Shown: positions 1-64,000 of the stretch, one piece after another
Position numbering within the stretch: position 1 is the first letter of the stretch
Layout: the number at the start of each line of letters is the position of its first letter
Sequence record: NC_047880.1
DNA: 64,000 bases
Reading direction: 5' to 3' (one strand)
The notes under the pieces: model-generated
What the model was told of the DNA's origin: nothing
The model's input: the letters and a program-made list of their open reading frames with translations, nothing else
Databases searched by the model: none
Made by a program: the position numbers and the translations under genes

Positions 1-1497
1 ATGGAAATGTTTTCGCTTGGCCTTGAAATCAGGGCCATCCGAACTATCACCAACTCTGATATAAAGTCTGCATACAGAACGGTCATGATGGGCCGTCTGT
101 CTGTTGCTCATTTCAGTAGTGAGGTCACTCGTAAGTCTTTCCGCCGTCTGTCTAAGATGGTAGAAGTACGAAACGAAATACTTGATTGGGAAGATTTGCT
201 GGAAGACCCGAACTTGGACGAAGAGTTCAGGGATAGTCTGCGTGAAGCAGATGAAGTACCAGCGAAAGGCATGAAAGGATTCGACAAGATATTCGACGCG
301 CTTGAGAAATACAGGCAGCGCCGTGATATCATGAACATCGGCAAGAAGATTGCAAAAGACTTTGAAGAAGCTGATACAGAAGACTTCGACGAACAGCTTT
401 ACATGCAGACGCTTGGCGATAAACTCAATCAAGCCCAGAAGGGCACACGCTCCACAGAAAAGGTTTGGACGTTTGGTGGCAAGAAGTCTAATGCTATGAA
501 ACTCGCCAAGCAAGTAATCAACAACCCGAAAGAAGTGATGTACAAGACTGGCTTTAAATCGTATGACGACAAGAACGGCGGTTGGCCTACTACTGGTGTC
601 GTACTGTTAGCTGGTTCTACTTCTGGCGGTAAGTCTGTGTTGTCTATGAACGTTGCAGACAACATGGCGAACATCAACGGTATTCACTGTTTGAAAGTGA
701 CACTTGAGATGACAGCCGAACAGGAAATGAAACGTATGCTCTCGATGATGAGTGGCATACCGTTCTGGAAGATCAAGCAGGGTAAACTGAGCGGTCGTGA
801 GAAGAAAGAACTTCTCAAAGCGATGGCGAAGTATGACAAAACAATCCGCAAGAACAAGGGACGTAACTCGTTTACCAGCCCAGAGCGCGGCATGTCGATT
901 GATGATGTGTTGTATATGTCTATCCCGTATGGCGTTCACGTAACCTTCATCGACTACGTTGGTCTGTTAGAAGGTATTGACAACGATAACCAGTGGCGCG
1001 AACTCTCGACAGTTGTTCGTAAAGCGAAAGTACATGCGAATGCGACAGGTCAGCTTGTTGTTATTCTGTGTCAGCTTGATGACCAGTCTGGTCGTATTCG
1101 TTACTCTGGCGGTATGCGTGAGCACGCCGACGTTGTGTGGGCTTGGAACTATTCAGACCCAGAAGTACGTGAAGGTAAGATCATTCCTGTTCAGGTAATG
1201 AAAGCGCGTGACGGCGAGCTGTTTGAAATGGCTCTGCAAGATGCGTTTGAAGTCATGCAAGTTAAAGACACGGCAGAAGGAACTGTGGTTCCTCAGAAAT
1301 CTTCTGCTATCGCTTCTGATGACGTCCCTTCTGGTAAAAAGAAATTCGGAAAAGGTAATTTCAAGAAAGATAAGATTGAGATTAAGAAGTCTCGTCGTGG
1401 TGCTGCTGCATTCCTTAGCACAGGTAATGAGCCTGATGACGAAGACGACGACCTTCCGAAGAAGAAGAAAAAGCGTAAGTCCTACGCTGTTTCATAA
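1..1497 (+). CDS. dnaB: DnaB-like replicative DNA helicase (5' end may extend beyond window)
   Basis: Walker A GSTSGGKS, SLEM-like TLEMT, Walker B FIDYVGLL, ILCQL and KARDG arginine-finger motifs; Lys-rich C-terminal tail. Confidence 0.85.
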   Translation: MEMFSLGLEIRAIRTITNSDIKSAYRTVMMGRLSVAHFSSEVTRKSFRRLSKMVEVRNEILDWEDLLEDPNLDEEFRDSLREADEVPAKGMKGFDKIFDALEKYRQRRDIMNIGKKIAKDFEEADTEDFDEQLYMQTLGDKLNQAQKGTRSTEKVWTFGGKKSNAMKLAKQVINNPKEVMYKTGFKSYDDKNGGWPTTGVVLLAGSTSGGKSVLSMNVADNMANINGIHCLKVTLEMTAEQEMKRMLSMMSGIPFWKIKQGKLSGREKKELLKAMAKYDKTIRKNKGRNSFTSPERGMSIDDVLYMSIPYGVHVTFIDYVGLLEGIDNDNQWRELSTVVRKAKVHANATGQLVVILCQLDDQSGRIRYSGGMREHADVVWAWNYSDPEVREGKIIPVQVMKARDGELFEMALQDAFEVMQVKDTAEGTVVPQKSSAIASDDVPSGKKKFGKGNFKKDKIEIKKSRRGAAAFLSTGNEPDDEDDDLPKKKKKRKSYAVS

Positions 1498-1506
1498 GGA
1501 GTCCGT

Positions 1507-1767
1507 ATGGACGTCGATTCAATCGAGTGGCTTCCGTTTGATAAAGCTGCTCAGGAAAACATAGACAAAGATTTCGTCTATTACATACGCACCAGGGACG
1601 GTGCAGTATATTCTGGCATGTATCCCAATTACATTGGCTTCCACTGTCAGAACCCTGGAGAGGGTCGTCGCGTAGCAATGTCTGACGTTACAGACTATTC
1701 GCAACAAATGTCGTTCGACGATCACGCAGACGAGTTTGTATTCGGTCATGACAACAAAAAAGTTTGA
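1507..1767 (+). CDS. hypothetical protein
   Basis: AAGGAG RBS, tightly packed ORF. Confidence 0.6.
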   Translation: MDVDSIEWLPFDKAAQENIDKDFVYYIRTRDGAVYSGMYPNYIGFHCQNPGEGRRVAMSDVTDYSQQMSFDDHADEFVFGHDNKKV

Positions 1768-2551
1768 AGGACCGTACGGCCTCGTTGAGACTGCCCAACT
1801 AATTCCCCGCTGGACTTACCCGATCAAGCACGGTCAGGTGAAGAGTGTTGATGCGTGGGAATTAAATACGTTAGAAAACATTGTAACGCCTGTTCGCATG
1901 ATCAACGATATTCATGTGATGCACAACAGAGAGTATGAGGACAATGAAGATGCAATCGACCTCGACGAAGACGCAGAAGCGCTGTCAAAGACTGAATCAA
2001 GACTTCTTATCAAGCCTCGACTCAATCAAATCCGAGCGCGTGGCAAGCAAGATCACATTAGTCCTGAAAACGTCTTCGACGTTGACTCGGAAGTAATCGA
2101 TCAAACGATAGACACAATCAACGATCAGGCTGCGAAGTTCCGCAAGCACTTCTTAGATTCAGTGTTTAGTCCAATACTTGGTTACGACATTGCTGCGGGT
2201 GAAGCCGAAGCGATTGCGCGTGACTGTCTTAAAACCGACTTAGAGATCGACAGCGAACTCGTTCCGTATATCGAACGTATCGGACTTGCCAACATCATCG
2301 GCAGTATGATGGAAGAAAGCAAGTCAGTGCCCGAAGCTGTTCGTGCTGACGTACTCAAAGACTGGCTTATCAAGTCGTTCGATGATATTCGTGCAGACCT
2401 CAAAGGCGATAAAACTTTCCACAAGATGAAAGCGCAGATGCGCAGACTGATGCACGGCAATGATGAACTCGTTGCTAAAGGTACAGGCATCGGTACAACT
2501 CGTGGTATGTCAGAAGTGAGAAACAGACAAAAAGAAAATGGCCAAGCCTAA
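1748..2551 (+). CDS. hypothetical protein directly upstream of terminase (small-terminase candidate by position only)
   Basis: ORF 1736-2551, likely ATG at 1748; overlaps terL start. Confidence 0.55.
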   Translation: MTTKKFEGPYGLVETAQLIPRWTYPIKHGQVKSVDAWELNTLENIVTPVRMINDIHVMHNREYEDNEDAIDLDEDAEALSKTESRLLIKPRLNQIRARGKQDHISPENVFDVDSEVIDQTIDTINDQAAKFRKHFLDSVFSPILGYDIAAGEAEAIARDCLKTDLEIDSELVPYIERIGLANIIGSMMEESKSVPEAVRADVLKDWLIKSFDDIRADLKGDKTFHKMKAQMRRLMHGNDELVAKGTGIGTTRGMSEVRNRQKENGQA

Positions 2552-5369
2552 GAAGGGCCCCGCCTTCACACTACGTCCTAAACGAATAGCTGCATTCGAT
2601 GCGCTGCTTGGTGACGACGTTGGTGTGGAGGAATCCTCAGACTTAGACTTCCTGTCTGATAATAATTCAAGCGGTATTAACTTCCTTGAGAAGGGCGAGA
2701 CAAACATTGTTGACTTGGTTGAGAGTGCTCTTGAACAGCGCACACTCGTACCACGCGACTTGAAGTTCGATGATAGCTCAATGCCTCGCGCAAAGAACTT
2801 CCTCGAATGGTGTACTAGCCCTGACTTCTTGAAAGCTGAACCGTATCTTGAGCAGGCCATGATCGGCCTTCGTTTGTTCGGAGAGATCTGTGTACGATGT
2901 TCCCCGAACTTGCAATGGCAACATACAGAAAACCACGAGCCGCAGGAAGGCGTCGCTGCTATTGAGAGGAATCTTCATCTTCTCCATAACGGTGTCTGCC
3001 CTCACTGCGGCGCTCGGCGTTCTGACATGATAAAAAAGGGAGAGATGAACTTCTACAACGAGCTGGCCGTGAATGCCGGACAACGTTGTGTTAGTGCTGC
3101 AACTCCTGTAACAACGCATAACGGTATCATGCCTATCGGTCATATGATGATTGGCCATGACAGCCCAGGCTTCCACAAGCCGCGTAACAAGTATCGTGCT
3201 CACAACGGACGTGAGATAAAGAAAGTCAGTCAAGTCTACGTGTCTACTGAAAGCCCGACACGTATCATTACGCTGTCTAATGGTATGCACTTAGAAGCAA
3301 CACACGAACATCCTCTGCGTACTGAAACAGGCTTTAAGAAAGCGCTTGTGATCACAGAAGGTGAACGTGTAGAAGTTGCTCTCGGTATAAACTCATGGGG
3401 CAAGATCATAACGCCTGTATCTATCTATGATGCTGGCCAGTCTACCCGTGAAGATGCCTTGCGTTATCTGACTGACAGATCGCTTCCGTTTAACAGCGGT
3501 TATATGTACGTCACTGACGACGAGAACGTTGCTCAGATGGCGTGGTCGATTCTGATTAACGCAGGCTACCTGCCGCAGATTAATCGTGACGACACGAAGA
3601 ACGAGTACAGCATTCTGTTTGATCTCAATGCAGAGTGTTTGAGACGTTCTGTGCATCTGCCTGTGATATCGAATGCAGAAGGTGAAACGAAAGTAACGTA
3701 TGACTTGCAGATGGAGGGCATGCCGCAGTTCGTGGCATCAGGTCTTATTCATCATAACAGCGGTAAGTCCGTTGTTGTTGCAATGATCTCAACGTATCTA
3801 ACGCATCGCCTGCTTATGTCGCAATCACCGACAGGCATCTTGGGTATCAGTAGCACAACTGTTCTTCACGGAACGTTCGTTGCTCTTACTCAGAAGCAAG
3901 CGTCTGATACACTGTGGACTCCGTACTTCAACTACGTGATGGGTAGTCCGTGGTTCCAAGCATATCATGATCTGATTCGCAGACACGAACGCAAGTTCGG
4001 TATTGAAGTGATGAAGGTTCGTGATACGTTCATTCTTTATGGTCATCGTAGTTTCGTTATTTATCCAGCAGGACCTGATGGTCGTATTCTTCGTGGTCGT
4101 ACACGTATACTCAGCGTAATCGACGAAGTGGCGTATTTCGACAACGACGCCCAATCCAAGAAAATCAAAGTCAGTGCCAACGCTGTATACGGAGCACTCG
4201 ACCGCTCACTCGCTACTGTTCGATCAGCAGAGAAGCGGCAAGTCGAGGCCGGATATGACGAAGCCTTCACGGGTTACTTCTGCAACATCAGTAGCCCGGT
4301 ACACGCTCGTGACAAAATCAACGAGCTGTTGCGTATGGCTTTAGGTAGTAAGACTCTGTTAGGCATTCATGCACCGACGTGGAAGATGAACCCAACCATG
4401 CCGCGTGATAGTGAGTTCCTGATAGAAGCATTCCGTCGTGACCCTGTAGGTGCAGCGCGTGACTATGGTGCAGAAGCTCCGTTGTCTGCAAGTCCATTCA
4501 TCACTCAGCCTACATTCATCTCAGATGCAATACGTGAGAAGGGTCGTAACCTGTGTCAGTACACGCATCATATCATTCGTCACAAAGACGGTGAGAGACA
4601 GCGTTACGGTAGTCTCGTTAAAGCTGCTTCGACAACTCGCGCTTCTATTCTCGCAATCGACGCAGGTTATTCGAATAACAGTTTTGCTTTGGTGACAGGC
4701 TCACGCGGTGATGATGGTATTATCAGCGTAGACTGTCTGGTTGAGATTGTGCCTAAGCCAGGTATACCTCTCAACTACACAATGATATTTGACGAACTGC
4801 TTATTCCTCTTTGTAAGTTGCGTAACGTGCGCGTGATGCTTGCCGACCAATGGCAGTCACTCAAGTTGCTACAGGATGCTAAACTCAAAGTTGAATCCAT
4901 CGAAGAATCTGATCAATACAGCCTGAAATATCAGGACATGTGGACAGTGAAGACGATGTTCGAATCGCAGCCGTCTCGCATTAGTTTGCCGCGCATGGTG
5001 AATACTAAGAATATCAATGAGACGTTGCAGTATGATGGTGATGAATATCCTCAGTGCTTTGAGAACAAGCCTACTGAACACTTGATCATGCAGTTGCAGA
5101 CAGTGCAAGATACTGGACGCAGCGTTATCAAGAACACAGGTGCAACAGATGACTTGTGGCGTGCAATGGCTCTCATGGTATACGGGTTCGAATGCGGTGA
5201 GTACGAAGACTACCTGATTAAAGCAGCGGAGACTTCTATCAACCGTGACCCGAATCGTCTTGGTCGTGTAGCGCACAGACTCAACTCAGGCACAGCAAGC
5301 ACAACACGCTCTGCTCTTCCTGGTCGAGTGCTAGGTTCAGCCGCTACTCGTATGCTTGGACGTAAGTAG
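2538..5369 (+). CDS. terL: terminase large subunit containing an intein
   Basis: After splicing Walker A reads NAGQR|SGKS; Walker B VIDEVAYF; coupling motif ISSP; RNase-H-like nuclease LAIDAG and terminal DDLWRA; followed by portal. Confidence 0.85.
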   Translation: MAKPKKGPAFTLRPKRIAAFDALLGDDVGVEESSDLDFLSDNNSSGINFLEKGETNIVDLVESALEQRTLVPRDLKFDDSSMPRAKNFLEWCTSPDFLKAEPYLEQAMIGLRLFGEICVRCSPNLQWQHTENHEPQEGVAAIERNLHLLHNGVCPHCGARRSDMIKKGEMNFYNELAVNAGQRCVSAATPVTTHNGIMPIGHMMIGHDSPGFHKPRNKYRAHNGREIKKVSQVYVSTESPTRIITLSNGMHLEATHEHPLRTETGFKKALVITEGERVEVALGINSWGKIITPVSIYDAGQSTREDALRYLTDRSLPFNSGYMYVTDDENVAQMAWSILINAGYLPQINRDDTKNEYSILFDLNAECLRRSVHLPVISNAEGETKVTYDLQMEGMPQFVASGLIHHNSGKSVVVAMISTYLTHRLLMSQSPTGILGISSTTVLHGTFVALTQKQASDTLWTPYFNYVMGSPWFQAYHDLIRRHERKFGIEVMKVRDTFILYGHRSFVIYPAGPDGRILRGRTRILSVIDEVAYFDNDAQSKKIKVSANAVYGALDRSLATVRSAEKRQVEAGYDEAFTGYFCNISSPVHARDKINELLRMALGSKTLLGIHAPTWKMNPTMPRDSEFLIEAFRRDPVGAARDYGAEAPLSASPFITQPTFISDAIREKGRNLCQYTHHIIRHKDGERQRYGSLVKAASTTRASILAIDAGYSNNSFALVTGSRGDDGIISVDCLVEIVPKPGIPLNYTMIFDELLIPLCKLRNVRVMLADQWQSLKLLQDAKLKVESIEESDQYSLKYQDMWTVKTMFESQPSRISLPRMVNTKNINETLQYDGDEYPQCFENKPTEHLIMQLQTVQDTGRSVIKNTGATDDLWRAMALMVYGFECGEYEDYLIKAAETSINRDPNRLGRVAHRLNSGTASTTRSALPGRVLGSAATRMLGRK
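3087..3758 (+). mobile_element. 224-aa intein in terminase Walker A, endonuclease degenerate
   Basis: Begins CVSAATPV (block A), has ATHEHPL (block B), ends GLIHHN followed by Ser +1; no intact LAGLIDADG pair. Confidence 0.9.
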
Positions 5370-5377
5370 GTTAGCTT

Positions 5378-5385
5378 AGTAATTT
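5378..5385 (+). promoter_or_regulatory. AGTAATTT motif upstream of Zn-ribbon/portal genes
   Basis: Intergenic; the motif recurs before several operons. Confidence 0.45.
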
Positions 5386-5415
5386 GAATGAGTTAACCTC
5401 AAGAGGATTTAAATC

Positions 5416-5628
5416 ATGACCAGATTCTACAACCCATTGCTTGAAACAACTGTAAAGTCACAGTCTAGCGCAGACAAGGTTAAGAGTGAGAGTTCAGCAT
5501 TCAATGTTGATAACCCGAACTTCTGTCCTAAGTGCGCTTCTGCAACTGTACCGACCAAGTTACTTGACGGCGAAGATGTTATGTATTGCACATCATGCCG
5601 CGTGAGTCTTGCTATTCCTTTGAAGTGA
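5416..5628 (+). CDS. small zinc-ribbon protein
   Basis: CPKC...CTSC pairs; GAGGA RBS. Confidence 0.7.
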   Translation: MTRFYNPLLETTVKSQSSADKVKSESSAFNVDNPNFCPKCASATVPTKLLDGEDVMYCTSCRVSLAIPLK

Positions 5629-5635
5629 GGTCAAA

Positions 5636-7576
5636 ATGGGCATTCGAGTAGGACGCCAACAAAACGGCGAATCACAAGAATCAAACAAGAAGAAAGAACG
5701 GTCAGCGACTGGTTCTGCTTCACTACCTCGCGCAGTCGGAGAAGCTATACGAAGCCAAAGCTCGAAGTCTCAGATGCGTTTTGTGTCAGAGTCTTCGGGC
5801 GCGGGTGCTTCTGCTGGTAACATGCAAGTAGGTACTGTCCCTCTTGATATCGACTTAGAGCCGATGATGGAAGGGATGGACTACGAGGCTGATGACCGAC
5901 AGCTTTTCAACGTCTATCGAGATATTTACCACTTCGACCCGATCTGCGGATCGTATGTCGATTTGTTCTCAACGCTTCCGTTCTCTGACGTTAGTTTCAG
6001 TGGTGCGAAAGACAGCGTACTCGAACCGTATTACGAAGTGAACGAACGTCTGTCACTGACAACCAGTATGCCTAACATCACAACTGATATTCAGGTTACT
6101 GGTGCGTTCTGTGGTTCGATGCTGTACAACAAAGATCGTAAGAAGTTCATCGATCTAATGACGCACCGCTACGATAACATTGACGTTACTCCAATCCCGT
6201 TCTTGTCGCAGGACCCGATGTTCGAACTGCGCATTCCACAGTACGTTAAGCAAGCCTTCGCAAAAGACGGCAAGCGCATTGACGCACTAAAGAAAGAACT
6301 CGGTCAGTCATTCGTTGATAAACTTGTTAACGATGTGACGATGGAGCTTGACCCGATTGGTACTATCTACATCCCGCGTAAAACATTCAGCTTCGGCGAA
6401 GGTATCTCTGTCTTCCGTCGCGTTCTGCCTATCTGGCTGATCGAAAAGAACCTGTATCGCGGTACGTTGATTGAATCCGGTCGTCGTCAACGTGGTATTC
6501 TTCACGCTCAGTTAGGTGATGGTGATCAGTGGGAACCTTCTCAAGAAGAGATGGACTTCATGACAGACCTGTTGCTGTCTGCTGATAGTGACCCAATCGG
6601 CTCGATCATCACAACACGTCTCGGCGTGAACATTAGTGAGTTCCGTCAGGGTGGGGACTTCTGGAAGATTACTGATATCTGGGACCAGACTGCTACATTC
6701 AAGATGCGAGCAATGGGTATCAGTGAAGCATTCCTTAGTGGTGAAGCGAACTATGATTCCGGTGCTGCTGGCCTGACGATTTTCGTTGAAGCTATGCGAG
6801 CGTTCCGTGATCATCTGACGCGCAAGATCTACTACGAGAAAGTATTCCCTGTTATCAGCCTGATGAATGGCCTTGCTGTTCAGCGTAACGGTAAGATCAT
6901 CAAGAAGAACGGTATGATGGACGGCGGTCTAACTGAAATCATGTACAGACTGAATGACGGCAGCAAGCTGTTTATTCCGAACGTACACTGGTCTAAGCAA
7001 CTGCGTCCTGACGTTGATCAGGCGATGATGGAAAACCTTCGTGCTATGACTGAGCTGGGTGTTCCTGTTCCGCTTCGTGCTATCGCTGCTGCTGGTGGTT
7101 ATAACTTTGATCAGATTCTCATGGATCAAGATGAAGACCTCGCAATGCGCCGTAAGATTATGGCGTATAAGAAACGCATGGCAGAAATCGACAAAGAGTT
7201 TGCTCTGCCTGAAGGTGGCGCAGAAGGTGCTGATAGTTTCAGTTCTGTTAGCTCTCTGTCTAAAGATGCGAAGCGCGATCTCAAACGCCGTCAGCAACAC
7301 ATCGCTGGTGTGGGTCTGTCAAGTGCTGTACTTGGCGGTGAACGTCGTAAAGGCTTGAAGCGCGACTACGGTGAGCACTCTGAAATCTTCGAAGTCGGTA
7401 AGACAGGTAAGAAGAAACACGTCTTCCGCCAGAACGTTGCTAACTCCAAAGCTAACGATGCAATCTGGAAAGCTGCGAAGAACTACGAAGCCAACAAAAC
7501 AATGCCGCTGGATAATGGTAAGGTATCATTCGAACCAACTCAGCAAGAAATTAGGGCAATGTCGAGGGTCCGTTAA
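5636..7576 (+). CDS. portal protein (T4 gp20-like)
   Basis: 646 aa, follows terL; GRRQRGILHAQLGD resembles the gp20 RAPERRIFYIDVGN segment. Confidence 0.65.
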   Translation: MGIRVGRQQNGESQESNKKKERSATGSASLPRAVGEAIRSQSSKSQMRFVSESSGAGASAGNMQVGTVPLDIDLEPMMEGMDYEADDRQLFNVYRDIYHFDPICGSYVDLFSTLPFSDVSFSGAKDSVLEPYYEVNERLSLTTSMPNITTDIQVTGAFCGSMLYNKDRKKFIDLMTHRYDNIDVTPIPFLSQDPMFELRIPQYVKQAFAKDGKRIDALKKELGQSFVDKLVNDVTMELDPIGTIYIPRKTFSFGEGISVFRRVLPIWLIEKNLYRGTLIESGRRQRGILHAQLGDGDQWEPSQEEMDFMTDLLLSADSDPIGSIITTRLGVNISEFRQGGDFWKITDIWDQTATFKMRAMGISEAFLSGEANYDSGAAGLTIFVEAMRAFRDHLTRKIYYEKVFPVISLMNGLAVQRNGKIIKKNGMMDGGLTEIMYRLNDGSKLFIPNVHWSKQLRPDVDQAMMENLRAMTELGVPVPLRAIAAAGGYNFDQILMDQDEDLAMRRKIMAYKKRMAEIDKEFALPEGGAEGADSFSSVSSLSKDAKRDLKRRQQHIAGVGLSSAVLGGERRKGLKRDYGEHSEIFEVGKTGKKKHVFRQNVANSKANDAIWKAAKNYEANKTMPLDNGKVSFEPTQQEIRAMSRVR

Positions 7577-7914
7577 TGTATCGCTTTCAAACATGTCCTG
7601 TTGAAGGTGAAGCGACGAGGGTGGTGTATCGCCACCCTAACTTCTCCGATTATGGTCTTGCGTTAAACGTTGATCGTGATGGTGAGCAGGATTCCATTAC
7701 GTGTAACATCGTTACTGGTGTAATTGATGGTCAGTCAAAGCTTGAAATACTGACGGATCACTCAGTTCCGCTTGATGTGCAAATCTGGGCTTTTGCAGCC
7801 ATGAACCGCATACGCAATTCTGTAAATACAGATAGCAGTCTCAATCTTGATGCGCTATTCCCAAACAATGGCGGCATCTTATATTATACCGTAAATCAGG
7901 AGAGTACATCGTGA
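7576..7914 (+). CDS. hypothetical protein
   Basis: TAATG coupling to portal stop. Confidence 0.6.
   Translation: MYRFQTCPVEGEATRVVYRHPNFSDYGLALNVDRDGEQDSITCNIVTGVIDGQSKLEILTDHSVPLDVQIWAFAAMNRIRNSVNTDSSLNLDALFPNNGGILYYTVNQESTS
7819..7828 (+). promoter_or_regulatory. CTGTAAATA motif
   Basis: Recurrent motif; here intragenic, about 85 nt upstream of the next start. Confidence 0.3.
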
Positions 7915-8294
7915 GTGGATTATTCCCGCACAACGTTGTTGAACAGAAAGAAGGTTTCGTTTTCATCGTTGCGCCTGCTGACGAAGACGACGAAAATGCA
8001 GTAGAGCTTGCCTCACAGGCTCAGTCAATCCTCGAAGATAGCTGGCAGCAAGCGCCTTCGAATTTGACAGCGGAAGAAGTGCGCGATCCTGAAGAAGCAG
8101 AACTGATCTACGCAGACGCGGTTCAGTTGCTGGAAGAAGCAGACTTCGAAGAGTGTGCTCAGTTCTTAATCACAGGCGTCATCGTCATCGGCAAGCTGGT
8201 AATCGTTAACGCGATCATGGCCGGCGAAGATATCGAAGACGAAGAGGGTGATGAAGATGATTCCCTTGAGGCCGACGAAGACGACTTCGCCTAA
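7911..8294 (+). CDS. highly acidic hypothetical protein
   Basis: GTG start with AGGAG RBS; D/E-rich. Confidence 0.65.
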   Translation: MSGLFPHNVVEQKEGFVFIVAPADEDDENAVELASQAQSILEDSWQQAPSNLTAEEVRDPEEAELIYADAVQLLEEADFEECAQFLITGVIVIGKLVIVNAIMAGEDIEDEEGDEDDSLEADEDDFA

Positions 8295-8300
8295 TGTTTG

Positions 8301-8326
8301 TAGAGAGGATCTTCGGGTCCTCTCTA
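8301..8326 (+). terminator. strong hairpin with C(UUCG)G loop
   Basis: TAGAGAGGATC-TTCG-GGTCCTCTCTA; lacks a long U tract. Confidence 0.55.
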
Positions 8327-8337
8327 ATCTTACAGAC

Positions 8338-8460
8338 ATGAACGTTGTGTTAGCAGTGAAGTATCTTGCGAACATGCCTCACGACAAAGCGAAAGCATTG
8401 CTTGCATCACTGCGTAATGAGGAAGTAACTCAACTCTACAACTTCTCGGTACCACAATGA
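8338..8460 (+). CDS. small hypothetical protein (40 aa)
   Basis: Likely start ATG 8338; ATGA overlap with next gene. Confidence 0.4.
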   Translation: MNVVLAVKYLANMPHDKAKALLASLRNEEVTQLYNFSVPQ

Positions 8461-8945
8461 CTACACTCAATGAGGAGCAATCCTCAGATAGCGCAAGGCA
8501 TCGCATCTTTTTCCGGCAGCCGAAACGAGTACCCTCCTTCGATACAGCTTTCATAAATGCTTCTCACAAAGAAGGTATGAAGCTGCTTCTCTCGGCTGCT
8601 CCTGAACATTGTCAGATCATTGTGTTCACGAACGGCATCGGTGCTGCTTACGCCATGAAACGCCTCTTTAAGCGAAACTTCCATCTGAATTCTTTTGCTC
8701 TGCAATACGATCTGCGCACTCTAACGTTCACAGGTCAGGTCGCATATCAGTTCGTATGCGGTGGCTCTGTGCGTGACCCGTTATCTCGTTACTTCTGTGC
8801 TGGTGATTCTTACTTGCATGAGATGGGTCAAAGTACACCCGGTTCCGAAGACGTGATTGATATGTTCTGCCTCGGTCAGAAGTTTCATGATGCGTTAGTT
8901 AAAAGAGGACGTGGGCGCTCTCTCGTATTTGCGGAGGAACAATGA
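8457..8945 (+). CDS. hypothetical protein
   Basis: Coupled ORF. Confidence 0.6.
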   Translation: MTTLNEEQSSDSARHRIFFRQPKRVPSFDTAFINASHKEGMKLLLSAAPEHCQIIVFTNGIGAAYAMKRLFKRNFHLNSFALQYDLRTLTFTGQVAYQFVCGGSVRDPLSRYFCAGDSYLHEMGQSTPGSEDVIDMFCLGQKFHDALVKRGRGRSLVFAEEQ

Positions 8946-9973
8946 GTAGATCATTTGACTCGATAGGCAAGACGCCTACACCAGGGTCAGGTATCCCACC
9001 AATGAAGATTAAGTACGGTAAGAAGCCTATGCTTCACATCGTTGATGCTTCGAACTGGATGTGTCGTGCGTACTTCGCTACACAGAAATATCCAACGTAT
9101 GCAAAAGACGGTACGCCTACTTACGGCCTGCGCCAGTTTTTGTTCATGGCTCAGACGTTAATCGACATTGCAAACAAAGACCCGAACGGTCCATACTTAG
9201 CTTTCTGCTTCGACCCAGGTTCTAACGAAACGTGGCGTTACCGTGCTATTCAGCAATGGGCAGAAGATAAGAAAAAGAAATACATTCGTCAGGTGTTTCC
9301 CAAGAGCAGCGACTATAAGGGCAATCGTGATCGCTCTAAAACGCAAGAGCTTGGGATTCAGATGACGATGGCTCGGGACATTCTATCACACGCTGGTTAT
9401 TACGTTGGACTTAAACGTCCTTACGAGTGTGATGATATTGTCGGTACGTTGAGCGACCGCTTCAAGCTTGATTACTTGATCAAGCTGTATTCGCGTGATA
9501 AAGACTACGTGCAACTTGTAGACGACAAGAACGTTGAGCTTATCATGCAAGCACAGTCGAATGCAGAAGAACGTCGGTTCACACTCAAAACATCGAGAGA
9601 CTTCTTCGGCGTGCCTGCTAACCGTGTCATTGATATGCTTGCTCTGTGTGGTGATGGTGTGGATAACGTGCCAGGACTTCCTGGTATGGGTGAGAAGACT
9701 GCGACTGCACTTATTCATAAGTACGGAAGTGCTCTCGAAATCCGTGACGCATTGCTCAGTGGTAAACTCAAATCCAACGCATCTTGGGCGAAAGCACTTA
9801 CGCTCAAACAACCTGCGATGGACATAGAACTGATGCTAGAGCTGGTGACGATTGATCGTAACGTCCCGACTCTGCCTCAATCAATCGAAGCGTTCAGCCC
9901 TAAAGCTGCAAACAACATTGTCCTCAAACAATTGAAGAAACAGCTTGGTCTGAAAAAACTACTACACGTCTAG
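8942..9973 (+). CDS. 5'-3' exonuclease / flap endonuclease (Pol I N-terminal domain, RNase H-like)
   Basis: IVDASN, ECDDIVGTL, SRDKDYVQL, GDGVDNVPGLPGMGEKTA (H3TH) motifs. Confidence 0.9.
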   Translation: MSRSFDSIGKTPTPGSGIPPMKIKYGKKPMLHIVDASNWMCRAYFATQKYPTYAKDGTPTYGLRQFLFMAQTLIDIANKDPNGPYLAFCFDPGSNETWRYRAIQQWAEDKKKKYIRQVFPKSSDYKGNRDRSKTQELGIQMTMARDILSHAGYYVGLKRPYECDDIVGTLSDRFKLDYLIKLYSRDKDYVQLVDDKNVELIMQAQSNAEERRFTLKTSRDFFGVPANRVIDMLALCGDGVDNVPGLPGMGEKTATALIHKYGSALEIRDALLSGKLKSNASWAKALTLKQPAMDIELMLELVTIDRNVPTLPQSIEAFSPKAANNIVLKQLKKQLGLKKLLHV

Positions 9974-9982
9974 AGGTTCACT

Positions 9983-10498
9983 ATGACGGTTAACGATAAA
10001 CAACTACAGGAATGGTTGAGTGCGGCGCAAGTCGCATTCACTATGGGAAGTCGTCACACAGATAAAGGTCTTGCGCTTATCCTTGCTATCCACAAGGACG
10101 TGTCAACCAATAAGCCAGATCAGGTTGCTGATTTCCTTGATGACCTTGCTTCTGAAATGCGTATGTACGATTTGATTCGTCGTCGCTTCAAACCAGAGCT
10201 GTACACTGACTTTGCTGTCGGTGTTGATGTTCAGATCTATATTGCATACATGGCTCACTCGCCCGGCGAAGCTGTTATGGCTATGACGTATCTGCACCTG
10301 AATAAGTGCAAGAACATTAAAGACATGGTCAAACGTCTGCTGCCGAACGGCTACCCCGCTAATGACGCGATGGGCCTGTTGTGGAATCTCCAGAAAATTC
10401 AGAAAGAGCGCGGCTCACTCGACCCTGACAATATGGTAGACTACCCTAATACTGTAAATAGTCTGTACAACAGCATTCACAATTCGGGAGCGAAGTAA
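9983..10498 (+). CDS. hypothetical protein
   Basis: GAGG RBS, packed ORF. Confidence 0.6.
   Translation: MTVNDKQLQEWLSAAQVAFTMGSRHTDKGLALILAIHKDVSTNKPDQVADFLDDLASEMRMYDLIRRRFKPELYTDFAVGVDVQIYIAYMAHSPGEAVMAMTYLHLNKCKNIKDMVKRLLPNGYPANDAMGLLWNLQKIQKERGSLDPDNMVDYPNTVNSLYNSIHNSGAK
10451..10460 (+). promoter_or_regulatory. CTGTAAATA motif upstream of macro-domain gene
   Basis: ACTGTAAATA about 40 nt before ATG 10498. Confidence 0.4.
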
Positions 10499-11082
10499 TG
10501 GACTTATCTGCGATTGGTTTCGCATCGAAGCAGTTCCGAGTTATTCCTGTGGAGAAGGGTAACTTAGTGACTGACTTCATTCAAGGCAAGTTTCAAGTCA
10601 TTGGTGTTGAGTGTAATACTCGTGGTGCATACGGCTCTCCAATTCAACAGAGCTTATCGCGCCGTTTCCCTGAGATGGCTAAGAAGATCGCAGACATTGA
10701 TTATAACCAAGTTATGATCGGTAAGACAGTGATGCTTCCAGTTCAGACCCAGCATCGCCGTCGTTTGTTCGTAGCGAACATGTTTATTGCACGGGGATTT
10801 GGGTTAGGTCAGAACGATGATGTTAAGACAGGTCCTGTCAATCGTTTCTCCGAACGCCATTTGATTCAAGCGCTTGAAAACTTACTGGAACAATGCGAGA
10901 AGATGAACATCGCACCAGACAAGCAGATTGCGGTTCAGCGTGTGTATGGCGGATTAGGCGGGGTTCCTTGGTCAGAAGTGTGTCCAGTGTTGGATAGTGT
11001 TTGTGAAAAGCACAAGTTCAATCTTCTCGCATACTTGCCGAAGAACTATGATACTAACTTTGTGCGGGGTTCTGCGCGATAA
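10498..11082 (+). CDS. macro domain protein (Poa1p/TARG1/DarG-like)
   Basis: ECNTRGAYGSPIQQSLSRRFPE resembles N-x-x-G-x-x-G-x-GI...RFPE; VANMF; YGGLGGVPWSEV resembles GCGLGGLxW. Confidence 0.65.
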   Translation: MDLSAIGFASKQFRVIPVEKGNLVTDFIQGKFQVIGVECNTRGAYGSPIQQSLSRRFPEMAKKIADIDYNQVMIGKTVMLPVQTQHRRRLFVANMFIARGFGLGQNDDVKTGPVNRFSERHLIQALENLLEQCEKMNIAPDKQIAVQRVYGGLGGVPWSEVCPVLDSVCEKHKFNLLAYLPKNYDTNFVRGSAR

Positions 11083-11097
11083 CTTTGGGGTGTATTG

Positions 11098-11430
11098 ATG
11101 AACACAATACGCGGATTCGATTGGTTGTTCTACGGAGACGGTACCGATAGCGGCCAAAATTCAATAACGAGTGTCGTGTGTGAACCACATGCGAAATCAA
11201 TGCAGATCGAGATCGTGCGTGGTTGCGCTCGACCTGTAATTCAAGCGATACAAGAAAACGATATCTTGTATGTTCAGATCCCAGAGGGTCTTTATCGACT
11301 GCGTTACGCCTGCTCTTTCCGCAAGCTTGATTCAGCAGTTTTCCCACAAGAGTTAACGTCAATCAAGTTGAAGCTGGTTGAACTAGATTTCTTAGCGGGC
11401 GTCACAACTCACGATAAGACTCTGGGGTAA
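11098..11430 (+). CDS. hypothetical protein
   Basis: Packed ORF. Confidence 0.55.
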   Translation: MNTIRGFDWLFYGDGTDSGQNSITSVVCEPHAKSMQIEIVRGCARPVIQAIQENDILYVQIPEGLYRLRYACSFRKLDSAVFPQELTSIKLKLVELDFLAGVTTHDKTLG

Positions 11431-11436
11431 CTCAAA

Positions 11437-12189
11437 ATGATTACAGTAAAGAACATTGAGCGCCGTTTAAAAACTATAGATTATACCAAGCCGAACCCTC
11501 CACAGGAACTGCTTGAGTCCCTTGTAAAAGATGGTCGTTCCCGAATCTTGAAGTCAGCACAAGAAGATTGCCTGTGCAGTCTTTCTAATCGCTACTTTGA
11601 GTTCTGTCTTTCGCAAGTCGGTTCGTTCTGTACTGCACCTTATAATGCAGTTGAGATAGCGTTGCGCATTGGTGTGCAGCCTATCTATGTAGCCGCTGCG
11701 ATTTATATTTATGGCTTGGACTGGCAGCAAAAGTTCTTGGGCCTTAAACGATTCGACCGCCTTGACCGTGGTGAATACACAGTGTGGAAATCTTCTGATG
11801 CTTGGTTTAACCTTGCTGAATGCAAACACCGTGTAGAATCCGTTACTAATGCGCTGTCTGGTCCGCAGTTTGTCTTGCGTCAAGCTGTGCGTCGCGGTGA
11901 TATGATTGCTATCTTGAAGATCGCTGAAACGAATCCGCATCGCATGATGTCCATTCTGCCTCAGCGTCGTGGTCTGCTGTACGATGACCCTCGCATGTCT
12001 CTTGCTAAAAAGAAACGTGAGCAAGAAGCCGCAGCGTCAATTGCAAAAGGCATCTCTACGAATAAGCCTGTCGGTCGTAGTGAGTACGGTGATATCGACT
12101 ATCAGTTTAATGGCGCGTTGCATAAAGCTGAAATGGGTCGCACAAGCGTTAGCGGTATTGAGTGGTCTGAAAAGAAACCTTTATTCTAA
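11437..12189 (+). CDS. hypothetical protein
   Basis: 250-aa packed ORF. Confidence 0.6.
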   Translation: MITVKNIERRLKTIDYTKPNPPQELLESLVKDGRSRILKSAQEDCLCSLSNRYFEFCLSQVGSFCTAPYNAVEIALRIGVQPIYVAAAIYIYGLDWQQKFLGLKRFDRLDRGEYTVWKSSDAWFNLAECKHRVESVTNALSGPQFVLRQAVRRGDMIAILKIAETNPHRMMSILPQRRGLLYDDPRMSLAKKKREQEAAASIAKGISTNKPVGRSEYGDIDYQFNGALHKAEMGRTSVSGIEWSEKKPLF

Positions 12190-12200
12190 CGGAGCAGTAA

Positions 12201-12590
12201 ATGGATCGTAATAAATTGAAGTTGTTGATGGACAGTCTCAACGGTAACTTCTCCGATATTGATGCAGACCTGATGGACACAACTGTAGGCAATCTCACTC
12301 GTTCTGAAAAGAACATTGTGTTCCTCGTTAGCGCAGAGTACATCACTCAGCATATGATGAATCTCGGTCGTGCTGTCGAGAAGGCTAACGCTTCTTGGTT
12401 CGAGCCTATCGAAAAACTCGAAACGCTGAAAGAAGGTTTGTTCGGTTACGTTAACGGTGTTCCTGTGTATAGCAACTGGATGCACATTACGCCAGACGAA
12501 TCTGTTAATCATAAGCGACCACTGCTTGGCGTTTACTTCACAGACAAGAACATGATCAAAAGACTTCCCTTAGAAGCTTTTTGTGATTAA
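12201..12590 (+). CDS. hypothetical protein
   Basis: GGAG RBS. Confidence 0.6.
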   Translation: MDRNKLKLLMDSLNGNFSDIDADLMDTTVGNLTRSEKNIVFLVSAEYITQHMMNLGRAVEKANASWFEPIEKLETLKEGLFGYVNGVPVYSNWMHITPDESVNHKRPLLGVYFTDKNMIKRLPLEAFCD

Positions 12591-12610
12591 AATCTGCGAA
12601 CGGTAATTTT
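12591..12610 (+). promoter_or_regulatory. composite AATCTG...GGTAATTT element upstream of cmoA-like gene
   Basis: AATCTGCGAACGGTAATTTT resembles AATCTGTAAATAGTAATTTG at 14297. Confidence 0.4.
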
Positions 12611-12640
12611 GTTCAGTCAAAACAAATAACGGAACATCAC

Positions 12641-13411
12641 ATGAGCAATGTAGATAAAACAATGCCTCAAGGTAAGTGGGAATTCAACGAGCCTGTTGCT
12701 GCTGTGTTTGATAACATGCTGGCCAACTCTATTCCTTCTTATGACCGTATGCGTGACCTGACGTTTCGTCTGGGTAAACGTTTCGTAACACCAGGCTCAG
12801 CTATTGTTGATCTCGGTGCATCACTCGGTCGTGCTATCGAACCATTCTGTGAACACTTCGGTCCGTACATGTATCATCATGCAGCAGACCGTCCTGAACC
12901 TGATTCTGAAACAGGCAATCTCTATTCGCTGTATGAGACTGCTCCTGCAATGCGTGAGCGTCTCGCACAGAACGCAGTGTTGAACGCAGCCGAAGCGAAA
13001 CTCGAATCAGAATCGCTTGTGGACGTTGATACGTTCCGTTTCAGTGAGCAAGTCGAATGCTCTTTGATTCTCAGCGTGTTAACTTTGCAGTTCACTCCGA
13101 TTGAACACCGTCAGCACATTCTGGAAAAGGTCTATGACTCTTTGCAGTCTGGTGGTGCATTCATTCTCGTTGAGAAAGTTCTCGGGGATGATAATTATCT
13201 GGACAAGCTGCTGGTAGATACCTACTACAGCATGAAAGGTGATAACGGTTATTCACAAGAAAGCATTGCGACTAAGCGCAAGTCACTCGAAGGTGTTCTC
13301 GTTCCAGTGAAAGCCGCGTGGAATGAAGAACTGCTCCGTAAAGCGGGCTTCAATCGCGTCGAATGTTTCTATCGCGATCTCAACTTTGCAGGTTGGATTG
13401 CTGTTAAATAA
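12641..13411 (+). CDS. cmoA: CmoA-like carboxy-S-adenosylmethionine synthase
   Basis: WEFNEPVAAVFDNMLANSIPSY matches CmoA N-terminus [42 protein letters not shown] with Arg213 (codon 13277) aligning to E. coli catalytic R199. Confidence 0.85.
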   Translation: MSNVDKTMPQGKWEFNEPVAAVFDNMLANSIPSYDRMRDLTFRLGKRFVTPGSAIVDLGASLGRAIEPFCEHFGPYMYHHAADRPEPDSETGNLYSLYETAPAMRERLAQNAVLNAAEAKLESESLVDVDTFRFSEQVECSLILSVLTLQFTPIEHRQHILEKVYDSLQSGGAFILVEKVLGDDNYLDKLLVDTYYSMKGDNGYSQESIATKRKSLEGVLVPVKAAWNEELLRKAGFNRVECFYRDLNFAGWIAVK

Positions 13412-13412
13412 A

Positions 13413-13422
13413 TCTGTAAACA
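13413..13422 (+). promoter_or_regulatory. CTGTAAA(C)A motif
   Basis: Intergenic, before the RBS of 13437. Confidence 0.45.
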
Positions 13423-13436
13423 GTAGAGGTTAGAGC

Positions 13437-14309
13437 ATGAGTTCTACAGCGGCCATACGCGAGAAAGTTCGCTCGGCATTATTTGCGAGTCATAACAAGC
13501 CTGTCGATATGCGACAAGCGTTGATGGACACTTTGAGTTGGATTCCGAAAGAAGACCAAGTTACTGTGTTCATGTCGGGTGGCATTGATAGTCATGCTTG
13601 CTTGTTTGCTTGCATCGACCTAGGCCTCAAAGTTAACGTGCTGTCGTTCACACTCGACTCACACGAAAGCTCTGACTTCAAGGCAGCGAGACACGCAGCC
13701 GAAGTTTTCGACCTTGACTTCACGCCGATTGTTCTTCCAACGAACGAAGCCCATCTGAAAAGCTGGGTACGTTTCGCAGTACACAAGCTCGGGCTCACGA
13801 ACAAAAGTGAGATCGAATGTTCTTGGCCGCTGTACACCGCAATCCGTCATCTTGAAGGAAAGACCAAACATATCGTACTCGGTCTTGGCGGCGACTCGTA
13901 CTTCTTAATGGCAAAGAGCGCTTCGATGCACTGCAAAGACTTAGTGTTAGAGCAACGTCGAAAAGCTACGCGCCGTGTGCTGTCTCAGAACGTTCTCGTT
14001 AAGCGTGAAGCTTTTGCTCGTGGTATCTACGCGCATCTTCCGTACTTCGAGTTCGGTCGCACTTACGCAGAGCTGCAAATGGAAACCGACTTTAAAAAGA
14101 TCAACAGTCCGCAGAAGTCGTTTTACAATCAGGCATTCCCTGAGTATCGCAAGCGCTGTAAAGTACGCGGCCACCAAAACTTCCAGCTGGGTGACACTAA
14201 CATTAGCGGCATCTTTAGCGACGTGTTGTTGAAGTCCGACTGGAACACAAGAAACTTGAAAGCAATCGTTGGCGTATACAATGACGTTGCATCAGGAATC
14301 TGTAAATAG
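13437..14309 (+). CDS. PP-loop ATP pyrophosphatase, asparagine-synthetase C-terminal-like; probable amide ligase (CmoY-like)
   Basis: FMSGGIDS PP-loop; LGLGGDSYF resembles GEGADELF; no glutaminase domain; adjacent to cmoA. Confidence 0.75.
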   Translation: MSSTAAIREKVRSALFASHNKPVDMRQALMDTLSWIPKEDQVTVFMSGGIDSHACLFACIDLGLKVNVLSFTLDSHESSDFKAARHAAEVFDLDFTPIVLPTNEAHLKSWVRFAVHKLGLTNKSEIECSWPLYTAIRHLEGKTKHIVLGLGGDSYFLMAKSASMHCKDLVLEQRRKATRRVLSQNVLVKREAFARGIYAHLPYFEFGRTYAELQMETDFKKINSPQKSFYNQAFPEYRKRCKVRGHQNFQLGDTNISGIFSDVLLKSDWNTRNLKAIVGVYNDVASGICK

Positions 14310-14316
14310 TAATTTG
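14297..14316 (+). promoter_or_regulatory. overlapping CTGTAAATA and AGTAATTT motifs upstream of the DPA peptide
   Basis: AATCTGTAAATAGTAATTTG, 60 nt before ATG 14376. Confidence 0.55.
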
Positions 14317-14375
14317 AGTAAGCACTGATAATCAGTCTGCTCTTAACATAAACCCAAATCCTTAAGGAGCGCATC

Positions 14376-14525
14376 ATGCGTCATATCGACCCAGCAGTAC
14401 GTTTTAACGATCCAGCCATCACTGACCCAGCAGCCCGTTTCGATCCGGCCGACCCTGCTGATCCAGCAATCGGTTTTGATCCGGCTGACCCAGCAGATCC
14501 TGCTGACCCGGCTGCTCGCTTCTAA
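14376..14525 (+). CDS. 49-aa Asp-Pro-Ala repeat peptide (below ORF-track cutoff)
   Basis: MRHIDPAVRFNDPAITDPAARFDPADPADPAIGFDPADPADPADPAARF; AAGGAG RBS 14364-14369; synonymous codon variation across repeats; terminator downstream. Confidence 0.85.
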   Translation: MRHIDPAVRFNDPAITDPAARFDPADPADPAIGFDPADPADPADPAARF

Positions 14526-14541
14526 TAGCGAAACTTAATAC

Positions 14542-14570
14542 AAGGGGGCTGCTCATTGCAGTCCCTTTTT
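14542..14570 (+). terminator. Rho-independent terminator
   Basis: AAGGGGGCTGC-TCATT-GCAGTCCCTTTTT. Confidence 0.8.
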
Positions 14571-14593
14571 ACTTTCCTGTTGAGGAACGTGCT

Positions 14594-15232
14594 ATGTCTT
14601 TTGAGCTTGTAAACATTCTGCCGATACTGTCGCAATCAACTACAGTTCATCGTGCAGCCGACGGCACTGATGTTCACATCGTCCGAAACTTCTTCACACA
14701 TACGGAATGCGAAGCACTAATCGCTGAGGGCATTCAGTATCTCGAACCGAGCCGTGTTGGTGGACCGAACGATACAACTAAGATCGATAAAACAGTTCGC
14801 TCGTCCTCTACTGCGATGTTAAGCGAAGTATCTCAACACCCTGCTGTACTCGAAGCTATTCGTCGCATTGATGACGCATACGGTTACCCACATCTGTTCA
14901 GCAACCCGCTGCAACTCAATCGCTATCAAGTCGGTGAAGAGTTCGTAGCGCATCACGACTGGCATGACCCTGTTCGCCAGCATGATCGTATTCAACGTGA
15001 AGGCCAACGCACTTGGACCTTCTTGATGTACCTCAACGATGACTTCGAAGGCGGTCAGACTGAATTCCCGTTGATGGATCTCACAGTAACTCCTGAGCGC
15101 GGTATGCTTGTTCTGTGGAACAACTTGCTTGTTGACGGTTCAGTCAATGAGACAACGCTACACGCATCGAAGCCTGTAACGTCAGGTACGAAGTTCATGA
15201 TGACCAAATGGTTTAAGAACAAAGTGCTGTGA
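14594..15232 (+). CDS. 2OG-Fe(II) oxygenase, prolyl-4-hydroxylase-like
   Basis: LQLNRY-x-x-G-x-x-F-x-x-HHD (HxD), TFLMYLND-x-x-EGGQTEFP, LHASKPVTSGTKF; Lys as the 2OG ligand, as in P4Hs. Confidence 0.9.
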   Translation: MSFELVNILPILSQSTTVHRAADGTDVHIVRNFFTHTECEALIAEGIQYLEPSRVGGPNDTTKIDKTVRSSSTAMLSEVSQHPAVLEAIRRIDDAYGYPHLFSNPLQLNRYQVGEEFVAHHDWHDPVRQHDRIQREGQRTWTFLMYLNDDFEGGQTEFPLMDLTVTPERGMLVLWNNLLVDGSVNETTLHASKPVTSGTKFMMTKWFKNKVL

Positions 15233-15239
15233 TAATCTT

Positions 15240-15257
15240 GGGTAGCTAAGGCTGCCC
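15240..15257 (+). terminator. GGGTAGC-loop-GCTGCCC hairpin
   Basis: Member of recurrent hairpin family; weak U tract. Confidence 0.5.
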
Positions 15258-15283
15258 ATTGTCGTATCTAAGGTTCAGGAAAG

Positions 15284-15293
15284 TCTGTAAATA
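15284..15293 (+). promoter_or_regulatory. TCTGTAAATA motif
   Basis: Intergenic, 30 nt before ATG 15324. Confidence 0.55.
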
Positions 15294-15323
15294 CAGAATA
15301 AGATTCCTCTGAGGATAACTCAA

Positions 15324-15932
15324 ATGATAGTTCGTATTATTGACGGAGATATTGGTGCGACGTATGTTGCCGAGCAACTGCAAGCTGCTGGCATTGAATG
15401 TACAGTGCATTCACCAAACAATCCCCGTGCTCGTGCGCGTTATGCGCCTTATCCTTCTATGTCTATTAGTCTTGACCAGCTTCTTATCGAGCGTCACATC
15501 GGTGATGTACTCGGTACGTATCGCGGTATCTTCCTGATTAGTAGCTATGCAGGTTCTTTGATTGCAAACAGCATGATTGATCTTTGTGGTCAGTCCAACA
15601 ATATCATTACGTGTGATAAACTCGACTGCGGTAATGTTCCTGTTGCAGCCACCAAGCTTTCTGTAAATATCTATCAGAAGCAGCGCAAGCTGGCTCGCAT
15701 CGCTCGTCGTGTTCCGCACTATGAGTCCGACCATGAGTTTATCATTGCGGATAATACGGTTCAGGCTCTCTCGTATCCAGAGCTAGTACAGAAAGAAGAT
15801 ATCGAACTTAACAACAAGCCGAAGTTTCTTTCTAGTCCTTCGCTGATCGTTGCTGCAAAGCGTCTGGGTATTAAAAGCAACACGTACCATAACTATGCCG
15901 GCCTTGTGAAAGAGTTTCTCGCCGCGCGGTAA
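15324..15932 (+). CDS. hypothetical protein with degenerate Rossmann-like N-terminus
   Basis: VRIIDGDIGATYVAEQLQAAGIECTVH resembles a beta-alpha-beta dinucleotide fold; GAGGA RBS. Confidence 0.6.
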   Translation: MIVRIIDGDIGATYVAEQLQAAGIECTVHSPNNPRARARYAPYPSMSISLDQLLIERHIGDVLGTYRGIFLISSYAGSLIANSMIDLCGQSNNIITCDKLDCGNVPVAATKLSVNIYQKQRKLARIARRVPHYESDHEFIIADNTVQALSYPELVQKEDIELNNKPKFLSSPSLIVAAKRLGIKSNTYHNYAGLVKEFLAAR

Positions 15933-15942
15933 TGAGGATAAG

Positions 15943-16206
15943 ATGATTAATCGCTTCCAAATGAAAAAGACTCCGACACTTGATGCTTGTCAGTGGAACG
16001 GAGAGAACGTTGAAGAGATGGACAAATTTCTCAACGGTAACGGCTACGTTGTTGGTCGTTATGTGCAACTCGGTGTTCTTGATGATCACGGAGTACCGAC
16101 TATCGCTAACGTGTCTGTGGGTAACTATGCAGTGCGTCACGAAGACGGTACGGTTGAAGCAATGACAGCGACCGAACTGTTTGACAAATATGTATTGGCT
16201 GACTGA
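15943..16206 (+). CDS. conserved phage hypothetical protein
   Basis: K-x-P-x-L-DACQWNG-x-N...GNYAVR...F-x-x-Y pattern common in phages. Confidence 0.65.
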   Translation: MINRFQMKKTPTLDACQWNGENVEEMDKFLNGNGYVVGRYVQLGVLDDHGVPTIANVSVGNYAVRHEDGTVEAMTATELFDKYVLAD

Positions 16207-16211
16207 GGTAC

Positions 16212-16670
16212 ATGATGAACCTGTTTTCTATTCTGAAACAGCAAGTGAAGAAATCGCTGACGACAGAAGCAGCGCTCGAACCAGAAGTACGCGCACTGTT
16301 TGACTGGCGTTACTCTGTAGACGTCAAAGGTCAGATGTACATCATCGGTAAGACTGGCGCGAACACCTGCTTCTATATCGAACCGGGGACAGTTGAGCCT
16401 ACCGCATGTTATCCTGATGCGTTGCTGGCAAAAATTGACGAGTGGGGAACAGCGAAATATGTTTCCTACTCCGTGTTCTTCAAGCACTTCGATAGTCCTG
16501 TTGCAGAGAATATCAAGACGCTTGAGAAAGCACAGACGGGTAAGCCGAAGAAGTTTAAGAAGGGTTACTTCATCTGTGGTCTGACGCCGAAAGGCAAACG
16601 TGTGAAGTTGTTCAGACTGCAACAGGGTCTGAGCGGTATGCAATGGGTTGCAGTGGAGCCTAAGAAATAA
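16212..16670 (+). CDS. hypothetical protein
   Basis: GAGG RBS; basic C-terminus. Confidence 0.6.
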   Translation: MMNLFSILKQQVKKSLTTEAALEPEVRALFDWRYSVDVKGQMYIIGKTGANTCFYIEPGTVEPTACYPDALLAKIDEWGTAKYVSYSVFFKHFDSPVAENIKTLEKAQTGKPKKFKKGYFICGLTPKGKRVKLFRLQQGLSGMQWVAVEPKK

Positions 16671-16684
16671 TGTAGGAGAGTACG

Positions 16685-17183
16685 ATGAAACAACAACTGC
16701 TTGATCGTGGCTTCGACCACGAACGATATCATTGCTGGTTAAGTGAGACACAGATGACTGTGCCTCTATTCGGATTTGATCGTCAACTTCATGGCGTTCA
16801 AGTCTACACACCAGACGCACCGAAACAAACGTCGAATCCGAAAGATGCTCGTTACTTCACGCGCACGTTCGGTGGCAAGCAGTTGGTGTGGGGAACAGAA
16901 ATTGAACCTATACGGGTCGACCGTATTCTTAACTGAGTCCGTGTTCAAGGCATGTGCTGTTCATCGTCTTGGACTCAACGCTTGGTCTGTATTAGGTTCT
17001 AATGTCAACGATGCTCTGTACCTTCAACTGCGTCTGCTTGGCCTGAGATTTGTCTGTCTCGGTGATGCGGATAAAGCTGGTGAAGAGTTCAGTCAAACGT
17101 TTGGTCTTGGTGCAGTATCAAAAGACCTTGACGAAATGACTGACGCAGAGCTACTGGATTTAACTCGTCCTTTCTTGAGGTAA
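16685..17183 (+). pseudogene. Toprim-domain primase-like gene split by a frameshift near 16890-16901
   Basis: Frame A gives VPLFG...RYFT...LVWGTE; the +1 frame continues LNLYGSTVFLTESVFKA...GDADKAG...KDLDEM. Confidence 0.7.
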
Positions 17184-17185
17184 CT

Positions 17186-17608
17186 ATGGAACATAAAGTA
17201 AGAATCCGTATCATCGGACCTGTCGGTTGCGGCAAGTCAGAGGTGTACGTGCAATTGGTGAAAGCTCTCGCTATGACCAACGCGCGTGTTGTGCATCAAG
17301 ACCCTAAAGCTTGGGACCTGATTGCGCAGACTACAGGCAAAGATGCCTTCCAAGAGTTTCAATTCAATCCAGAAGTAACGATTGAAGAAGTCTGCATTCG
17401 CACCGACCCGAAAGCGTCACAGAATCCGATCATGCAGTTCTTTGCGTATGCGCATCTGCCTCCACATCTGCAAGGCGTTAGCCGTGAGATTGCGCTTCTC
17501 GCTCAGGAAATGGATCAGCGTCTGCCACAAGGACCTGAGAAATCTGCCGGTCTGCGTAAGTTGCTCGAAGCGAAAGACTGCTTAGTACGGTCGCTTGTAC
17601 GCGAATGA
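17186..17608 (+). CDS. two-part protein: N-terminal GxxGxGKS segment plus C-terminal helical hairpin resembling Acb2/Tad1-hairpin-type proteins
   Basis: GPVGCGKS; FFAYAHLPPHLQ...LPQGPEKSAGLRKLLEAKDCLVRS. Confidence 0.55.
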   Translation: MEHKVRIRIIGPVGCGKSEVYVQLVKALAMTNARVVHQDPKAWDLIAQTTGKDAFQEFQFNPEVTIEEVCIRTDPKASQNPIMQFFAYAHLPPHLQGVSREIALLAQEMDQRLPQGPEKSAGLRKLLEAKDCLVRSLVRE

Positions 17609-17997
17609 TCGTATCCGCAGACAACTGCCCTCCACTTAACGGCGCAGCGTATTGGGAACGCAGTCAAGATCCGTATCATGTTGATGCGTTCCCAAACGAA
17701 GAAGCTATCACAGGTCCTGGCATCGCAACAGGCATTCGTGCGTCTGGCTGGATGGCTATCGGCTGGCATGAAGACTGTCTCGCTTTTGTTGCGGACGGTT
17801 CTGAGTATGAAGATGATGGTATCGACTACATCCACTTCATAAGTTTTAATGGACATGAAGTGCGTATCCCTCGTGATGCACCATATCTGTCTGAACTTAT
17901 TCAGCGCCATATCAGCTACATCGAGGCTAAAGCTAAAGCCAAACCTCGTAGCGTTCTGTGTCTGCTGCGCTCAATCTTTTATCCTGTTCGAAACTAA
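17605..17997 (+). CDS. hypothetical protein
   Basis: ATGA overlap. Confidence 0.6.
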   Translation: MIVSADNCPPLNGAAYWERSQDPYHVDAFPNEEAITGPGIATGIRASGWMAIGWHEDCLAFVADGSEYEDDGIDYIHFISFNGHEVRIPRDAPYLSELIQRHISYIEAKAKAKPRSVLCLLRSIFYPVRN

Positions 17998-18006
17998 GGA
18001 ACTCCA

Positions 18007-18426
18007 ATGCGTCACACGCTTACGTGCAGTAAAGAAGGTGAAACAGAATATCGTATCACATCAGGTGCGGATTTCAGTTCACGCTATTCAAGCCCAGAAC
18101 TCTTGTTTGAAACTGCGCGTGAGCTTGGCATCGGTCTGACTGATCAAGAACAGAAATGGTTCCGTGAACTGTCTGATCGTTGCCTCGGTGATCTCTCTAT
18201 GGAGATTCAGAAGTTTGACACTGAGGAAGAGGTTGCAGATGAACTCAAAAACTTGACGCACAATCAAGGCTTTGAAATCTCTGAGGACGTGTACGATGAT
18301 TGCATTGCAGTAAAGTCTATCATCCACGTATTCGCTTTCACTGAAACGCAGAACGGCTTCTACGACTTCATTGCATCGACAACAACCGACGCCTTAGAAG
18401 CAGCGCATGGCTTCATCTTCGAGTAA
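18007..18426 (+). CDS. hypothetical protein
   Basis: AAGGA RBS. Confidence 0.6.
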   Translation: MRHTLTCSKEGETEYRITSGADFSSRYSSPELLFETARELGIGLTDQEQKWFRELSDRCLGDLSMEIQKFDTEEEVADELKNLTHNQGFEISEDVYDDCIAVKSIIHVFAFTETQNGFYDFIASTTTDALEAAHGFIFE

Positions 18427-18432
18427 CAATAC

Positions 18433-18455
18433 AGGGTGCCTTAGGGTGCCCTTTT
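18433..18455 (+). terminator. Rho-independent terminator
   Basis: AGGGTGCC-TTAG-GGTGCCCT-TTT with two G-U pairs. Confidence 0.65.
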
Positions 18456-18579
18456 CTGATCGTATACAACCAAAATAAGCCTAAAAGGACCGAGTAGAAT
18501 CATGCGTAAGGCGTATAAAACGATGCGTAGGCAGCGTAGAAACACCACCTTTTTCTTGAGCAGTGCATTGCGCTTGAAA

Positions 18580-18589
18580 TCTGTAAATA
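18580..18589 (+). promoter_or_regulatory. TCTGTAAATA motif upstream of dam
   Basis: Intergenic, immediately before AAGGAG RBS. Confidence 0.55.
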
Positions 18590-18607
18590 CTGATAAAGGA
18601 GAGATAA

Positions 18608-19450
18608 ATGACAGCAATAAGCCCAATCCGATATCAAGGAAATAAGCGCAGCCTAATACCCTTGATTTTAGAGAACGCTCCTTCTGTTAAGGACTGTTCT
18701 CGTTTCATTGATGCGTTCGGCGGTAGTGGTACTGTCTGCTTGAATATGCCTCAACCGTTTCGCGTGTACAACGAACTCAGTCCTCAGGTGTTTGAGATCG
18801 TCAAGATGCTGTCAGAGCAAGACCCGAAGAAAACTCTGTCACAGATTAAGCGTGTTGTGAAACACTGGGCGCTGACGAACAGTAGTGAGACGAGTTACGA
18901 CGACTTCCGTGTTCACGTCCAGAAGAAGCGTACCCCGTTACTGCATTATGTTGCGCACAGACACTCACACTCCAACATGCTACGCTTCAATCAGCAAGGC
19001 ATATACAATGTGCCGTTCGGTGCTCGTGGTCTGATTGGAAAGTTCGATGAACTTGAGCATGAGCTTGTGCAATTCCATGAGCGTATGCAGGGTGTGCATC
19101 TGACTAACCTGCGCTACAATGACTTGCTCGGTCGAGTGAATCACCAGCTTAACAGCAACACGTTCTGTTACTTCGACCCACCGTATCTGGCAAGTGGTGC
19201 AATGCAGTACGGAAAGTGGACTGAACGCAATGAGCGTAACCTGCTTTCGATGCTGGAACATCTAACTCGCCTTGGTGTTCCGTGGATGTTGAGCAACGTT
19301 GTCGAGCACAGACACTTCAAGAACGATTTGTTGAAACGTTGGTTGAAACGTTGTGCAACGACCGTACTCTATCCGAATAAAACATACGCACTGGCAAATG
19401 GTCAAGGCGGTTCACACGGTACTGTTGAAATTTTAGCAATGAACTACTAA
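18608..19450 (+). CDS. dam: DNA adenine N6-methyltransferase (Dam/D12 class)
   Basis: SPIRYQGNK, FIDAFGGSG (motif I), YNVPFG, YFDPPY (motif IV), MLSN. Confidence 0.9.
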   Translation: MTAISPIRYQGNKRSLIPLILENAPSVKDCSRFIDAFGGSGTVCLNMPQPFRVYNELSPQVFEIVKMLSEQDPKKTLSQIKRVVKHWALTNSSETSYDDFRVHVQKKRTPLLHYVAHRHSHSNMLRFNQQGIYNVPFGARGLIGKFDELEHELVQFHERMQGVHLTNLRYNDLLGRVNHQLNSNTFCYFDPPYLASGAMQYGKWTERNERNLLSMLEHLTRLGVPWMLSNVVEHRHFKNDLLKRWLKRCATTVLYPNKTYALANGQGGSHGTVEILAMNY

Positions 19451-19459
19451 GAGGTTGCT

Positions 19460-20170
19460 ATGGAAGATATTCAAAAGCAGATTGAAGTGTTGAAGACAAT
19501 CCGCATTGATGATATTGGTGCATTCAAAAGCATTATGGATTATATCCATGCAGCACCAGCAGATCAGAAGCCTACAGAAGAGATGCAGAATCAGATCTGC
19601 GCTAGCCTCAAACTCAACTACGACCACTGGCGCTATTATAACGAACTGGTGTTGGTACTGTCGTACGGTGTGCCGTCTGCGCTGACTGCAATAAATATTG
19701 CATGTTCGATGTTCAACGGGCCTGACATCCGTGAGATTCTTGAGCGCTTTCAGCACGTCGAGAAAGAGCTTATCATCACTGCCGCTGAAATCGGTTTCGA
19801 ATGGTTTCAAGATAACAACAGGCTGATAACTGCGCGTAAAGCGATTGACAACTTGGTGTCGTTGTACGTTCTGGATAACCTCGGCGAAGACGAACATACA
19901 CGCTGCATTGCTTTCCCATCTATGCCTGAGATGCACCCGTATCTTGTGCAGGTGTTTGAACTCGCAGACAAGTACGGTCTGAATAGTCCTGGTTTTTGGC
20001 GCACTGCGTACAGGACGATTGGTCAAACTGATCGCAACTTCATGCTGGATTATCCGACTGACCTGTCTGAAAAACAGAACCCTGTTATCAAGACAGATAT
20101 CGGTACAATCTATTTGCTTGCTGCACCTAAACGCGGTGACACTAACAGCAATCATCTTCGCTCTATCTGA
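19460..20170 (+). CDS. hypothetical protein
   Basis: GAGG RBS. Confidence 0.6.
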   Translation: MEDIQKQIEVLKTIRIDDIGAFKSIMDYIHAAPADQKPTEEMQNQICASLKLNYDHWRYYNELVLVLSYGVPSALTAINIACSMFNGPDIREILERFQHVEKELIITAAEIGFEWFQDNNRLITARKAIDNLVSLYVLDNLGEDEHTRCIAFPSMPEMHPYLVQVFELADKYGLNSPGFWRTAYRTIGQTDRNFMLDYPTDLSEKQNPVIKTDIGTIYLLAAPKRGDTNSNHLRSI

Positions 20171-20177
20171 GGCGCTC

Positions 20178-20549
20178 ATGGCCAGAATTTATATCTCTGA
20201 TAAATACGAGGGTGACTTAGCGAATCACCCTGCTGTGTTGTTGCTGTCACTCAAGATAGGTGGTGCTACTGCCCAAAGTATTTCTGGCCGTGATCTGTAT
20301 CGCTATCTTGGTCTTAGTAAATGCTACACCGCTTGGATTAAAGATGGAGTTGAGGACTGTGGTCTTATCGAGAACGAGGACTATGTAGTCGAGTGGTTCA
20401 AGTCTGATGCAAATGGTCACTCCATAGAACACAAGTTCACTCAGCTTGCTGCTGTCGAGATCGCTATGCGCAGCCGCAGTCCTTTAGCTAAACGTATTCG
20501 CCGTTCTGTTTGCAGACGTGACGGCTTCATTAAATTTGCAGGAGAGTAA
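20178..20549 (+). CDS. AntA/AntB-family antirepressor-like protein
   Basis: ISGRDLYRYLG...WIK...GLIENEDY...AVEIAM...AKRIRR; likely ATG 20178. Confidence 0.7.
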   Translation: MARIYISDKYEGDLANHPAVLLLSLKIGGATAQSISGRDLYRYLGLSKCYTAWIKDGVEDCGLIENEDYVVEWFKSDANGHSIEHKFTQLAAVEIAMRSRSPLAKRIRRSVCRRDGFIKFAGE

Positions 20550-20550
20550 A

Positions 20551-21201
20551 GTGGAAAACGAAAACGAAATGCGCTTTGAACCTAAACATGTTGTTAATGG
20601 TTTTCAGCTTAATGCAGGTAACGTCCGACTGATGGCGTATGCTCTGGACTTAACTCGTCTTGGTGCAAAGCTTGGCCCTGACTTCTGGGAGAAACATATT
20701 ATCTCTGATCAGGAAGAGCAGGACATTATGATGAAACTCAAGGTCAAAGGTCCTGTAATTCATTCGCGTAACTTTGACATTTTCGAATCACTCGAACGCT
20801 GCCGCTTGAATGCTGCAATCGTTCTCGATGCCTTGTACTCAGGGTTCAATCAGTACGCTGATGCACTGCACCGTGTGATCTCAAACAATGAAATGCCTGT
20901 AGCCAGTTTGAAAACAGTTGGTGCTGAATATTTCACACGCACTATCAGCACATCGGATTTCGAACTGTGTACGCGCAGTCAGGCTGCAATGCTCGTAGAC
21001 TACGAACCGATTGTGATTGAAGTTGATCGTGATAACTTCGTACTGTCTGGCAACTGGCACGCCATCTCTTTTGCTGATGCTGAGTCGCGTCTGCAACTGT
21101 ATCACAAGTGGTTGTTCAATCATACACTGACCACTTTCCGCATGAAGCAGATTCTTAATCTTCATCTGCGCACCGCATACCCTGAGTCTTTCGGAGGCTG
21201 A
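20551..21201 (+). CDS. hypothetical protein
   Basis: GTG start after GGAG (ORF track start 20518). Confidence 0.55.
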   Translation: MENENEMRFEPKHVVNGFQLNAGNVRLMAYALDLTRLGAKLGPDFWEKHIISDQEEQDIMMKLKVKGPVIHSRNFDIFESLERCRLNAAIVLDALYSGFNQYADALHRVISNNEMPVASLKTVGAEYFTRTISTSDFELCTRSQAAMLVDYEPIVIEVDRDNFVLSGNWHAISFADAESRLQLYHKWLFNHTLTTFRMKQILNLHLRTAYPESFGG

Positions 21202-21202
21202 T

Positions 21203-21718
21203 ATGAACGAAGAACATATTGAAGCACTGCGTGAACGTCTGGCTAAAGCTTTGGGTTATGTACTCAAATGCGGTGACAAGACAACTCCAAGCTTTACGAG
21301 TGTCGGTCTAGGCTTCTATGTCGATGCAGAAGGTAAAGATGTGTGTTGGGTTTCTGACTGGTTGCCTGACTCGCCTGATAAGATTTTGCAAGTGATTGAG
21401 CGATATGGCTTGTCTGTCGAACGTGTTGCAAGCCCTAACCAGCGACCTCAATGCGCAAGCGAAGTCAAATGGGAATATCATGTCTGGTCACGCATGGTAA
21501 TGTATCGTAATCTCTCAAGCGATGCGCACAGATACCATCGAGTTAAAGGCGCTCGCGTGACTGCGAAAGACCTGACGACTGCTGTTCTGACTTGGGCTGT
21601 TCTCCGTGCTGAACATGTGCTTGCCTTGAAGCAAGATGCACTAGCCTCAGATCAATACAACTTCGACCGTTTAAAGGAAAAAGTTTATGTATCAGAAGCT
21701 GGACACGAAGAAGCCTGA
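21203..21718 (+). CDS. hypothetical protein
   Basis: GGAGG RBS. Confidence 0.6.
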   Translation: MNEEHIEALRERLAKALGYVLKCGDKTTPSFTSVGLGFYVDAEGKDVCWVSDWLPDSPDKILQVIERYGLSVERVASPNQRPQCASEVKWEYHVWSRMVMYRNLSSDAHRYHRVKGARVTAKDLTTAVLTWAVLRAEHVLALKQDALASDQYNFDRLKEKVYVSEAGHEEA

Positions 21719-22103
21719 CGACGATGCAGTCCGCAAAATGTATCAAGCCCGCAACCAACTCGTTGAACAGAAGATGCGAGAAATCTGGGCTATGCGTGGT
21801 TGGACTATTGATTGGGACTGGCATTGTGGATTTTGTGACGATGCCGAGTTCTTGTTTGATACTGAGGGCAAGCGTCTATATCCCATAGAAAACGGTATTC
21901 CTCATGAGACGTCAATCGCTACGTTGCTGGACAAGCATAAGCTGAATGTCACGTACATGAAGAAAACTGTAAAGATCATAAACAAGCAAGCTGATAACCC
22001 TGTTACGGGGTCTGGTGATTGCATTTATATGGCATACATCAATTGGCTACTAGCTTTCGAAAAGCAGAAATTTGAGGAGAAGAATAAGTGCGCTGCGAAT
22101 TAA
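21687..22103 (+). CDS. hypothetical protein
   Basis: AAGGA RBS. Confidence 0.55.
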   Translation: MYQKLDTKKPDDDAVRKMYQARNQLVEQKMREIWAMRGWTIDWDWHCGFCDDAEFLFDTEGKRLYPIENGIPHETSIATLLDKHKLNVTYMKKTVKIINKQADNPVTGSGDCIYMAYINWLLAFEKQKFEEKNKCAAN

Positions 22104-22606
22104 CCGAACTGCCTATCGCTGTCGATCAAGCAGAAGCAATCATGGCCAGCGTGTTTGCTTTGGCGGTTGCTTCTAAATCAAAACGGCGTGCTACTGCTGC
22201 AATGATGATTCAATTCATTGACGGCTTTCCGATGATCAAAAGCAGCGGCGTTAACGGTACTGTGCCGGGTTCGTCAAACGTTTGTGAAACACCAGACCTG
22301 CTGACAACGCTGCCTCATGTTATTCATGCGGAAGCGAACTGCCTCGACCGTCTGAATGACTACAACTCTCTGGTGACTGACCAAGACATTCTGTTTTGTA
22401 CAGACAGTCCGTGTCCAGATTGTTTGCGTCAACTGACAGACGAAGGCGTTAAGACCGTTGTGTATGCGCGTGAGTATCGCCTGACTGATCATCTCGACGC
22501 TTCTGATATTCGCATGTTCTGCCTCGATCTGAAAGCTGTTGAACAGCGCATGATTCGCAGCATCGAACGTATGTCGGAAGTTATCTCTGCAACACCGAGT
22601 GTCTAA
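22088..22606 (+). CDS. dCMP deaminase-like (cytidine deaminase fold)
   Basis: SSGVNGT, HAEANCL, SPCPDC zinc motifs. Confidence 0.85.
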   Translation: MRCELTELPIAVDQAEAIMASVFALAVASKSKRRATAAMMIQFIDGFPMIKSSGVNGTVPGSSNVCETPDLLTTLPHVIHAEANCLDRLNDYNSLVTDQDILFCTDSPCPDCLRQLTDEGVKTVVYAREYRLTDHLDASDIRMFCLDLKAVEQRMIRSIERMSEVISATPSV

Positions 22607-22634
22607 CAGACCAATAACGTAAGGGTAAAACCAA

Positions 22635-23390
22635 ATGAATTTTTCTCCGTGGAATGTGAATCGTGATGGGCATCTCCTATCTGATGAAGATATCAAACGC
22701 ATAAGAACGTTTATGGACGAACAGCGTGGACGTATTATGCGCGAGTTTATGGACGTAGCCAACATGCCGCCTGATATGCCGCAAGATATCTTTCGTAAAG
22801 GCAATAAGAGTGGCTTCTCTGCAACTGGTCGTGTTGTAGCGCACGGTACAGGTCGTTACTCGCGTTCACCTGATAACATTCCACGCGACGGCATTCTCAA
22901 GATGCGTAACATGGTCAAGGTCGATTTAGATGATGTGATGCTACAACATCATTCAGATGACTTGTTTAGCACGATTGTCAAAAAGTACGCGGACGATTCG
23001 CTTGCTCAGACGATAGCAGAAATTCACGGTGCAGAAAGTCATTCTGGTCCTAAAGGTCCTGATGGTGCTTCTCGTGCGTTCAGACTCGGACAAGCTCCCG
23101 AACGTCGTCGTATTAATCATGACGGTACTATCGACGTTTCAGATATTCCTCCAGGTACTTCTGTGGATATCGAATATCATTCTTACCAGTTAGATGCGCA
23201 GCGTAGTTCTGTGTTGTCTACTGTTAATGCACAAGCTATGGCTCGAATGATGGAACGAAGGGCTAGTGGTAAAACTGCCGTGTGGTCTGCTGATCGTCGT
23301 GACCGTGCTGCAACACCAAAAACGAAACGAGCTGCTCTGCGTAAGAAGTCTGCCGCACAGAAGAAAGCCCGTAAGCAACAACGTTCATAA
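22635..23390 (+). CDS. hypothetical protein, basic C-terminus
   Basis: 251-aa ORF. Confidence 0.6.
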   Translation: MNFSPWNVNRDGHLLSDEDIKRIRTFMDEQRGRIMREFMDVANMPPDMPQDIFRKGNKSGFSATGRVVAHGTGRYSRSPDNIPRDGILKMRNMVKVDLDDVMLQHHSDDLFSTIVKKYADDSLAQTIAEIHGAESHSGPKGPDGASRAFRLGQAPERRRINHDGTIDVSDIPPGTSVDIEYHSYQLDAQRSSVLSTVNAQAMARMMERRASGKTAVWSADRRDRAATPKTKRAALRKKSAAQKKARKQQRS

Positions 23391-23398
23391 GGAACAAC

Positions 23399-23878
23399 AT
23401 GGACACGTCATTTGATAAATCAATTGCAGACGCACTGGCCAAAGCACTCGGTGTTCCTGCTCATATGTTAGATGCGACTGCTGACCAAGATGCTATCGCT
23501 CACTATCAAGCGCAAGACAAGCATACGAAACGCAAAGTCGTGTGTGGGCTGGCTTTGCTTCAACTTCAAATTCCTGATGATATGCGCTTCGACTTGTTGA
23601 ACAATCATCTCGAAGAAACCGAACAGCTTATCAAAAGTTCGTTCGAGGAACTCACAGCAAGTCTGGTCAATGTACTGGCTCAAGACCAAGACTCTGCTAA
23701 ATCATCGCAACTCAATGGTGTTCGTCTCGCTATGCTGATGAATATCCTTGGGTTCGATAACGATACCCTTAAGGGTGTGCTACTCAGTCCGATGGCAACT
23801 CAAGCTGCTGCGATTGCTTCAACGGGCTTGAACGATATTGGACTGAAAATCCAACAACTGTACGACGAGAAAAAGTAA
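23399..23878 (+). CDS. hypothetical protein
   Basis: AAGGA RBS. Confidence 0.6.
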   Translation: MDTSFDKSIADALAKALGVPAHMLDATADQDAIAHYQAQDKHTKRKVVCGLALLQLQIPDDMRFDLLNNHLEETEQLIKSSFEELTASLVNVLAQDQDSAKSSQLNGVRLAMLMNILGFDNDTLKGVLLSPMATQAAAIASTGLNDIGLKIQQLYDEKK

Positions 23879-24033
23879 TGAGCCAACCAGACAATCCACT
23901 TGCGAAGTTCTTTGATGAAGAAGCATCTTTCCCTGGCCTAGATGAAGCACAAGATCGCGTAGATGCAATGCGTGACGGTGGCGGCGAAGCACTGGAAGAT
24001 GGCGAAGCTGATTGTGACGGCTGCAAGATCTAA
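23878..24033 (+). CDS. 51-aa acidic peptide ending EADCDGCKI (resembles ribonucleotide reductase alpha C-terminal tail)
   Basis: TAATG coupling to upstream stop; terminator immediately downstream; missing from ORF track. Confidence 0.75.
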   Translation: MSQPDNPLAKFFDEEASFPGLDEAQDRVDAMRDGGGEALEDGEADCDGCKI

Positions 24034-24039
24034 AACCAT

Positions 24040-24067
24040 TGGGGTGGCTGTGTGCTGCCCCATTTTT
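24040..24067 (+). terminator. Rho-independent terminator
   Basis: TGGGGTGGC-TGTGT-GCTGCCCCA-TTTTT. Confidence 0.75.
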
Positions 24068-24081
24068 GTTTGGAGAACGAA

Positions 24082-24543
24082 ATGGAATCTGAAATTCTAA
24101 CTAAGGCAGAGCGAGATCATTACCTAGCCGAGATCACTCGCTATCTACATCCCTCTCTTCAACGTGAAGCTTTACTCAAACTTACTGCTGCTCTCGATGC
24201 GATTATCGGTGATTCTTGCTTTGCGTTTGTGGACGAACCGACACGTATCTTGATAGACGGTCGTGCTCAAGAGGCTTTTCAGCAATGGGCTTCTGAGTAC
24301 CCTGACTGTCCTGCGCTCGCGGATAAGTCTCGTTTCTGGGTAAAAGTGGAGTTACGCAAAACCTTAGCTCGGTCTTCTTTCCACATGGGGCTTTCTACTG
24401 AACTCTGTTCGCTTTATGCAGGCAACTGTTCTGTAGATTTGACAGCACATATACGCAAGTGGCCTGATCATAAAATTCGAGCGGTATATCATCAGGCTAT
24501 TTCAAAAGAGGACAACTCAGGTGCAAACAGCATTCCGTTGTAA
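24082..24543 (+). CDS. hypothetical protein
   Basis: GGAG RBS before ATG 24082. Confidence 0.55.
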   Translation: MESEILTKAERDHYLAEITRYLHPSLQREALLKLTAALDAIIGDSCFAFVDEPTRILIDGRAQEAFQQWASEYPDCPALADKSRFWVKVELRKTLARSSFHMGLSTELCSLYAGNCSVDLTAHIRKWPDHKIRAVYHQAISKEDNSGANSIPL

Positions 24544-25051
24544 ATCTTGCAAGTACGTTCACATCGGTCGAGTCAGTAGCTGTGACTGTGACAACAAACC
24601 CTTTGCGTATACGTTGGTGCATATCATCGACGTACCGGAAAACGAAGACGAAGTGCCTGAATTCAAAAGCTTGATGCACTCACGCGAGCCTCGTTTCGTT
24701 AACTATGAGCACGGTAATTTGCTCAACGGAATCTATGCGCATGTAGGCAAACGCGAATCAGGCCGAGCCGATGTTCAAGTCATTGGCAACATGGGCAGCA
24801 CGTTCGAGAAGCGTGACGTCGGACCTAAGCTTACCGACCTGAACATGAAAGCAAACTGTGTGCTCGCAACAGCAGGTCCTGACTTGCTTGAAGTTGCGTA
24901 CATGGCTTATCAGTATTTCCACACTAAGCGTCTGGTGCAAGGTTCAAGCCCGCGCGTAGATAATCAAATCAAGTTGCTCGCTGAGGCAATCAAGAAAGCA
25001 ACTGACCTTTCACCTTTCAGGACTAAACAAAATGTTAGAGATGACGATTGA
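24521..25051 (+). CDS. hypothetical protein with N-terminal Cys cluster
   Basis: CKSC...CDC; GTG start. Confidence 0.55.
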   Translation: MQTAFRCKSCKYVHIGRVSSCDCDNKPFAYTLVHIIDVPENEDEVPEFKSLMHSREPRFVNYEHGNLLNGIYAHVGKRESGRADVQVIGNMGSTFEKRDVGPKLTDLNMKANCVLATAGPDLLEVAYMAYQYFHTKRLVQGSSPRVDNQIKLLAEAIKKATDLSPFRTKQNVRDDD

Positions 25052-25706
25052 GTTGGTAAATGCGTGGGCACCTCTGATCTTCTTTGCTGTCGGTGTCATT
25101 GGCACTCTCTGGTACTGTGGTCGTACAGACCTACTCAAACTGCGTCGTTCTCAGAAAGAACAGGCTCGTCATGATGCAGCACGTCAGTTCATGGAACAAG
25201 GTAAGATCAAAGGTGCGCAAGTCTGGATTCATCGTAAGACAGGCAATGCGTATAACATCCTGTTCCTGACAAACATGTACACCGATAAGCCCTCGTTTAT
25301 TGTGAATGTTGTCTATTCGAAACACTGGGCGTATCTGTACTCACGTCCTCTCGCAGACTTCCTCGATAAGTTCTACCACGACCCATCAGTTGACAACACA
25401 CCCGCCACAGGATTTGACGACCTGATGGCTTTGACGCATGATGCTTTAGGTCGTGTTGTTATCGACAAGCCGGAACCTGATTCTATCTGGGTGCGCGTCG
25501 ATCATCTGCCTGATGGGTTCAAAGAACTTGATGGTGAAATGACTGCCAGCTACAAAGCCAGGTCTGTCGAAGTCACCGTTCAGGAAATCGTCAATCAATC
25601 GCCGTCTCAACCATTCGTTTTATATTCTGTAAATGGAGAGCGTGAGCTGTTAAACCTCGATCGTTTCCTCAGAACTTATAAACGTAAGGAACTTGAAAAT
25701 GTATGA
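25032..25706 (+). CDS. membrane-anchored protein with DUF1653-like segment
   Basis: N-terminal TM; WIHRKTGNAY...VVY...YSRPLADFLDKF. Confidence 0.55.
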   Translation: MLEMTIELVNAWAPLIFFAVGVIGTLWYCGRTDLLKLRRSQKEQARHDAARQFMEQGKIKGAQVWIHRKTGNAYNILFLTNMYTDKPSFIVNVVYSKHWAYLYSRPLADFLDKFYHDPSVDNTPATGFDDLMALTHDALGRVVIDKPEPDSIWVRVDHLPDGFKELDGEMTASYKARSVEVTVQEIVNQSPSQPFVLYSVNGERELLNLDRFLRTYKRKELENV

Positions 25707-26013
25707 TGCCTTTAAGTACATCATGTGTGTATTGAAGGGAAGTAACCGTGAGAACGTAGATGTGTATCTGCCTATCATCTTCCCTCAGCATATCATGCAC
25801 AGTGATATGAAGGACTGCATGAAGCAATACTCCATGAGTAGTGGCTATCGTGATAACAAATACGATCAGCATATCGAATTCGTATCTGCGGGTTTCATTT
25901 CAATGGACATGCAGACGTGCTTCGGCGAATCTGAATCAATGAGCTTGAAGTCTCGACCAGAAGACGCAGAGATCATTCGAACATGGAATCAAAATCATGG
26001 AAAAGTTTCTTGA
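25693..26013 (+). CDS. hypothetical protein
   Basis: Packed ORF. Confidence 0.55.
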   Translation: MKMYDAFKYIMCVLKGSNRENVDVYLPIIFPQHIMHSDMKDCMKQYSMSSGYRDNKYDQHIEFVSAGFISMDMQTCFGESESMSLKSRPEDAEIIRTWNQNHGKVS

Positions 26014-26332
26014 GCTACTGAGCACTTTCTTTGACTCTCCAGCCAGTGCATTCGTCGTGCCTTTCGTTGTGATCAGCTATTTCATCATTGAGCACAAATA
26101 CGAGAAGCGGACGTTACGTCAGTCCCGCGCTGTGTTTGCTAACGGCTGGGATCCTGCGAAAGGTACAGAGTATAAACACAAGTGGTGGCCGGGTAGACGT
26201 TGCAGCATGTGCTACACGTCGAACAGCCCGAACGATAAGTTTGTGCCGAGTGTAGTGATCAACATCGCTGGCGTCGGTGTGCGTGAGATGAATGCTAACA
26301 AATTCCGTTCACGCTATAAGGAGATCGTATGA
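25997..26332 (+). CDS. hypothetical membrane-anchored protein
   Basis: Hydrophobic AFVVPFVVISYFII. Confidence 0.55.
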   Translation: MEKFLELLSTFFDSPASAFVVPFVVISYFIIEHKYEKRTLRQSRAVFANGWDPAKGTEYKHKWWPGRRCSMCYTSNSPNDKFVPSVVINIAGVGVREMNANKFRSRYKEIV

Positions 26333-26634
26333 TTCCTTATGTGTATCTCGAACAGTCAACAATCGAAACAATGAAGTCTGTATTCGGTTGTGACAAACCT
26401 TTCGTCGTTGCCAGCACGATGAACATTGCTGGGCATAAAGGTGATCGTGTTTACTTCTCTAACGGAGCTAACACTGTCATCGTTCCTCGTCTGCAAGGCT
26501 TCTCTATTGGTCAGGTCTACTATATCGCACTCGATAACAATGTGTACGAGTGGAAAGCAGGCACTGAATACGATCAACCTCAAGTAACAGATAATGCCGT
26601 AGTACAGGCTTATCGCATCACACCTATTCGTTAA
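26329..26634 (+). CDS. hypothetical protein
   Basis: ATGA overlap, AAGGAG RBS. Confidence 0.6.
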   Translation: MIPYVYLEQSTIETMKSVFGCDKPFVVASTMNIAGHKGDRVYFSNGANTVIVPRLQGFSIGQVYYIALDNNVYEWKAGTEYDQPQVTDNAVVQAYRITPIR

Positions 26635-26645
26635 CAGGACTAACA

Positions 26646-27746
26646 ATGTCAAAACAAATGCTTGACCTCCGCAACCCTCAGGACTTTGCTTTCTTTAACA
26701 TGCACAGTGCTGATGGCCAGTACATCTCTGTGTGTGACACTATCCTGCGTGAAGGTACGCTTGAGTGGGATGCAGCACGTACAGACGATCAGTGGCAGAC
26801 AATCATCGGTGTGGGTATGCAGTTGGTCAACACGCTGATCGCTTTCCCTGCGTTGCTGTCTGCGCGTAAGAACTGGGTAGCAGCCGTTGATGAAATGTGC
26901 TGGATGGCTCGCGGCGAAACGAATATCAAAACCCTGGGCTCTAAAATCTGGGACGAGTGGGCTGACGAAAACGGCGAGTGTGGTCCAATCTACGGTGAAA
27001 TGTGGCGACGTTGGCCTGATGTGAAAGCGTTTTTCGATGCAGCTGGTGCTTTACCTGCATTGTGGTCTCCTGATCATATTCGCAATCAAGCGGAAATCTC
27101 GCGTATGCGTGAAGACGGATATCTCGAAACTCCTATGTCCGACGGTCGCATTCTGTTTGAAGGTCAGATTGACCAGTTCGCTAACGCACTCGAATACATC
27201 ATGGCGCGCTCTCGCTCTCGTCGTATTCGCGTTCAGGGATTCAACCCGTCTTATGTGAACATGCAGGGTCTGCCTCCGTGTCACACAGAGTTTGAATTCA
27301 ACGTTACTCAGGCGACTGATTACGAAACCGCACAAATGAACTGGCGTGGGTTCGCACCTCAGAAAGACAGTCTGCATATCACTGTGCAATTACGTTCTAA
27401 CGACTGCCTACTCGGGCGCCCCTTCAACATCATGGGCTACAGCGCCATGCACCAGTTGATTGCTAAGTGGGCTGGTCTGAACGTCGGTAGCTTCACGTTG
27501 AACTCGACGAACACTCACATCTATACTCACCACGTTGAAGCGTATAAAAAGCAGCGTGAGCAATACGTCGAACTCGAAACGCAGATGAAAGAGACAGGCA
27601 ATCCGATTCAATATCCGTTGCTGGAAATCTCTGATGAAGTGCTTGGTCTGACTGCAAAAGAACTTCTCGATAACGTGAACATCGACTGGTTCCAGCTTCT
27701 CGACTATTCCCCTAAACCTGCTGTTCGTGGACGGGTGACTAAATGA
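26646..27746 (+). CDS. thyA: thymidylate synthase
   Basis: IWDEWA, GPIYGEMWR, SRRI, GLPPCH, RSNDCLLGRPFN, HIYTHH. Confidence 0.92.
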   Translation: MSKQMLDLRNPQDFAFFNMHSADGQYISVCDTILREGTLEWDAARTDDQWQTIIGVGMQLVNTLIAFPALLSARKNWVAAVDEMCWMARGETNIKTLGSKIWDEWADENGECGPIYGEMWRRWPDVKAFFDAAGALPALWSPDHIRNQAEISRMREDGYLETPMSDGRILFEGQIDQFANALEYIMARSRSRRIRVQGFNPSYVNMQGLPPCHTEFEFNVTQATDYETAQMNWRGFAPQKDSLHITVQLRSNDCLLGRPFNIMGYSAMHQLIAKWAGLNVGSFTLNSTNTHIYTHHVEAYKKQREQYVELETQMKETGNPIQYPLLEISDEVLGLTAKELLDNVNIDWFQLLDYSPKPAVRGRVTK

Positions 27747-28390
27747 AAAACTTCATGCTGATCAAACGTATCAGCTCTTACCTGTATCTGGGCTTTGCAG
27801 AAAACATCCCTGACATACCTCGTCGCGGTGTTGAGAAGTTCGAAGTGCTAATTCCTGACGGCCGCGAGGGTGAGAACGAACCTATCCTCCAAATGACCGC
27901 GCGTTGTATCTATCATCTGCCGCATAACTGCTTCCTGATCAGCATTGCAGAAGGTACCGAAGGACACGAGCACCCTCCGATGATGAAGTCTCACTGCAAG
28001 TACAACATGGAACTGTTCCTGCGTTCTGACCATGGGCGTGAGATGATCGCAGTTAAGCAGATTCTGGATGAATTGCATGATGCAGAAGTGCAGCATCCTC
28101 AATGGCCAGAAGAGGCGATTCATGCTGCGTCAATCGTCACGGAAGAGGCTGGTGAGCTGCTGCGTGACTGTGCTACCTTCGAAGAAAACGGCGACCAGCG
28201 TCTGATTGTCAACATGCTCGGTGAAGCCACGCAGGTAGGCGCAATGGCAGTTCGCTTTATGAAGAACTTGCCTACTTCCCAACGTCGTACTATCCCTAAC
28301 AATGCGCTACGCTCAATCCTGGACTCTGACATGACTCCAGAGCAACAACTGATTGAAGTACGTCGCCTGATGAATGACGGAGTTCAGTAA
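27743..28390 (+). CDS. protein with C-terminal MazG-like (all-alpha NTP pyrophosphohydrolase) domain
   Basis: IVTEEAGELLRD...EATQVGAMAVRF. Confidence 0.55.
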   Translation: MKNFMLIKRISSYLYLGFAENIPDIPRRGVEKFEVLIPDGREGENEPILQMTARCIYHLPHNCFLISIAEGTEGHEHPPMMKSHCKYNMELFLRSDHGREMIAVKQILDELHDAEVQHPQWPEEAIHAASIVTEEAGELLRDCATFEENGDQRLIVNMLGEATQVGAMAVRFMKNLPTSQRRTIPNNALRSILDSDMTPEQQLIEVRRLMNDGVQ

Positions 28391-29271
28391 TGCGTTTACT
28401 CTCATACATCCCAGCTGCAACGACTGGCGTATTCCGTACGTTGCGTGTTCTCGACCTCGGACTTGAACCGAGTAGCGTTGAAGAACTGAAATTGTTCAAC
28501 TGCGTCTTTAATAATGTTGAAATCGTTAGCACCGAAGTGCCAGGCGTCTCCGACATTCTTATCCGTGATGCGTATAGCTGGCGTGTCGACCCTCACTTCA
28601 TTCGTCTCGATGCTGAGTACAGTTACTGGTGTGGTAAGCATACGCCTTCCATTGAGCAGATGCTTGATGCGCATATCATGAAAGGTCATGTGCCGGATTT
28701 GATCGCGGACTTCGACCAATTCATTGCGTGGCTCAAAGCAGAACTGGCGAAGCTGCCTCGTGTTGCTACAGACGACCTAAAGTTCGCAGGCTCTGAGATG
28801 AAGCACGGCAATAACCGTTACGACTTGTGGTTGTTGTTCAAACACTATCTGATGCTTGACGGTCAGATGACTCTCACGCACAGTCCTGAAAACGATATCG
28901 GCGTTAGTGACCTGTTCATCTCTGATAAGGGTGTGCGCTGGTGGTTGGTTGAGCACAACAAAACGCTGATGGGCATTGCACATTCATCTAACATGCTGGC
29001 TGCGTATATCACGTTTGATACTCGTCGCGGTGCACACTATTCGTTTGTGTATGATGATGGCCAGACAGTTGTACGCCACGTCGATGAATCAGAATTCATG
29101 CACATGGCCGTTCACGGACAATTCCCGAAAGTATCTATCACTGAGTCGGACACTGTGTACGATCTCAACTTTGACTTCGCCGAGTTCTTCACTGAGAAGT
29201 ATCACAAGTACAACAACCACGTATTCATTGGCGGTCACAGTGAAGCTCGCGACCTTGTGCGCTTCATCTGA
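28390..29271 (+). CDS. hypothetical protein
   Basis: TAATG coupling. Confidence 0.6.
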   Translation: MRLLSYIPAATTGVFRTLRVLDLGLEPSSVEELKLFNCVFNNVEIVSTEVPGVSDILIRDAYSWRVDPHFIRLDAEYSYWCGKHTPSIEQMLDAHIMKGHVPDLIADFDQFIAWLKAELAKLPRVATDDLKFAGSEMKHGNNRYDLWLLFKHYLMLDGQMTLTHSPENDIGVSDLFISDKGVRWWLVEHNKTLMGIAHSSNMLAAYITFDTRRGAHYSFVYDDGQTVVRHVDESEFMHMAVHGQFPKVSITESDTVYDLNFDFAEFFTEKYHKYNNHVFIGGHSEARDLVRFI

Positions 29272-29289
29272 CGGCTAGGCCTCTTGTAC

Positions 29290-29297
29290 AGTAATTT
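29290..29297 (+). promoter_or_regulatory. AGTAATTT motif
   Basis: Intergenic, before AGGAGG RBS. Confidence 0.5.
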
Positions 29298-29320
29298 AAT
29301 CTAACCAAACAGGAGGCCGT

Positions 29321-29656
29321 ATGAATTACGACAAAGCAAAAGATTTTAAACCGTTCAAGTATCTCTCACCTCCTTCTGAGGCACCAGTGCGAGGCTTCTA
29401 TGGTACTGTCACTCGTTTGCGCACACTGGACGTTAACATAAACGAAGATACAGCCGAGTTCGTCTTTACTAGGGAAGAGTTAGACTCAATGGATCGAGGA
29501 ACACTGACGTTTCGCGCTAAGGACAGCGGAAGCTCTATCGCAATCAAGAAATGCTCTGTGTCTGGTTTGAAAATGGTAATTACGCTTGAACGAAGAGTGT
29601 TGAACTTCGGTAAAGTCCAAGTCGAGTGGAAGAACGTCGTCCACTATGAATGGTAA
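29321..29656 (+). CDS. hypothetical protein
   Basis: AGGAGG RBS. Confidence 0.65.
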   Translation: MNYDKAKDFKPFKYLSPPSEAPVRGFYGTVTRLRTLDVNINEDTAEFVFTREELDSMDRGTLTFRAKDSGSSIAIKKCSVSGLKMVITLERRVLNFGKVQVEWKNVVHYEW

Positions 29657-29658
29657 TA

Positions 29659-29668
29659 ACTGTAAATA
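29659..29668 (+). promoter_or_regulatory. CTGTAAATA motif upstream of ParB-like and C5-MTase genes
   Basis: Intergenic. Confidence 0.55.
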
Positions 29669-29702
29669 CAGAGCATTCAGTAACTCATAAAGAGAATGTA
29701 CA

Positions 29703-30407
29703 ATGGCAAAAATTGCTAAAGCAAAAGCAAAGGACGGGAAAAAGAAAGGCGCTATGGCTATTGATTTGAAATCTTTCAAGTCGGCTAAACAGCTTAAAGG
29801 CGCTAAGTACAATCCACGTTTCATTACAGACAGTCGCTTGAGCGCACTCGAAAGTTCGTTGGGTAGCTTCGGTGACTTGTCTGGCATCGTGTTTAACAAC
29901 AGCGTCAGTTCAGGCGTTCTTATCTCCGGTCACCAGCGTCTCAAGTCCATCAACGATTGGGAAACGCGCATCGAACTCCAGCCTACTTCTGACAAGTACG
30001 GTACAGTCGCTTTGGGTTACGTTCATGCAACGCATCCGAAGTCGAGCAAGACGATTAGCATTCCTCTGCGTATCGTAAACTGGAACGATAAGAAAGCCGA
30101 GTACGCTGCGAACATTGCTGCGAATGCGCACGGCGGTGAGTTCGATAACAAGAAGCTTGCGAATCTGGTTGAGAAACTTGACCTGACTTCAATCAAGCCT
30201 CAACTGCTCGGACTCGACCCGCTGGAAATCCGTGGTCTGCAACAGAAGCTGAAATCACAAGCACTTGTTGAAGGCGAGAAACGCGCAGGCAAAACTACTG
30301 GTCAGATGAACGGTAGTACGGGCGCATTCAAAGAATACACACCAGATGAAGTCGGCGATAAGCTGTCATGCACCTGCCCACGCTGTGGATTTAAGTTCGA
30401 GGGATAA
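29703..30407 (+). CDS. ParB/sulfiredoxin-like N-terminal domain protein with C-terminal Zn ribbon
   Basis: KYNPR...SFG...IVFN...LISGHQRL; ends CTCPRCGFKF. Confidence 0.8.
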   Translation: MAKIAKAKAKDGKKKGAMAIDLKSFKSAKQLKGAKYNPRFITDSRLSALESSLGSFGDLSGIVFNNSVSSGVLISGHQRLKSINDWETRIELQPTSDKYGTVALGYVHATHPKSSKTISIPLRIVNWNDKKAEYAANIAANAHGGEFDNKKLANLVEKLDLTSIKPQLLGLDPLEIRGLQQKLKSQALVEGEKRAGKTTGQMNGSTGAFKEYTPDEVGDKLSCTCPRCGFKFEG

Positions 30408-30408
30408 T

Positions 30409-32538
30409 ATGATCATCAAGCCGCCTACAATGAAAGAGATCAACGCGCAAGACAACAAGTGGCGTGGCATGAGCTTCTTCGCAGGCTGTGGTGGTTCTTC
30501 TACCGGTCTCAAATGGGCCGGTATTAACATCATCTTGAGTAATGAGTTCGTAGACGTGGCGCGTGAGTCTTATCAAGCGAACCACCCATCTACGTTAGTT
30601 CTCCCTCACGATATCCGTCGTCTCGACCCGAAGAAGATTATGCAGCACTTCGGGATGGGTAAGGGTGAACTTGATTTCCTCGATGGTAGCCCACCATGCT
30701 TCACTGAGAACACTCTGATTCACACTGCTGAGGGGATGAAGTTCATCTCTGATGTTAATGTCGGCGACATGGCAATGACTTCTGTTGGTCGTTATCATGA
30801 AGTGTACGATACTATGGTGCGTCCTTATGTTGGTACGATGCACAAGATCGAAACACTGCTCGGCTCGAACAACGCAACGCCTGAGCATCCGTTCTTCATT
30901 CGCCGCGTTCAACCTACTGGCTTGTGGTCTGAACCGTTCTGGTGTGATGCGAAAGATGTACAAGAAGGTGATTTACTCTCAACACCTCGAACAACTCCAG
31001 ACATGGGCGCTGACGCTTATCATGGTCAAATGTCATTGCTGACGCCTGTCATTCAGAGCTGGGTAACTTACCCTGAGTTCTGGTGGGCTATCGGTCATTG
31101 GTGTGCGCACGGTACACTTGAAGTTGTGCAGGGTGTCGATGTTGTTAGCTTCGAATCACACACAGCTCAGGAAAACGATCTGATTGAGCAGGTGTTTGAT
31201 GTTCTGAAAATCAGTAGCATCAACAGCGTAGACACAACCGTTGATCAGCGCAAGACCTATCGCGTTGTCATGGATTCAGAACTGTTCGCGTTCCTGAGCA
31301 AGTTCGTGGCACAGGGTAAGAACAACCTGTCTCGTCGTCTGCCGTCGATGATCTTCCACTTAGCTACTGAACTGAAACAGCAATTTATTCTCGGCTATCT
31401 CGGTCGTGACTACGTTAGTGCAATGGGCATGAGCCAGTTAATCAGCACAGACAACCGTCGCTTCCTCGCTGAGATGAATTACCTGACGTGCTCTGCATTC
31501 AACAGACCTCTGTTCGATGGTATGTTGTTCTCTGATGTGAACTACGGTTCAGCGCTTACGCCTCGTGATCGTAATCAGAAGAAAGAACATGTTGGTTATC
31601 TGCTGCTGCAAGATGAAAACAATTTCTTCTACGAGTTTAACGATAACGATCCACATCTGTGGGTTCAAGTGATCGAGAACCTCGCGTATCAGACAACCTG
31701 TGACGTGTACAACTTCTCAGTCAGTGAAGACGAGACGTATGTGGCGAACAGCATTGTCGTGCATAACTGCAAAGGCTTCTCGACGGCTGGCGTGAAAGAA
31801 GAAGGTTGGGGTAAAGAAGTCAAGTACAGCGAGAACAAGAAACAGCAGGTTGATGACCTGTTCGATCAGTATTGCCGTATGATCAGTGGCTTCCAGCCTA
31901 AAGTGTTCACAGCGGAAAACGTCAGTGGTCTTGTGAAGGGATCTTCTAAAGGTTACTTCCTTGAGATCATGAAAACGTTTGACGAGCTGGGCTACTATGT
32001 CAAAGCACCGTTGATTAACAGTGCATGGCTTGGTGTTCCACAGTCGCGTGAACGTATCATCTTCATGGGTGTGCGCAAAGACGTTGCACATGCGTTGGGT
32101 TATCGCTCAATCGGTACTGCTGTGCCTGCTGTCGTGCCTGCTTCTAGCATGGCTGTGCTTGCTGATGCTCTGCCTAACATTCTGCGATACAAATCGGCTG
32201 AGAAAGATATCATTAAGTATAAGCCCGCGATGAACGGACCTATGCCTACGATAACTGCTGCTGATGCGATTGCGTATGAGACGGCACGATTCTCTTCTGC
32301 TGGGTTTATCGAAGACAACAAGGGCATTCGTCGTAAGCTTACGATTGATGAACTGAAAGTTGTTTCCGGTCTACCTGCTGATTACAAGCTGGTCGGTAAG
32401 TTCGAACAACAGTGGGAACGTCTCGGTCGTATCTGCGTACCTCACATGACTCATGCTGCTGCGACTGCGTTGATCAATCATATTCTTGTGCCTTACGCCA
32501 AGAAGAAGAAACAGAAACCGGGCGCTCTCTTCCGTTAG
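30409..32538 (+). CDS. C5-cytosine DNA methyltransferase homologue with intein; probable carboxymethyltransferase (CmoX-like)
   Basis: FFAGCGG (I), GSPP|C (IV), AENVSG (VI), QSRERIIF (VIII), motif X reads LGRICVP in place of GN(A/S)VP. Confidence 0.85.
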   Translation: MIIKPPTMKEINAQDNKWRGMSFFAGCGGSSTGLKWAGINIILSNEFVDVARESYQANHPSTLVLPHDIRRLDPKKIMQHFGMGKGELDFLDGSPPCFTENTLIHTAEGMKFISDVNVGDMAMTSVGRYHEVYDTMVRPYVGTMHKIETLLGSNNATPEHPFFIRRVQPTGLWSEPFWCDAKDVQEGDLLSTPRTTPDMGADAYHGQMSLLTPVIQSWVTYPEFWWAIGHWCAHGTLEVVQGVDVVSFESHTAQENDLIEQVFDVLKISSINSVDTTVDQRKTYRVVMDSELFAFLSKFVAQGKNNLSRRLPSMIFHLATELKQQFILGYLGRDYVSAMGMSQLISTDNRRFLAEMNYLTCSAFNRPLFDGMLFSDVNYGSALTPRDRNQKKEHVGYLLLQDENNFFYEFNDNDPHLWVQVIENLAYQTTCDVYNFSVSEDETYVANSIVVHNCKGFSTAGVKEEGWGKEVKYSENKKQQVDDLFDQYCRMISGFQPKVFTAENVSGLVKGSSKGYFLEIMKTFDELGYYVKAPLINSAWLGVPQSRERIIFMGVRKDVAHALGYRSIGTAVPAVVPASSMAVLADALPNILRYKSAEKDIIKYKPAMNGPMPTITAADAIAYETARFSSAGFIEDNKGIRRKLTIDELKVVSGLPADYKLVGKFEQQWERLGRICVPHMTHAAATALINHILVPYAKKKKQKPGALFR
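30697..31767 (+). mobile_element. 357-aa intein inserted at the catalytic Pro-Cys; degenerate LAGLIDADG blocks
   Basis: Starts CFTENTLI; ATPEHPF block B; ends VYNFSV...IVVHN then Cys +1; WAIGHWCAHG and FILGYLGRD are decayed endonuclease motifs. Confidence 0.9.
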
Positions 32539-32549
32539 TGAGGTAGATT

Positions 32550-32648
32550 ATGTTTTGGACTGGACTAGCTGTAGGCATCGTCATCGGAATCGTGGTGACA
32601 CTCGGTGCTCTCGCGTATCTGTTCAGAGACTTCCGCGTGTTTCGTTAA
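32550..32648 (+). CDS. 32-aa single-pass membrane peptide
   Basis: MFWTGLAVGIVIGIVVTLGALAYLFRDFRVFR; GAGG RBS. Confidence 0.6.
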   Translation: MFWTGLAVGIVIGIVVTLGALAYLFRDFRVFR

Positions 32649-32683
32649 CGCACATGGACAAGGAAGTCCATTGAGGATTCACA

Positions 32684-33256
32684 ATGAGCTATTTGATTAA
32701 GAAAGATTTCGTTATCGCGTTTGTCCACGACAAGCGTATGCAAAGTGCTAAAGTCCGACTGAAACTGTCAGGGCTTGATTCAACGTTGCTGTTCAACCAA
32801 CTCGCAGCGTTTGATCGTATGACTGCCTATCAACTCGTATGTACTCAAGCCGAGAGCATTGATAGCAGTATCGTACTGCCGCAGTATCAGCAACATTTAT
32901 CTCTGGTCGAAGGTTCAGACCATGTGTTTAAACGCATCGAACAACTCCTTGCAGTTGATGGCGTTAAGTGTCGTGTGGTTCATCTCATTGATCGTGCGTC
33001 GAATACAGCAAGCGTGTTCTGGACCAACCATTCAGGTCATGTATCTGTGAGTGTGCTCGACACAGATAAAGAAAGCCTGAACAAACAAACAATTTTTGTG
33101 CGTGACAAACGCTTGGTAGAGAACCTCAATTACGGTACTCACATCCTCGTGTCTGAAAACACGTATGAAGTGGACGACGGCTTGCTGTGCAATAACATGT
33201 ACACGCTGCATAGCCGTGACGCAGAAATCCTCGTTATGAGAGAAAAGCAAAAATGA
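32684..33256 (+). CDS. hypothetical protein
   Basis: GAGGA RBS. Confidence 0.6.
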   Translation: MSYLIKKDFVIAFVHDKRMQSAKVRLKLSGLDSTLLFNQLAAFDRMTAYQLVCTQAESIDSSIVLPQYQQHLSLVEGSDHVFKRIEQLLAVDGVKCRVVHLIDRASNTASVFWTNHSGHVSVSVLDTDKESLNKQTIFVRDKRLVENLNYGTHILVSENTYEVDDGLLCNNMYTLHSRDAEILVMREKQK

Positions 33257-33453
33257 TGACGTTGTGCCTTGTAATCCTGTTCCTCGCATTCATCTCCGCA
33301 ATTTTAACGTCTGATACTTGGCGCGACGTTATGTACGCTACGCCAATGTTTTTCTTCGCTATCGCTGGCATCATTATCGTTGCACTGTTCTACGTGATTA
33401 AATATCTGGTTAGTACCGTGTGCGATAAAGCTGCTCCTTATTTCAGGACCTAA
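33253..33453 (+). CDS. small two-TM membrane protein
   Basis: Two hydrophobic stretches; ATGA overlap. Confidence 0.65.
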   Translation: MMTLCLVILFLAFISAILTSDTWRDVMYATPMFFFAIAGIIIVALFYVIKYLVSTVCDKAAPYFRT

Positions 33454-33455
33454 TC

Positions 33456-33593
33456 ATGACTGAAACACACATGCTGTATATTGGTCTTGCCCTACTCCTC
33501 GTGATACTTGGAGTTGTCGGCACTGTGCTGTACTGCGTGTTACGCGCTGTTAATTCGGTAGGTAAAGCAATTATTAAAGGCTACGTCCGCTAA
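33456..33593 (+). CDS. 45-aa membrane peptide
   Basis: MTETHMLYIGLALLLVILGVVGTVLYCVLRAVNSVGKAIIKGYVR; AGGA RBS. Confidence 0.6.
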   Translation: MTETHMLYIGLALLLVILGVVGTVLYCVLRAVNSVGKAIIKGYVR

Positions 33594-33769
33594 TGAGATA
33601 TGTCATAATCTTTGCGCTAACGTGGCTTCTCGCTTCATACTCACTATCAACTCTGGACGTCAGTGTTGAGAACTCCAACTCACTCGGTATCATCATCGCG
33701 GCACTAGTTGTCATAGGTGAGTGGCATTGGCTGAAAGCTATTAGGAAAAGTAATGAGCAAAAACACTGA
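33593..33769 (+). CDS. 58-aa two-TM membrane peptide
   Basis: TAATG coupling; MRYVIIFALTWLLASY...GIIIAALVVIG. Confidence 0.55.
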   Translation: MRYVIIFALTWLLASYSLSTLDVSVENSNSLGIIIAALVVIGEWHWLKAIRKSNEQKH

Positions 33770-34154
33770 TATTCTGGACGAGTACGGTTTTGACTACCAA
33801 AGTGGTTACGTTCGTTTTCGTCGTGCTGAGATGTTGTCTGCGTTTCAGTTCCATGTTCGTGAAATTCGTGAAGTCCAGATACATAGCGGCTTGGCTACAC
33901 GTATCAGTGACAACGAACAAATTCCTGTCATCCGTGTTCATATTGATCTGATCGGCGGTGGCACCTGTAACTCTGGTCCTATGCACCCTGAACTTGATGC
34001 AGAAGAAGCTGGTCAGTTGGCCTATGCGTTCTTACGTCTGCGTGACGGTGCGTGTGGCCTTGACGAAGTTTCGTATGAAATCAAATCAGTGAAGACTGAG
34101 TTCTACCCTAAAGTATACGTCAACTGGGATCTTCCAGTGACACCCGCTGAGTAA
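33753..34154 (+). CDS. hypothetical protein
   Basis: AGGA RBS. Confidence 0.6.
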   Translation: MSKNTDILDEYGFDYQSGYVRFRRAEMLSAFQFHVREIREVQIHSGLATRISDNEQIPVIRVHIDLIGGGTCNSGPMHPELDAEEAGQLAYAFLRLRDGACGLDEVSYEIKSVKTEFYPKVYVNWDLPVTPAE

Positions 34155-34169
34155 TCAGCAACCCATAGT

Positions 34170-34952
34170 GTGAGGCACAGACGTGACTTCACCTATTTGC
34201 AGAAGGTATGTACCATGACTAAGCAACAGAACTATAGCTCCGCATTCTCTTTGTTCGACCACGCTGAACTGCGTATCGACAACTTCGGACAACCTATGCC
34301 TGTAGGTGTCATCGAAGGTATTATGTTTTATGGCGATCAGATTCGCTATCGTGTTGCGCTGTTTGTGAATGACGCACCAGCGCACAAACTACCCCTTCCT
34401 TTCTTGCACGAAGGTCGTCCTGTAGATGGATTCGTTGAACGCGATTTAGTACGCTACGGTTACGATAACTTTGCGTCTGTGAAAGAGTCCGAGCGTAGAC
34501 CTCAACACAACTTGAACCTTGCTCGCGCTAAGTTTCAGATTGGGGATTTAGTGTCGATTCGTATTCAGATCAGCGATCAAGAACAACAGGACTACCACAA
34601 CATTCCTGTGCTGTTGACCTCTGTGCGTTACGAAGAGGGTAAGGTGTTGTACGATGTGAGCATTGACCGTGCAGCATACATCGGTACAGACGCAGAGCAC
34701 ACGAACATCGGTCGTCTGGTTATTGATGAACTGACAAGCATTGATAGTATATTCATCGAGCCTGTCGGCGGTTGGCACAAATGCTTAGGCGTGCCTGAAA
34801 CTTCTTCTATTGAAGTGAATGGTACAGACGTTAAAGTCCTGCATAAGCCTGAGCCTAGTGCAGTCAATATATCTGTGCAGGTTGAAGGCACTGCTACAGG
34901 TAGATCTTCTGGTACTGAGCCTAATGAGAGTGCTAAACCACGCTCTGAATAA
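34170..34952 (+). CDS. hypothetical protein with two SH3/KOW-like beta repeats
   Basis: GVIEGIMF...RYRV and FQIGDLV...VRYEEGKVLYDV; true start may be ATG 34216. Confidence 0.5.
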   Translation: MRHRRDFTYLQKVCTMTKQQNYSSAFSLFDHAELRIDNFGQPMPVGVIEGIMFYGDQIRYRVALFVNDAPAHKLPLPFLHEGRPVDGFVERDLVRYGYDNFASVKESERRPQHNLNLARAKFQIGDLVSIRIQISDQEQQDYHNIPVLLTSVRYEEGKVLYDVSIDRAAYIGTDAEHTNIGRLVIDELTSIDSIFIEPVGGWHKCLGVPETSSIEVNGTDVKVLHKPEPSAVNISVQVEGTATGRSSGTEPNESAKPRSE

Positions 34953-34962
34953 TCTGTAAATA
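34953..34962 (+). promoter_or_regulatory. TCTGTAAATA motif
   Basis: Intergenic. Confidence 0.5.
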
Positions 34963-34972
34963 TAGAGTAAGC

Positions 34973-35000
34973 AATGGGTGGCCTTGTGCTGCCCATTTTT
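34973..35000 (+). terminator. Rho-independent terminator-like hairpin
   Basis: AATGGGTGGC-CTTGT-GCTGCCCATT-TTT. Confidence 0.7.
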
Positions 35001-35020
35001 GTTTCTAAGGAGATAGTGAC

Positions 35021-35359
35021 ATGCTCAAGTATGACGCTTTGGTTAAACATATGCAGGAGTCTCTGCAAGAATCCGTGTCCGACAAACTGTTCGACCATTC
35101 TAAAACTGCGCAACAGATACGGGACTCGCTTGCTGAACAGTTAGATGGTTCTGAGTTTCAGTTTCGTATCAATGATAAGCCTGCTGCATTCCGCAAAGTC
35201 ATTTGTGATAGTTCGAACAATACAGACGAAATGGTCGCAGCAGGCCTTATGATGTGTACGGTTGTTTTCGAATGTCCTGTATTAATTCAACGCATTAAGG
35301 AGTCCGATAATGTTCAGCAAACTATTGGCTATGTTCCGCCGCAAGAAGAAACCAAGTGA
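35021..35359 (+). CDS. hypothetical protein
   Basis: AAGGAG RBS. Confidence 0.6.
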   Translation: MLKYDALVKHMQESLQESVSDKLFDHSKTAQQIRDSLAEQLDGSEFQFRINDKPAAFRKVICDSSNNTDEMVAAGLMMCTVVFECPVLIQRIKESDNVQQTIGYVPPQEETK

Positions 35360-35759
35360 AGAGAAGTTGGAGCACTGGAGTGGACCGCCATTAGGCACTA
35401 CGCCGCGTAAGGACCACAAAGTGGTAACGATTGGTAATCGTCGGACGTACCATGCACCACCGACGCCTGTACCTCCAATCAACCATATACGTCCGACGCC
35501 TGCACCCGCTGCCTCTGCACCTGTAAGCAACGATGCGCTGCTTGTCGCGTTGATCATGCAGGACTCTATTGCGCAGGAGCAATCACGGTCACATCACGCA
35601 GATAGTGTAGACTCAACACGGATAAATAGCTGTGTGCAAGAGCATACACCGACGTATCATTCACCTGCATACAACACGCCAAGTCATACGCCGTCTGGTA
35701 GTGACTCGTATGATAGCAGTAGCAGTTCAGACGGTGGCGGTGGCGGTTCTTGCGATTAA
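35310..35759 (+). CDS. low-complexity Pro/Ser/Gly-rich protein
   Basis: Ends SYDSSSSSDGGGGGSCD, a common phage pattern. Confidence 0.55.
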   Translation: MFSKLLAMFRRKKKPSEEKLEHWSGPPLGTTPRKDHKVVTIGNRRTYHAPPTPVPPINHIRPTPAPAASAPVSNDALLVALIMQDSIAQEQSRSHHADSVDSTRINSCVQEHTPTYHSPAYNTPSHTPSGSDSYDSSSSSDGGGGGSCD

Positions 35760-35779
35760 TCTTTTGATAAGAGGCACGT

Positions 35780-36064
35780 ATGTTTAAACGATTCTTAAAC
35801 TGGATTGGCTTGATGCTGATCTCGAAAAGCAATAAGCGCAAGCTCTACCAACACGAAGTGATGATGCGTACCTGCACTGATGTATACGACTGGTGTGGTG
35901 CAGACTTCCCCCAAGCGGCCGAAGCTGTTGAGTATGTGCGTACACGCGCTCTTGGTTACGAAGGTCGCTTGAACTACAACAACAATATCATGAGTCCTTA
36001 CGACTGTCATGTAGGCATTAGTGATTGGCGTGAAGCGATGCGTCGTAAGTATCTAAGGAAATAA
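35780..36064 (+). CDS. hypothetical protein
   Basis: GAGG RBS. Confidence 0.6.
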   Translation: MFKRFLNWIGLMLISKSNKRKLYQHEVMMRTCTDVYDWCGADFPQAAEAVEYVRTRALGYEGRLNYNNNIMSPYDCHVGISDWREAMRRKYLRK

Positions 36065-36065
36065 A

Positions 36066-36176
36066 ATGCGCGAGCTTGACCGCGAGAAGTTGCGTGAGTT
36101 CCGTGAAGAACTCGATCAAGACTGCGACGATACAGAAGAAGAGGACTTCGACTTCACTGACTACGGCGCAGAGTAA
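36066..36176 (+). CDS. 36-aa acidic peptide
   Basis: MRELDREKLREFREELDQDCDDTEEEDFDFTDYGAE; AAGGA upstream; fills gap between genes. Confidence 0.5.
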   Translation: MRELDREKLREFREELDQDCDDTEEEDFDFTDYGAE

Positions 36177-36200
36177 GTACCAACCTATACCGAGAATAAT

Positions 36201-36725
36201 ATGGAAAAGAATACTGATAGAAAAGTTGTTGTGCTTGATGCGTGTCAGTTTCAGCGTCTGATGCGTCTTGCACAGATCGGTTCGAGTGAGTGTGGTGAAC
36301 TGGATGCAGCCTCTGATATCATGCGCCATGCAATTAAGTTCAATCCTGAGCTTGCGCGTGACCGTAAACAAGAACTCCGTGAACGTGCTGAGGACTTAGC
36401 GTGGGATAAGCGCCAGCTAAGACGTTTGCGTCGTATGATGACTAACAAAACAGTTATGTCTTATACTAACGTTAACGGTGCGACCGCAGTCAGTAAGAAG
36501 CCTCGTACTTACTATCATCTTGATCATCCGAGCAACACAGCGGTTCCTGTGTATCTTACAGGCGTGTTTGATATCAAGCGGCTTCAAGTTAAGTTCGACT
36601 TCGCTGAACCTGATACTGATGCGCGTGACCTCGATTACCGTCGTGTCTCTCATATCAAGAACATCATGGAGACTCGTGAAGAGGTTCCGGCTACGTTCGA
36701 GATCATCGAGGGCAAGACAGAATGA
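36201..36725 (+). CDS. hypothetical protein
   Basis: Packed ORF. Confidence 0.6.
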   Translation: MEKNTDRKVVVLDACQFQRLMRLAQIGSSECGELDAASDIMRHAIKFNPELARDRKQELRERAEDLAWDKRQLRRLRRMMTNKTVMSYTNVNGATAVSKKPRTYYHLDHPSNTAVPVYLTGVFDIKRLQVKFDFAEPDTDARDLDYRRVSHIKNIMETREEVPATFEIIEGKTE

Positions 36726-37123
36726 AAGCACTGTCAATACGCCAGCCATGGGCTTGGTTGATCACACACGGTCATAAGAAGATTGAGAACCGTACGTGGG
36801 ATACTAAGAAGCGTGGACGGTTCTTGATTCATGCAAGCAGCAAGCGACCATCAGCCGACGATATGCGTGTTGCCAAAGAGATCTGCGATAAGCTCAACGT
36901 CTGCCTGCCTCAAGCGATGGACTTCTCACTCGGTTGCATCGTAGGTTACGCAACTCTTACAGGCACAGTGACTGAATCGTCAGACCCATTCTTCTTCGGT
37001 CCTGTTGGTCATACTCTGCAAGACTGCAACATAGTCGAGCCTGTTCGTTTCAAAGGTGCATTGAGTTTCTTCTCAACACCATTCACTATTCATAAAGGCG
37101 AGTTAGTTAAGGAAATCAAATGA
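36722..37123 (+). CDS. ASCH domain protein
   Basis: MKALSIRQPWAWLI..G.KKIENR.W...RG..LIHAS signature. Confidence 0.9.
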   Translation: MKALSIRQPWAWLITHGHKKIENRTWDTKKRGRFLIHASSKRPSADDMRVAKEICDKLNVCLPQAMDFSLGCIVGYATLTGTVTESSDPFFFGPVGHTLQDCNIVEPVRFKGALSFFSTPFTIHKGELVKEIK

Positions 37124-37755
37124 TCACAGAACATGAGCAACACGCAGCGCAGCAGGTATTGAATGTCCTCGAAACAATGCGCACTATGTCGAAAGAGCGT
37201 GGCTTTGAAGTGAGTGAAGACCAGAAGAGTATTATGCGTATTCAGTACAGCGGCTTCACAGGCCGTCAGGACTATGAGCACTACGCACTTGCTAAGATGG
37301 GTCTTATTTCCGCTGTAACAGGCACACCCATGTCAGTTGATTTTGACAAGCGTCACGGTGTCTTGCAGCCCAAGGTAGATGTTGATAACTTGGAGACTAT
37401 CGCCAACATCTTCCGCAAACTGAATAAAGGTCTGAGCGCGTTTGTATCTGAACAAGATCTTCTGGGGCCGTCTCACGTTGTATGGCATATGCCTCCTACT
37501 CCTGGTATTAACTCCACTGAATCAGAGCGTAGCGCTCATGCTGTTCTTGAGAACATCTACGAGTCAGGTGCTTTCCGTAATCGTACCTTTAACAGAGATG
37601 CCTTCATCTACCTGTATCTAACTGATCGCTTTACTTACGTTGTAAACACAGATGCAGACGGTTCACATGAACGCCATGTCGATGTGCCTGAAGAACTTCT
37701 TCCACAGTTCAGTCAAAGTGTTTTGCGTATCGTAGAGCTTGTAGCTGCCGGATAA
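37120..37755 (+). CDS. hypothetical protein
   Basis: ATGA overlap. Confidence 0.6.
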   Translation: MITEHEQHAAQQVLNVLETMRTMSKERGFEVSEDQKSIMRIQYSGFTGRQDYEHYALAKMGLISAVTGTPMSVDFDKRHGVLQPKVDVDNLETIANIFRKLNKGLSAFVSEQDLLGPSHVVWHMPPTPGINSTESERSAHAVLENIYESGAFRNRTFNRDAFIYLYLTDRFTYVVNTDADGSHERHVDVPEELLPQFSQSVLRIVELVAAG

Positions 37756-37761
37756 AAATAG

Positions 37762-37785
37762 TGGGTGGCTTCGGCTGCCCATTTT
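37762..37785 (+). terminator. Rho-independent terminator
   Basis: TGGGTGGC-TTCG-GCTGCCCA-TTTT. Confidence 0.75.
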
Positions 37786-37800
37786 GCATTTGGAGGACGT

Positions 37801-38211
37801 ATGTTACCTTTTGGGCCTAGAACGACTGTCGTCAACATGAGGAACGGCAACAAGAATTTTGATGTGCGGATTGACAGGCAAAGCGAATGGGGTAACAAAT
37901 ATCACATGCGTCGAGACACACTTGAAGAACGCAACCGAGTGTGTGACGAACATGCAACAAGTCTTTGGCTCAAGATTTATAGCGGAGATATAACCCTCAG
38001 CCAACTTGATGCACTATACGGTAAACGTCTAGGCTGTTGGTGTTTCCCTAAACGTTGTCACGGTAACGACATTGTAGAGGCTGTCGAGTGGGCACACGCA
38101 ACACTCTGTAAATGGGAACGTATAAAGCGTACATACAGGAAGAGACGAAATGCAGCAGCAAAAGCTAAAAGCAAAAACTCTAATCACAAGAAGAAAGTTT
38201 CTCGGAAGTAG
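37801..38211 (+). CDS. DUF4326 family protein
   Basis: DVRIDRQSEWGNKY...LYGKRLGCWCFPKRCHG; GGAGG RBS before 37801. Confidence 0.8.
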   Translation: MLPFGPRTTVVNMRNGNKNFDVRIDRQSEWGNKYHMRRDTLEERNRVCDEHATSLWLKIYSGDITLSQLDALYGKRLGCWCFPKRCHGNDIVEAVEWAHATLCKWERIKRTYRKRRNAAAKAKSKNSNHKKKVSRK

Positions 38212-38716
38212 TCCTTCAATGAAGGCTATTAGCTGGGAAGTATTTCTCAGCAATTTTAGTGGCAGTGCGTATGGACAGTTTCGCCTAGCGTGGGGAGCCT
38301 CTTGTGTGACGATTCACACGCTTGACCAAAGCTCTCGCGCTAAGTCAGACACAGAGTACCTTGAGAAGCTCGACAAAGTTGTTGATGCACTCAAGAAGTT
38401 CTCTGATATACTTGGCAAGAAGGGCGTACAGGCTGCGTATCGTGATTGGCTTAATCCGCTAGACACCTCTGCAACTGGCAGCATTGCATATCATTACGAT
38501 GTGGACAGTGCAGAAACAATGGTGTATTTCGAACTGGCCTCGTGTGACGATAAGATACGAATCTATCCACACCACTTCCCTCGACCTCAATTAAAGAACA
38601 TGCAAAAGTGTATGGATAGCATAAGGGTCGAAATAGCCAATCACAGGCTCACTTTCACTCGTTTGATGCAGCAGATAGAATCTGTAAATATAGAGCAAGA
38701 GAAAGCTTGTTCTTAA
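38150..38716 (+). CDS. hypothetical protein
   Basis: Packed ORF. Confidence 0.55.
   Translation: MQQQKLKAKTLITRRKFLGSSPSMKAISWEVFLSNFSGSAYGQFRLAWGASCVTIHTLDQSSRAKSDTEYLEKLDKVVDALKKFSDILGKKGVQAAYRDWLNPLDTSATGSIAYHYDVDSAETMVYFELASCDDKIRIYPHHFPRPQLKNMQKCMDSIRVEIANHRLTFTRLMQQIESVNIEQEKACS
38681..38690 (+). promoter_or_regulatory. TCTGTAAATA motif
   Basis: About 40 nt before ATG 38732. Confidence 0.45.
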
Positions 38717-38731
38717 ATTGAGGTATATTCT

Positions 38732-38962
38732 ATGGACCACAAAGATTTCGTAATTGCGGTATTTGTGTGTTGTGGACTGATTGCAGCAGTAACAGTTAAT
38801 GTGTTTGCAGTTCGGTCTGAGCGCAAAGCAAGAGCGAGTTATTGGGCTACGCCTACAATCGCTGTTGTGCAACGTCGCTACCGCATTGCCCGTCGAGTCT
38901 CACTCGCAACAATCGTGCTGGCTATTGTGATTATGGCTTTCGCATTCGGAGCACACGCATGA
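38732..38962 (+). CDS. small two-TM membrane protein
   Basis: Two hydrophobic segments; GAGG RBS. Confidence 0.65.
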   Translation: MDHKDFVIAVFVCCGLIAAVTVNVFAVRSERKARASYWATPTIAVVQRRYRIARRVSLATIVLAIVIMAFAFGAHA

Positions 38963-39078
38963 ACAGCAATGAGGAATCGCCGTGGTCTGCATTTGTCATG
39001 GGTCTTTTACTCGGACTGTTCTTAGGTCTGTCTGTTGCAGCGTTCGCAGTTAAATATGGAGTGTTCATAAAACTATGA
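38959..39078 (+). CDS. 39-aa membrane peptide
   Basis: AFVMGLLLGLFLGLSVAAFAV; ATGA overlaps at both ends. Confidence 0.6.
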   Translation: MNSNEESPWSAFVMGLLLGLFLGLSVAAFAVKYGVFIKL

Positions 39079-39587
39079 GCTACACAATGATTGTTCAGCA
39101 CAATATAAAGCTGAAAGCAGACACGCCTAAGATCGTGTTGCAGCGTCTGCGTGAGTGGCACAACTGCCCATGGGCGCATGATCAGCTTGAGCGAGCCTAC
39201 AGCATTGATGTGTATCGTGCTCTTGGTGCAGGCTGTGGCGGTCAGTACGGTAACTTGAAAGCTGAAAGCGTATTCAACACAGGCAGCGGTGTTGTGTCTC
39301 ACGTCCGCACTACTGCGTTGTTCAGCCGAGGTCGAAAGGGTGCTGACGCCCTGCTTCCGTTCTTCGAATGTCTTGCCGAATATGTACAAAACACGGATGA
39401 AGTGATTGCTGTCATTCGAGGCGAAGACATGCTGTACGATCAGAACGAAGGCGTGACCAACATGTTCGAAGAAGTACCGAAGCGTTACGGCTACTATGAA
39501 GTGCGTATCGTTTATGGCCATGCTAAGATCGAATACGTGGTCAACGACATTTATGAAGTCCTACCGTGGGTGACTTATGCTTATTAA
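39075..39587 (+). CDS. hypothetical protein
   Basis: Coupled ORF. Confidence 0.6.
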   Translation: MSYTMIVQHNIKLKADTPKIVLQRLREWHNCPWAHDQLERAYSIDVYRALGAGCGGQYGNLKAESVFNTGSGVVSHVRTTALFSRGRKGADALLPFFECLAEYVQNTDEVIAVIRGEDMLYDQNEGVTNMFEEVPKRYGYYEVRIVYGHAKIEYVVNDIYEVLPWVTYAY

Positions 39588-40257
39588 CGTTGCTAAATTT
39601 GTGGCGACCACTGCACACGCCGGTCAGACACGCAAGTTCTCTGGTCTGCCGTACATCACTCACCCAGCAGGTGTTGTTGCTTTCCTCGAAAAGTTTAATG
39701 TAGGTGAAAACATTCTGGCTGCTGCTTGGTGCCACGATGTGATTGAAGATACGTCGATCACCTACGAATCACTTGAGCTTGTTATCGGCACTCAAGTGAC
39801 AGATATCGTTCAGGAACTCACGAACTACAAATTCCCTGAAGGTACGTCGCGTGTTACTGAATACTGGGCAAACGTGATGCGCCTTGTACAGTCCAGTCAC
39901 CAAGCACAGACAGGTAAGTGTGGGGATGTGTACGATAACTGCAAAGACGTGTACGCGCAAGACCCTGTGTACGGTGCACGTTTTATCGCAGAGAAATTCT
40001 TCCTCGTGCGTTTGCTTTATCTCGCTCAAGGTGATGTTCGCCAAGCGGTACTCGATCTTCTTGCTGATGTTTATCGCTCAATGACGGCTGAACACCGTCA
40101 GTTCTGTCTGGCTTATATCGGATATCTCAACGAAGACGTACCTGCCAGCTATCTCGATTTATATCGTGCTGCTAAAATCGCTGCGGGTTCAGGTACATCA
40201 CGGTTCGTTGGTGCAGAGGATTTCTTCCATGGAACTACCGCAATTCAAAACTCGTGA
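39577..40257 (+). CDS. HD-domain hydrolase, SpoT/Mesh1-like
   Basis: AHAGQTRK..G.PYITHP..V, AAWCHDVIEDT, KCGD..DN. Confidence 0.85.
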   Translation: MLINVAKFVATTAHAGQTRKFSGLPYITHPAGVVAFLEKFNVGENILAAAWCHDVIEDTSITYESLELVIGTQVTDIVQELTNYKFPEGTSRVTEYWANVMRLVQSSHQAQTGKCGDVYDNCKDVYAQDPVYGARFIAEKFFLVRLLYLAQGDVRQAVLDLLADVYRSMTAEHRQFCLAYIGYLNEDVPASYLDLYRAAKIAAGSGTSRFVGAEDFFHGTTAIQNS

Positions 40258-40579
40258 TGTGCGTGTGTCCGATATCACAATCGTAAGTGATACAGCAAAG
40301 GCTTCTGTCATAGTGACTGAGACGCGCTACTGGGGATTGTCCACTAAGCGTCTTGTTGTTGCTTGCTCTTGCGCTAACATCAAACGCAAGAAGGTCTGCT
40401 GGCTGTCTGAGCACAATATCTTCATTGACGAAGAGTCCGATGTTCATCAGGCTCTCACCAACACGTTAAAGGATATGCGTCGTATGTCCTTTGTTGTCTT
40501 CAACCAACTGCTTGCATATCGTTTGCAGATTCATATTAGGAAACATCATGGCCGCAATACAACTCCTGTTCTATCCTGA
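40229..40579 (+). CDS. hypothetical protein
   Basis: GAGGA before ATG 40229. Confidence 0.5.
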   Translation: MELPQFKTRDVRVSDITIVSDTAKASVIVTETRYWGLSTKRLVVACSCANIKRKKVCWLSEHNIFIDEESDVHQALTNTLKDMRRMSFVVFNQLLAYRLQIHIRKHHGRNTTPVLS

Positions 40580-40934
40580 TGTGAAGGATGAAAAGCTGTT
40601 TGTTGAACAACGTTTCGGCAGAAGCATTTTGTTCATGCACGGTATCAGTCCAATGTCTGTGTATCGCGCTGACTCACGCCCTCTCGAATTTCGTCTGTAT
40701 CAGGTCAATGGTAGCAAGACCTATACGATGGATAAGGGACCTCGCAATAAAGATATTGAACAGTTGCTTAATCTCAAACTCGTTAAGCAATGGACGTTAG
40801 TCCGTCGTAACAACCGTATCTTTTATGTCGGCGAATGCTCGGAAGCAATCATCGCTGATACAATTCCATTAGGCACACAAGTAGAAGGTGAAGAAGATGC
40901 TCGGAGATGTTTTAAGTCAACCAATCCCCTTTGA
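40548..40934 (+). CDS. hypothetical protein
   Basis: AGGA before ATG 40548. Confidence 0.55.
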   Translation: MAAIQLLFYPDVKDEKLFVEQRFGRSILFMHGISPMSVYRADSRPLEFRLYQVNGSKTYTMDKGPRNKDIEQLLNLKLVKQWTLVRRNNRIFYVGECSEAIIADTIPLGTQVEGEEDARRCFKSTNPL

Positions 40935-41514
40935 GCCGCAGGATATCGAGTTGTACTGGAAAGGTCGTACATACATCGAAGCTGCTCACATGGCGCACTT
41001 AGCTGACGAAGACCCGTTTAAGAATACCATCTCTTATGAGTATCTTGCACCGTTCCTCGAAGAGGCTGCTGTTAAGATCCAACTCGAACGTTCGACTGTA
41101 GACGGTTCATCAACACTTCCTGCTGCAAAGTTTGATGACGATAACGAACTTGAACCTCGTTACGTTGTTATGCTGGCGTTGTTGATCGACTCTGAAAAGC
41201 CTGTCGAAGGTAAAGCAGTCAAAGCGTTAGCTCGCCTGTCGAAAGCTGAGAAAGATAAGAAGATCATTATCGTTCTTGGTGGTGTTAAAACACAACTCGG
41301 TCGTGCGTTGCTCGAAGAGATGCAGCAAGATCGTTTAATGGTATCTGATACGCATCTGTTCTCGGAGTTCGAAAACGTTCCGCGTGGTGTTAGACAGAAG
41401 CCCGAGTATAACCTGTCCGTGCGCGATCAACATCAAGCGCGAGCGAAAGCAAACAGGAACCAAATGCAGAAGGCTCGTATGCCGCGCACTAACTTCAAAG
41501 GCAGAGGCCGATGA
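40888..41514 (+). CDS. hypothetical protein, basic C-terminus
   Basis: Packed ORF. Confidence 0.55.
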   Translation: MKKMLGDVLSQPIPFEPQDIELYWKGRTYIEAAHMAHLADEDPFKNTISYEYLAPFLEEAAVKIQLERSTVDGSSTLPAAKFDDDNELEPRYVVMLALLIDSEKPVEGKAVKALARLSKAEKDKKIIIVLGGVKTQLGRALLEEMQQDRLMVSDTHLFSEFENVPRGVRQKPEYNLSVRDQHQARAKANRNQMQKARMPRTNFKGRGR

Positions 41515-41849
41515 TAAGCTACTTCGCTGTAGAGTATCTGAATAATGTTCCTCAGCGTGTGTATTTGTTTCCACCAGAAGCTGACCCTACTGCAAGTAGT
41601 TATCGCGCGGTGATATCTGCTGGTGCTTTTGATACAGCTATGTGTTCAGGCTGTTTGAAAGATCCAAATCAAAGACGCTTCTGGCTGATGCGCCCTCAAG
41701 AATGGGCAATTCAGTTAAAAGTTGATGAACGTTGGCGTCCACGTGGTATCCCTCCTCTTGTTGCTGATCTAGAACAGATCAAACAAGACGACTTGTGGAC
41801 TTTCTATCGCACTATCGGATATGATTATAAAAAGAAGAAATTCATTTGA
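41511..41849 (+). CDS. hypothetical protein
   Basis: ATGA overlap. Confidence 0.6.
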   Translation: MISYFAVEYLNNVPQRVYLFPPEADPTASSYRAVISAGAFDTAMCSGCLKDPNQRRFWLMRPQEWAIQLKVDERWRPRGIPPLVADLEQIKQDDLWTFYRTIGYDYKKKKFI

Positions 41850-41999
41850 CACGCAACCCACCATCTCTGCCTCTTTCCGCTATCTGTCTGCAAGAGGTAT
41901 CAGAGCGTAGCCGCGTATATCTGGAGACGCTGAATAGCAATAATCTTGAAGGGCAGTGTATCAGTCACGTTGTCGATGCAGCCCTCGTACGAGGTCATT

Positions 42000-42338
42000 A
42001 TGCAGCACAACCTGTTGCTTCCGCAGTGGAAGACAGAAGTCTTGTCGCTGATAGTTGAAGAAGGCAGAGCGGTCGGTGTAGTGCGTTCTTCGCTTGTCCG
42101 TAAGTCTAAGACTATTATGACTTGGACTAAATCGTATCTGTGCATGGATATAACTCGTCGTGAGTTCTTCTGGTCTGACGTTACGAACCTGAAAGACTTG
42201 CGTCAATCAAACAACGCAGCCAAAGCATTAAGTAAAAGACTGCGTACCGAATTAGCCTCTTTAATTGCAGAAGGTAAACTTGATGGTTCAGTCATTAGAT
42301 CACTTGAGCATCGGAAGCCCGTTACCGAACAGCTCTGA
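42000..42338 (+). CDS. hypothetical protein
   Basis: GAGG before ATG 42000; may be part of a longer frameshifted gene. Confidence 0.45.
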   Translation: MQHNLLLPQWKTEVLSLIVEEGRAVGVVRSSLVRKSKTIMTWTKSYLCMDITRREFFWSDVTNLKDLRQSNNAAKALSKRLRTELASLIAEGKLDGSVIRSLEHRKPVTEQL

Positions 42339-43011
42339 CTTAATCGCACAGCAGATGATTAACGGTCAGATTGAAGTAATGAACAACCTGTGGTCGCTGC
42401 ACAACTACAGTTCAGTAGTATTGCGTAGCACACCTGAGTTGGGTAAAGAGCTGCTTAATGGTAGCTGGACGTTTACGCCACCTTACGTTGAAAAGCAGAA
42501 GCATCCTCTGTCTTACGTGCTTGGCCATATGCAAAGTATTCCGGGTCGTGGCTATAACGATCTGATGATCGACCTGTGCACTAAGGCAGAGCAAGAGTTT
42601 TATTACGGACCTCTTCGTGCGCTTCGTCGATTCATTCTCAATGAAAACAAACCCAATGATCGTGAGCAATTAAAGTTGCCTGATTTCTGGTACGTTAATC
42701 TGGATAAGACGGATGCTCGCAACGTTATCGGTGTTGTTAATCAGTATTGCACAGGTATGCCTTGTATCGCAAAAGACTGCTCAAGTGCATTGTATCTGTA
42801 TCTCGCTGATTGCGCAGACACCAGTCTGGACGTAGTTGAAGAATCTCATATCTTAGTGTCCTCGAAAGGCAGCACGAAAGTCCTGTACGGACATGCTCCA
42901 GATGTGGGTTACGTTGATATGACCTCAATCTTCAACTTCCTGTGTTCGCCGTTTGAGCACGGTCTGAAACAAGACATTTTGCAGCAATATCGTAAAGCAG
43001 TAAATCTGTAA
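42265..43011 (+). CDS. hypothetical protein (start uncertain)
   Basis: Long ORF lacking a clear RBS. Confidence 0.5.
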   Translation: MQKVNLMVQSLDHLSIGSPLPNSSDLIAQQMINGQIEVMNNLWSLHNYSSVVLRSTPELGKELLNGSWTFTPPYVEKQKHPLSYVLGHMQSIPGRGYNDLMIDLCTKAEQEFYYGPLRALRRFILNENKPNDREQLKLPDFWYVNLDKTDARNVIGVVNQYCTGMPCIAKDCSSALYLYLADCADTSLDVVEESHILVSSKGSTKVLYGHAPDVGYVDMTSIFNFLCSPFEHGLKQDILQQYRKAVNL

Positions 43012-43014
43012 ATA
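43005..43014 (+). promoter_or_regulatory. TCTGTAAATA motif
   Basis: Overlaps stop codon, precedes the 43072 gene pair. Confidence 0.5.
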
Positions 43015-43071
43015 CTAGTTGCTGATTTGAAATATACACATAACTTTTAACTGAATGGAAAGGTATTATCT

Positions 43072-43767
43072 ATGTCAAAGAAATTGGTAAGTGGTTCTGA
43101 TGCGAAAGTGACTCGCGGCGGTGCTTCTGCTCCACGCACTTTGTCCTCTGTTGCGCAAGACCCTGTTGCAGGCAAAGCGTTGCAGGCGAGCGCTGTTATC
43201 GGTTCTCAAACCCTGGCCGGACGTCTGACTGAACGTGTTTACGATCTGACTAATTCCACGTCTCGTCTGGAAAGCGTGTTGATGACACTGGGCGTTCTCG
43301 AATCTGTTCCTACCGCAGGCACAGACGATAAAGCAGTACACCCACACAATAACGTGCTGGCGATTCTGAACGAAAACCTGGGCGATTCGCTGCGTTATCT
43401 TGATCGCGTAACCTTCAAAGCTGTCTATGGTAATGCTGATGCCATGGACGATGAAGTAGATGAAGACGGCGACACCAAGAAAGTTGCGCAGGAAGAGCCT
43501 GTGATTGCGTCCACAGCTTTCGGCCGTGAAGTGCATCGCAGCGCCCGCACAAATCTGGGCTACCTTGAAATTTACGTTGAACGTGTGTACCGCGTACGTT
43601 CATCTCTGTTGGGTGATTCATCAGGCTCACTCGCCAACGATCGTGTGGAAGATAGCGGCGTTGCGCAGTGTATTGAATCTGTGCTCACTCGTCTGTCAAA
43701 CGCACAGAGTGTTATCGAAACTCTGATCGATGAACTGAACTACAACCTGCTGGGTGGTGTGCAATAA
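43072..43767 (+). CDS. hypothetical helical protein
   Basis: AAGG RBS; heptad-like segments. Confidence 0.65.
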   Translation: MSKKLVSGSDAKVTRGGASAPRTLSSVAQDPVAGKALQASAVIGSQTLAGRLTERVYDLTNSTSRLESVLMTLGVLESVPTAGTDDKAVHPHNNVLAILNENLGDSLRYLDRVTFKAVYGNADAMDDEVDEDGDTKKVAQEEPVIASTAFGREVHRSARTNLGYLEIYVERVYRVRSSLLGDSSGSLANDRVEDSGVAQCIESVLTRLSNAQSVIETLIDELNYNLLGGVQ

Positions 43768-44588
43768 TGTCTGACGCAATCAAACAAGATGACAAAGGTC
43801 ATTACCGCATAGTGCGTGGTGCTGGTGGTCGCTTCGAACGTCAGTATCTTCCACAGTCTGAAATCGGTCCGACTGGTCCTGTTGGCGGCATCGGCGATGT
43901 TGGTGCTGGTAACGAAAGCCAGATCCACGATCATCAGTTCATCATCCCTGCGATTCAGGAAGATGAAATTCGTTTCAACTTGCCTGCCGGTAAGCGTCTG
44001 GTCGAAGAGAACGTCCGCCTGATCAATGAGATTCAGCGTCTGTCTAACAACCTATACACCTTCGGCCAGATCAACGAAAACAATTTTGCCGAACTGCGCG
44101 ACAGCATCGAAACCGCATACACAGGTGACGATGAAGATATCGACGAAGTTGTTGATACTGCATCCTACATTAGCGTGTTGTCTTTACGTCTCTCCCGCGC
44201 ATATCGTACAGCACGTTCGGACAGTCCGCGTTATGTAATGGCGACGCATTCCTCGCACACGTTCTACGCTCTGCAATATCTGCTCGGTATGGTTTATCCT
44301 GAATCTGCGGGTGTTGAACGTTCTTCTGGTGCTGTTGGCCGCATCAACGTATCTCCTGAGCCTCGTGAAGTGTTGTCTGATCTTATCTACACGTACAACA
44401 TCATTCAGGAAACGCTGGGTAGCCTGGGCATGGACTTAGTCGGCGTAGTGCCTGAAGAAGTTGGTGCTAACATGACTATTCCTGATCAGTTCTCACTGAT
44501 TGAAATGGTTAACGGTGCAATTGACCTGACCAACTATCTGGTTGAACGACTGGATAGCGTGAACAATCTGCTCGAACAGCACATCTAA
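43767..44588 (+). CDS. hypothetical helical protein
   Basis: TAATG coupling. Confidence 0.65.
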   Translation: MSDAIKQDDKGHYRIVRGAGGRFERQYLPQSEIGPTGPVGGIGDVGAGNESQIHDHQFIIPAIQEDEIRFNLPAGKRLVEENVRLINEIQRLSNNLYTFGQINENNFAELRDSIETAYTGDDEDIDEVVDTASYISVLSLRLSRAYRTARSDSPRYVMATHSSHTFYALQYLLGMVYPESAGVERSSGAVGRINVSPEPREVLSDLIYTYNIIQETLGSLGMDLVGVVPEEVGANMTIPDQFSLIEMVNGAIDLTNYLVERLDSVNNLLEQHI

Positions 44589-44605
44589 AAATCTGTACAA
44601 GATCG

Positions 44606-44643
44606 AAAAAGGGCGGCCCTCAATCAAGAGAGTCGCCCTTTTT
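44606..44643. terminator. bidirectional terminator at strand switch
   Basis: AAAAAGGGCG...CGCCCTTTTT between convergent blocks. Confidence 0.85.
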
Positions 44644-44648
44644 ATTTG

Positions 44649-45113
44649 CTACAACGCTAATCCTATCCCAATCGCAGCCGCAATGCGAGTCAACCACAAT
44701 TGGAAATCAGCAGACTTCTGATCTTCAATACGTGCCTTACGCTCTGCAACTAGATCTTCTGATAGACCGTTCGCTCTCACCTCTTCGGCTTGAGCAAGAC
44801 GCAGCAACTTATTGCGTTCGTCTACGGTAAGGTTCAGTACATCGAGTAACTTGTTTCGCTCTTCGGTACGGTCTTTAGCAGACTGATAGAGCGTTATTAA
44901 ATCAACCATTCCCTTTTTATCGAGAACTGCAACCTTCTGCTTGTCTATCTCTTTGACAGTAACAGTCGGCTTAGCAGGAACAGGCTCTTTGTCCCATTCT
45001 ACTTTGTTGATTTGTTGAACATCCTGCATAGTCGTTTTCTTCTGGGCATCAATATTGCTTAGACCAGAACATCCAACGAGGAACAGTGACAGTACGAGCA
45101 CGATTATTTTCAT
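44649..45113 (-). CDS. spanin-like lipoprotein with C-terminal hydrophobic segment
   Basis: Lipobox LVGC followed by Ser; coiled coil; ends LWLTRIAAAIGIGLAL. Confidence 0.7.
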   Translation of the reverse strand: MKIIVLVLSLFLVGCSGLSNIDAQKKTTMQDVQQINKVEWDKEPVPAKPTVTVKEIDKQKVAVLDKKGMVDLITLYQSAKDRTEERNKLLDVLNLTVDERNKLLRLAQAEEVRANGLSEDLVAERKARIEDQKSADFQLWLTRIAAAIGIGLAL

Positions 45114-45403
45114 AGCTTATTGTACTTATTGACCAGCTCATCCATACTGTCGTCTTCGCTTGGTGGTTTGCTTGTCGTCTCAGGCTTCCGCTCGTTCAGT
45201 TCTTTCACCGCCTCGTTAACAGTCTTGCTATCATCGACTTGGTTCTTGATTGCTGCTTCGCGCGTATTGTCTGCGGCTTTCTGCTCACCTGCTGTAGTAG
45301 ACTCTGCTTTCGGACGACGGAATAACAACGCAGTCACGATCAACACAGCTACAGATGCGAAAACCTTCCAGTATTTCTGAATCACTTCAAGGGCCTTTGA
45401 CAT
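45110..45403 (-). CDS. i-spanin-like type II membrane protein
   Basis: N-terminal TM VFASVAVLIVTALLF, helical periplasmic part; overlaps lipoprotein start. Confidence 0.6.
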   Translation of the reverse strand: MSKALEVIQKYWKVFASVAVLIVTALLFRRPKAESTTAGEQKAADNTREAAIKNQVDDSKTVNEAVKELNERKPETTSKPPSEDDSMDELVNKYNKL

Positions 45404-45415
45404 TGTACTACCTCG

Positions 45416-45721
45416 CTATTCTTTACCCGGCTCCTGCTTCTCTGCTTTAGTCGTCTGCAAGTTGACAAGATTCTCAACGGTAAACGCTAACGAGAAATAG
45501 GTCAAATGATCTGTCTGGCCATTCATCAGAAGACCGATGAACATACCGGTAGACACGAAGATTGCCGCGATGGAGGAGATAGGATTCAACGTCCAATACT
45601 CTTTCCAGTTTAAGCCTTCGCGCTTAGTCTTAACAACATAGTTCATCAAGACACCGCCAACGTATGACAGAAAGAAAGCTACAATCTGAATAGTCGGCAT
45701 TTGGGATAAAGCATCACCCAT
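45416..45721 (-). CDS. holin-like membrane protein
   Basis: 2-3 TM segments, charged C-terminus, upstream of spanins; GGAG RBS before ATG 45721. Confidence 0.55.
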   Translation of the reverse strand: MGDALSQMPTIQIVAFFLSYVGGVLMNYVVKTKREGLNWKEYWTLNPISSIAAIFVSTGMFIGLLMNGQTDHLTYFSLAFTVENLVNLQTTKAEKQEPGKE

Positions 45722-45777
45722 GTTCAAAACTCCATATTGGACAAAAAGAAAGGGCAGCCGAAGCCACCCTCTATTCA

Positions 45778-46017
45778 TCAGAGTTGACCAGATTCTATCT
45801 GACCATCCTGATACAGTTCGCGTTTGCGTTCTTTCCAAGTGGAAGACACATCGTTGAAGAACTCGCGCAATTTATCATCGTCAAGTTCGAACGGTTGTGC
45901 TACTTCGTACTTATCGCAAAGGCTTTTAAACGTTTTCGCATACTCCGTTTGCAGCAGTGATTGTGCAGCGCTCACGCTAATAAACGGCTTAGCAGATAGA
46001 ACAATGTTCAGTTGCAT
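45778..46017 (-). CDS. hypothetical protein
   Basis: GAGGA RBS. Confidence 0.6.
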   Translation of the reverse strand: MQLNIVLSAKPFISVSAAQSLLQTEYAKTFKSLCDKYEVAQPFELDDDKLREFFNDVSSTWKERKRELYQDGQIESGQL

Positions 46018-46047
46018 TATGTTATCCTCTCTTGTTATGTACGCTTT

Positions 46048-46055
46048 AAATTACT
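46048..46055 (-). promoter_or_regulatory. AGTAATTT motif upstream of lysis genes
   Basis: AAATTACT on + strand. Confidence 0.45.
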
Positions 46056-46650
46056 GTGCGTACTTCAAAACAAGATCATTGAGAAGAATAGCTTTTGACT
46101 GATCGAGCGTTGCGGAACTGTTAGCGAATACTTGCCCGCCAACGATTTTAAGATCAGCAGTAGAGTTTTCATCACCAACAGAACCCACAAACAGTTCGAC
46201 AGTACGACCAAGGTTGTTACCAACAAGACCTGTTGACAAGTCAAGTTCGTTAACGCCCAGCATCAGATAGCAGAACCATGTAGGAGTACCATCAGCTTTG
46301 ATGTAACAACTACGGGTATCGCTCGCACCTGCAAGAATGTTGTTTGCAGCGGCAGCAGATAAGGCGGCAACGTATTTCGTATCAGCCTGAACAGACACAG
46401 GGCGGATAGTTGCAACACCACCAAGATAGTCTGTGTTACGTGCATCAAGCAACGGCTTAGGATAGATGAAGTACGAATTACCTGTAATGCTTGTCTTGAG
46501 GTAGTCCGTCAATTCTGCTTTCGTTGGCATGACACCTTTGAATAACAGAACAGCAGAACCGACGCCTGTTACTGTAGTGGGCTTTGTAGAGATAGCGCTG
46601 TTGACAGCCATTCGATGCAGAGCCGCAGCAGTGTTAGGAAGTAAGCGCAT
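46051..46650 (-). CDS. virion/fibre-like paralog, short class
   Basis: LLFKGVMPT...PTWF...GSVGDENSTADLKIVGG. Confidence 0.65.
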   Translation of the reverse strand: MRLLPNTAAALHRMAVNSAISTKPTTVTGVGSAVLLFKGVMPTKAELTDYLKTSITGNSYFIYPKPLLDARNTDYLGGVATIRPVSVQADTKYVAALSAAAANNILAGASDTRSCYIKADGTPTWFCYLMLGVNELDLSTGLVGNNLGRTVELFVGSVGDENSTADLKIVGGQVFANSSATLDQSKAILLNDLVLKYAQ

Positions 46651-47624
46651 TAGAGTGTCTCCCCTACTGAGGCAATGAAAGGGATTGTGATATCACTGAT
46701 ATTCGGATGTCCGTACTTACCTGTCTGTGCGATATCGAGTACAAAGTCTGTATTGATATCAAGGACCATACCTAGATACTCGTCATCAACAGCAGACAAC
46801 ACGGTGATATAGGATGACGTAGCGATTGTACTCGGCACCAACACGGCATGAGTGATAGGCGTCTGAGCAAATGCTGTACCCTGCTCCGCATAGAACTGGA
46901 ATACATTATTCTGTCCTGCTGCTTTACACACAAGTCTGATCTTACGTGCAGAGAAGTCCAGACCTTCTGTCATACCAGTAGTCAGAACGATAGGCATCCA
47001 CACACCAGTAGCAGTGTCTTGATAGAGTGCATCAAAGCCACTAACAGCAAGAGCATAGATACTACGGAATTTCAAAGTACGACCGAAGTCATACTCAACC
47101 ATTTCGCCTACAGCCCACGCAGTTGTCAGAGCTTGCAACTCAATACCGAGAGCGCCTTGTGCTACGATCAAGTTTGCCGCTTTAGAAGAACCCACTAAGT
47201 TCGTGATGCGTGTGTATTCAGGATAGACAGCATAGATCTTAGTGGGGACGCCCGCAACGCTAACAGTACGGGGTGCACCATAACCCCCAAACGGAAGCAT
47301 ACCACGAGCGCGTGAGAAGCGGCGCTGGAAGTTGTTGTCTGAGTCTGAGGTCTGCACCATATACTTCATATCAACAACAGCGCGTGAACTAGCAATCAAG
47401 TCGGCGAGTGTCTTAGGCACGTTGTTCGAACTACCAGAACGAAGGAACGCAAGCATTCCAGTACCTGCGTAGTTGTTGAGTAACGTGTAAAGAGCAAATT
47501 TTTCTGTACCAAACATACATGCTCCTTAATACTTGAGACGCAAGTCCATCGGACGGATTGGAGCAAGCGTGTTCATTGTGACAGCACCGCCTACGATCTT
47601 GAGATCAGCAGCAGAGTTTTCATC
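46151..47624. repeat. 23-nt near-identical repeat pair (46151-46173 and 47602-47624)
   Basis: AGATCAGCAG(T/C)AGAGTTTTCATC, one mismatch; encodes DENSxADL. Confidence 0.8.
46650..47516 (-). CDS. virion/fibre-like paralog, long class
   Basis: EYDFG insert domain shared with neighbours. Confidence 0.6.
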   Translation of the reverse strand: MFGTEKFALYTLLNNYAGTGMLAFLRSGSSNNVPKTLADLIASSRAVVDMKYMVQTSDSDNNFQRRFSRARGMLPFGGYGAPRTVSVAGVPTKIYAVYPEYTRITNLVGSSKAANLIVAQGALGIELQALTTAWAVGEMVEYDFGRTLKFRSIYALAVSGFDALYQDTATGVWMPIVLTTGMTEGLDFSARKIRLVCKAAGQNNVFQFYAEQGTAFAQTPITHAVLVPSTIATSSYITVLSAVDDEYLGMVLDINTDFVLDIAQTGKYGHPNISDITIPFIASVGETL

Positions 47625-48062
47625 TCCGACAGTACCTACGATAATTGTGTAGGCGTTAGTACCAGAAGAAAATCCTGCCCAAGCATCTGAGGTTTGCGCA
47701 GCAGACGAGATGCGAAGCAAGAACCACGTAGGCGTACCAGCTTGTGCAGCAGTGAACGTTGCAGTCTGAGCACTAAGCGGGAATGACACCTGCATATTCT
47801 CAATGTCTGTTACAGGCAGAAACGATTGTGGGAAAACAACGTCTGCAAGGAAATTGCCTGTAGTGGCGAATGCAGCAATTGTACCAGCAGACCACAGAAC
47901 AGACTGAGAAGCTGTTCCAAGTAGAGCTGTAAGCTGATCGTCAGTAGGCATCGTACCAGAGAACAGTGCTAAATGCAGTGCGTTCGCAGAGACGGTACCG
48001 AAAAGACGCTGTGCCTGATTGATAAGACCCGCGTTGCGGTTATAAGCTTGAGCCGTGCGCAT
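47526..48062 (-). CDS. virion/fibre-like paralog, short class
   Basis: LALFSGTMPT...PTWF...GTVGDENSAADLKIVGG. Confidence 0.65.
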   Translation of the reverse strand: MRTAQAYNRNAGLINQAQRLFGTVSANALHLALFSGTMPTDDQLTALLGTASQSVLWSAGTIAAFATTGNFLADVVFPQSFLPVTDIENMQVSFPLSAQTATFTAAQAGTPTWFLLRISSAAQTSDAWAGFSSGTNAYTIIVGTVGDENSAADLKIVGGAVTMNTLAPIRPMDLRLKY

Positions 48063-49135
48063 TAGTATGCCTCCAGGACAATAGGTTTGTATGCGTAGGA
48101 AATAAGACCTACAGTCTGTTCAGTACCTGGGTATACAGTAGCATCAGTGAGGAATAAATCATTCACAGAAGCCTGCTTCAAGTCATCAGTCACAGTGAAT
48201 CCAATGTGCGGGAACAAGCGACCTAATGCCCAGCCAACCGCGTACGGGTTTGTTGAGATAACGCCTGAATACACGTTGGCGGGAGCAGCAGTCATTAGCA
48301 CAGCATGTTGAATCTTACCCAACACACGCGGGCTTGAGCCTGAAACATAATCGCCGTAGAAGTGCAGACTGAACAGACCAATACCGAGCGTGAATGGCCA
48401 CCCAGCCGCTTTCGATACAAGACGGAACTTACGGCCAGTCACAGTTGCAGGAAGTGTGAAGAACTTCTCGCTGTTAGTAGCAGCAACTGTCAGGTTAGTT
48501 GTAACGTTCGTAACATCAGTCCACGTGCTGCCTACTAATACTTGCAGGAAGACCATGTACACGCCAGATGCTAAGAACGGATGAGAACCACTAGACCCTT
48601 GATTCAGAGAAGTCAGACTGTTGATAGTCACGTCTGCACCGAAGTCATACTCTGCGATAGGCCAAGTACCGTCAGCGTTCTGCTTCGGAATAGGCAGAGT
48701 ACCGGCTGCTGCCTGAGTAGCGTACATGATAGCAGAAGTTGCTGAGGCACAACGGTGATTCAAGATCGTACCGAGGGCAATGTCCAACTGATACTGAGCA
48801 TTCGCTTGTGGTACAATGTCAGCGTAAGCAGATGCGTAAGGCAGAGTCAATTTAGGTAGAACGCGCTTGCCACGGAAGCCTGCAACTGTAGTCCATGCAG
48901 GCGCTGGAGATATCTGATATGCAGGATACGTCAGTGGTGTAAGTGTCTGCAACCCGTTAGCACTAGCAGCCTGAACAAACATACGGCCAGACACCATGTT
49001 GTTGGCAAGAGTCTGCGCATCATAGTTCAGCGGATTCGGAAGCGTGTTCTCCATAAAAGCACAAAACTGTACTTGTGGAGTCGTCTGTGCAATTGGTAAC
49101 ATTTTCATATTTACATGCCCTAGTTTTAAAGACAA
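48062..49135 (-). CDS. virion/fibre-like paralog, long class
   Basis: AEYDFGADVTI, KFRLVSK; discoidin/jelly-roll-like insert. Confidence 0.6.
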   Translation of the reverse strand: MSLKLGHVNMKMLPIAQTTPQVQFCAFMENTLPNPLNYDAQTLANNMVSGRMFVQAASANGLQTLTPLTYPAYQISPAPAWTTVAGFRGKRVLPKLTLPYASAYADIVPQANAQYQLDIALGTILNHRCASATSAIMYATQAAAGTLPIPKQNADGTWPIAEYDFGADVTINSLTSLNQGSSGSHPFLASGVYMVFLQVLVGSTWTDVTNVTTNLTVAATNSEKFFTLPATVTGRKFRLVSKAAGWPFTLGIGLFSLHFYGDYVSGSSPRVLGKIQHAVLMTAAPANVYSGVISTNPYAVGWALGRLFPHIGFTVTDDLKQASVNDLFLTDATVYPGTEQTVGLISYAYKPIVLEAY

Positions 49136-49179
49136 TTTAAATTAAAGACAGTGGCCTGAATGAGCACCACTGTTTAGCA

Positions 49180-49701
49180 TTACAGTTGGAAGTTCAGATC
49201 AAGCAGACGATACGTTTGACCCGCAACAATATTGCCACCAATGAAGCGGAGTTCTGCATCTGAGCTATCCGTACCAACAGTACCGATAATCAGATTATTG
49301 ATGTATCCTGTTGAGTTGAACCCTGCCCATGACTGAGAGGCCGCTGCAACACTGCATTGACGTAACACGAAATACGTAGGCGTACCCCCAGCAAGACCTA
49401 ACACAGATTGAGATAAAGCGCTCAATGGTAGTGTGACTGTTCGAGCATCTACGTTAATCACAGGTGTCATGGCCGGGCACACAATAGAACCAAGGTAGTT
49501 CGCTTGTACGATACCCATGTTCGTGAACGCAGTGGCGAGCGAGATCAAAGTTGAGTTCGGTGTGCCCGGAGTTACCGTCAGAGCATCTTCCAGTCTAGGC
49601 ACAGAGCCTTTGAACAGACCGATGTGCATCGTGTTCAGAGGAATAGCAGAAGCGAACAGACCGTTAATCTCAACAAGAGATGTACCTTTATTGCTAATCA
49701 T
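49180..49701 (-). CDS. virion/fibre-like paralog, short class
   Basis: IGLFKGSVP...PTYF...GTVGTDSSDAELRFIGG. Confidence 0.65.
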   Translation of the reverse strand: MISNKGTSLVEINGLFASAIPLNTMHIGLFKGSVPRLEDALTVTPGTPNSTLISLATAFTNMGIVQANYLGSIVCPAMTPVINVDARTVTLPLSALSQSVLGLAGGTPTYFVLRQCSVAAASQSWAGFNSTGYINNLIIGTVGTDSSDAELRFIGGNIVAGQTYRLLDLNFQL

Positions 49702-50792
49702 ACACCTCTCCCCTTCATTGGGTTTGCACGAAGACGAAACGCAGGGATAGGGAATTCACCGAGATTGCGTGAATAGTTTGCATCGCCTACCAGCAGATCG
49801 TTTGCGCCCTGCAATTTGATATCATCAGTGATACGCAATCCGATTTGAGTCCAATAGCGTCCGCTCGCAGCGTTTGCTACAGCAGGAGCGGTAAAGGACC
49901 AGACAGATGACGCAATCTGCGTGTTCGCTGTGATAGTCGTCATGACCATACTTTTAATCTTCCCGATAACGCGAGGCGCTTGACCTACATAGTTACCGAA
50001 GAACATTAAGCCAAACGGATAGAAGCCGCTCGTAGTAGGCACGGCTTCTTGCTTACTCACGATACGGAACTTCGTTGCAGTTACAGGCTGGTCGAGCGTA
50101 GTGCCTACAGGTGTATAGTTTGTGATCGTCCGCAGTCGAGCGAATGCGTCTACAACATCTACCCACACGTTATTCACAAGAGCCTGTACAAACTGTTGCT
50201 GGTTGTTGAAGAATACCATCTGAGTCTGCGACGTTGAACCCGTAGAGACTACAACAAGGTCTGAGATCGTTACGTCAGCACCGAAGTCATACTCGGCAAA
50301 CAAGTACCAGCCTTCATCTGTCTTTGAGTAGTTCGGGCAGAACAAGTTACCCGAAGTTATCAAGTATTGAGGATTCGTGATACTCAAGCGGTGTGACAGG
50401 ATTGTCTGAGCCACAGTTTCATTGTACGCTGTTACGTTAAGCGCATTAAGTGCTCGGGTTCGCTGGTCGAGAGCAGGTAGTCGCACTTTAGGCACGATAC
50501 GATTCAGTGTATCATAGCGTGTACCTAAACCACTACCCTGCTTGAATGGAACCCATGCAGGATAGAAGTTATTCATAGGCATGTGCGCAAGAAGTTGCGG
50601 CTCATACTTTTGTTGAATAGGTGATGCAGGCACAGTTGTGTTGATTGTACGAGTCAGTGAACGGAACGTTACTGCATCATTGAACGCACCGTGTACGCTT
50701 CTGTCTAACGGGTTGGGCAAGTCTGTATCGAACAGCAGACCTAGCAGCGTAGTCACGGGCTGGTTAAGACTCGTCATCGGTAAAATTTGCAT
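49698..50792 (-). CDS. virion/fibre-like paralog, long class
   Basis: AEYDFGADVTI, KFRIVSK; close to the 48062 product. Confidence 0.6.
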   Translation of the reverse strand: MQILPMTSLNQPVTTLLGLLFDTDLPNPLDRSVHGAFNDAVTFRSLTRTINTTVPASPIQQKYEPQLLAHMPMNNFYPAWVPFKQGSGLGTRYDTLNRIVPKVRLPALDQRTRALNALNVTAYNETVAQTILSHRLSITNPQYLITSGNLFCPNYSKTDEGWYLFAEYDFGADVTISDLVVVSTGSTSQTQMVFFNNQQQFVQALVNNVWVDVVDAFARLRTITNYTPVGTTLDQPVTATKFRIVSKQEAVPTTSGFYPFGLMFFGNYVGQAPRVIGKIKSMVMTTITANTQIASSVWSFTAPAVANAASGRYWTQIGLRITDDIKLQGANDLLVGDANYSRNLGEFPIPAFRLRANPMKGRGV

Positions 50793-50801
50793 AACGATTC
50801 C

Positions 50802-51383
50802 TTATGAGTACACGATGTTGTTGAGAACGGTAAGGCTCGTCAGAGTTGCTGAACCGTCGCCTGCAATAACAATTGGAGCACCCATCTTTTGAAGGTCTTC
50901 GATGGTCAACTCGATGCAACTACAGATACGCGCAGCACTCACAGTCGGTGCAATTGTTGAGTTGTGCATCATGATATACATGCGATTGAAAGGCACCAAG
51001 TTCACAGGCAGAGAGCCTAGTGAGTTGTCGATGAATTCAAACACACGCTCACCACCACCTCTGTTTGTTTGACGCAGCAGACCAGTAGAGAACTGAGTAG
51101 GCGTCATCACACACGTAGGGAAGTTTGCTGCGAGGAAAGCGCGTAACGTGTCAATACTGAATGGTGCACCGACCACAGTATTCCACACAGAATCAGGTAT
51201 AGCATCCCCGTTAGAGAATACGATAGCAGCCTGATATTCAGTTGAGTACGGTACGCCGAACCCTGTGTCAGTTGCGTCAGTATAAGCAGACACATAACGA
51301 GGCATAAAGACGCCTTCTGTCGTATTAACAGCAGAGCCGAGTGGGTCTCCGCGCATGTTCTGCAAAGCTTTTGAGATAAACAT
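50802..51383 (-). CDS. putative virion protein in paralog array
   Basis: IVFSNGDAIP resembles the shared N-terminal motif. Confidence 0.5.
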   Translation of the reverse strand: MFISKALQNMRGDPLGSAVNTTEGVFMPRYVSAYTDATDTGFGVPYSTEYQAAIVFSNGDAIPDSVWNTVVGAPFSIDTLRAFLAANFPTCVMTPTQFSTGLLRQTNRGGGERVFEFIDNSLGSLPVNLVPFNRMYIMMHNSTIAPTVSAARICSCIELTIEDLQKMGAPIVIAGDGSATLTSLTVLNNIVYS

Positions 51384-52294
51384 TATGAGCCACTCCTTTG
51401 CGTGAAGCGAAGCTTAGGACAGTACACGCGAGTCAGTTTGTTCGGCACGATGTTGCCTACAATTTTAAACGGACCTGCAACACCACACGCATCAGCAGCA
51501 AACATGATTTCATCAGAGTAATCAATATCACCGTGAGTACGTGTATTCGTGTGTGCAAGTGCGGCCCAAGTAGGTTGAGTCTGGGGCGTGGACGGAGCTT
51601 GGTCCACAGACGAAAGCAGAACGAAAGCAGCATCAACAGAATTAGCGCCACCGACGGACTTGAGACGATATTTCTTCGAAGCAACAGGTGAAGTTATAGG
51701 ATAACAGTTTGCTTCTCCTGCTAAAACAGTACCTAAAGTAGTAGCTGTCTCTGTGTTATCTTCCGCAATACGCACAAGCTGATACGAGCCACCACTGACA
51801 GTACCCATGTACTTAATGTGAGTGATAGTAACCGCAGCATCAAACTCAATCACGTAGTCGCCATAGCCAGTACGAGCGTGAGTAAGGTTGACAGTGCCGC
51901 TAGAAGTAAGAAACGAGATGTTACGATCAGACTGTGCGTTACTCTGAATAGTACGAGGCATAAGCTGTGTGACAGGCAAGAGCGCCGTACCAATAGTCCC
52001 GTAGTACGATACACCCTTTGGAATGTATTGAGACTGGAGCTGCAACGCAATAACGTTACCGTTCTCAATACCTGTTACCGGGCTGCGGACAAGTCCGAGA
52101 CTTTTGTTGTACAAGTCTGCGAGAGAACGTGAGTTGAAGACCTCTGCGAAGCCTTCTTTTGAAGTAGGCATACGGCCATCAAACATGAACAACGACCAGC
52201 CTGCTCCGACATGTGGACTATACAAGGCGACCGCTAGATTGACGTTACTGCCAATCATGCTCTGTGCCATAATTCTGTTATTGATGATTTTCAT
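51383..52294 (-). CDS. virion/fibre-like paralog, long class
   Basis: LFMFDGRMP, IEFDAAVTI, PTWAAL; likely ATG 52294. Confidence 0.6.
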   Translation of the reverse strand: MKIINNRIMAQSMIGSNVNLAVALYSPHVGAGWSLFMFDGRMPTSKEGFAEVFNSRSLADLYNKSLGLVRSPVTGIENGNVIALQLQSQYIPKGVSYYGTIGTALLPVTQLMPRTIQSNAQSDRNISFLTSSGTVNLTHARTGYGDYVIEFDAAVTITHIKYMGTVSGGSYQLVRIAEDNTETATTLGTVLAGEANCYPITSPVASKKYRLKSVGGANSVDAAFVLLSSVDQAPSTPQTQPTWAALAHTNTRTHGDIDYSDEIMFAADACGVAGPFKIVGNIVPNKLTRVYCPKLRFTQRSGS

Positions 52295-52295
52295 A

Positions 52296-52754
52296 TTACC
52301 CCACCAGCGGCGCAACAGGCTTGTTAGCAAACTTGGTGTCTGTCAGGTCGAGAGCACCAACAGTCACTTCCATTACGATGTTGTCGTACAGGGGTTCAAG
52401 CTGTACATCAGTGACGAAAGAACCAGAAGCTTCAACAGCACTAATAGTAGGTGCTGCGAGTGAGCCACGCATCGTCGAGTTCTTAAACGTTGACTGAATC
52501 TGTGTCACTACTTTTGGTGCAGGCACAGAGGTATTTGTGGTTGCTGAAACAACTGAGCGCTGAGGCAATGCAATCGGAGTGAATGCAAGAGCAGCGGCAG
52601 GTGCTGAATCAACTTTTACCTGTTGGCGAGTCAAATACACTGACTTGTCCGCGGACGAAACGAACGGTTGGCTGTTGTCCGTTTCAATCTGTGAGAAGAT
52701 CAGCGTGAAGTCTACGAACAGGTCTGGGTCATATGCTACGACTTGAACAAACAT
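52296..52754 (-). CDS. putative virion protein
   Basis: MEVTVGALDLTD resembles the shared C-terminal motif. Confidence 0.5.
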   Translation of the reverse strand: MFVQVVAYDPDLFVDFTLIFSQIETDNSQPFVSSADKSVYLTRQQVKVDSAPAAALAFTPIALPQRSVVSATTNTSVPAPKVVTQIQSTFKNSTMRGSLAAPTISAVEASGSFVTDVQLEPLYDNIVMEVTVGALDLTDTKFANKPVAPLVG

Positions 52755-53839
52755 TAGTAAGCTCCTTGACGTACACCGTACTGATCGATGATAGGAGTGT
52801 AAGTAGCATTAGCACCTGCACCGTAGCCACCAGTAACCATGTGACCAGAAGCAACGGGCTGAAGGTTAGCGAAAGCAAACGAATCCATCAGCACACCATT
52901 AGCATAGAACGAGTGCATGTTGGTGGTCGCATCATACACGTACTTGATCTTAATCGGCGTTGTAGACTTCATCGCTGCATAGTTATCAATCGGCCGCTGG
53001 ACACGAGGAGTAATTACGCCGCCACCAACGTTGTTCCAGACAAGCAGACCGCCTTCATTCGAGAAGTCTAATGCTACTGTGAAGCGGTTAGTCAGCGTCG
53101 TGCCAATCTTAATGATGTTAAACTCGGCTAGACGTGTAGCATCTTGCTGGTGGTACATGAAATCAATCGTGTAAGACTGAGAAGGATTCAGGAAAGTACC
53201 GGTCACGCTCAACACGCCCGTAGTGCCTAAATCAATACCGAGTCCATCAGCAGCAAGAACAGCATTGCCTGTAACAGCAAAGTTGTTGTTCATGTAATCA
53301 AGGAACGAAGGAGTTGAGAACTTGAGTTTATCCAGTGCGATAATCTCATTACCTTGAATCCATGAGTTAAGATCAGAGAACGTCTTAGACAGGCTGATAC
53401 CGAATGCGAGAATGGTGACAGTAGTCTTATACCCGTTCGGGTCGAACTTGATGTTCAGATCAGGATAAAGCAGTGTCACATCAGGGCCGACTTGCAGACA
53501 GATAGGCAAGACACCACCTAAAATCAGATGTGTCGGTACACCTTCCGCTGTAGCAGTCAACGTGCAATCCGAGATTGCTAACGTTGCAGCAGAAATAGTG
53601 CGGACGCAGTTAGTGCCTTTAGCAAGGACTTTGCAGATGCCAGTAGAAGCAGCAAGCGCAGCATCAAACATATAGCCAGCACCTGTTGCAGTTTGATAGT
53701 TCAGGCACTTGTTCAGGTCATTCTCCGTGAAGCCACTATTGAGTGACACGAGATAGCATGACTTGTCATCAATGTTGGCGTTGGCGAATAAACGAGAAAG
53801 CTGGCCTACAGTAGAACCAGAAAACAGTTTCAATTTCAT
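52754..53839 (-). CDS. putative fibre protein with C-terminal LamG/concanavalin-like domain
   Basis: SYTIDFMY...HSFYANGVL...MVTGG beta-sandwich pattern. Confidence 0.55.
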   Translation of the reverse strand: MKLKLFSGSTVGQLSRLFANANIDDKSCYLVSLNSGFTENDLNKCLNYQTATGAGYMFDAALAASTGICKVLAKGTNCVRTISAATLAISDCTLTATAEGVPTHLILGGVLPICLQVGPDVTLLYPDLNIKFDPNGYKTTVTILAFGISLSKTFSDLNSWIQGNEIIALDKLKFSTPSFLDYMNNNFAVTGNAVLAADGLGIDLGTTGVLSVTGTFLNPSQSYTIDFMYHQQDATRLAEFNIIKIGTTLTNRFTVALDFSNEGGLLVWNNVGGGVITPRVQRPIDNYAAMKSTTPIKIKYVYDATTNMHSFYANGVLMDSFAFANLQPVASGHMVTGGYGAGANATYTPIIDQYGVRQGAY

Positions 53840-53840
53840 G

Positions 53841-54785
53841 TTATACCTCGGTCGATGTTCTGATCTGAGCTACGGTAGCAAACTCACCTGGGCCTAATGA
53901 AGGCGCAAGCAGTTCGACCATGTTACCGCTATTGATTCCACCGACAGATACAGCGAAGTAGGTAGGCTCGTAGTTGCCTGTAGCAAGAGCACCGTAGTTT
54001 GTGTCGTGAATAACAACCATCGCCCACTTCAATGTCTTGTACGCAGCAATGGCAGATACATCAGACGCAGTTGCAGGAACAGCGAGACGTTGAGCAGTCA
54101 CGGCCTGAGTGATACGGAAGCGTTTCGAAGAAGGAGTAGGCGTAGCCATCACGTTACCTTCTTGGTTTGCTGCAATAGACCACGCGAGTGCAGCACCAAC
54201 AACACCAGTATCAGACACAGGAGCAATCGTACCGCTACATGCAGTCAAGCTTGTTGAGCGACCAACGAATGCGTTGATGACTACAGCTTGATCGAACTCA
54301 ACCTCTGTAACAAGCCCACGAATGAACGGAGCTAGTTCATCAGTAGGAACACCTGCATAACGATGAACAGGGTAAAGCGCTGTGCCGAACAGCTTACGAT
54401 TGCCTGTAAGAGCAGACGTTGTGTACGCTGTCGTAATGTCCGTGCCAGCAAGCTGACTGATAGGCTGAACGATCTTCGGATAGTGAATCGTTGCACCAGA
54501 CTTGTCTTCGTACACGCTGCCTGAACGTGCTTTGAATCCAACTTGCTGGTCCATCATATTCAGCAGACCTTCTTGCGTTGGCCGAAGATATACAGCAGTC
54601 GCTGCTACTGATTGTTTCAGTAGTTCACGCAAGTCCATCGTGTAGTTGGTGAACATGCCTGCTTCTGGCATATCGCTGTCGAAGAAAAACATCTGAGCGA
54701 GAATGCCTTGGTTAGCCACAGCAGCCCAACCCGACGTTAGTTGCGCTACAGAGAAAGGCAACAAGTTGTGTCCTAAAATGCGCAT
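53841..54785 (-). CDS. virion/fibre-like paralog, long class
   Basis: MFFFDSDMP, VEFDQAVVI, LKWAMV, VSVGGINSG. Confidence 0.6.
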   Translation of the reverse strand: MRILGHNLLPFSVAQLTSGWAAVANQGILAQMFFFDSDMPEAGMFTNYTMDLRELLKQSVAATAVYLRPTQEGLLNMMDQQVGFKARSGSVYEDKSGATIHYPKIVQPISQLAGTDITTAYTTSALTGNRKLFGTALYPVHRYAGVPTDELAPFIRGLVTEVEFDQAVVINAFVGRSTSLTACSGTIAPVSDTGVVGAALAWSIAANQEGNVMATPTPSSKRFRITQAVTAQRLAVPATASDVSAIAAYKTLKWAMVVIHDTNYGALATGNYEPTYFAVSVGGINSGNMVELLAPSLGPGEFATVAQIRTSTEV

Positions 54786-55282
54786 TAGAACTCCTTAGAA
54801 TCACGGCATACGGTTGCAAGAAACTTACCGTTACGGAAGTTCGCAGCAGTCAGAATCAAGTCAGCACCAGAACCAGCAGCACCGATTGTCAGAATCAGGA
54901 AGCCGCCGTACGGTGTACTTGAGATATCTTTGTTGAAGACTAACACGTTATACGCTGCAAGGAAGTCGCTCACTGTTCCTGCGAACGTTCCGTTTACTGT
55001 TGCAGTAAGACGGAATTTGTACTTGTTCGTAGAGCCGTGAATCCAACGTACAGGGTTGACATTGAGTGTTGTCATGTCAAGCACTGCGGTTGCACCGATT
55101 GCAGTCTGGATAGTCGTGCCGTCAGCAACAACGATGTTTGCTGGGTCAGGAACTTTTGCAAAACACACAGTCTTCTGCATGTTCGACAGACCGTACTTCA
55201 ATGGCGGGTCAGTTGCAGGACGAGCACCAGAAGAAGGAATGGTGATTCCGTTGGCAACTAGAGGGAAGGAAATTATTTCCAT
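54785..55282 (-). CDS. virion/fibre-like paralog, short class
   Basis: LTIGAAGSGADLIL. Confidence 0.55.
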   Translation of the reverse strand: MEIISFPLVANGITIPSSGARPATDPPLKYGLSNMQKTVCFAKVPDPANIVVADGTTIQTAIGATAVLDMTTLNVNPVRWIHGSTNKYKFRLTATVNGTFAGTVSDFLAAYNVLVFNKDISSTPYGGFLILTIGAAGSGADLILTAANFRNGKFLATVCRDSKEF

Positions 55283-55309
55283 TGGGGTTTCTCCTGTTGA
55301 TTCAAACTT

Positions 55310-55317
55310 AAATTACT
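55310..55317 (-). promoter_or_regulatory. AGTAATTT motif upstream of paralog array
   Basis: Intergenic AAATTACT on + strand, before AGGAG RBS. Confidence 0.5.
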
Positions 55318-55359
55318 GTGTGACGAAGTTCGTCTCAATAATAGGTCTGTGTTCTTGTC

Positions 55360-56343
55360 TTAAACTTGAAAGATACTCGTATACTCAGGGTATAAGAAAG
55401 ATGATGTGGACAACGTGTATGATTGTCCAGCAGTCCATGCAACTGATTGCACTATGTCACCGTCCTGATGAATATCAAATGACTCACACACAAATTTCTC
55501 AGCAGTCCACACAGGACACAGTGCTTTGGTTAGCAGATAGTCTTCTGTGTTTGATGCCGGCGTTACTCCGTGTAGCAAGCGACTGGTTTTTATCTGGGTG
55601 TACGTTGTATTGTACCAAGTATAGAAACCTACACCACTTCCGTTGTTTTGGTACAAATAGTATCTCCATACAGGCAGAGTACACACAACGCCATTTAGTG
55701 CTGGTATAACTGGTATTGCTATCTCTTGTCCTGCAACTACGTTGCCTGCCATCGACTGGCCGCCTGGTTTGGCCATAGCGCTCTGAGGTGAGGCGTAAGA
55801 GAAAGAGCTTTTATATGTGTCGTAGTAGTATAGATTTGTGCCAGAATTGGTAAATGCTGTTTGAGTTGAGGCCTCCGCAGCAGTAATACGCCATGCAGTT
55901 ACTGACGCAGCAAGGGTAGGGTCCATGTAATGGTATCGGAAATCGTACACGTTATTGTTGGTCGTTTTCGATGCACGAATTGCACTTCCTGTTGCTGTGC
56001 TGTACACTCCTGTGTCATTACCTCTATGCACGGAATACTCTTTGATTGCACGGTAGTCAGAGCCTAAACTGTCAGGCGCAACTACTTGATCCCCAGACGA
56101 AGTGTTGAAATACTCATTAGCGAAAGATGCAAGTGCACCAGTCATTACAGGATAGTATCGACCATCTTTGATACCAGAAGCAGGCGTGCAGGATATAGTT
56201 TGTCCATCATTGTTATATGCACAGCCTTTAGCTTTTGATACTGCCTGCATCCAATCTATACCAGCCTTAATCGTATTTGTATCAAGTCCATTGAATAGAA
56301 AAAGCGACTTGCGAGCAATAGCCAAGTCTGCTTTAACACGCAT
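55360..56343 (-). CDS. virion/fibre-like paralog (second subfamily)
   Basis: SLFLFNG, related to the 56379 and 57413 products; likely ATG 56343. Confidence 0.55.
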   Translation of the reverse strand: MRVKADLAIARKSLFLFNGLDTNTIKAGIDWMQAVSKAKGCAYNNDGQTISCTPASGIKDGRYYPVMTGALASFANEYFNTSSGDQVVAPDSLGSDYRAIKEYSVHRGNDTGVYSTATGSAIRASKTTNNNVYDFRYHYMDPTLAASVTAWRITAAEASTQTAFTNSGTNLYYYDTYKSSFSYASPQSAMAKPGGQSMAGNVVAGQEIAIPVIPALNGVVCTLPVWRYYLYQNNGSGVGFYTWYNTTYTQIKTSRLLHGVTPASNTEDYLLTKALCPVWTAEKFVCESFDIHQDGDIVQSVAWTAGQSYTLSTSSFLYPEYTSIFQV

Positions 56344-56378
56344 ACTACCTACAGATGCAAACTGCATACACACCTCGA

Positions 56379-57401
56379 TTAAATCAAGAATGACTTAGGA
56401 ATAACAATATCCGTAATCGCCGAGACTGTTATGTCAGGCTTGGTCGCAACAACGGTCTGTCCGTTCTGCACAAAGTCAGTTGATGCTCTGGCTATCTGAA
56501 CAATAGCTCGGCCTTCTTCCGTAGCAACAGGCATCATACCCCAAGTGATTGCGTAGTTTGGTGTATCAGCTTTTGTCAGCTTGCCATACATACGGTTAAC
56601 ATCGGACTGAACTATAGACGTCATAGGACCTGCGAAGTACGTTGTCTGGTAAAACCAACCACCACCTGTGAAGTTGTTCTGGCCGTACACAGACGTTCTG
56701 TACGAGGACAGAATTCTAGGTCCGTATAAACTTGCTAAGTTCAGAGACAACTCCGCACCAGCACTACCATTTCCTACACCAGTGTTCGAGCCTGTTAATA
56801 CCGAAGTACCGTTAAGGTCTTTCGACGTCAAAGCCAGAGTGTTCATCTGAGATGTAATGGAAGAAGTCCAGCTATATGTCGAAGTAGAACCGGACTGCGA
56901 GGAAGAGGGTGAGTAGCCAGAGTCCAACGTATTATACAGCGCAAGTCCCACATCTGTACCATCAAACGCAGGCATTAACATCACAGCAGTTGGTGCGAAG
57001 CCGTTATCGTCACTTGTATTTACATCTAAGTGCGAGCCTGCTTCTGCAATACCTGAGCCTGTAGACAGAGCACCGATAGAATAGAATCTGCGGAATACTT
57101 CACTGCCTGTGATAGACACGTTACCCCCAGGAATATTTGGAGGTGCGCCTGCATAGTTCGTTGTAGCAATTGCGAAGTACAGCTTATTCGTTTTCCAGCC
57201 CGCAGCACGACTGGTCAACATCTTGTTCGATGCGTTAACGTTGCCACTAAACGAACGAGCTTTGTTCATTGTATCTATTGCTGAGATGAGGGTGCTTTCG
57301 GAAGTCGGCGGAGTAGCATCATCTGTGAACAGAAACATTCTGCGTCGGGCCTGATTCAATTTCTGTTCAAGCAGGAAAGAGCCTTTCGCTGCATACATCA
57401 T
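56379..57401 (-). CDS. virion/fibre-like paralog (second subfamily)
   Basis: RRMFLFTDD, AGWKTNKLYF, MPAFDGT, ITWGMMP. Confidence 0.6.
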   Translation of the reverse strand: MMYAAKGSFLLEQKLNQARRRMFLFTDDATPPTSESTLISAIDTMNKARSFSGNVNASNKMLTSRAAGWKTNKLYFAIATTNYAGAPPNIPGGNVSITGSEVFRRFYSIGALSTGSGIAEAGSHLDVNTSDDNGFAPTAVMLMPAFDGTDVGLALYNTLDSGYSPSSSQSGSTSTYSWTSSITSQMNTLALTSKDLNGTSVLTGSNTGVGNGSAGAELSLNLASLYGPRILSSYRTSVYGQNNFTGGGWFYQTTYFAGPMTSIVQSDVNRMYGKLTKADTPNYAITWGMMPVATEEGRAIVQIARASTDFVQNGQTVVATKPDITVSAITDIVIPKSFLI

Positions 57402-57412
57402 AGGTTATTTCC

Positions 57413-58471
57413 TCATACAATATATTTCTTATCCATACTCAATGCTGTGACTTCTCTCATTTGCATAACAGGCTTCACTCCTGGTGTAGTTAAACCTATC
57501 TGGTCGAAGTCAGTTCCTGCACGAAGTACGATTGCGTACAGAGGTACATCAGGCTTATCACCTGAGATAGGCATCATACCCCATGTGAGTGAGTAATCAG
57601 CAGTATCTGGTTTCGATGAAGCGATACCAAACAAATAGTTCTCGTCTTTTACTGCGGTTGTTGAATTCAAAGGTCCATAGGAATAGTTAGACGTAGTGCC
57701 TGTGACTGTCTCACTGTAAGGGCTCTTAGATACTGTGTACACCCAGGTGCTGGGCGCAAACAATCTAGGACCAAGTGAACCTGCCGAAGTTGTATAGACA
57801 CCACCATTAGATATATCACTCCCTGTTTTGAATATATACGCAGTATCAGCCGTGAAATTTAACTGAGTAATCTCCGTATAGTTCAACATAGTAGTCGTGG
57901 TCGTGGTCCAACGAGAAGTCACGATACCCAAGCTTGTCTGACTAGAGCCAGACGAAGATGTAGAAAGAGTAGGCAACGAGTCAGGTAACGAGCGCAGAGG
58001 CGTAGACAATTGACTGACCTGGGTACCATCGAATGCAGGCATTGACATTACGTGATCAAGTGGTGCTCTTGGTACTGCATGATCAAGTGTCTCAAGTACA
58101 GAACCTGTTCCATCATAGTATGTACCTGGATTCGATCTACCCATGCTATAGTATCTGGAGAACATATCAAAAACAGTTACAGTTTTCGATGCCTGCGCTC
58201 TCGATATAGAGGTGTCAGTAGGCAATACAGATGGTACAAAATTGTAATACAGACGATTGTTTTTCCAACCTGCTGATCGCACACATGACATTGAAAGGTC
58301 TGCATTCAGTTTAGCGCAGAAACCTCTTGCTGCATTTATCTTCCCAACAACCGTCTGCACTGAATCGTATCTGTCAGGCACAACAACGTCATCAGAGAAA
58401 AGGAACATGCGTTGAGCCGCTAGCTTGGCTTTCTTCTCCAGAACCCATGCTGCGTTTGATACGAATAGCAT
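57413..58471 (-). CDS. virion/fibre-like paralog (second subfamily)
   Basis: QRMFLFSDD, AGWKNNRLYY, MPAFDGT, LTWGMMP. Confidence 0.6.
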   Translation of the reverse strand: MLFVSNAAWVLEKKAKLAAQRMFLFSDDVVVPDRYDSVQTVVGKINAARGFCAKLNADLSMSCVRSAGWKNNRLYYNFVPSVLPTDTSISRAQASKTVTVFDMFSRYYSMGRSNPGTYYDGTGSVLETLDHAVPRAPLDHVMSMPAFDGTQVSQLSTPLRSLPDSLPTLSTSSSGSSQTSLGIVTSRWTTTTTTMLNYTEITQLNFTADTAYIFKTGSDISNGGVYTTSAGSLGPRLFAPSTWVYTVSKSPYSETVTGTTSNYSYGPLNSTTAVKDENYLFGIASSKPDTADYSLTWGMMPISGDKPDVPLYAIVLRAGTDFDQIGLTTPGVKPVMQMREVTALSMDKKYIV

Positions 58472-58513
58472 ATACTCTCCTCAGTATAACCTAATGCTTC
58501 TATTGGAAATGCG

Positions 58514-58550
58514 AAAGGGGCAGTACCTCAGAAGATACATGCCCCTTTTT
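58514..58550. terminator. hairpin terminator
   Basis: AAAGGGGCA...TGCCCCTTTTT. Confidence 0.55.
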
Positions 58551-58551
58551 G

Positions 58552-59133
58552 TTATACCAGCAAGCGGCCGGCTATTGTGACTGCTACACCGTTAAGAGTA
58601 GTATCAACTGTTTCTGGTGCAGTAACACGGAGCTGATCGCCAGAGACTAAGATAATCTCTTGACCGATGTAAGCACCAACAGCAGCAAATACACCTGTCT
58701 TAGATGCAGCCGCGAAAGTGATAGTACCAATCTGAATGACAGATGCAGTGAGTGAATCGTATACGTTCACTTTGAACACGCTACTTGCGGTCGCTGCGGT
58801 ATCAGCTTGAGCCATACTGCCTGCAAAGTTAGTGGTGATTGCAGTCGTGCGCACAGATAAATAACGCGCGATCTCCTGAGCACCAGCATAACGTTTAAGC
58901 ATAGACAGTCCGACGTCATATGGATTGACAGACTGGAGTTGAGAAACCCACTTAGCACGTACAGTCGAGTAGACATATATGCCAGGTTGGTTCTGGCCAA
59001 CAACAGCAGTCAAGTACCAGACACGTCCGTTCGTCGGGCTTGATGGAAAAGCAGGACCTGATGAATTGGGGTCACCTGGTACTCGTGTGATCTGGGATTG
59101 CTGTCCAGCGAGTTGAATACCAAAAGAGTACAT
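58552..59133 (-). CDS. putative virion protein
   Basis: FPSSPTNGRVWY N-terminal motif typical of phage structural proteins. Confidence 0.55.
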   Translation of the reverse strand: MYSFGIQLAGQQSQITRVPGDPNSSGPAFPSSPTNGRVWYLTAVVGQNQPGIYVYSTVRAKWVSQLQSVNPYDVGLSMLKRYAGAQEIARYLSVRTTAITTNFAGSMAQADTAATASSVFKVNVYDSLTASVIQIGTITFAAASKTGVFAAVGAYIGQEIILVSGDQLRVTAPETVDTTLNGVAVTIAGRLLV

Positions 59134-59143
59134 AATGTTTCTC

Positions 59144-59365
59144 CTACGCTACGCGCACTTCACCGCTAACGGCATACGGGAACGTAACTTTGACTGTGTT
59201 GTTATCGACGATCACCACATCAAGCGGAAGCACCTGATGTAACAAACCGTCCGGCATGTTCACGCACGTAGTTACAACTACTGGTCTGCCGAAGTTATGA
59301 ACAATTGTCCATTCGGTGGCAGGCTCCTGTTGAACGTGCGACTTACCCATCGAATAATTGAGCAT
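59144..59365 (-). CDS. small virion protein, one W-x-I-x-HN-x-G module
   Basis: WTIVHNFGRPVVV...NTVKVTF...SGEV. Confidence 0.65.
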   Translation of the reverse strand: MLNYSMGKSHVQQEPATEWTIVHNFGRPVVVTTCVNMPDGLLHQVLPLDVVIVDNNTVKVTFPYAVSGEVRVA

Positions 59366-59377
59366 AAGTCCTCGTTG

Positions 59378-60307
59378 TTAAAGATTGTAGATCGCTGCTG
59401 GTATGCGGACTAGCGGCAGGCTGTCTGAGAAACTTCCTTGATACACATCACCGGGAATCATTGATTCAGGCACTGTGAATTCGCTCTCGTCTAGCAAGTA
59501 CATCAGAAAATCATTAGCACCCGTGTACACAACGATAGCAGCCCACGAGATGTTTACTGATTCATCCGTAGAGGCAACTACAGGCAGACGGGCAGTGCGC
59601 TTAGACGTCGTACCGTTCGAAAACGCAGGGAAGCTTGTACTGCGATTCACTCCACAAAACGAAATACCTTTCAATGTGGAAATGTTTACGCTTATACCCG
59701 CGTCCATTGTGAAGTTTATCGTGCTTGTGGAGTTACCGTAGTTATAACCGTACGCAGTGTTCTGACCGTTCGTTGTATCAGTATGCGCGTTGGCTAACAT
59801 ACTGATCGACGTGGTGGACGGATATGGGTTCGTGTTAGCTCTAGACGACATACCCACAGGAGGAATAGAGATTCGAGCACTTCCACCTATAGCTCTGACT
59901 GCTTGAGGGACTAGGTACACAGCAGTAACATCCGTTGTATTGAACGTTACACCATAACCACCAGCCCATGACGGACCCACATCTTGCAGCGTCGGACCAC
60001 TACCTCTTCGATTGTTTTCCTGCACACCACTTTCCATGGGAATAGCAGAGAGTGAGAAAGTATCATCAGAAGTAAAGTCCAAGTCAATACGCATATAAGA
60101 CATTTTGGTCAGATAGTACGTGCTGCCTAGTCGGCCTCTAACTGGGTTCAGATTGAAGTTTCTGCCCAGCATAGAGTATACGGTAGTACGAGCTTCTCCC
60201 TGCGTTGCCTTCCAATCTGCAAGAGACTTGACGTCCTTTGAGGTTGTTTCATCGAAGAACGATGCGTACCGCAGAACACTATCTGTAGAGAGAAGTGCCA
60301 TCTGCAT
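59378..60307 (-). CDS. virion/fibre-like paralog
   Basis: ISWAAIVV C-terminal motif shared with the array. Confidence 0.5.
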   Translation of the reverse strand: MQMALLSTDSVLRYASFFDETTSKDVKSLADWKATQGEARTTVYSMLGRNFNLNPVRGRLGSTYYLTKMSYMRIDLDFTSDDTFSLSAIPMESGVQENNRRGSGPTLQDVGPSWAGGYGVTFNTTDVTAVYLVPQAVRAIGGSARISIPPVGMSSRANTNPYPSTTSISMLANAHTDTTNGQNTAYGYNYGNSTSTINFTMDAGISVNISTLKGISFCGVNRSTSFPAFSNGTTSKRTARLPVVASTDESVNISWAAIVVYTGANDFLMYLLDESEFTVPESMIPGDVYQGSFSDSLPLVRIPAAIYNL

Positions 60308-60320
60308 ACTAACCTCCAGA

Positions 60321-60917
60321 TTAATACAGGACTACGGTACCAGACTGAGCAGAATCGAATGTAATGGTCAACTGGCTTGTACTGTTATGCACAATAGACT
60401 GCGGCTGAACTTCTTTGCTGCCCTGATATACACGCACAGCAGGATTGTAGCCGAGGTTATGAGTCACGACCCATACAGCTTCATCAGTGTATGACGCAGT
60501 GAATGCAACAGTAGGCGCAGGCAGACCAGACTCAATACCAGACAGCAGGACAGCAGTACCTGCCACAGGCTCTGGGAAGAGTACAACGATGTTGTTTGCG
60601 TCGGTTGCGTGAATCGAGGAGGGCATGACCACATCACCGTTTTCATCGTAACACTGTACGATAGGTGTTGCAGAGTTCATGTTGTGCGCGATTTCCCAGC
60701 GTGAGCTGGCGGCGGGTTGCTTGTAACGGTACATCGTCATTTGCTGAGTAAGCGGAACCCACACAGGGAGTTCTGCGATCTCAACACACAGCATCAAACG
60801 CTTGTCCATGAAGATTGCCATGCCCGGCTTAGGGTTAGATGGCCAGTCAGTCGCAATGTCGAAAGCGAATTGACTAAGGGAACCAAACGTAAGATCGAGT
60901 GTTCCGTAGAGTTTCAT
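60321..60917 (-). CDS. virion protein with two W-x-I-x-HN modules
   Basis: WEIAHNM and WVVTHNLG; AGGAG RBS before ATG 60917. Confidence 0.65.
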   Translation of the reverse strand: MKLYGTLDLTFGSLSQFAFDIATDWPSNPKPGMAIFMDKRLMLCVEIAELPVWVPLTQQMTMYRYKQPAASSRWEIAHNMNSATPIVQCYDENGDVVMPSSIHATDANNIVVLFPEPVAGTAVLLSGIESGLPAPTVAFTASYTDEAVWVVTHNLGYNPAVRVYQGSKEVQPQSIVHNSTSQLTITFDSAQSGTVVLY

Positions 60918-60935
60918 AAATCTCTCCTGAATAGT

Positions 60936-60965
60936 AAAAAGGGTGAGCACAGGCCCACCCCTTTT
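60936..60965 (-). terminator. Rho-independent terminator downstream of the 537-aa gene
   Basis: Imperfect GGGTG/CACCC stem followed by T run on - strand. Confidence 0.6.
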
Positions 60966-60996
60966 GGATGCTTCTATTAACTTACTTGCTTAACGC

Positions 60997-62610
60997 TTAG
61001 ACTTCAACGTAAGCATTGACACCGGTTACGAATGCGATTGCAACTTTCTTCGCAGTAGACAGTTCTACGCGCAGGCTGTTAGCATCAACAAACACAACTT
61101 CATCAGGGATGATCTGATAGCCAGTGTCATCAACAACGGTAACGGTACCGTACTTCACACCAGCGTTATGCGTGAAGGTGTGAGCAGTTGCAGCAGCATC
61201 GCCACCAGCAGTTTTGTCGTACTGATACAGTTTAGCAGCACCAGAAGCGGAGCCAGCAGCAACTGCGTCATCGACATATTTCTTGGAGACAACAGACGCA
61301 TCAACCAGTGGGTCTTCGCCAGTCAGAGTCAGGGCACCAACTTCACCGCCTTCTGCATCAATGAAGCCAGCAGTTTTCAGAGCAGCGGTATCAACGATGA
61401 TTTTGCTTGTACCAGCGTCTTTAGTCAGACCAGCACCCAGAGCAGCAGCAGCGATCTTCGCATAAGTAACGCCGTCGTCAGCGATACCGATACCATCAAC
61501 AGTACGAGACAGTGAAGAACCGTTCAGTTTAACACGGGCTTTGTTGGCGTTGAACTCCAGGCCGCTGTTAGTGTCGAGGCCGAGGGTCACAGCGTTGTCA
61601 GTGATAACAATACCGTCGCCAGTCTTAACGTTAACAACGTTCGCTACTTTCTCCAAACCGTTACCCGGGTTGAAGTCAGAAGCACCGCCGAAGCTGCCCC
61701 ATGCAGTACCATCGAAGCGACGGTAGTCAGTGTCTGCTTTAGACCAAGTAACAGCACCACCAGCTTCTGGGCTAGTAGGGTCGAACTTGATAACGAACGC
61801 AGAACCAACGTACTGAACGATCATGTTGTCGGTCAGGCCAGTGATAGTGCCGAAGTTCGGGTTGATGGTTTCAGCATCCAGAATCAGGTAACGCTTGCCA
61901 GCAACCAGCTCCGGGTCAAGAGTACCGTCAGTCTGAATCGCGTCGATATCAGCTAACCAGTCGATACCAGCGATTGCGTTGTCGATATCGATCTTACGAG
62001 CGGCATCGTTCGGGCTTGAAGGTGCGGCCAGATTGGTAACAGTGTTACCGTCTGCATTCAGGTCACCAGTCAGTGTACCGTTAGCAGCATCCAGTTTACC
62101 AGCTACATCAGTCGTCAGGTCAGACACATCACCACTGATAGTGGTCAGCTGGGTCTGGATGCCAGAAGTAACACCAGACAGATAGCCGAGTTCAGCAGCA
62201 GTGACCGTTGAAGTTTGCAGGGCATTATCAGCACCAGCAATAACAACGCCGTTCTGAGTCAGACCAGTGATTTTGTCTTGCTTGGTACCGACAACGGTTT
62301 CTACGTGTTTCTTAGAAACAGCAGCGTTATCAGCAGAAGCAGACTGGTCATCACCAGACAGTTCGAGGTCAGCAGTCATTGCCACGGTACCGTCAGCCAG
62401 AATAACTCCGTCTAACGATGCTCCGCCTTCGCCCAGTGCCTTGATTACAGTGCCATCGAAGTATTTGTATTTACCTTCGGTGGTGTTGAACCACAGGCGG
62501 CCAGTTTGTGCTGCAACCAAATCACCTACGACCGGATCTGTATCAAGATTTTCCGGACGGAAGTTCTTAATTGCTGCACCTAACATTAAATCAAGATTAC
62601 CAGTACGCAT
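60997..62610 (-). CDS. probable abundant fibre/whisker structural protein
   Basis: 537 aa, Gly/Ala/Thr/Asp-rich; LAAPSSPNDAA, GNGLEK...TGDGI shaft-like repeats; C-terminal HN module; visibly strong codon bias. Confidence 0.65.
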   Translation of the reverse strand: MRTGNLDLMLGAAIKNFRPENLDTDPVVGDLVAAQTGRLWFNTTEGKYKYFDGTVIKALGEGGASLDGVILADGTVAMTADLELSGDDQSASADNAAVSKKHVETVVGTKQDKITGLTQNGVVIAGADNALQTSTVTAAELGYLSGVTSGIQTQLTTISGDVSDLTTDVAGKLDAANGTLTGDLNADGNTVTNLAAPSSPNDAARKIDIDNAIAGIDWLADIDAIQTDGTLDPELVAGKRYLILDAETINPNFGTITGLTDNMIVQYVGSAFVIKFDPTSPEAGGAVTWSKADTDYRRFDGTAWGSFGGASDFNPGNGLEKVANVVNVKTGDGIVITDNAVTLGLDTNSGLEFNANKARVKLNGSSLSRTVDGIGIADDGVTYAKIAAAALGAGLTKDAGTSKIIVDTAALKTAGFIDAEGGEVGALTLTGEDPLVDASVVSKKYVDDAVAAGSASGAAKLYQYDKTAGGDAAATAHTFTHNAGVKYGTVTVVDDTGYQIIPDEVVFVDANSLRVELSTAKKVAIAFVTGVNAYVEV

Positions 62611-62633
62611 TGTATTCTCCTAGTGCGCGGGAT

Positions 62634-63377
62634 TTAGAAAAACTGACTGTCACATTCACCTAAACTACAACGTAGTCTTTGGTATGCAGCAACACGTTCT
62701 TCAATGAGATTAATATACTTGTCGTCGATACTGAACTTCGCTCGTAACGGCGCTTCATAGTCATCGAGTAAGTGATGCCTCTTGTACACGTCGGCACGAA
62801 GAAGCGGTGTGCTAACCCCAGTACATTCCATAATACTAAGATCAATTTTGTCGGCATAAATGAAAGGCCGCTCCCGTTTACACAGGATATAATCTATCTC
62901 ATGTAAATTAAAGAGTGTGAAATTCATATAGCCAATAATGAACTCTGCGATAAGCCTGAACGATTCAGACATATCTTGCCTGAGCTGTTGTGTGAGTATC
63001 TGACCAATCAGCGGAGTTATTTCTTGTCGCAGATCGGTCCAAGTCTCATACAGCGGCACGGGAAAATCTTCAGGATGTGCTTCCATAATAGCAAGCACAT
63101 TACGCTCCATATCAGCGAACGATGTTAGAACGTCAGCAGCGTCAACTTCCGTGACGACACCACTGCCTGTTAGAATGAATCTGCATTCAACGTCTCTTAA
63201 CCACGATTCAGATGCGGATAAGTATTGGAGTAAAATTTCTCTGGCTCCAGCAGTGAAATCATGCCGTTCGGAGTCAAGAACCTCACTGAGCATGAAAGCC
63301 TTTGCCTTGTAGAAATCAATATAACGTTCGGCAGTAAATCGTCGAAACGCTATGTTATTTCTCAAGTAGCCTGTCAT
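62634..63377 (-). CDS. hypothetical protein
   Basis: 247-aa ORF coupled to upstream gene. Confidence 0.6.
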   Translation of the reverse strand: MTGYLRNNIAFRRFTAERYIDFYKAKAFMLSEVLDSERHDFTAGAREILLQYLSASESWLRDVECRFILTGSGVVTEVDAADVLTSFADMERNVLAIMEAHPEDFPVPLYETWTDLRQEITPLIGQILTQQLRQDMSESFRLIAEFIIGYMNFTLFNLHEIDYILCKRERPFIYADKIDLSIMECTGVSTPLLRADVYKRHHLLDDYEAPLRAKFSIDDKYINLIEERVAAYQRLRCSLGECDSQFF

Positions 63378-63889
63378 CGCAACGCCCTCAGATCATTTAC
63401 GCCCGAACCACCAGGTGCATTCGGGGACGTATACAAGGAACTCGACAAGCTGTGCAGTCTGAGACTGAGCGAGCCAAGTTCTTGTCGCAGATCGCTTATA
63501 CCATCGAGCACTTCACGCATTAAGTCGGAAGAGGATTGATGATCACGCGATTGTTGGGAGATGATTCGCTCGAAGCGTTGAATAGCTCTGAGCACTGAAT
63601 TCAAACCCTCTTTCATATCTAAATTATCGACTGGTGCAGACTCGGAAAATGCCTGAACAGCTTTCTTAATCTCTTCCAGTTCAGCAGACACAGTAACTGA
63701 ATCGTACTGGCCTGTTGGGTCTTCGTCTATTTCTGCTAACCTTGCTTTCGCTTGCTCCAGCTCTTCCATCATGGGAATGACTTTCAACCAATAAAAGCCT
63801 CCCCCTAGAATGAGCGCAATAACTGAAAGAGCAGTTGCATACTCGGACGCAAGCAGTTGCCCTAAGATATCCGTCCACATTCTATTCAA
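63374..63889 (-). CDS. membrane-anchored coiled-coil protein
   Basis: TM ALSVIALILGGGFYWL then heptads. Confidence 0.65.
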   Translation of the reverse strand: MNRMWTDILGQLLASEYATALSVIALILGGGFYWLKVIPMMEELEQAKARLAEIDEDPTGQYDSVTVSAELEEIKKAVQAFSESAPVDNLDMKEGLNSVLRAIQRFERIISQQSRDHQSSSDLMREVLDGISDLRQELGSLSLRLHSLSSSLYTSPNAPGGSGVNDLRALR

Positions 63890-64000
63890 CCCTTACAGGT
63901 GTTCTCATTAAGTTCGATGATAACCCTCTGAGCACCTGGTTCGTTTACGTCAGTGGTTTTATACGTGTGCGCCATCCGAGGCTTGAACTCTAAGCAGCTT

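Follow-up and report, generated by a model that had tools for sequence, protein, structure and literature searches.

Two loci of phage Y3 and their genes

The stretch of DNA analysed here (64,000 nucleotides, the window) corresponds to bases 1-64000 of Erwinia phage vB_EamM_Y3 (Y3), a 261-kb jumbo myovirus whose host is an enterobacterium. The CmoA homologue, the PP-loop ligase and the C5 methyltransferase with an arginine in motif X, all listed in the initial annotation, were found at the positions given below, on the plus strand like every other feature. That annotation did not contain the ParB-like partner, the proline-repeat micro-ORF or the prolyl-4-hydroxylase (P4H) homologue, nor the exact placement of the intein, right at the catalytic Cys.

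The first locus begins with Y3_017 (12641..13411, 256 aa), a CmoA homologue predicted to be a carboxy-SAM (Cx-SAM) synthase. It matches the TIGR00740 CmoA profile (E 2.4e-41, 142 bits, below the equivalog cut-off of 193.3 bits) and phrog_4752 (E 4e-82), and among solved structures E. coli CmoA (4gek, E 5.7e-29) and H. influenzae YecO (1im8) come closest to it. R213, previously equated with E. coli R199, indeed aligns with chain residue R213 of 4gek, native R199, which salt-bridges the Cx-SAM carboxylate in the E. coli enzyme (PMC3663124). Of the contact residues, Y34, D57, G59, S61, A65, F151 and E178 are identical in E. coli and in six phage or metagenomic homologues; the Cx-SAM contacts show three or four changes relative to E. 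coli (D89E, N90T and N132V, together with I118T, a main-chain contact). The synthase family and the Arg199 salt bridge are shared with the E. coli CmoA/CmoB pathway to tRNA cmo5U, but Y3 lacks the acceptor enzyme CmoB, which, as already noted, is absent from the window and has no match in the whole Y3 record either. The single CmoB match in a collection of 50,697 phage records lies on a bacterial-looking 3.4-kb fragment that also bears cmoA, and no real phage record of that collection holds a homologue. No tRNA genes occur within the 64-kb window. The predicted carboxymethyl acceptor is DNA cytosine C5 in Y3, whereas it is tRNA ho5U34 in E. coli.

Y3_018 (13437..14309, 290 aa), a predicted CmoY-like ATP-dependent amide ligase, consists of an AsnB-type synthetase domain only, with the PP-loop SGGIDS present and the glutaminase domain absent. 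Its matches to Asn_synthase and QueC are weak (Pfam Asn_synthase, E 2.9e-5), and its AF2 model (pLDDT 90) has beta-lactam synthetase, AsnB and carbapenam synthetase as top Foldseek matches. It is homologous to the characterised CmoY along its full length: a tblastn comparison with the Synechococcus phage S-B43 enzyme aligned 89% of the query at E 4e-14, and the family profile aligned with SpCmoY over 242 columns (hhalign 99.4%, E 5e-22). The S-B43 enzyme is the sole characterised CmoY, and the Y3 ligase is only 27% identical to it.

The micro-ORF Y3_019 (14376..14525, 49 aa) follows, with an AAGGAG ribosome-binding site and ten Asp-Pro-Ala (DPA) units that differ exclusively by synonymous changes; translated in all six frames, the window contains 15 DPA tripeptides, ten of which belong to Y3_019. 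Directly after it lies an intrinsic-terminator-like hairpin with a T run (14542..14576, 11-bp stem, six GC pairs), and comparable hairpins occupy this position behind the micro-ORFs of Yoloswag, L014, L015, L018, L019 and L021. Y3_020 (14594..15232) is a 2OG-Fe(II) oxygenase (PF13640, E 1.6e-15) homologous to peptidyl prolyl 4-hydroxylases, to which all nine of its PDB matches belong (B. anthracis 3itq, E 1.4e-23, and the human C-P4H alpha2, Chlamydomonas and PBCV-1 enzymes). Like the B. anthracis 3ITQ and PBCV-1 5C5T enzymes, whose fold family it shares, it has the HxD...H iron ligands and the 2OG-binding Lys (H120-x-D122...H190 and K200, invariant in five orthologues). It differs from them in being embedded in a DNA-modification cluster, and the candidate substrate of the phage P4Hs is a stand-alone repeat peptide of 22-56 aa, not a structural protein. 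The P4H of the algal chlorovirus PBCV-1, which works on virus-encoded Pro-Ala-Pro-Lys repeats and favours Pro before Ala (PMC3634087), is an earlier case of such a viral enzyme with viral proline repeats as its substrate.

The second locus opens with the ParB-like gene Y3_049 (29703..30407), 47% identical to PaBG_00176 (ParB-like nuclease) and matching phrog_620 ParB-like (E 1.6e-32). Its stop codon abuts the start codon of the CmoX gene (30409), and homologues (44-48% identity) lie upstream of a CmoX-like gene in six other loci, directly in most. A ParBc-CmoX association is on record (PMC12783734); its occurrence in Y3, where the partner gene is directly upstream of CmoX, is new. Y3_050 (30346/30409-32538) encodes a C5 DNA methyltransferase (PF00145, E 8e-38) into which an intein is inserted; because all relatives begin MIIKPP, its true start is 30409, not 30346. 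The N-extein (30409..30696, 96 aa) covers PF00145 profile positions 3-70, contains motif I (FAGCGGSS) as well as F24, E46, F47 and D68, which align with Cx-SAM contacts of SpCmoX, and ends in GSPP; the intein (30697..31767, 357 aa) starts with Cys, has the block B sequence ATPEH and ends in VVHN; and the C-extein (31768..32538, 256 aa) starts with the catalytic Cys and bears motifs VI (ENV), VIII (QSRER) and X (QQWERLGR).

Cofactor contacts and intein of the methyltransferase

The C-extein finds SpCmoX (8yf3) as its best PDB match, at E 7.4e-33 versus 1.4e-9 for HaeIII and 5e-7 for HhaI. The arginine of QQWERLGR, R695 in the 730-aa ORF and R674 in the 709-aa annotated protein (R221 of the C-extein), corresponds to SpCmoX R350 and is invariant in eight orthologues. 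The Cx-SAM contacts and catalytic residues named for SpCmoX (F25, E47, F48, D69, C98 and R350; PMC12783734) are all six kept in the alignment, as F24, E46, F47, D68, C454 and R674. In the characterised enzyme, the wild type accepts Cx-SAM alone and the R350N substitution abolishes activity (PMC12783734). The same source cites the engineered carboxymethyltransferase M.MpeI N374K, in which a basic residue in place of the motif-X Asn lets a C5 methyltransferase use Cx-SAM. The motif-X Asn is likewise replaced by a basic residue in Y3 CmoX, although this natural enzyme has Arg instead of Lys and its predicted specificity is for Cx-SAM.

The catalytic Cys of Y3 CmoX is also the intein +1 nucleophile, the intein ending immediately before it. 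Against the Intein_splicing profile, the intein scored E 4e-8 (33.6 bits, slightly below the cut-off of 35.8), and against the TIGR01443 intein C-terminus 26.7 bits (over the cut-off of 15.6). It occupies the identical site in AD1, Yoloswag and fHe-Yen9-02, and is missing in PaBG, S-B43, L015 and other orthologues, in which the sequence is continuous (GSPP-CKSFS). From the conservation of C1, TxxH, HN and C+1, we infer that the intein splices; Y3 CmoX would be inactive otherwise.

Linkage of the genes across genomes

In Y3, 17.8 kb separate the CmoA and CmoX starts, and 16.1 kb the ligase end and the CmoX start, in agreement with the 17 kb first given. Nevertheless, CmoA, ligase and CmoX occur together in the identical 48 Erwinia, 2 Dickeya and 1 Yersinia records and in PaBG. 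The joint absence of CmoA, ligase, ParB-like gene and CmoX from the otherwise colinear Dickeya phage JA11 (see also PMC6143709, Table 5) is a new observation, as are the contiguous clusters of metagenomic relatives. Contig L015, for example, has the order methyltransferase, chorismate mutase, CmoA, ligase, micro-ORF and P4H. Chorismate mutase forms prephenate, the co-substrate of CmoA. The pathway genes are also contiguous in contigs L014, L018, L019 and L021, as they are in PaBG and S-B43. We read the two loci of Y3 as the secondarily split counterpart of this contiguous cluster.

PaBG, a Pseudomonas phage, belongs to the same lineage as Y3 (PMC7412058). The proteins of its cluster (PaBG_00176-00181) share 47% (ParB-like), 47% (CmoX) and 35-37% (ligase) identity with those of Y3, and its CmoA 49% in the alignment or 42% by tblastn. 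Unlike in Y3, the PaBG cluster is contiguous, it is without intein, P4H and micro-ORF, and its ligase is flanked by other small hypothetical genes.

The initial annotation had also linked the loci through shared promoter-like motifs. The motif itself is real: CTGTAAATA occurs ten times on the plus strand and not once on the minus strand of the window (0.37 expected), with one copy at 14300..14308, within the ligase 3' end and 76 nt upstream of the micro-ORF, and an exact copy of CTGTAAATACAG at 29660..29671, 43 nt upstream of the ParB-like/CmoX operon. It also precedes the micro-ORF of Yoloswag, and close variants, CTGTAAAGA and CTGTAAAGT, are found there in L014 and L021. However, the motif is generic, with copies 23-91 nt upstream of many genes (Dam, Y3_008, 013, 021, 056 and 063 among them), and the 50-nt spacer before CmoA holds none. 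A scan for the sigma-70 consensus gave no enrichment. The evidence for linkage is the phyletic co-occurrence and the contiguous clusters in relatives, not this non-specific motif.

Ribosome-binding site, proline-repeat micro-ORF and terminator lie between this ligase type and the P4H homologue in all eight P4H-bearing loci, an arrangement which is new and was seen in none of the five loci without P4H. The micro-ORFs in the equivalent slot of the seven other loci encode (DPA)n, (DPE..)n, (NPEI)n, (APEI)n or (NPE[R])n. Ligase identity is 89% between Y3 and Yoloswag and about 30%, in the N-terminal part only, between Y3 and its closer relative AD1, whereas CmoA identity is 70% and 86%, respectively. 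Judging by this discordance, the ligase cassette appears to be exchanged in one piece.

Predicted pathway and alternative readings

The CmoA/CmoX/CmoY pathway, which the initial annotation had correctly assigned to a cyanophage, was published by Yang et al. (Nat Commun 2025, out December 2025; PMC12783734): in Synechococcus phage S-B43, a carboxymethyl group is placed on DNA cytosine and then amidated. The Y3 core is a further instance of this pathway, and is not new in itself. Y3 has the same three enzyme families and no CmoB; SPPC, the Cx-SAM Arg and every named cofactor contact are conserved in its CmoX (39% identity over the exteins), and its ligase is likewise of the glutaminase-less AsnB type. 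The S-B43 genes are adjacent, whereas those of Y3 stand apart in an enterobacterial jumbo phage; Y3 CmoX bears its intein at the catalytic Cys, and the Y3 ligase subfamily is always trailed by the proline-repeat micro-ORF and the P4H homologue. Neither "oxygenase" nor "intein" occurs in the main text of PMC12783734.

Sequence, structure-based and comparative evidence strongly support the prediction of Cx-SAM-dependent carboxymethylation of cytosine C5 followed by ATP-dependent amidation, and we consider it probable that Y3 uses this route to hypermodify the cytosines of its own DNA. Y3_017 would convert SAM and host prephenate to Cx-SAM, as suggested by homology and by the conserved Cx-SAM contacts. 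The Y3_050 precursor would next have to lose its intein, which brings GSPP and the catalytic Cys together. The mature CmoX, its motif-X Arg holding the donor carboxylate and Y3_049 probably assisting, would then move the carboxymethyl group to cytosine C5 in duplex DNA, giving 5-carboxymethylcytosine (5cxmC). Y3_018 would finally adenylate the 5cxmC carboxylate and couple an amine to form an amide. The modification would likely benefit the phage by protecting its DNA against host nucleases. Points against this reading are the CmoA score below the equivalog cut-off and the changed CmoA contacts, the low identity of the ligase to CmoY, the dependence of CmoX on splicing, the 16-kb gap and the missing promoter-like motif before CmoA.

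The ParB-like partner, the intein, the micro-ORF and the P4H homologue suggest a derivatisation other than the glycine amide of the cyanophage; as the Y3 ligase subfamily comes with micro-ORF and P4H, its amine is probably not simply glycine. Y3_019 is a candidate substrate of Y3_020 and a candidate peptide donor for the hypermodification: Y3_020 may hydroxylate its prolines, after which the peptide or a fragment could supply the amine or be conjugated itself. We advance this peptide-derived decoration tentatively, and hold it to be rather doubtful. In its favour are the constant company of micro-ORF and P4H, the synonymous variation of the repeats, the kinship of Y3_020 with peptidyl P4Hs and the PBCV-1 example. 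The cluster is without a protease, and the single free amine of the peptide is its N-terminus. Micro-ORF and P4H could also be a separate module merely accompanying the ligase; in L020, as in the odd Sen-NF record, no CmoA or CmoX was seen beside the ligase-P4H pair.

The pathway might run as predicted up to amidation, with glycine (as in S-B43), another amino acid or ammonia serving the ligase as its free small amine. The micro-ORF and P4H would then be functionally separate and merely syntenic, for instance yielding an acidic peptide, rich in hydroxyproline, whose role is anti-defence or structural. Such an arrangement is possible, and we lend it limited credence: SpCmoY uses free glycine when acting on 5cxmC in DNA (PMC12783734), the Y3 ligase can be aligned with it over its whole length, and a promoter-like motif and a terminator of its own flank the micro-ORF, but the order of ligase, micro-ORF and P4H is constant in all eight loci, even where ligase identity falls to 55% and on different phage backbones, and the ligase cassette has apparently been exchanged as a unit. 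That Y3 DNA stops at 5cxmC, the ligase amidating Asp or Glu carboxylates of the peptide or forming isopeptides in a RiPP-like module, is unlikely. Lasso-peptide cyclases and AsnB homologues in RiPP pathways do act on peptide carboxylates, every repeat unit has an acidic residue beside Pro (DPA, DPE, NPE, APE), and L020 has the order RecA, ligase, micro-ORF and P4H with neither CmoA nor CmoX within 6 kb. However, the ligase is the full-length homologue of an enzyme shown to be active on 5cxmC in DNA, and it is tied to the other pathway genes, its start overlapping the stop of the CmoX-like methyltransferase (L014, L018, L019) or the gene lying directly 3' of CmoA (Y3, Yoloswag, L015, L021).

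Compared with the predicted CmoA/CmoX/CmoY route, it is highly improbable that the genes are unrelated, with an ordinary SAM-dependent, Dcm-like methyltransferase making 5-methylcytosine and CmoA aiding tRNA cmo5U formation through host CmoB or draining SAM as an anti-defence measure. The GenBank/RefSeq labels ("DNA-cytosine methyltransferase", "tRNA methyltransferase") would fit, and SAM depletion by CmoA is raised as a possibility in PMC12783734. Yet enterobacterial hosts already own CmoA (E. coli cmoA-cmoB), no real phage record of the collection has CmoB and the window has no tRNA gene, the motif-X Asn of SAM-dependent C5 methyltransferases is Arg in Y3, CmoX is by far the nearest solved structure (E 7e-33 versus 1e-9), and the presence or absence of the methyltransferase tracks that of CmoA and ligase perfectly.

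Predicted enzymes of a carboxy-SAM pathway in Erwinia phage Y3

The window is identical (100% identity, same coordinates 1-64000) to the record KY984068.1 of Erwinia phage vB_EamM_Y3, a 261-kb jumbo myovirus. In GenBank, three of its genes are labelled 'carboxy-S-adenosyl-L-methionine synthase' (Y3_017), 'asparagine synthase' (Y3_018), and 'DNA-cytosine methyltransferase' (Y3_050), and they are nowhere connected to one another, either in the record or in the papers found that mention Y3. The initial annotation had pointed, correctly, to a cyanophage CmoA/CmoX/CmoY route: it is the system of Synechococcus phage S-B43 (Yang et al., Nat Commun, Dec 2025, PMC12783734), in which CmoA produces carboxy-SAM (Cx-SAM), CmoX forms 5-carboxymethylcytosine at GC sites, R350 being essential, and CmoY attaches glycine to 5-carboxymethylcytosine by ligation. 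In thousands of phage contigs, the same study reports CmoX accompanied by CmoA, by ligases from several clusters, and by proteins with ParB domains. The words Erwinia, intein, and oxygenase do not occur in its main text, and its supplement gives neither Erwinia phages nor the glycine-pocket residues as text. As this pathway has already been published, the core found in Y3 adds a new member to it.

Judged by its sequence, Y3_017 (12641-13411) is clearly a CmoA homologue, but a diverged one. It matches TIGR00740 (E 2.4e-41) and E. coli CmoA 4gek (E 5.7e-29), and stays under the NCBIfam equivalog cut-offs (142 vs. 193.3 bits for TIGR00740, 105 vs. 285 for PRK15451). The S-B43 enzyme (SpCmoA), a biochemically active phage protein, is even more distant, with 28% identity to Y3 CmoA. 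The proposed equivalent of the E. coli residue R199 was confirmed by alignment to 4gek as R213; in E. coli CmoA, Arg199 forms a salt bridge to the Cx-SAM carboxylate (PMC3663124). Besides R199, the E. coli cofactor contacts Y39, D62, G64, S66, A70, D89, N90, D117, N132, F137, and E164 were compared. Identical residues are found in Y3 at Y34, D57, G59, S61, A65, D130 (pairwise alignment), F151, and E178, and the differing positions are D89E, N90T, and N132V, where an E and S-[VI] pattern is common to all phage homologues examined. The tRNA carboxymethyltransferase CmoB, described from the start as missing from the window, was sought by tblastn with the E. coli protein; neither Y3 nor any genuine phage record gave a match, and the sole one in the phage collection is a bacterial-looking fragment of 3.4 kb. 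No tRNA genes lie within the window.

A C5-MTase, the predicted CmoX, is encoded by Y3_050 (30409-32538; PF00145, E 8e-38), within which lies an intein of 357 aa (30697-31767) that starts with Cys and ends with VVHN. The junctions read GSPP / intein / CKGFS, the first residue of the C-extein being the catalytic Cys, and the SPPC catalytic motif of the C5-MTase core is present once the exteins are joined. The Pfam DNA_methylase profile is shared between the N-extein, up to position 70, and the C-extein, from position 71. The best solved relative of the C-extein is CmoX 8YF3 (E 7.4e-33), with HaeIII and HhaI far behind (1e-9 to 5e-7). The motif-X Arg noticed initially in this homologue, R674, does align with SpCmoX R350 (Asn304 in M.HhaI) and is invariant in 8 orthologues, and the cofactor-contact and catalytic residues named in PMC12783734 are all kept.

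The splicing residues of the intein, namely Cys1 (CFTENTL...), the block B TxxH (ATPEH), the His-Asn end (VVHN), and the +1 Cys, are conserved in four phages, and the remaining intein diverges faster than the exteins. Its TIGR01443 match exceeds the cut-off, and Pfam Intein_splicing reaches 33.6 bits vs. a gathering cut-off of 35.8. A search for an endonuclease domain in the central ~200 aa returned no LAGLIDADG/HNH family match and no PDB sequence match. An intein occupies the same site in the phages AD1, Yoloswag, and fHe-Yen9-02, and none is found in PaBG, S-B43, or the metagenomic orthologues. Because the catalytic Cys is also the +1 splicing nucleophile, the unspliced CmoX precursor cannot be active. 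With its intein immediately ahead of the catalytic Cys, this DNA-modifying enzyme offers a neat case for asking whether activity is gated by splicing; CmoX activity would then depend on protein splicing. The gene of the ParB-like partner, Y3_049 (29703-30407), runs up to the CmoX start codon, and its product shares 47% identity with the PaBG protein of equal position; in six other loci, a ParB-like homologue likewise stands upstream of the CmoX-like gene, in most of them directly. The features listed initially did not include this partner, the intein distribution, or the micro-ORF and hydroxylase discussed below.

The PP-loop ligase noticed initially beside CmoA lies directly downstream of it, as Y3_018 (13437-14309, 290 residues), with an SGGIDS PP-loop (residues 47-52) and weak Asn_synthase/QueC matches. 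A profile of 18 ligase homologues aligns with S-B43 CmoY, an enzyme characterised biochemically (hhalign probability 99.4%, 242 columns). Beta-lactam synthetase, AsnB, and carbapenam synthetase have synthetase domains onto which the AF2 model (pLDDT 90) can be superposed, with TMq values of 0.59-0.68 over about 280 of the 290 residues, and the protein can be assigned as an AsnB-type ATP-pyrophosphatase (PP-loop) domain, with no glutaminase domain found in it. In three of the compared loci (L014, L018, and L019), the ligase overlaps the CmoX stop codon. The ligases of this subfamily at L018:8001-8966 and L019:8001-8957, from two metagenomic phages, also carry a strongly basic, Lys/Arg-rich N-terminal extension of ~30-40 residues, which is lacking in the Y3 ligase and whose composition is compatible with DNA binding.

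Association of the two distant loci

The initial annotation placed the genes 17 kb apart, in agreement with the 17.8 kb measured in Y3 from the CmoA start to the CmoX start. The matches to CmoA, the ligase, and CmoX share the same records, i.e., 48 Erwinia, 2 Dickeya, and 1 Yersinia (51), plus PaBG. CmoA, the ligase, and CmoX together with the gene preceding it are all missing from the colinear Dickeya phage JA11, as can also be read from Table 5 of PMC6143709. The genes form one contiguous cluster in PaBG, in S-B43, and in five metagenomic contigs. It is this comparative evidence, and not the promoter-like motif, that supports a joint action of the two loci.

By annotation, the segment missing from JA11 at 12201-16670 is an eight-gene block (Y3_016 to Y3_023) that is flanked by a membrane protein and a small 'primase' gene, and contains CmoA, the ligase, the micro-ORF, the prolyl 4-hydroxylase (P4H) homologue, and four proteins without a family match. 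Among these four, Y3_021 (15324-15932) shares 61% identity with AD1_019 and 32% with a fHe-Yen9-02 protein at the same position. Besides the CmoA, ligase, ParB-like, and CmoX genes, a fifth gene is present in Y3 and AD1 and not in JA11, coding for a protein of the radical SAM superfamily (Y3_272 in the numbering of that paper; PMC6143709, Table 5). A radical-SAM protein annotated as MoaA-like, at 217933-219276 of KY984068.1 (L013:12934-14277 in the fetched locus) and outside the window, is presumably Y3_272. The radical-SAM protein, 200 kb away, is a possible further member of the pathway.

Shared promoter-like motifs had been proposed to link the genes. The motif CTGTAAATA is real, with 10 exact copies on the + strand of the window (7820, 10452, 14300, 15285, 15661, 18581, 29660, 34954, 38682, and 43006) and 0 on the - strand, vs. 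0.37 expected, but it precedes many genes with no relation to the pathway, and no copy stands in front of CmoA. It was rejected as a specific link between the loci, being a general + strand element of at least 10 transcription units. It is often longer (aaTCTGTAAATAyAG), and most copies are located 23-91 nt upstream of start codons. The motif also precedes genes in Yoloswag and in the metagenomic contig L015, with close variants in two further loci (L014 and L021), and is probably a phage-specific promoter. A sigma-70-like protein is encoded in these phages, as seen beside the L015 cluster. Scanning for sigma-70 promoters around both loci gave matches that were not above shuffled expectation.

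A variable cassette downstream of CmoA

The micro-ORF Y3_019 (14376-14525) codes for 49 aa with ten Asp-Pro-Ala (DPA) units, is preceded by a promoter-like motif and a ribosome-binding site of its own, and is directly followed on its 3' side by a strong terminator hairpin, the sole feature standing out in terminator scans of both loci. The ten DPA units differ only by synonymous codon changes, which argues for selection on the peptide. Next to it, Y3_020 (14594-15232) is a 2OG-Fe(II) oxygenase homologous to P4H: the nine PDB entries related to it in sequence all belong to peptidyl prolyl 4-hydroxylases (best match E 1.4e-23), and the HxD...H iron ligands and the 2OG-binding Lys are intact (H120, D122, H190, and K200, all invariant). 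The adjacent (DPA)n micro-ORF is a candidate peptide substrate of this hydroxylase. Viral precedent exists in the PBCV-1 P4H, which hydroxylates Pro-Ala-Pro-Lys repeats coded by the virus and favours Pro before Ala (PMC3634087). Among the loci inspected individually, the micro-ORF arrangement was found in all eight that have the hydroxylase (8/8), and in none of those without it (0/5). The repeats across the eight loci are (DPA)n, (DPE..)n, (NPEI)n, (APEI)n, or (NPE[R])n, all having in common a Pro with an acidic residue as neighbour.

The cassette next to CmoA varies between phages, with the ligase, micro-ORF, and P4H in Y3 and Yoloswag, and other small genes in PaBG. Downstream of CmoA in Dickeya phage AD1 (L005:1671-3588) and in the compared locus L017 (L017:6977-8888), a DUF1611 (Rossmann and P-loop) protein is followed by a different AsnB-like ligase, and neither the P4H nor the micro-ORF is present in this cassette; this suggests that a different group may be appended in AD1 and Alexandra-type phages. 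The Y3 ligase is 89% identical to that of Yoloswag and matches that of AD1 weakly, while Y3 CmoA and CmoX are closer to AD1, suggesting that the decorating module has been exchanged as a unit.

As far as can be read from the proteins encoded, the catalytic and cofactor-binding features of the pathway enzymes are all intact. CmoA would convert SAM and host prephenate to Cx-SAM, and the CmoX precursor would undergo splicing. CmoX, with its ParB-like partner, would then carboxymethylate the C5 position of cytosine in phage DNA, and the ligase would adenylate the new carboxylate to yield an amide. We consider it likely that this core pathway, from Cx-SAM through spliced CmoX and C5 carboxymethylation to amidation, is present in Y3. 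The genes could also be read as an ordinary 5mC methylase accompanied by a tRNA- or SAM-directed CmoA, but this is unlikely in view of the Arg in motif X, the resemblance to 8YF3, and the pattern in which the genes co-occur.

Assignments are more tentative for the amine. The Y3 ligase is 27% identical to SpCmoY and the accessory genes are different, which argues for an amine other than glycine. The amine may be a hydroxyproline-containing repeat peptide, or a compound derived from it. Such coupling of the P4H-hydroxylated Pro-repeat micro-peptide, whole or as released units, to 5-carboxymethylcytosine would amount to a RiPP-like DNA hypermodification, a proposal that we put forward as rather improbable in its complete form; a literature search found no peptide-derived DNA adduct. 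Its rivals are a free small amine as the ligase substrate, with the peptide/P4H pair unrelated to it, and a RiPP-like module in which the ligase works on the peptide itself. In Salmonella phage Sen-NF (PV359490.1), a ligase and a P4H (77% and 63% identical to those of Y3, respectively) lie side by side next to RecA, as in the compared locus L020. A search of bases 1-100,000 of Sen-NF gave no CmoA, CmoX, or ParB, and the last 8.5 kb are annotated as tail/virion, in a concatenated-looking record that makes this absence unreliable. Its 95 CDSs run end to end, almost without intergenic DNA, and resemble joined genes, not a native genome.

Three features make Y3 a variant: its genes are split over two loci, an intein sits at the catalytic Cys, and, above all, it has the conserved ligase/Pro-repeat micro-ORF/P4H cassette. 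If the core is confirmed, 5-carboxymethylcytosine chemistry reaches beyond cyanophages to a large clade of Erwinia/Dickeya/Yersinia/Pseudomonas jumbo phages. Jumbo phages of this clade are under development for fire-blight biocontrol, and DNA hypermodification in them matters for host range, for escape from restriction and CRISPR, for artefacts in sequencing, and for cloning. Of greater interest than the core is the variant: the swapping of the cassette between lineages, downstream of a conserved CmoA, points to a modular diversification of the group carried by the carboxyl handle, possibly a peptide-derived DNA adduct.

Prephenate supply and other genes of the window

Prephenate, the co-substrate of CmoA, is the product of chorismate mutase. 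Genes for chorismate mutase (CM_2) are found between CmoX and CmoA in the metagenomic contig L015 (L015:8718-9161) and, in a second locus, at L019:1135-1428, 7 kb from the L019 cluster; a phage chorismate mutase could raise the prephenate supply for Cx-SAM synthesis. These gene positions lend indirect support to the predicted formation of Cx-SAM from SAM and prephenate by CmoA. A chorismate mutase in Y3 was rejected, as neither Y3_016 nor PaBG_00179 resembles the L015 CM_2 protein, which itself has no homologue among 50,697 phage-collection records. On these grounds, Y3 presumably draws on host prephenate.

Other nucleotide- and DNA-related genes of the window include a ThyA-family protein of 366 aa (26646-27746), with the full thymidylate-synthase profile and about 100 extra residues, a dCMP-deaminase-like protein (22088-22606), and a Dam-type N6-adenine methyltransferase (18608-19450). 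All three also occur in JA11 and hence have no tie to the CmoX system. GenBank annotation also indicates a macro-domain O-acetyl-ADP-ribose deacetylase (Y3_013, 10498-11082) and a GTP pyrophosphokinase-like protein (Y3_066, 39577-40257), which are potential host-takeover or counter-defence genes.

Follow-up and report, generated by a model that had tools for sequence, protein, structure and literature searches.

The DNA analysed here (the window) is a stretch of 64,000 nt of sequence record NC_047880.1 from the Erwinia jumbo phage vB_EamM_Y3 (Y3), and all features whose coordinates are given below lie on the + strand. The gene of interest, gp019 (14376..14525), encodes an Asp-Pro-Ala (DPA) repeat peptide of 49 aa with ten DPA units and a net charge of -6. 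It is located between gp018 (13437..14309), encoding a putative carboxylate-adenylating ligase of the CmoY family (stand-alone, asparagine-synthetase type, with an SGGxDS PP-loop), and gp020 (14594..15232), encoding a single-domain homologue of collagen-type peptidyl prolyl 4-hydroxylases (P4Hs). The ligase gene is adjacent to gp017 (12641..13411), a CmoA-like carboxy-SAM synthase by its GenBank annotation with 28% identity to the CmoA region of Synechococcus phage S-B43 (E=2e-17). Downstream of gp020 are gp021 (15324..15932; 202 aa) and gp023 (16212..16670; phrog_23597), the latter being common to all the cmo loci examined, both those that have the peptide and those that lack it. Related Erwinia jumbo phages have a gp021 homologue after the ligase (SNUABM_2 type) or after the hydroxylase (L227), and a more distant one is found nearby in Yersinia phage fHe-Yen9-02; it is uncertain whether gp021 belongs to the pathway. 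Neither gp021 nor a 244-aa protein of the peptide-less lineage L238 has a family match in Pfam or PHROGs.

DNA hypermodification through 5-carboxymethylcytosine (5cxmC) was described only in late 2025; SpCmoY was experimentally characterised as a 5cxmC-glycine ligase, a ParB-like gene was associated with CmoX, and some ligase clusters were stated by the authors to have unidentified amine substrates (PMC12783734). In Y3, gp049 (29703..30407) encodes a ParB-like protein, the usual CmoX partner (PMC12783734), and gp050 (30409..32538) a predicted CmoX-like C5-cytosine (carboxy)methyltransferase. CmoX was recognised, as in PMC12783734, by the SPPC motif and an Arg equivalent to SpCmoX R350. The GSPPC and ERLGR of gp050 align to SpCmoX S95-C98 and R350, with an intein interrupting the SPPC motif at the catalytic Cys, and the methyltransferases of lineages L209, L230, L231 and L233 also have the SPPC motif and the R350 equivalent. 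Judged by sequence homology, Y3 encodes the CmoA, CmoX and CmoY-type members of a 5cxmC hypermodification system; like the S-B43 system (PMC12783734), it has CmoA, a C5-methyltransferase whose gene adjoins a ParB-like one, and an SpCmoY homologue of the asparagine-synthetase type. It differs from S-B43 in that its CmoX is intein-split and lies 16 kb from the ligase-peptide-hydroxylase cassette, and in that its ligase is on a long separate branch and comes with two genes that PMC12783734 does not mention, one for a Pro-repeat peptide and one for a prolyl 4-hydroxylase.

An earlier note on this DNA, made without database searches, had placed gp019 between a carboxylate-activating ligase and a prolyl-hydroxylase-like enzyme, and both assignments held. 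The gp018 protein matches the Pfam families Asn_synthase and QueC, its PP-loop is SGGIDS, and it has 27% identity to the CmoY gene of S-B43 in tblastn (E=4e-14). Since the ligase profile gave only a weak QueC match by sequence in the PDB, a fold search was needed: in it, the AlphaFold2 model of gp018 (pLDDT 93; 290 aa, synthetase domain only) aligned at TM 0.6-0.7 with synthetase domains from beta-lactam synthetase, AsnB and carbapenam synthetase. The Y3-type ligases form a distinct, well-supported clade on a long stem branch apart from the glycine-ligating CmoY. Whereas the S-B43 ligase uses glycine, the amine of the Y3 clade is not assumed to be glycine, because with a separate clade the amine specificity need not be the same. 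All peptide-bearing ligases fall in one clade, so the synteny described below may reflect a single acquisition followed by inheritance rather than repeated selection.

The gp020 protein belongs to PF13640 (2OG-FeII_Oxy_3; E=1.6e-15, 58 bits against a cut-off of 27), and all ten PDB matches of its profile are peptidyl prolyl hydroxylases, the best being 3ITQ/5HV0 (E=1.1e-34 over residues 13-208), with 7ZSC (8.8e-28), 2JIG/3GZE (1.5e-25) and 5C5T (2.9e-20) among the others. The Fe(II) triad and the 2-oxoglutarate-binding Lys, aligned to the H-x-D, H and K of B. anthracis P4H, are H120, D122, H190 and K200, none of which varies among 12 clade members. Like the P4Hs of PBCV-1 (5C5T), Bacillus anthracis (3ITQ) and Chlamydomonas (2JIG/3GZE), with which it aligns over its full length and shares the HxD...H...K set, gp020 is a stand-alone enzyme of ~210 aa. 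The PBCV-1 P4H accepts Pro-rich repeat peptides, and gp020, by analogy with the known single-domain P4Hs, would be expected to act on extended Pro-rich repeats. Unlike those enzymes, its presumed substrate is a dedicated mini-gene of 22-54 aa immediately upstream, the prolines are flanked by an acidic residue instead of standing in X-Pro-Gly, Ser-Pro or PAPK, and the gene pair is embedded in a DNA-modification locus.

Anatomy and expression signals of gp019

The translation of the gp019 ORF is identical to the peptide of the earlier note, which had called it unannotated; public records do carry it, as hypothetical protein gp019 (HOS33_gp019 / YP_009794193.1). No Pfam or PHROGs match was found. 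The ten DPA triplets are written in eight distinct 9-nt versions (GAC/GAT, CCA/CCG/CCT, GCA/GCC/GCT), and the 88 pairwise differences among them all fall at third codon positions, with 0 at positions 1 or 2. At the DNA level, Tandem Repeats Finder detected only imperfect periods of 27/36 nt (66-81% match). Silent differences together with imperfect DNA periods indicate that the repeat is kept at the protein level and is not the result of recent DNA slippage. DPA occurs 15 times in the six frames of the 64-kb window, 10 of them inside the gp019 ORF. Selection on the peptide, as proposed earlier, gains support both from this silent variation and from protein-level conservation elsewhere with other codons and other repeat units.

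A ribosome-binding site (AAGGAG, 14364..14369) is located 6 nt upstream of the gp019 ATG, and a GGAG, GAGG or AGGA element is found at equal spacing to the start of the peptide gene in 12 of 12 lineages. A promoter-like motif, CTGTAAATA followed by TAATTTGAG (14300..14318), overlaps the gp018 stop codon, CTGTAAATA itself spanning 14300-14308. CTGTAAAKA occurs 11 times in the window, always on the + strand, against 1.07 expected. Among the 12 lineages compared (one being Y3), 10 have CTGTAAA ahead of the peptide gene. Since CTGTAAATA-type motifs also precede gp021, the Dam methylase gene and ParB-CmoX, CTGTAAATA looks like a phage promoter motif, and we regard it as a putative one. No sigma-70 consensus was found directly upstream of gp019. 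An intrinsic-terminator-like hairpin with a T-run (14542..14573; 11-bp stem at 14542-14568) lies between gp019 and gp020, beginning 17 nt after the ORF and directly upstream of gp020. In both the MFE and the centroid fold of RNA 14330-14580 this hairpin forms on its own, and in 12 of 12 lineages the stop codon of the peptide gene has a GC-rich hairpin after it. The earlier proposal of a separate transcription unit with a ribosome-binding site and a terminator agrees with the conservation of the promoter motif (10/12), the ribosome-binding site and the hairpin (both 12/12). Judging from these signals gp019 would be strongly expressed, and it is almost certainly translated and functional.

Conservation of the peptide and its linkage to the hydroxylase

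Because low-complexity filtering masks the repeats, a tblastn search of a phage collection with gp019 matched only Y3 and a relative nearly identical to it. A degenerate (DPA)3 DNA pattern hit about 120 loci in IMG/VR, of which only those in Y3, Yoloswag and L148 (= L209) were relevant; almost all the others were low-complexity segments within large, unrelated proteins, or fell in frames that do not code, and were discarded. Full-length hydroxylase homologues were examined in 12 contexts, counted as independent phage lineages (Y3, Yoloswag, L227, L228, L229, L222, L209/L210, L230, L211, L231, L232, L233), and a Pro-repeat ORF of 22-54 aa lies between the ligase and hydroxylase genes in all 12. 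The synteny in relatives that the earlier note had named as a check was seen in these contexts. Three lineages (L219, L238, L239) have neither hydroxylase nor Pro repeats and keep the ligase; peptide and hydroxylase are therefore both present in 12 contexts, both absent in 3, and never found one alone. L240 is a thirteenth peptide-bearing context, its locus being cut by the contig end. A ligase-profile search gave one peptide-less locus among metagenome contigs and none among genome contigs, and two scans of viral contigs in IMG/VR (about 160 loci) found no acid-Pro mini-ORF beside distant P4H-like genes.

Absence of the peptide from relatives with both enzymes had been named as evidence against the proposal. 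An apparent case, Salmonella phage Sen-NF (ligase and hydroxylase with no peptide between), was rejected as an artefact: its record consists of concatenated CDSs that all abut with 0-nt spacers, small genes are missing, and a genuine contig of the same lineage carries the peptide gene. Because the peptide always lies between the ligase and the collagen-type hydroxylase, its likeliest role is as a substrate of that hydroxylase, and gp019 is probably dedicated to gp020 in this role.

Repeat units differ among lineages (DPA, DPE, EPE, NPEI, APEI, NPER/NPEN, EPSMT), as do their periods (3, 4 or 6-12 residues, with up to 11 repeats); Pro is invariant. Each of the 102 prolines of the family (102/102) has D or E at -1 or +1, Pro-Pro is absent, and the Pro:acid ratio is 1:1 in 9 lineages. 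The acid may stand on either side (D-P or P-E), net charges range from -3 to -10, only 3-5 residues precede the first repeat, and the first acid of the unprocessed peptides is at position 3-8. What survives across the family is Pro and the adjacent Asp/Glu, in line with the earlier suggestion that the peptide is matched to both neighbouring enzymes.

The cassette is found in several locus arrangements: CmoA-ligase-peptide-P4H in Y3, Yoloswag and L227; CmoX-CmoA-ligase-peptide-P4H in L211, L230 and L233; and ParB-CmoX-ligase-peptide-P4H-CmoA in L209, with one extra gene before CmoA in L231/L232. CmoA homologues adjoin it in most lineages. In one lineage the ligase, peptide and P4H genes have relocated together and now follow RecA, and no CmoX was found in the records of this lineage, which are partial. 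The idea that this lineage lacks a cmo system, the cassette being independent of 5cxmC, was rejected: these are Y3-like jumbo phages with partial records, and CmoA is still encoded elsewhere (sister record Afa-NA1). A Zn-metalloprotease-like gene lies near some cmo loci and also in the peptide-less PaBG; the Y3 window has none.

What lies next to the ligase is hypervariable, and sister phages have there DUF1611 with an alanine-racemase-like protein, or DUF1611 alone; such amino-acid-type enzymes are as expected for the supply of an amine donor. In L238 and L239, mini-ORFs of 7-8 aa occupy the slot held elsewhere by the peptide. The ligases of L219, L238 and L239 keep all invariant residues and have unremarkable branch lengths, so the ligase would have a peptide-independent core job. 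Literature searches yielded no description of the ligase-peptide-hydroxylase cassette, in accord with the earlier note, which knew of no such system, and turned up no chemical analysis of Y3 DNA.

Interpretation of the cassette

The earlier note had raised three possibilities: a multi-core RiPP-like precursor, a peptide ligated onto carboxymethyl-C DNA, and a hydroxyprolinated peptide or decoy. The comparative data favour the third as regards hydroxylation, together with a tie to the 5cxmC pathway, and we propose that peptide and hydroxylase are most likely an undescribed accessory module of phage CmoA/CmoX/CmoY-type DNA hypermodification. Our favoured reading, held tentatively and at somewhat less than even confidence, is that gp019 is a dedicated substrate of gp020 supplying a hydroxyproline (Hyp)-bearing amine that is ligated to carboxymethylated DNA. 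The strict co-occurrence of hydroxylase and peptide counts for gp019 as a gp020 substrate feeding DNA modification, as does, for the substrate part, the fact that gp020 resembles peptidyl prolyl hydroxylases alone in the PDB. Ligation to DNA is suggested by the homology of gp018 to SpCmoY and by its AsnB/beta-lactam-synthetase fold, and a role in DNA modification by the position of the cassette inside cmo loci and the motif shared upstream of the peptide gene and ParB-CmoX. The invariance of Pro among changing repeat units, the retention of the ligase where the peptide is missing and the amino-acid-type enzymes beside the ligase in sister phages also count for this reading.

The proposed pathway would run as follows. 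CmoA would make carboxy-SAM, and the intein-containing CmoX would place a carboxymethyl group on cytosine C5 (5cxmC). The gp019 peptide would be produced abundantly from its own promoter, with a leaky terminator ahead of gp020, and gp020 would hydroxylate the Pro of each [D/E/N/A]-P-[A/E] unit. The CmoY-like gp018 would then adenylate the 5cxmC carboxylate and couple to it a Hyp-bearing amine derived from gp019, the candidates being free Hyp, an X-Hyp fragment freed by host peptidases, and the whole peptide joined through its N-terminal amine. A small donor (free Hyp or a fragment) is conceivable, if doubtful; attachment of the whole hydroxylated peptide via its N-terminal amine to 5cxmC by the CmoY-like ligase is unlikely. 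Several observations stand against the favoured reading. A free-proline hydroxylase would be a simpler route to Hyp. That every Pro is paired 1:1 with a neighbouring carboxylate is not needed for a Hyp donor and would fit better if the ligase acted on Asp/Glu of the peptide. The Y3 window yielded no dedicated protease, the partial RecA-lineage records yielded no CmoX, and the N-terminus is the only amine universally conserved in the peptide family.

The alternative that survives best, though we consider it a little less probable even than a small Hyp donor, is that both flanking enzymes tailor gp019 itself and that the modified free peptide is the end product, as in ribosomally made natural products of the RiPP type. 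The hydroxylase would make Hyp and the ligase would adenylate the adjacent Asp/Glu, which would then be amidated, esterified or cyclised; the product might be an anti-defence effector, or a decoy mimicking the carboxymethyl-amide epitope of the phage DNA. As each Pro has exactly one carboxylate neighbour (1:1 in 9 lineages), each repeat would offer one site per enzyme, and Asp has a carboxymethyl group as its side chain, in this respect resembling the known substrate of the ligase family. The relocation of the trio as a unit to a position after RecA and the long stem branch separating the ligase clade from glycine-ligating CmoY are also consistent with this alternative. In RiPP operons a leaky terminator typically stands between the precursor gene and the tailoring genes behind it, a layout that gp019, its hairpin and gp020 would match, and asparagine-synthetase homologues adenylate peptide carboxylates in lasso cyclases and peptidoglycan amidotransferases. 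Against it, the ligase is kept, with its invariant residues and ordinary branch length, in three lineages without Pro repeats, a single mode of recognition by the ligase would sit uneasily with an acid on either side of Pro (D-P or P-E), the enzymes of sister loci suggest small molecules as amine donors, and the phage DNA would remain bare 5cxmC.

Measured against RiPP clusters, the cassette has a short ribosomal precursor gene beside tailoring enzymes. Counting further against this alternative, the peptides have no leader longer than 3-5 residues, and no dedicated protease or exporter was recognised in the cassette. Pantocin A is made from the precursor PaaP by the adenylating enzyme PaaA and the 2OG oxygenase PaaB. 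The cassette resembles multi-core RiPP precursors and RiPP-derived molecules (pantocin A, cyanobactins, pearlin-type scaffold peptides) in its repeated-core precursor, and pantocin A-type systems in setting that precursor between an adenylating enzyme and a 2OG oxygenase, with a hairpin before the tailoring gene. It differs from them in its leader of at most 3-5 residues, in the lack of a dedicated protease or exporter, in an adenylating family shown to act on DNA, and in its host, a lytic jumbo phage. Lasso cyclases are larger (~550-650 aa, including an N-terminal domain), work with a B protease or RRE, and act on a core whose Asp/Glu is at position 7-9 once the leader is gone; a lasso peptide system was rejected, since gp018 is a synthetase domain of only 290 aa, no B protein was found, and the first acid is at position 3-8 of the unprocessed peptides. 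There is also a likeness to the microcin C-type peptidyl-carboxymethyl-cytidine antibiotics, which combine a ribosomal peptide, a CmoA-type synthase and carboxymethylated cytosine (PMC12783734, reference 24). Those "Trojan horse" antibiotics differ in that their adenylyltransferase is of the ThiF/MccB type, their peptide is a heptapeptide with Asn as its last residue, and a nucleotide is acted on instead of DNA; no MccB homologue was seen here.

Improbable, slightly more so than whole-peptide attachment, is a third possibility, that hydroxylated gp019 is a free, abundant, acidic polyproline-II (PPII) rod that mimics nucleic acid and keeps a DNA-binding defence of the host (for instance a modification-dependent nuclease) from acting, the ligase neighbourhood being historical only. 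Acid-Pro repeats form extended rods in TonB and procyclins, 4-Hyp stabilises PPII, and phages with modified DNA carry inhibitors of modification-dependent nucleases, e.g. T4 Arn and IPI*. The regular acid-Pro repeats of gp019 and its relatives, with net charges of -3 to -10, the tendency of such repeats and of 4-Hyp towards an extended rod, the inhibitor precedent and the signals for strong expression would all suit such a role. However, the repeat periods vary between lineages (3, 4, 6-12 residues), so that no fixed charge geometry is conserved, the peptides are as short as 22 aa, the tight linkage to the ligase has outlasted several locus rearrangements, and no other viral P4H-like gene examined in IMG/VR has such a neighbour.

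A regulatory leader, in which translation of the Pro-rich mini-ORF would control read-through into the gp020 gene by attenuation or translational coupling at the terminator hairpin while the peptide itself is functionless, is very improbable. The layout would fit, with a short ORF, a terminator 17 nt on and gp020 directly after, conserved in all lineages; attenuator leaders conserve amino-acid identity and not DNA sequence, and the peptide genes do the same. But no antiterminator pairing is visible: no structure competing with the terminator was seen in the MFE and centroid folds of 14330-14580, where the terminator forms alone. Peptides of 22-54 aa with up to 11 repeats are long for a leader, a prolyl hydroxylase is not an amino-acid biosynthesis gene needing such sensing, and an enzyme with its substrate accounts better for the conserved pairing of Pro with an acid and for the loss of the peptide in exactly the lineages that lack the hydroxylase. 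A chance ORF in a low-complexity DNA repeat, making no product, might be suspected from its shortness, low complexity and lack of a family match, but it is effectively refuted by the comparative data, the frame and motif being conserved in 12 further contexts that use other codons and repeat units, and it would account neither for the purely silent variation within the gene nor for its ribosome-binding site, promoter motif and terminator.

The cassette is a concrete candidate for the source of one of the unidentified amines of the ligase clusters (PMC12783734), and it would represent a new logic, in which a sacrificial or attachable ribosomal peptide and a prolyl hydroxylase are encoded inside a phage DNA-modification locus. 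If the favoured reading is true, hydroxyproline or a peptide would join the chemistry of natural DNA, gp020 would be a rare viral P4H with a genetically defined substrate, and CmoX, the ligase and the encoded peptide would form a compact set for programmable DNA-peptide or DNA-amino-acid conjugation. Should the whole peptide be attached, the phage DNA would carry gene-encoded, rigid, polyanionic peptide "bristles", the 7-8-aa mini-ORFs of L238 and L239 would be minimal versions of the donor, and this ribosomally templated hypermodification would be the first natural programmed DNA-peptide conjugate, serving as anti-restriction camouflage. Should the peptide instead be a free product of both enzymes, the cassette would define a new family of phage RiPP-like products.

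Expression signals of the gp019 gene

The DNA matches the first 64 kb of the Erwinia amylovora jumbo phage vB_EamM_Y3 (Y3; NC_047880/KY984068, 100% identity). The translation of the ORF at 14376-14525 (+ strand) agrees exactly with the 49-aa Asp-Pro-Ala (DPA) repeat peptide read in the earlier note; it had been called unannotated, which is incorrect, as the public record already lists hypothetical protein gp019. Silent codon variation among the ten DPA units, also claimed there, was confirmed: all 88 pairwise differences fall at third codon positions, the units occur in eight nucleotide versions, and Tandem Repeats Finder detected imperfect 27/36-nt periods only. The strong RBS and the intrinsic terminator that had been proposed are present as AAGGAG, 6 nt upstream of the ATG, and as an 11-bp hairpin with a T-run, 17 nt past the stop codon; the hairpin forms independently in the RNA fold. 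As to the promoter-like motifs, no sigma-70 consensus was found directly upstream of gp019, and position 14300 holds a putative phage promoter motif: CTGTAAATA is there a member of a motif with 11 copies in the window, all on the + strand (1.07 expected), found also upstream of gp021, the Dam methylase gene and ParB-CmoX. The (A)ATCTGTAAATA copies, at 7820, 10452, 14300, 15285, 15661, 18581, 21967, 29660, 34954, 38682 and 43006, lie mostly 25-80 nt ahead of start codons and probably constitute a phage-specific promoter class. Its core CTGTAAA is located upstream of the peptide gene in nine of the 11 other lineages compared.

Flanking enzymes and the cmo genes of Y3

The upstream neighbor gp018 is indeed a carboxylate-activating type of ligase, i.e., a 290-aa asparagine-synthetase-type PP-loop enzyme, whose AlphaFold2 model (pLDDT 93) resembles the synthetase domains of beta-lactam synthetase, AsnB and carbapenam synthetase (TM 0.6-0.7). 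It matches (E=4e-14) the CmoY gene of Synechococcus phage S-B43, the product of which was demonstrated to ligate glycine to 5-carboxymethylcytosine (5cxmC) in DNA (PMC12783734). Downstream, the prolyl-hydroxylase-like enzyme gp020 is a 212-aa 2OG oxygenase with invariant H120, D122, H190 and K200, and every PDB match is a peptidyl prolyl hydroxylase (B. anthracis prolyl 4-hydroxylase (P4H), 1e-34; human C-P4H alpha-2, 9e-28; Chlamydomonas P4H, 1.5e-25; PBCV-1 P4H, 3e-20). In addition, gp017 is a CmoA-type carboxy-SAM synthase, and 16 kb downstream a ParB-like gene is accompanied by a C5-methyltransferase homologue that has both features used as CmoX criteria (PMC12783734), the SPPC motif and an R350 equivalent. 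Because gp017, gp018 and the ParB/SPPC/R350 methyltransferase genes are all present, Y3 is, as judged by homology, a carrier of the full CmoA/CmoX/CmoY gene set. The CmoX-like gp050 (30409-32538) contains an intein exactly at the catalytic Cys of SPPC (…GSPP/CFTENT…VVHN/CKGFS…); a 765-aa methyltransferase in L211, a metagenomic jumbo phage (2628-4925), is split at the same site.

Two further observations concern neighboring genes. The ~150-aa gp023 (16212-16670, phrog_23597) was present in all of the cmo loci examined (Y3, Yoloswag, PaBG, L209, L211, L219, L230-L233; L-numbers denote phage or metagenomic contigs), whether or not they have the Pro-repeat peptide, and is a candidate for an additional part of the 5cxmC system. 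For the Y3 DNA primase the annotation gives two ORFs that overlap (gp024, 16685-16936; gp025, 16902-17183); a split gene or a frameshift, perhaps a programmed one, could account for this.

The Pro-repeat peptide family and its companion genes

The same peptide gene with a single substitution (I4T) is present in pEp_SNUABM_52. A conserved DPA ORF in synteny, for which the earlier note had suggested a search, was found in Yoloswag, where the corresponding slot encodes a DPA peptide of 44 aa (ligase 89% and hydroxylase 65% identical to those of Y3), and ten further contexts came from IMG/VR, NCBI, ENA, JGI and Logan contigs. In every hydroxylase-bearing context a 22-54-aa ORF with a good RBS, followed by a GC-rich hairpin, is interposed between ligase and hydroxylase. 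The repeat unit itself varies among lineages: DPA (Y3, Yoloswag, L227, L228, L229, L222, L209/L210), DPE (L230), EPE (L211), NPEI (L231), APEI (L232), NPER/NPEN (L233) and EPSMT (L240, cut by the contig end). The conserved feature is a Pro with an acidic neighbor: D/E occupies position -1 or +1 of 102/102 prolines in 14 peptides, Pro-Pro is absent from all 14, and in nine lineages Pro and acidic residues are exactly equal in number (1:1). An acid that precedes Pro tends to be Asp, one that follows it Glu.

The cassette lies within cmo loci, where the genes are arranged as ParB-CmoX-ligase-peptide-P4H-CmoA (L209; L231 and L232 with one extra gene between P4H and CmoA), ParB-CmoX-CmoA-ligase-peptide-P4H (L211, L230 and L233; in L233 a chorismate mutase separates CmoX from CmoA) or CmoA-ligase-peptide-P4H (Y3, Yoloswag, L227). 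In one lineage (L222, L228, L229) the ligase-peptide-P4H trio was relocated as a unit to a site after RecA. The RecA/UvsX-like gene there (L222, 4519-6987; L228, 2497-4959; L229, 2482-4965) encodes 820-827 aa, far above the usual RecA, and the PF00154 match is limited to the N-terminal part; it probably contains an intein. The L233 chorismate mutase (PF01817, 3718-4161, in a 293-kb phage contig) would supply prephenate, co-substrate of the carboxy-SAM synthase.

Among the lineages compared, none was shown to carry the cassette without the cmo system. Two candidate counter-examples to the peptide/5cxmC link were rejected: Salmonella phage Sen-NF, whose record is concatenated/partial and whose genuine contig has the peptide, and the RecA-site lineage, as Afa-NA1 encodes a CmoA 60% identical to that of Y3. 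The "complete genomes" of Sen-NF (PV359490, L224-L226, 108.5 kb) and Alcaligenes phage Afa-NA1 (PV550095, L236-L237, 78 kb) are concatenated/partial CDS sets, the former with 0-nt spacers and with small genes and intergenic DNA missing. The phage behind both is a Y3-like jumbo phage, and gene absences in these records carry no evidential weight.

Hydroxylase and Pro-repeat peptide occur together in 12 contexts, are both absent from three, and neither was found alone in any context compared. The ligases that go with the peptide group in a single clade, strongly supported and set on a long stem, apart from SpCmoY (the S-B43 enzyme) and the PaBG, Alexandravirus-type and Yersinia phage ligases. 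Pro repeats are missing from all three clade members without hydroxylase (L219, L238, L239): ahead of the ligase, L219 carries a DUF1611 gene (4899-5975), and in L238 (3885-4109) and L239 (3301-3569) the promoter motif, strong RBS and terminator persist around a 7-8-aa mini-ORF (MRNDKNPF and MQDNSAW), which may be functional or a relic, and an unrelated protein of 244 aa comes next. Close hydroxylase homologues share contigs with ligase homologues; no such peptide was found among ~160 more distant viral P4H-like loci.

Putative roles of peptide, hydroxylase and ligase

The step with the strongest support is that the peptide would serve as a dedicated substrate of the hydroxylase: gp020 belongs to the peptidyl prolyl hydroxylase family, Pro is invariant in the repeats, and peptide and hydroxylase are present or lost together without exception. 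What the ligase does is less certain. In the peptide-less lineages it keeps all invariant residues on branches of ordinary length, which argues that it has a job independent of the Pro-repeat peptide. Our favoured proposal is that peptide and hydroxylase together determine which amine the ligases of this clade would couple to 5cxmC, because a ligase homologue acts on 5cxmC-DNA, the ligase survives without the peptide, and the slot beside it is hypervariable, with amino-acid-type enzymes in sister phages. In pEa_SNUABM_3 (Alexandravirus, L002, 5823-9920) this slot holds a 420-aa protein of unknown function, DUF1611 and an alanine-racemase-like protein, and in L219 DUF1611 alone, which suggests that different phages use different amino-acid-type amine donors. 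The hydroxylase would act on Pro of the repeat peptide, and the donor coupled to 5cxmC might be Hyp, either free or in an X-Hyp fragment that host peptidases leave behind; a multi-copy precursor, presumably strongly expressed, would suit such a stoichiometric co-substrate. The donor might instead be the whole peptide, joined via the amine at its N-terminus, which no member of the family lacks and which is the one amine they all share.

The 1:1 pairing of Pro and carboxylate is not explained by a Hyp donor, and it sustains a RiPP-like reading, with Asp/Glu of the peptide itself as the residues that the ligase would adenylate. Less likely are the roles of a free DNA mimic or decoy and of a leader peptide.

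Full-text literature searches turned up no account of cmo loci that include a peptide or prolyl hydroxylase gene, and none of phage DNA that contains hydroxyproline. Ribosomally templated peptide-DNA conjugation would be categorically new, and we consider it improbable. The cmo hypermodification locus is of a known kind; what seems new is its accessory, a gene-encoded peptide with a P4H.

Follow-up and report, generated by a model that had tools for sequence, protein, structure and literature searches.

The gene gp018 of the Erwinia jumbo phage vB_EamM_Y3 probably encodes a CmoY-family ATP-dependent amide ligase acting on 5-carboxymethylcytosine (5cxmC) in phage DNA, a reading to which we give a probability of about 0.55. 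It is built on homology, fold, gene context and operon structure, the chemistry being carried over by analogy from SpCmoY, the ligase of Synechococcus phage S-B43. In one clade of these ligases, the gene is constantly found with a gene for a proline-rich peptide and a gene for a proline hydroxylase, which points to an undescribed decoration. An earlier reading of this DNA from its letters only (hereafter the sequence-only reading) had proposed that the product may differ from any described modification and, as a possibility, this is supported. The window, i.e. the whole stretch of 64,000 nucleotides analysed, is the first 64 kb of the vB_EamM_Y3 genome (100% identity). Its relevant features are listed in Table 1.

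Table 1. Features of the vB_EamM_Y3 window related to the ligase gp018 (positions counted from the first letter of the window).
Feature	Position	Strand	Basis
gp017, CmoA homolog (carboxy-S-adenosyl-L-methionine synthase)	12641..13411	+	TIGR00740, 4gek, phrog_4752
gp018, stand-alone AsnB-type synthetase-domain ligase, CmoY family	13437..14309	+	ORF, domain, fold, homology
Shine-Dalgarno AAGGAG	14364..14369	+	6 nt upstream of gp019 ATG, read from sequence
gp019, 49-aa acidic peptide, ten D-P-A units, pI about 4.1	14376..14525	+	ORF, orthologs
Intrinsic-terminator-like hairpin (11 bp, 6 GC) and T run	14542..14578	+	16 nt past gp019 stop
gp020, 2OG/Fe(II) peptidyl-prolyl 4-hydroxylase homolog	14594..15232	+	PF13640, 3itq
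gp049, ParB-like protein upstream of cmoX	29703..30407	+	annotation
gp050, CmoX-type DNA cytosine C5 transferase, intein-interrupted	30409..32538	+	8yf3_A, SPPC, Arg

The ORF of gp018 was confirmed (290 aa, ATG start), and the PP-loop SGGIDS noticed earlier is present at residues 47-52 (nt 13575-13592). The Pfam profile Asn_synthase matches residues 41-159 over profile positions 19-133 (24.4 bits, cut-off 21), the C-terminal half of the protein lying outside this match, and no glutaminase or pseudo-glutaminase domain was detected in gp018 by domain profile search. In a fold search with its AlphaFold2 model (pLDDT 93.3), the PDB entries that match best are synthetase domains, those of E. coli AsnB, human ASNS, beta-lactam synthetase and carbapenam synthetase (TM-scores of 0.61-0.68 when normalised by query length); in asparagine synthetase B and beta-lactam synthetase, the match is confined to the synthetase half. 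Lacking a glutaminase domain as a source of ammonia, gp018 needs an external nucleophile. Profile, model and fold matches thus bear out two proposals made from the letters, an adenylation-only asparagine-synthetase fold and the need for such a nucleophile. With the AsnB, beta-lactam and carbapenam synthetases, gp018 shares the fold and the PP-loop ATP pyrophosphatase motif, and would also share acyl-adenylate chemistry; unlike them, it has no N-terminal (pseudo-)glutaminase, and its identity to them is only 13-20%. The protein belongs to phrog_26038 (E 2e-178) and its relatives form 20 protein clusters (36-98% identity). None was found in bacterial genomes at the sensitivity used, and a metagenome scan added only three loci.

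It should be stressed that the enzyme type has been characterised. The CmoA-CmoX-CmoY pathway of phage S-B43 was published in December 2025, SpCmoY ligating glycine, used as the free amino acid, onto 5cxmC in DNA (Yang et al., Nat Commun 2025, PMC12783734). In S-B43 DNA, 75% of GC sites are modified, and the pairing of a ParB-like gene with cmoX was also reported for the pathway; according to the authors, the pockets of other ligase clusters differ and the amines used by these clusters are still to be found (PMC12783734). The [M+H]+ values given there are 286.1 for 5cxmdC and 343.1 for 5gcxmdC; as calculated here from residue masses, a prolyl amide would come at about 383.2 and a hydroxyprolyl amide at about 399.2. 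gp018 aligns with SpCmoY over residues 29-286, i.e. 89% of the length, with 27% identity (tblastn, E 4e-14). Furthermore, 22 residues are invariant in all ligase clades including SpCmoY (six clades aligned), and some motifs lie in the C-terminal half. Judged by this full-length alignment, gp018 is not an orphan, CmoY being its characterised representative, of which the sequence-only reading took no account. However, the gp018 clade is distant and separate from SpCmoY in the tree, the pI differs (9.2 for gp018 vs 5.8 for SpCmoY), and 27% identity leaves the acyl substrate unfixed within the AsnB superfamily.

The genomic context of gp018 agrees with the published pathway. gp017, located directly upstream, matches TIGR00740 (E 2.4e-41, below the equivalog cut-off) and, over its full length, E. 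coli CmoA 4gek (E 5.7e-29); it is the presumed source of Cx-SAM. The best PDB match of gp050 is 8yf3_A (E 2.4e-52), which we take to be the deposited SpCmoX structure. gp050 displays the features of a CmoX, namely a C5-methyltransferase fold, the SPPC motif (within GSPPC) and an Arg replacing the motif-X Asn, R674, which aligns with R350 of SpCmoX ('ERLGRICVP' vs 'ERVGRMVPP'). It is interrupted by an intein (nt 30697-31767, boundaries set against an intein-less ortholog) that must be spliced out before the enzyme can be active. No Pfam domain was found in gp049, whose homologs adjoin cmoX in loci L009, L010, L011, L019 and L100-L104.

Like S-B43, Y3 has all three enzyme families: a CmoA homolog, a C5 transferase in which both SPPC and the Cx-SAM-binding Arg are found, and an AsnB-type ligase of ~270-290 aa that lacks a glutaminase domain; the ligases can be aligned end to end and cmoX has a ParB-like neighbour. 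In Y3, however, cmoX lies 16 kb from the ligase and bears an intein, and downstream of the ligase come a gene for a peptide of proline/acid repeats and one for a prolyl 4-hydroxylase (P4H) homolog, both absent from S-B43. A single tight operon holds cmoX, the ligase and cmoA in relatives from metagenomes. For example, the cmoX stop codon overlaps the ligase start in L009, L010, L101 and L102, and the ParB, cmoX, ligase, peptide, P4H and cmoA genes form one co-directional cluster in L009-L011 and L100-L104. The L100 cluster additionally carries a chorismate mutase, which would provide prephenate for CmoA. gp018 thus unites a stand-alone SGGxDS synthetase domain, full-length homology to SpCmoY and the presence of cmoA and cmoX in the same genome. 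Among the carboxylates considered by the sequence-only reading, carboxymethylcytosine turns out to be the best candidate, owing to the homology with SpCmoY, the adjacency of cmoA and the cmoX carried by the genome. A literature search retrieved nothing on DNA modification or restriction resistance of the Y3-group phages.

The ligases of the gp018 clade (55-100% identity, support 96/93) are directly followed by a peptide ORF and a P4H gene in 11 of 12 lineages. These two genes occur only with ligases of this clade, are kept down to 55% ligase identity, and stay with the ligase as a block even where cmoA and cmoX have changed position. In other ligase clades, the same position is occupied by DUF1611 and an alanine-racemase-like gene instead, and no peptide accompanies the sister ligase L019. 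The remaining lineage, L105, has kept cmoA and the ligase, has lost P4H, and retains only an 8-codon ORF, which gives no usable peptide. Clustering of all neighbouring ORFs revealed no further conserved partner, e.g. a peptidase. Only four ligase positions, none of them charged, separate the clade from all outgroups. As the association of peptide and P4H arose once, co-inheritance is possible. The paper describing CmoY mentions neither a peptide gene nor a P4H gene, and the words 'oxygenase' and 'hydroxylase' are absent from it (PMC12783734), so that these ligase companions are a new observation with respect to it. The peptide next to gp018 had been noticed in the sequence-only reading; what this reading missed is that the peptide and P4H are conserved, clade-specific companions of the ligase.

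One lineage deserves particular attention. In L106-L110/Sen-NF, no cmoA, cmoX or ParB gene was detected in the available sequence (58 kb of an 88-kb contig, and the 108-kb CDS-only Sen-NF record), and the ligase, peptide and P4H genes look intact, with short tree branches. Either the undetected genes are located elsewhere or the block works without 5cxmC. No contig of the L106-L110 lineage was found in IMG/VR. The apparent absence of the peptide from Sen-NF is an artefact, because this record is a concatenation of CDSs.

The peptide gp019 contains exactly ten Asp, as previously counted, and ten Pro in its 49 residues, and is the sole Pro/acid repeat ORF of its sort in the window. Its orthologs (22-49 aa) are made of tandem proline-plus-acid repeats. 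Among ligases sharing 55-80% identity, the repeat unit varies (D-P-A, D-P-E, E-P-E, N-P-E or A-P-E), the acidic residue changing both its identity and its side relative to Pro. Within the repeats, the amino acids are kept and third codon positions vary; the numbers of Pro and acidic residues are equal in 9 of the 12 full-length ORFs. Every peptide ORF has an ATG start and a ribosome-binding site, with a Shine-Dalgarno site equivalent to that of gp019 at all 12 orthologous loci, and is followed on its 3' side by a hairpin and T run equivalent to those of Table 1. With a ribosome-binding site, a start codon and a terminator of their own, these ORFs resemble substrate-level precursor genes. RNA was recovered from one wastewater metatranscriptome as two 151-nt pieces of a 2.4-kb stretch, flanking or covering the peptide gene, a number too small to be read as expression.

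The hydroxylase gp020 matches PF13640 (2OG-FeII_Oxy_3; E 1.6e-15, 58.3 bits, cut-off 27), the Bacillus anthracis P4H 3itq (E 1.4e-23) and 5c5t (E 9e-13). H120, D122 and H190 of the His-x-Asp...His triad and the 2OG-binding K200 are invariant in the 11 orthologs. From its residues, gp020 is predicted to be catalytically intact, and it is nearest to P4Hs acting on peptides.

These data suggest the following route. CmoA (gp017) would make Cx-SAM, the CmoX-type gp050 would set a carboxymethyl group on cytosine C5 in phage DNA, and the PP-loop of gp018 would adenylate this carboxylate, then couple an external nucleophile to it. Tentatively, and as the variant that we favour within this route, the nucleophile may come from the clade-specific neighbours, the peptide and P4H: an abundant proline/acid repeat peptide would be hydroxylated at its prolines by the P4H homolog and then serve as amine donor. 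Host peptidases could break it to hydroxyproline or to a short hydroxyproline peptide, much as collagen breakdown is the only known source of free hydroxyproline in animals, or the whole peptide could be attached through its N-terminal amine. Speaking for such a supply are the restriction of peptide and P4H to one ligase clade and their cohesion with the ligase, the different accessory genes of other clades, the intact residues of P4H, the precursor-like peptide genes with their conserved repeats, and the lack of such a peptide or ligase at 79 other phage P4H loci. That a ribosomally made, prolyl-hydroxylated micro-peptide, whole or as hydroxyproline or a fragment, donates the amine to 5cxmC can be entertained as a working idea, with odds clearly below even. 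Attachment of the whole peptide is improbable: the 64-kb window contains 4058 GC dinucleotides and, at a density like that of S-B43 (75% of GC sites), DNA bearing peptides of 2-5 kDa could not be packaged. If the density of modification equals that of S-B43, a small donor would fit better. The lack of a peptidase conserved alongside the block counts against the peptide as donor.

The 5cxmC core could also be retained with an ordinary cellular molecule as amine, e.g. glycine, another amino acid, free proline or a polyamine. P4H would then hydroxylate a DNA-borne N-acyl-proline, or the peptide and P4H would make up an independent hydroxylated acidic peptide. Within the main reading, we regard this variant as rather doubtful. 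The use of free glycine by SpCmoY (PMC12783734) argues for it, as do the ligase and cmoA of L105 persisting without P4H, the peptide-less sister ligase L019, and the small number of clade-specific ligase positions with their lack of charge. On the other hand, it leaves unexplained why peptide and P4H are restricted to this clade and sit directly downstream of the ligase, within the cmoX-cmoA operon.

A second alternative, also rather unlikely, is that the ligase, peptide and P4H form an autonomous module comparable to those of RiPPs, in which the acyl substrate of the ligase has switched from 5cxmC to the Asp (or Glu) side chains of the peptide. These side chains would be amidated, or joined to the hydroxyproline hydroxyls generated by P4H or to the N-terminus. 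The module would yield a modified acidic peptide, e.g. a DNA mimic or an anti-defence factor, and 5cxmC would stay undecorated. The AsnB superfamily does include peptide-acting enzymes such as lasso cyclases, and the Asp side chain is chemically identical to the carboxymethyl group on cytosine. The conservation of the three genes as a block, intact-looking even in L106-L110/Sen-NF, and the matching Pro and acidic counts, which would be in line with each enzyme having one site in every repeat, point in the same direction. However, in such a module the ligase must have changed its acyl substrate, whereas CmoY ligases are known to vary in the amine (PMC12783734). It accounts neither for the frame overlap of cmoX and ligase nor for the operon order in eight loci, and it fits poorly with an acidic residue that switches identity and side of Pro, or with L105, which keeps ligase and cmoA without a usable peptide. 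Moreover, the absence of cmoX from the Sen-NF lineage is based on incomplete sequence. The ten Asp side chains, named as candidate carboxylates by the sequence-only reading, therefore appear less parsimonious than 5cxmC, yet the block also occurs in a lineage where neither cmoA nor cmoX was detected, which speaks for them.

It is very improbable that the small ORF is a Pro/Asp-codon-rich leader controlling P4H through an attenuator, with no functional peptide. At every locus, a codon-biased short ORF is indeed present, with a terminator between it and the P4H gene next to it. However, the ORF pairs with the 5' arm of the terminator no better than shuffled sequences do in 10 of 11 loci (shuffle fraction 0.12-0.97), which led to the rejection of classical attenuation. 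The terminator begins 6-32 nt past the stop codon, leaving no room for classical alternative stems, and the repeat positions without a regulatory role (Ala, Ile) are conserved too.

Finally, there is hardly any case for another PP-loop enzyme (QueC-like, genuine asparagine synthetase or lasso-type cyclase), in spite of the GenBank name of gp018 in vB_EamM_Y3, 'asparagine synthase', and of a weak Pfam QueC match (23.1 bits, cut-off 22) limited to residues 43-100, the PP-loop region: TIGR00364 gives 20.8 bits vs a cut-off of 150.3 and the QueC structure ranks 33rd (TM 0.36); glutamine-hydrolysing asparagine synthetase B is rejected by TIGR01536 (25.1 bits vs 267.1), NF006949 (16.7 vs 499) and the lack of an Ntn glutaminase domain; and lasso cyclases are two-domain proteins of roughly 600 aa, whereas gp018 has a single domain in 290 aa and no lasso B-protein homolog among its conserved neighbours.

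The gp018 locus defines a ligase cluster of the kind whose amines the CmoY authors describe as still to be found, and it resides in phages that are in culture and easy to grow, namely Y3 and Yoloswag of Erwinia amylovora. The peptide and P4H provide two concrete, clade-specific leads to the missing ligase substrate, so that the amine question is directly testable in these phages. If the peptide is involved, ribosomal peptide tailoring would be linked to DNA hypermodification, for which we know of no precedent, and the chemistry available for enzymatic DNA labelling would be widened. If it is the donor, a RiPP-style precursor and a protein hydroxylase would for the first time be seen to feed the modification of a nucleobase and, in the whole-peptide version, the virion genome would hold a programmed peptide-DNA conjugate. 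If instead the ligase acts on the peptide, a DNA-modification enzyme would have been turned to peptide chemistry, the side chain of Asp presenting the same carboxymethyl group.

Several known systems resemble parts of this locus. As in RiPP clusters, a short, separately translated and terminator-flanked ORF of repeated units lies beside two tailoring-type enzymes; unlike them, the block has no leader/core architecture, recognition-element protein or protease, and it sits inside a DNA-modification operon. Phage thymidine hypermodifications, e.g. N-alpha-glycinyl-thymidine, also place an amino acid post-replicatively on a pyrimidine C5 substituent. However, their handle is a phosphorylated hydroxymethyl group instead of a carboxymethyl one, the enzymes differ, and they have no ribosomal peptide or hydroxylase partner.

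In the same way, gp020 has the same triad and Lys as the P4Hs of Bacillus anthracis and Chlorella virus PBCV-1, both acting on peptides with proline-rich repeats and the latter accepting short Pro-rich repeats, and its gene adjoins a proline-repeat peptide gene. In contrast with these enzymes, its presumed substrate is not a structural protein but a dedicated micro-ORF of 22-49 aa, located between the genes of a DNA-modification ligase and of the hydroxylase itself. At 79 other viral P4H-homolog loci, no cmoA, cmoX, ligase or adjacent Pro/acid repeat ORF was found, and the idea that P4H and the peptide form a general phage module was rejected. As a separate observation, a (VEP)10 ORF is located 4 kb from the P4H gene of locus L024.

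The window is 100% identical to bases 1-64000 of the 261-kb genome of the Erwinia amylovora jumbo phage vB_EamM_Y3 (Y3), in which gp018 bears the GenBank name 'asparagine synthase'. The sequence-only reading had described this gene as a ligase that carries an SGGIDS motif and consists of the adenylation part only. The ORF and the motif are both present, and the domain content agrees: Pfam Asn_synthase matches residues 41-159 only, i.e., the start of the synthetase profile, and the domain search found no glutaminase domain. The AlphaFold2 model, built with 22 homologs as input, is confident (pLDDT 93.3, pTM 0.89) and has an AsnB-type synthetase fold. By TM-score (0.61-0.68 on query length), the solved structures that match it best are the synthetase domains of E. 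coli AsnB, human ASNS, beta-lactam synthetase and carbapenam synthetase, with QueC, LarE and TtuA much lower in the ranking. Assignment of gp018 as an asparagine synthetase or as QueC was rejected, the curated models scoring far under their cut-offs. Its relatives form 20 clusters (36-98% identity) with their own PHROG, and none was found in bacterial genomes at the search sensitivity used.

A paper of December 2025 (Yang et al., PMC12783734) described the Cmo pathway of Synechococcus phage S-B43. In this phage, carboxy-SAM comes from CmoA; 5-carboxymethylcytosine (5cxmC) is put into DNA by CmoX, which is homologous to C5-methyltransferases and has SPPC and the active-site Arg350; and CmoY, an asparagine-synthetase homolog without glutaminase, joins glycine to 5cxmC using ATP (PMC12783734). 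In virions, the modification is carried by about 10% of C and 75% of GC sites (PMC12783734). CmoY-type ligase clusters found elsewhere have different pockets, and their amines are still to be found (PMC12783734). Y3 encodes a CmoA homolog, gp017, directly 5' of gp018 (E. coli CmoA 4gek, E 5.7e-29, full length) and a CmoX-type methyltransferase, gp050, that keeps GSPPC and whose R674 is aligned to R350 of the S-B43 enzyme SpCmoX. A ParB-like gene lies upstream of cmoX in Y3 (before gp050), likewise in the CmoY paper (PMC12783734). An alignment with SpCmoY spans 89% of the gp018 protein (27% identity, E 4e-14), and 22 residues are invariant in the alignment of six ligase clades, including the motifs PQK and HQNFQLGD of the C-terminal half, which lie outside the general Asn_synthase profile. 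The gp018 ligase is a new clade within a known enzyme kind. The earlier interpretation, a glutaminase-less ligase in search of its amine, was largely right, its core being already covered by the CmoY paper (PMC12783734).

Metagenomic orthologs tighten the link between ligase and Cmo pathway: ParB, cmoX, ligase and cmoA form a single co-directional cluster in loci L009, L010, L011 and L100-L104, and in several of these clusters the ligase start is overlapped by the cmoX stop. L100, a metagenomic phage contig of 293 kb, has a gene for a type II chorismate mutase (3718-4161) between cmoX and cmoA; this enzyme would raise the supply of prephenate, the CmoA co-substrate. The gp050 gene is itself interrupted by an intein, inserted precisely at the motif IV catalytic cysteine; as the +1 extein residue, this Cys is the nucleophile of the enzyme. 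The spliced junction GSPP/CKGFSTAG is the sequence of the intein-less L009 ortholog; the insert is also found in the L011 ortholog and is absent from most others.

Features of the window and of comparison loci (L-numbers)
Feature	Position	Details
gp018 ligase	window 13437-14309	290 aa; SGGIDS at residues 47-52
Y3 peptide ORF	window 14376-14525	49 aa; ten D-P-A units; AAGGAG ribosome-binding site
Terminator hairpin	window 14542-14568	11 bp; 16 nt past peptide stop codon
gp020, 2OG/Fe(II) oxygenase	window 14594-15232	nearest solved structures are peptidyl-prolyl 4-hydroxylases
gp050, CmoX-type methyltransferase	window 30409-32538	best PDB match 8yf3 (E 2.4e-52), presumably the SpCmoX crystal structure
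Class-1 intein in gp050	window 30697-31767	357 aa; C97 to H452-N453, then C454
L105 residual ORF	L105 4977-5003	8 codons; ribosome-binding site and terminator; starts M-R-N like several full-length peptides
Erwinia phage pEa_SNUABM_3 slot	L006 1719-5816	420-aa unknown protein, DUF1611, alanine-racemase-like protein, distant ligase
DUF1611 beside sister ligase	L019 3899-4975	

The ligase gene stands in a block with a proline- and acid-rich repeat peptide and a prolyl 4-hydroxylase (P4H) homolog, gp020. The ten Asp noticed earlier in the neighbouring 49-aa ORF were counted again. gp020 matches the B. anthracis P4H (E 1.4e-23); H120, D122, H190 and K200, the iron/2OG ligands of gp020, do not vary among 11 orthologs. 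The same arrangement is found in Yoloswag, L009/L010, L011, L100, L101, L102/L103, L104, L106 and L107; among inspectable orthologs with ligase identity of at least 55%, there are two exceptions, L105 and the L106-L110/Sen-NF lineage. The orthologous peptide ORFs (22-49 aa) are built of DPA, DPE, EPE, NPE(R), NPEI or APEI units, each with one Pro adjoining an acidic residue; all pIs are near 4, and Pro and acidic residues are equal in number in 9 of the 12 full-length ORFs. Each has a ribosome-binding site, an ATG, then a hairpin with a T run. Within one peptide, the amino acids of the units are constant and third codon positions vary, only the latter being informative because units were picked by amino-acid identity. 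The 150 nt of the Y3 peptide gene hold five GATC sites, from GAT-CCN codon pairs, and the same phage encodes a Dam-like adenine methyltransferase with a DPPY motif (gp029, 18608-19450), which may be a coincidence.

In a maximum-likelihood tree, the block-bearing ligases group in a single clade (support 96/93). The companion of the sister ligase, on L019, is a DUF1611 protein instead of peptide and P4H, and farther Y3-like jumbo phages have at that position either no accessory gene or DUF1611 with an alanine-racemase-like and an unknown gene. Y3-like jumbo phages have a variable cassette between cmoA and the conserved genes downstream, that of SNUABM_35 holding the ligase alone; such cassettes suggest several different amines, possibly including D-amino acids. 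Clustering of all neighbouring ORFs gave only P4H and peptide as clade-specific neighbours, and no peptidase conserved with the clade. At 79 other phage loci with a P4H homolog, both the ligase and such a peptide were lacking. Another pairing of this type may be present on L024, an unrelated viral contig of 56 kb devoid of Cmo genes: it encodes a distant homolog of P4H (33% identical to gp020) and, 4 kb away, an ORF of 60 aa in which V-E-P is repeated ten times (550-670, minus strand). In the ligases, only four positions, L64, L132, L201 and Y210, distinguish the clade from every outgroup; its members are basic (pI 9.2-9.5), as are their peptide-less relatives. The words oxygenase and hydroxylase are absent from the text of the CmoY paper (PMC12783734), and the literature search found no other report of the association. 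Peptide and P4H as constant ligase companions are previously unreported.

To the homology, fold and context observed for gp018, the chemistry of SpCmoY can be added by analogy. CmoX would place a carboxymethyl group on cytosine, and gp018 would adenylate it, then join it to an external nucleophile, a reading to which we give slightly better than even odds (about 0.55). As the supplier of this nucleophile, we tentatively prefer the pair of peptide and P4H, because the linkage of the pair is strict and clade-specific, because other ligase clades have different accessory cassettes and because the layout of the peptide gene is substrate-style. The donor could be small, i.e., hydroxyproline or a short fragment freed by host peptidases; in animals, free hydroxyproline is known to arise only when collagen is broken down. 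If modification is dense, a small donor is the better fit: at an S-B43-like density, whole peptides of 2-5 kDa would roughly equal the DNA in mass (the window has 4058 GC dinucleotides). Attachment of the whole peptide through its N-terminal amine would be possible if sites were rare. The two companions offer a direct experimental handle on the putative hypermodification.

Nested within the same core reading, the amine could be an ordinary small molecule, peptide and P4H having another role, which seems doubtful. Two exceptional lineages point opposite ways. L105, a long branch nested within the clade, has lost the P4H; cmoA overlaps the ligase, and a residual ORF is followed by an unrelated 244-aa protein without Pfam match. 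This state argues for a tie between the ligase and the Cmo pathway, and against one between ligase and peptide. It is similarly unlikely that the acyl substrate switched to the Asp/Glu side chains of the peptide, making the block an autonomous RiPP-like module; the Asp side chain offers the same carboxymethyl group. The L106-L110/Sen-NF lineage (ligase identity 77-81%) has an intact block 3' of a RecA-like gene, and neither 58 kb of an 88-kb contig nor the Sen-NF record showed a cmoA, cmoX or ParB homolog; should this lineage, for which data are incomplete, really lack cmoX, the block can work without 5cxmC. The record of Salmonella phage Sen-NF (PV359490.1; L004, L111, L117, L118) is labelled a complete genome of 108.5 kb. 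It consists of CDSs joined head-to-tail without intergenic DNA, nearly all coordinates abutting, and ORFs under about 100 aa seen in the related contig L108/L109 are missing. The apparent lack of the peptide is due to this concatenation, and absences from the record are thus not biological evidence. That the small ORF is a mere attenuator leader is very improbable, ORF-to-terminator pairing being no better than in shuffled sequence in 10 of 11 loci.

Y3-like phages also occur in metagenomes from food, wastewater and insects. In run X18, a wastewater metatranscriptome, only two 151-nt contigs match the 2.4-kb stretch 13000-15400; both are 100% identical to it and they bracket the peptide gene (14236-14386 and 14482-14632), which at most hints that a short RNA is abundant. 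Another RNA-labelled run gave a piece at 14455-14605. In the annotation, the DNA primase is divided between two ORFs that overlap (16685-16936 and 16902-17183); a frameshift, a gene split in two or an error of annotation could account for this.
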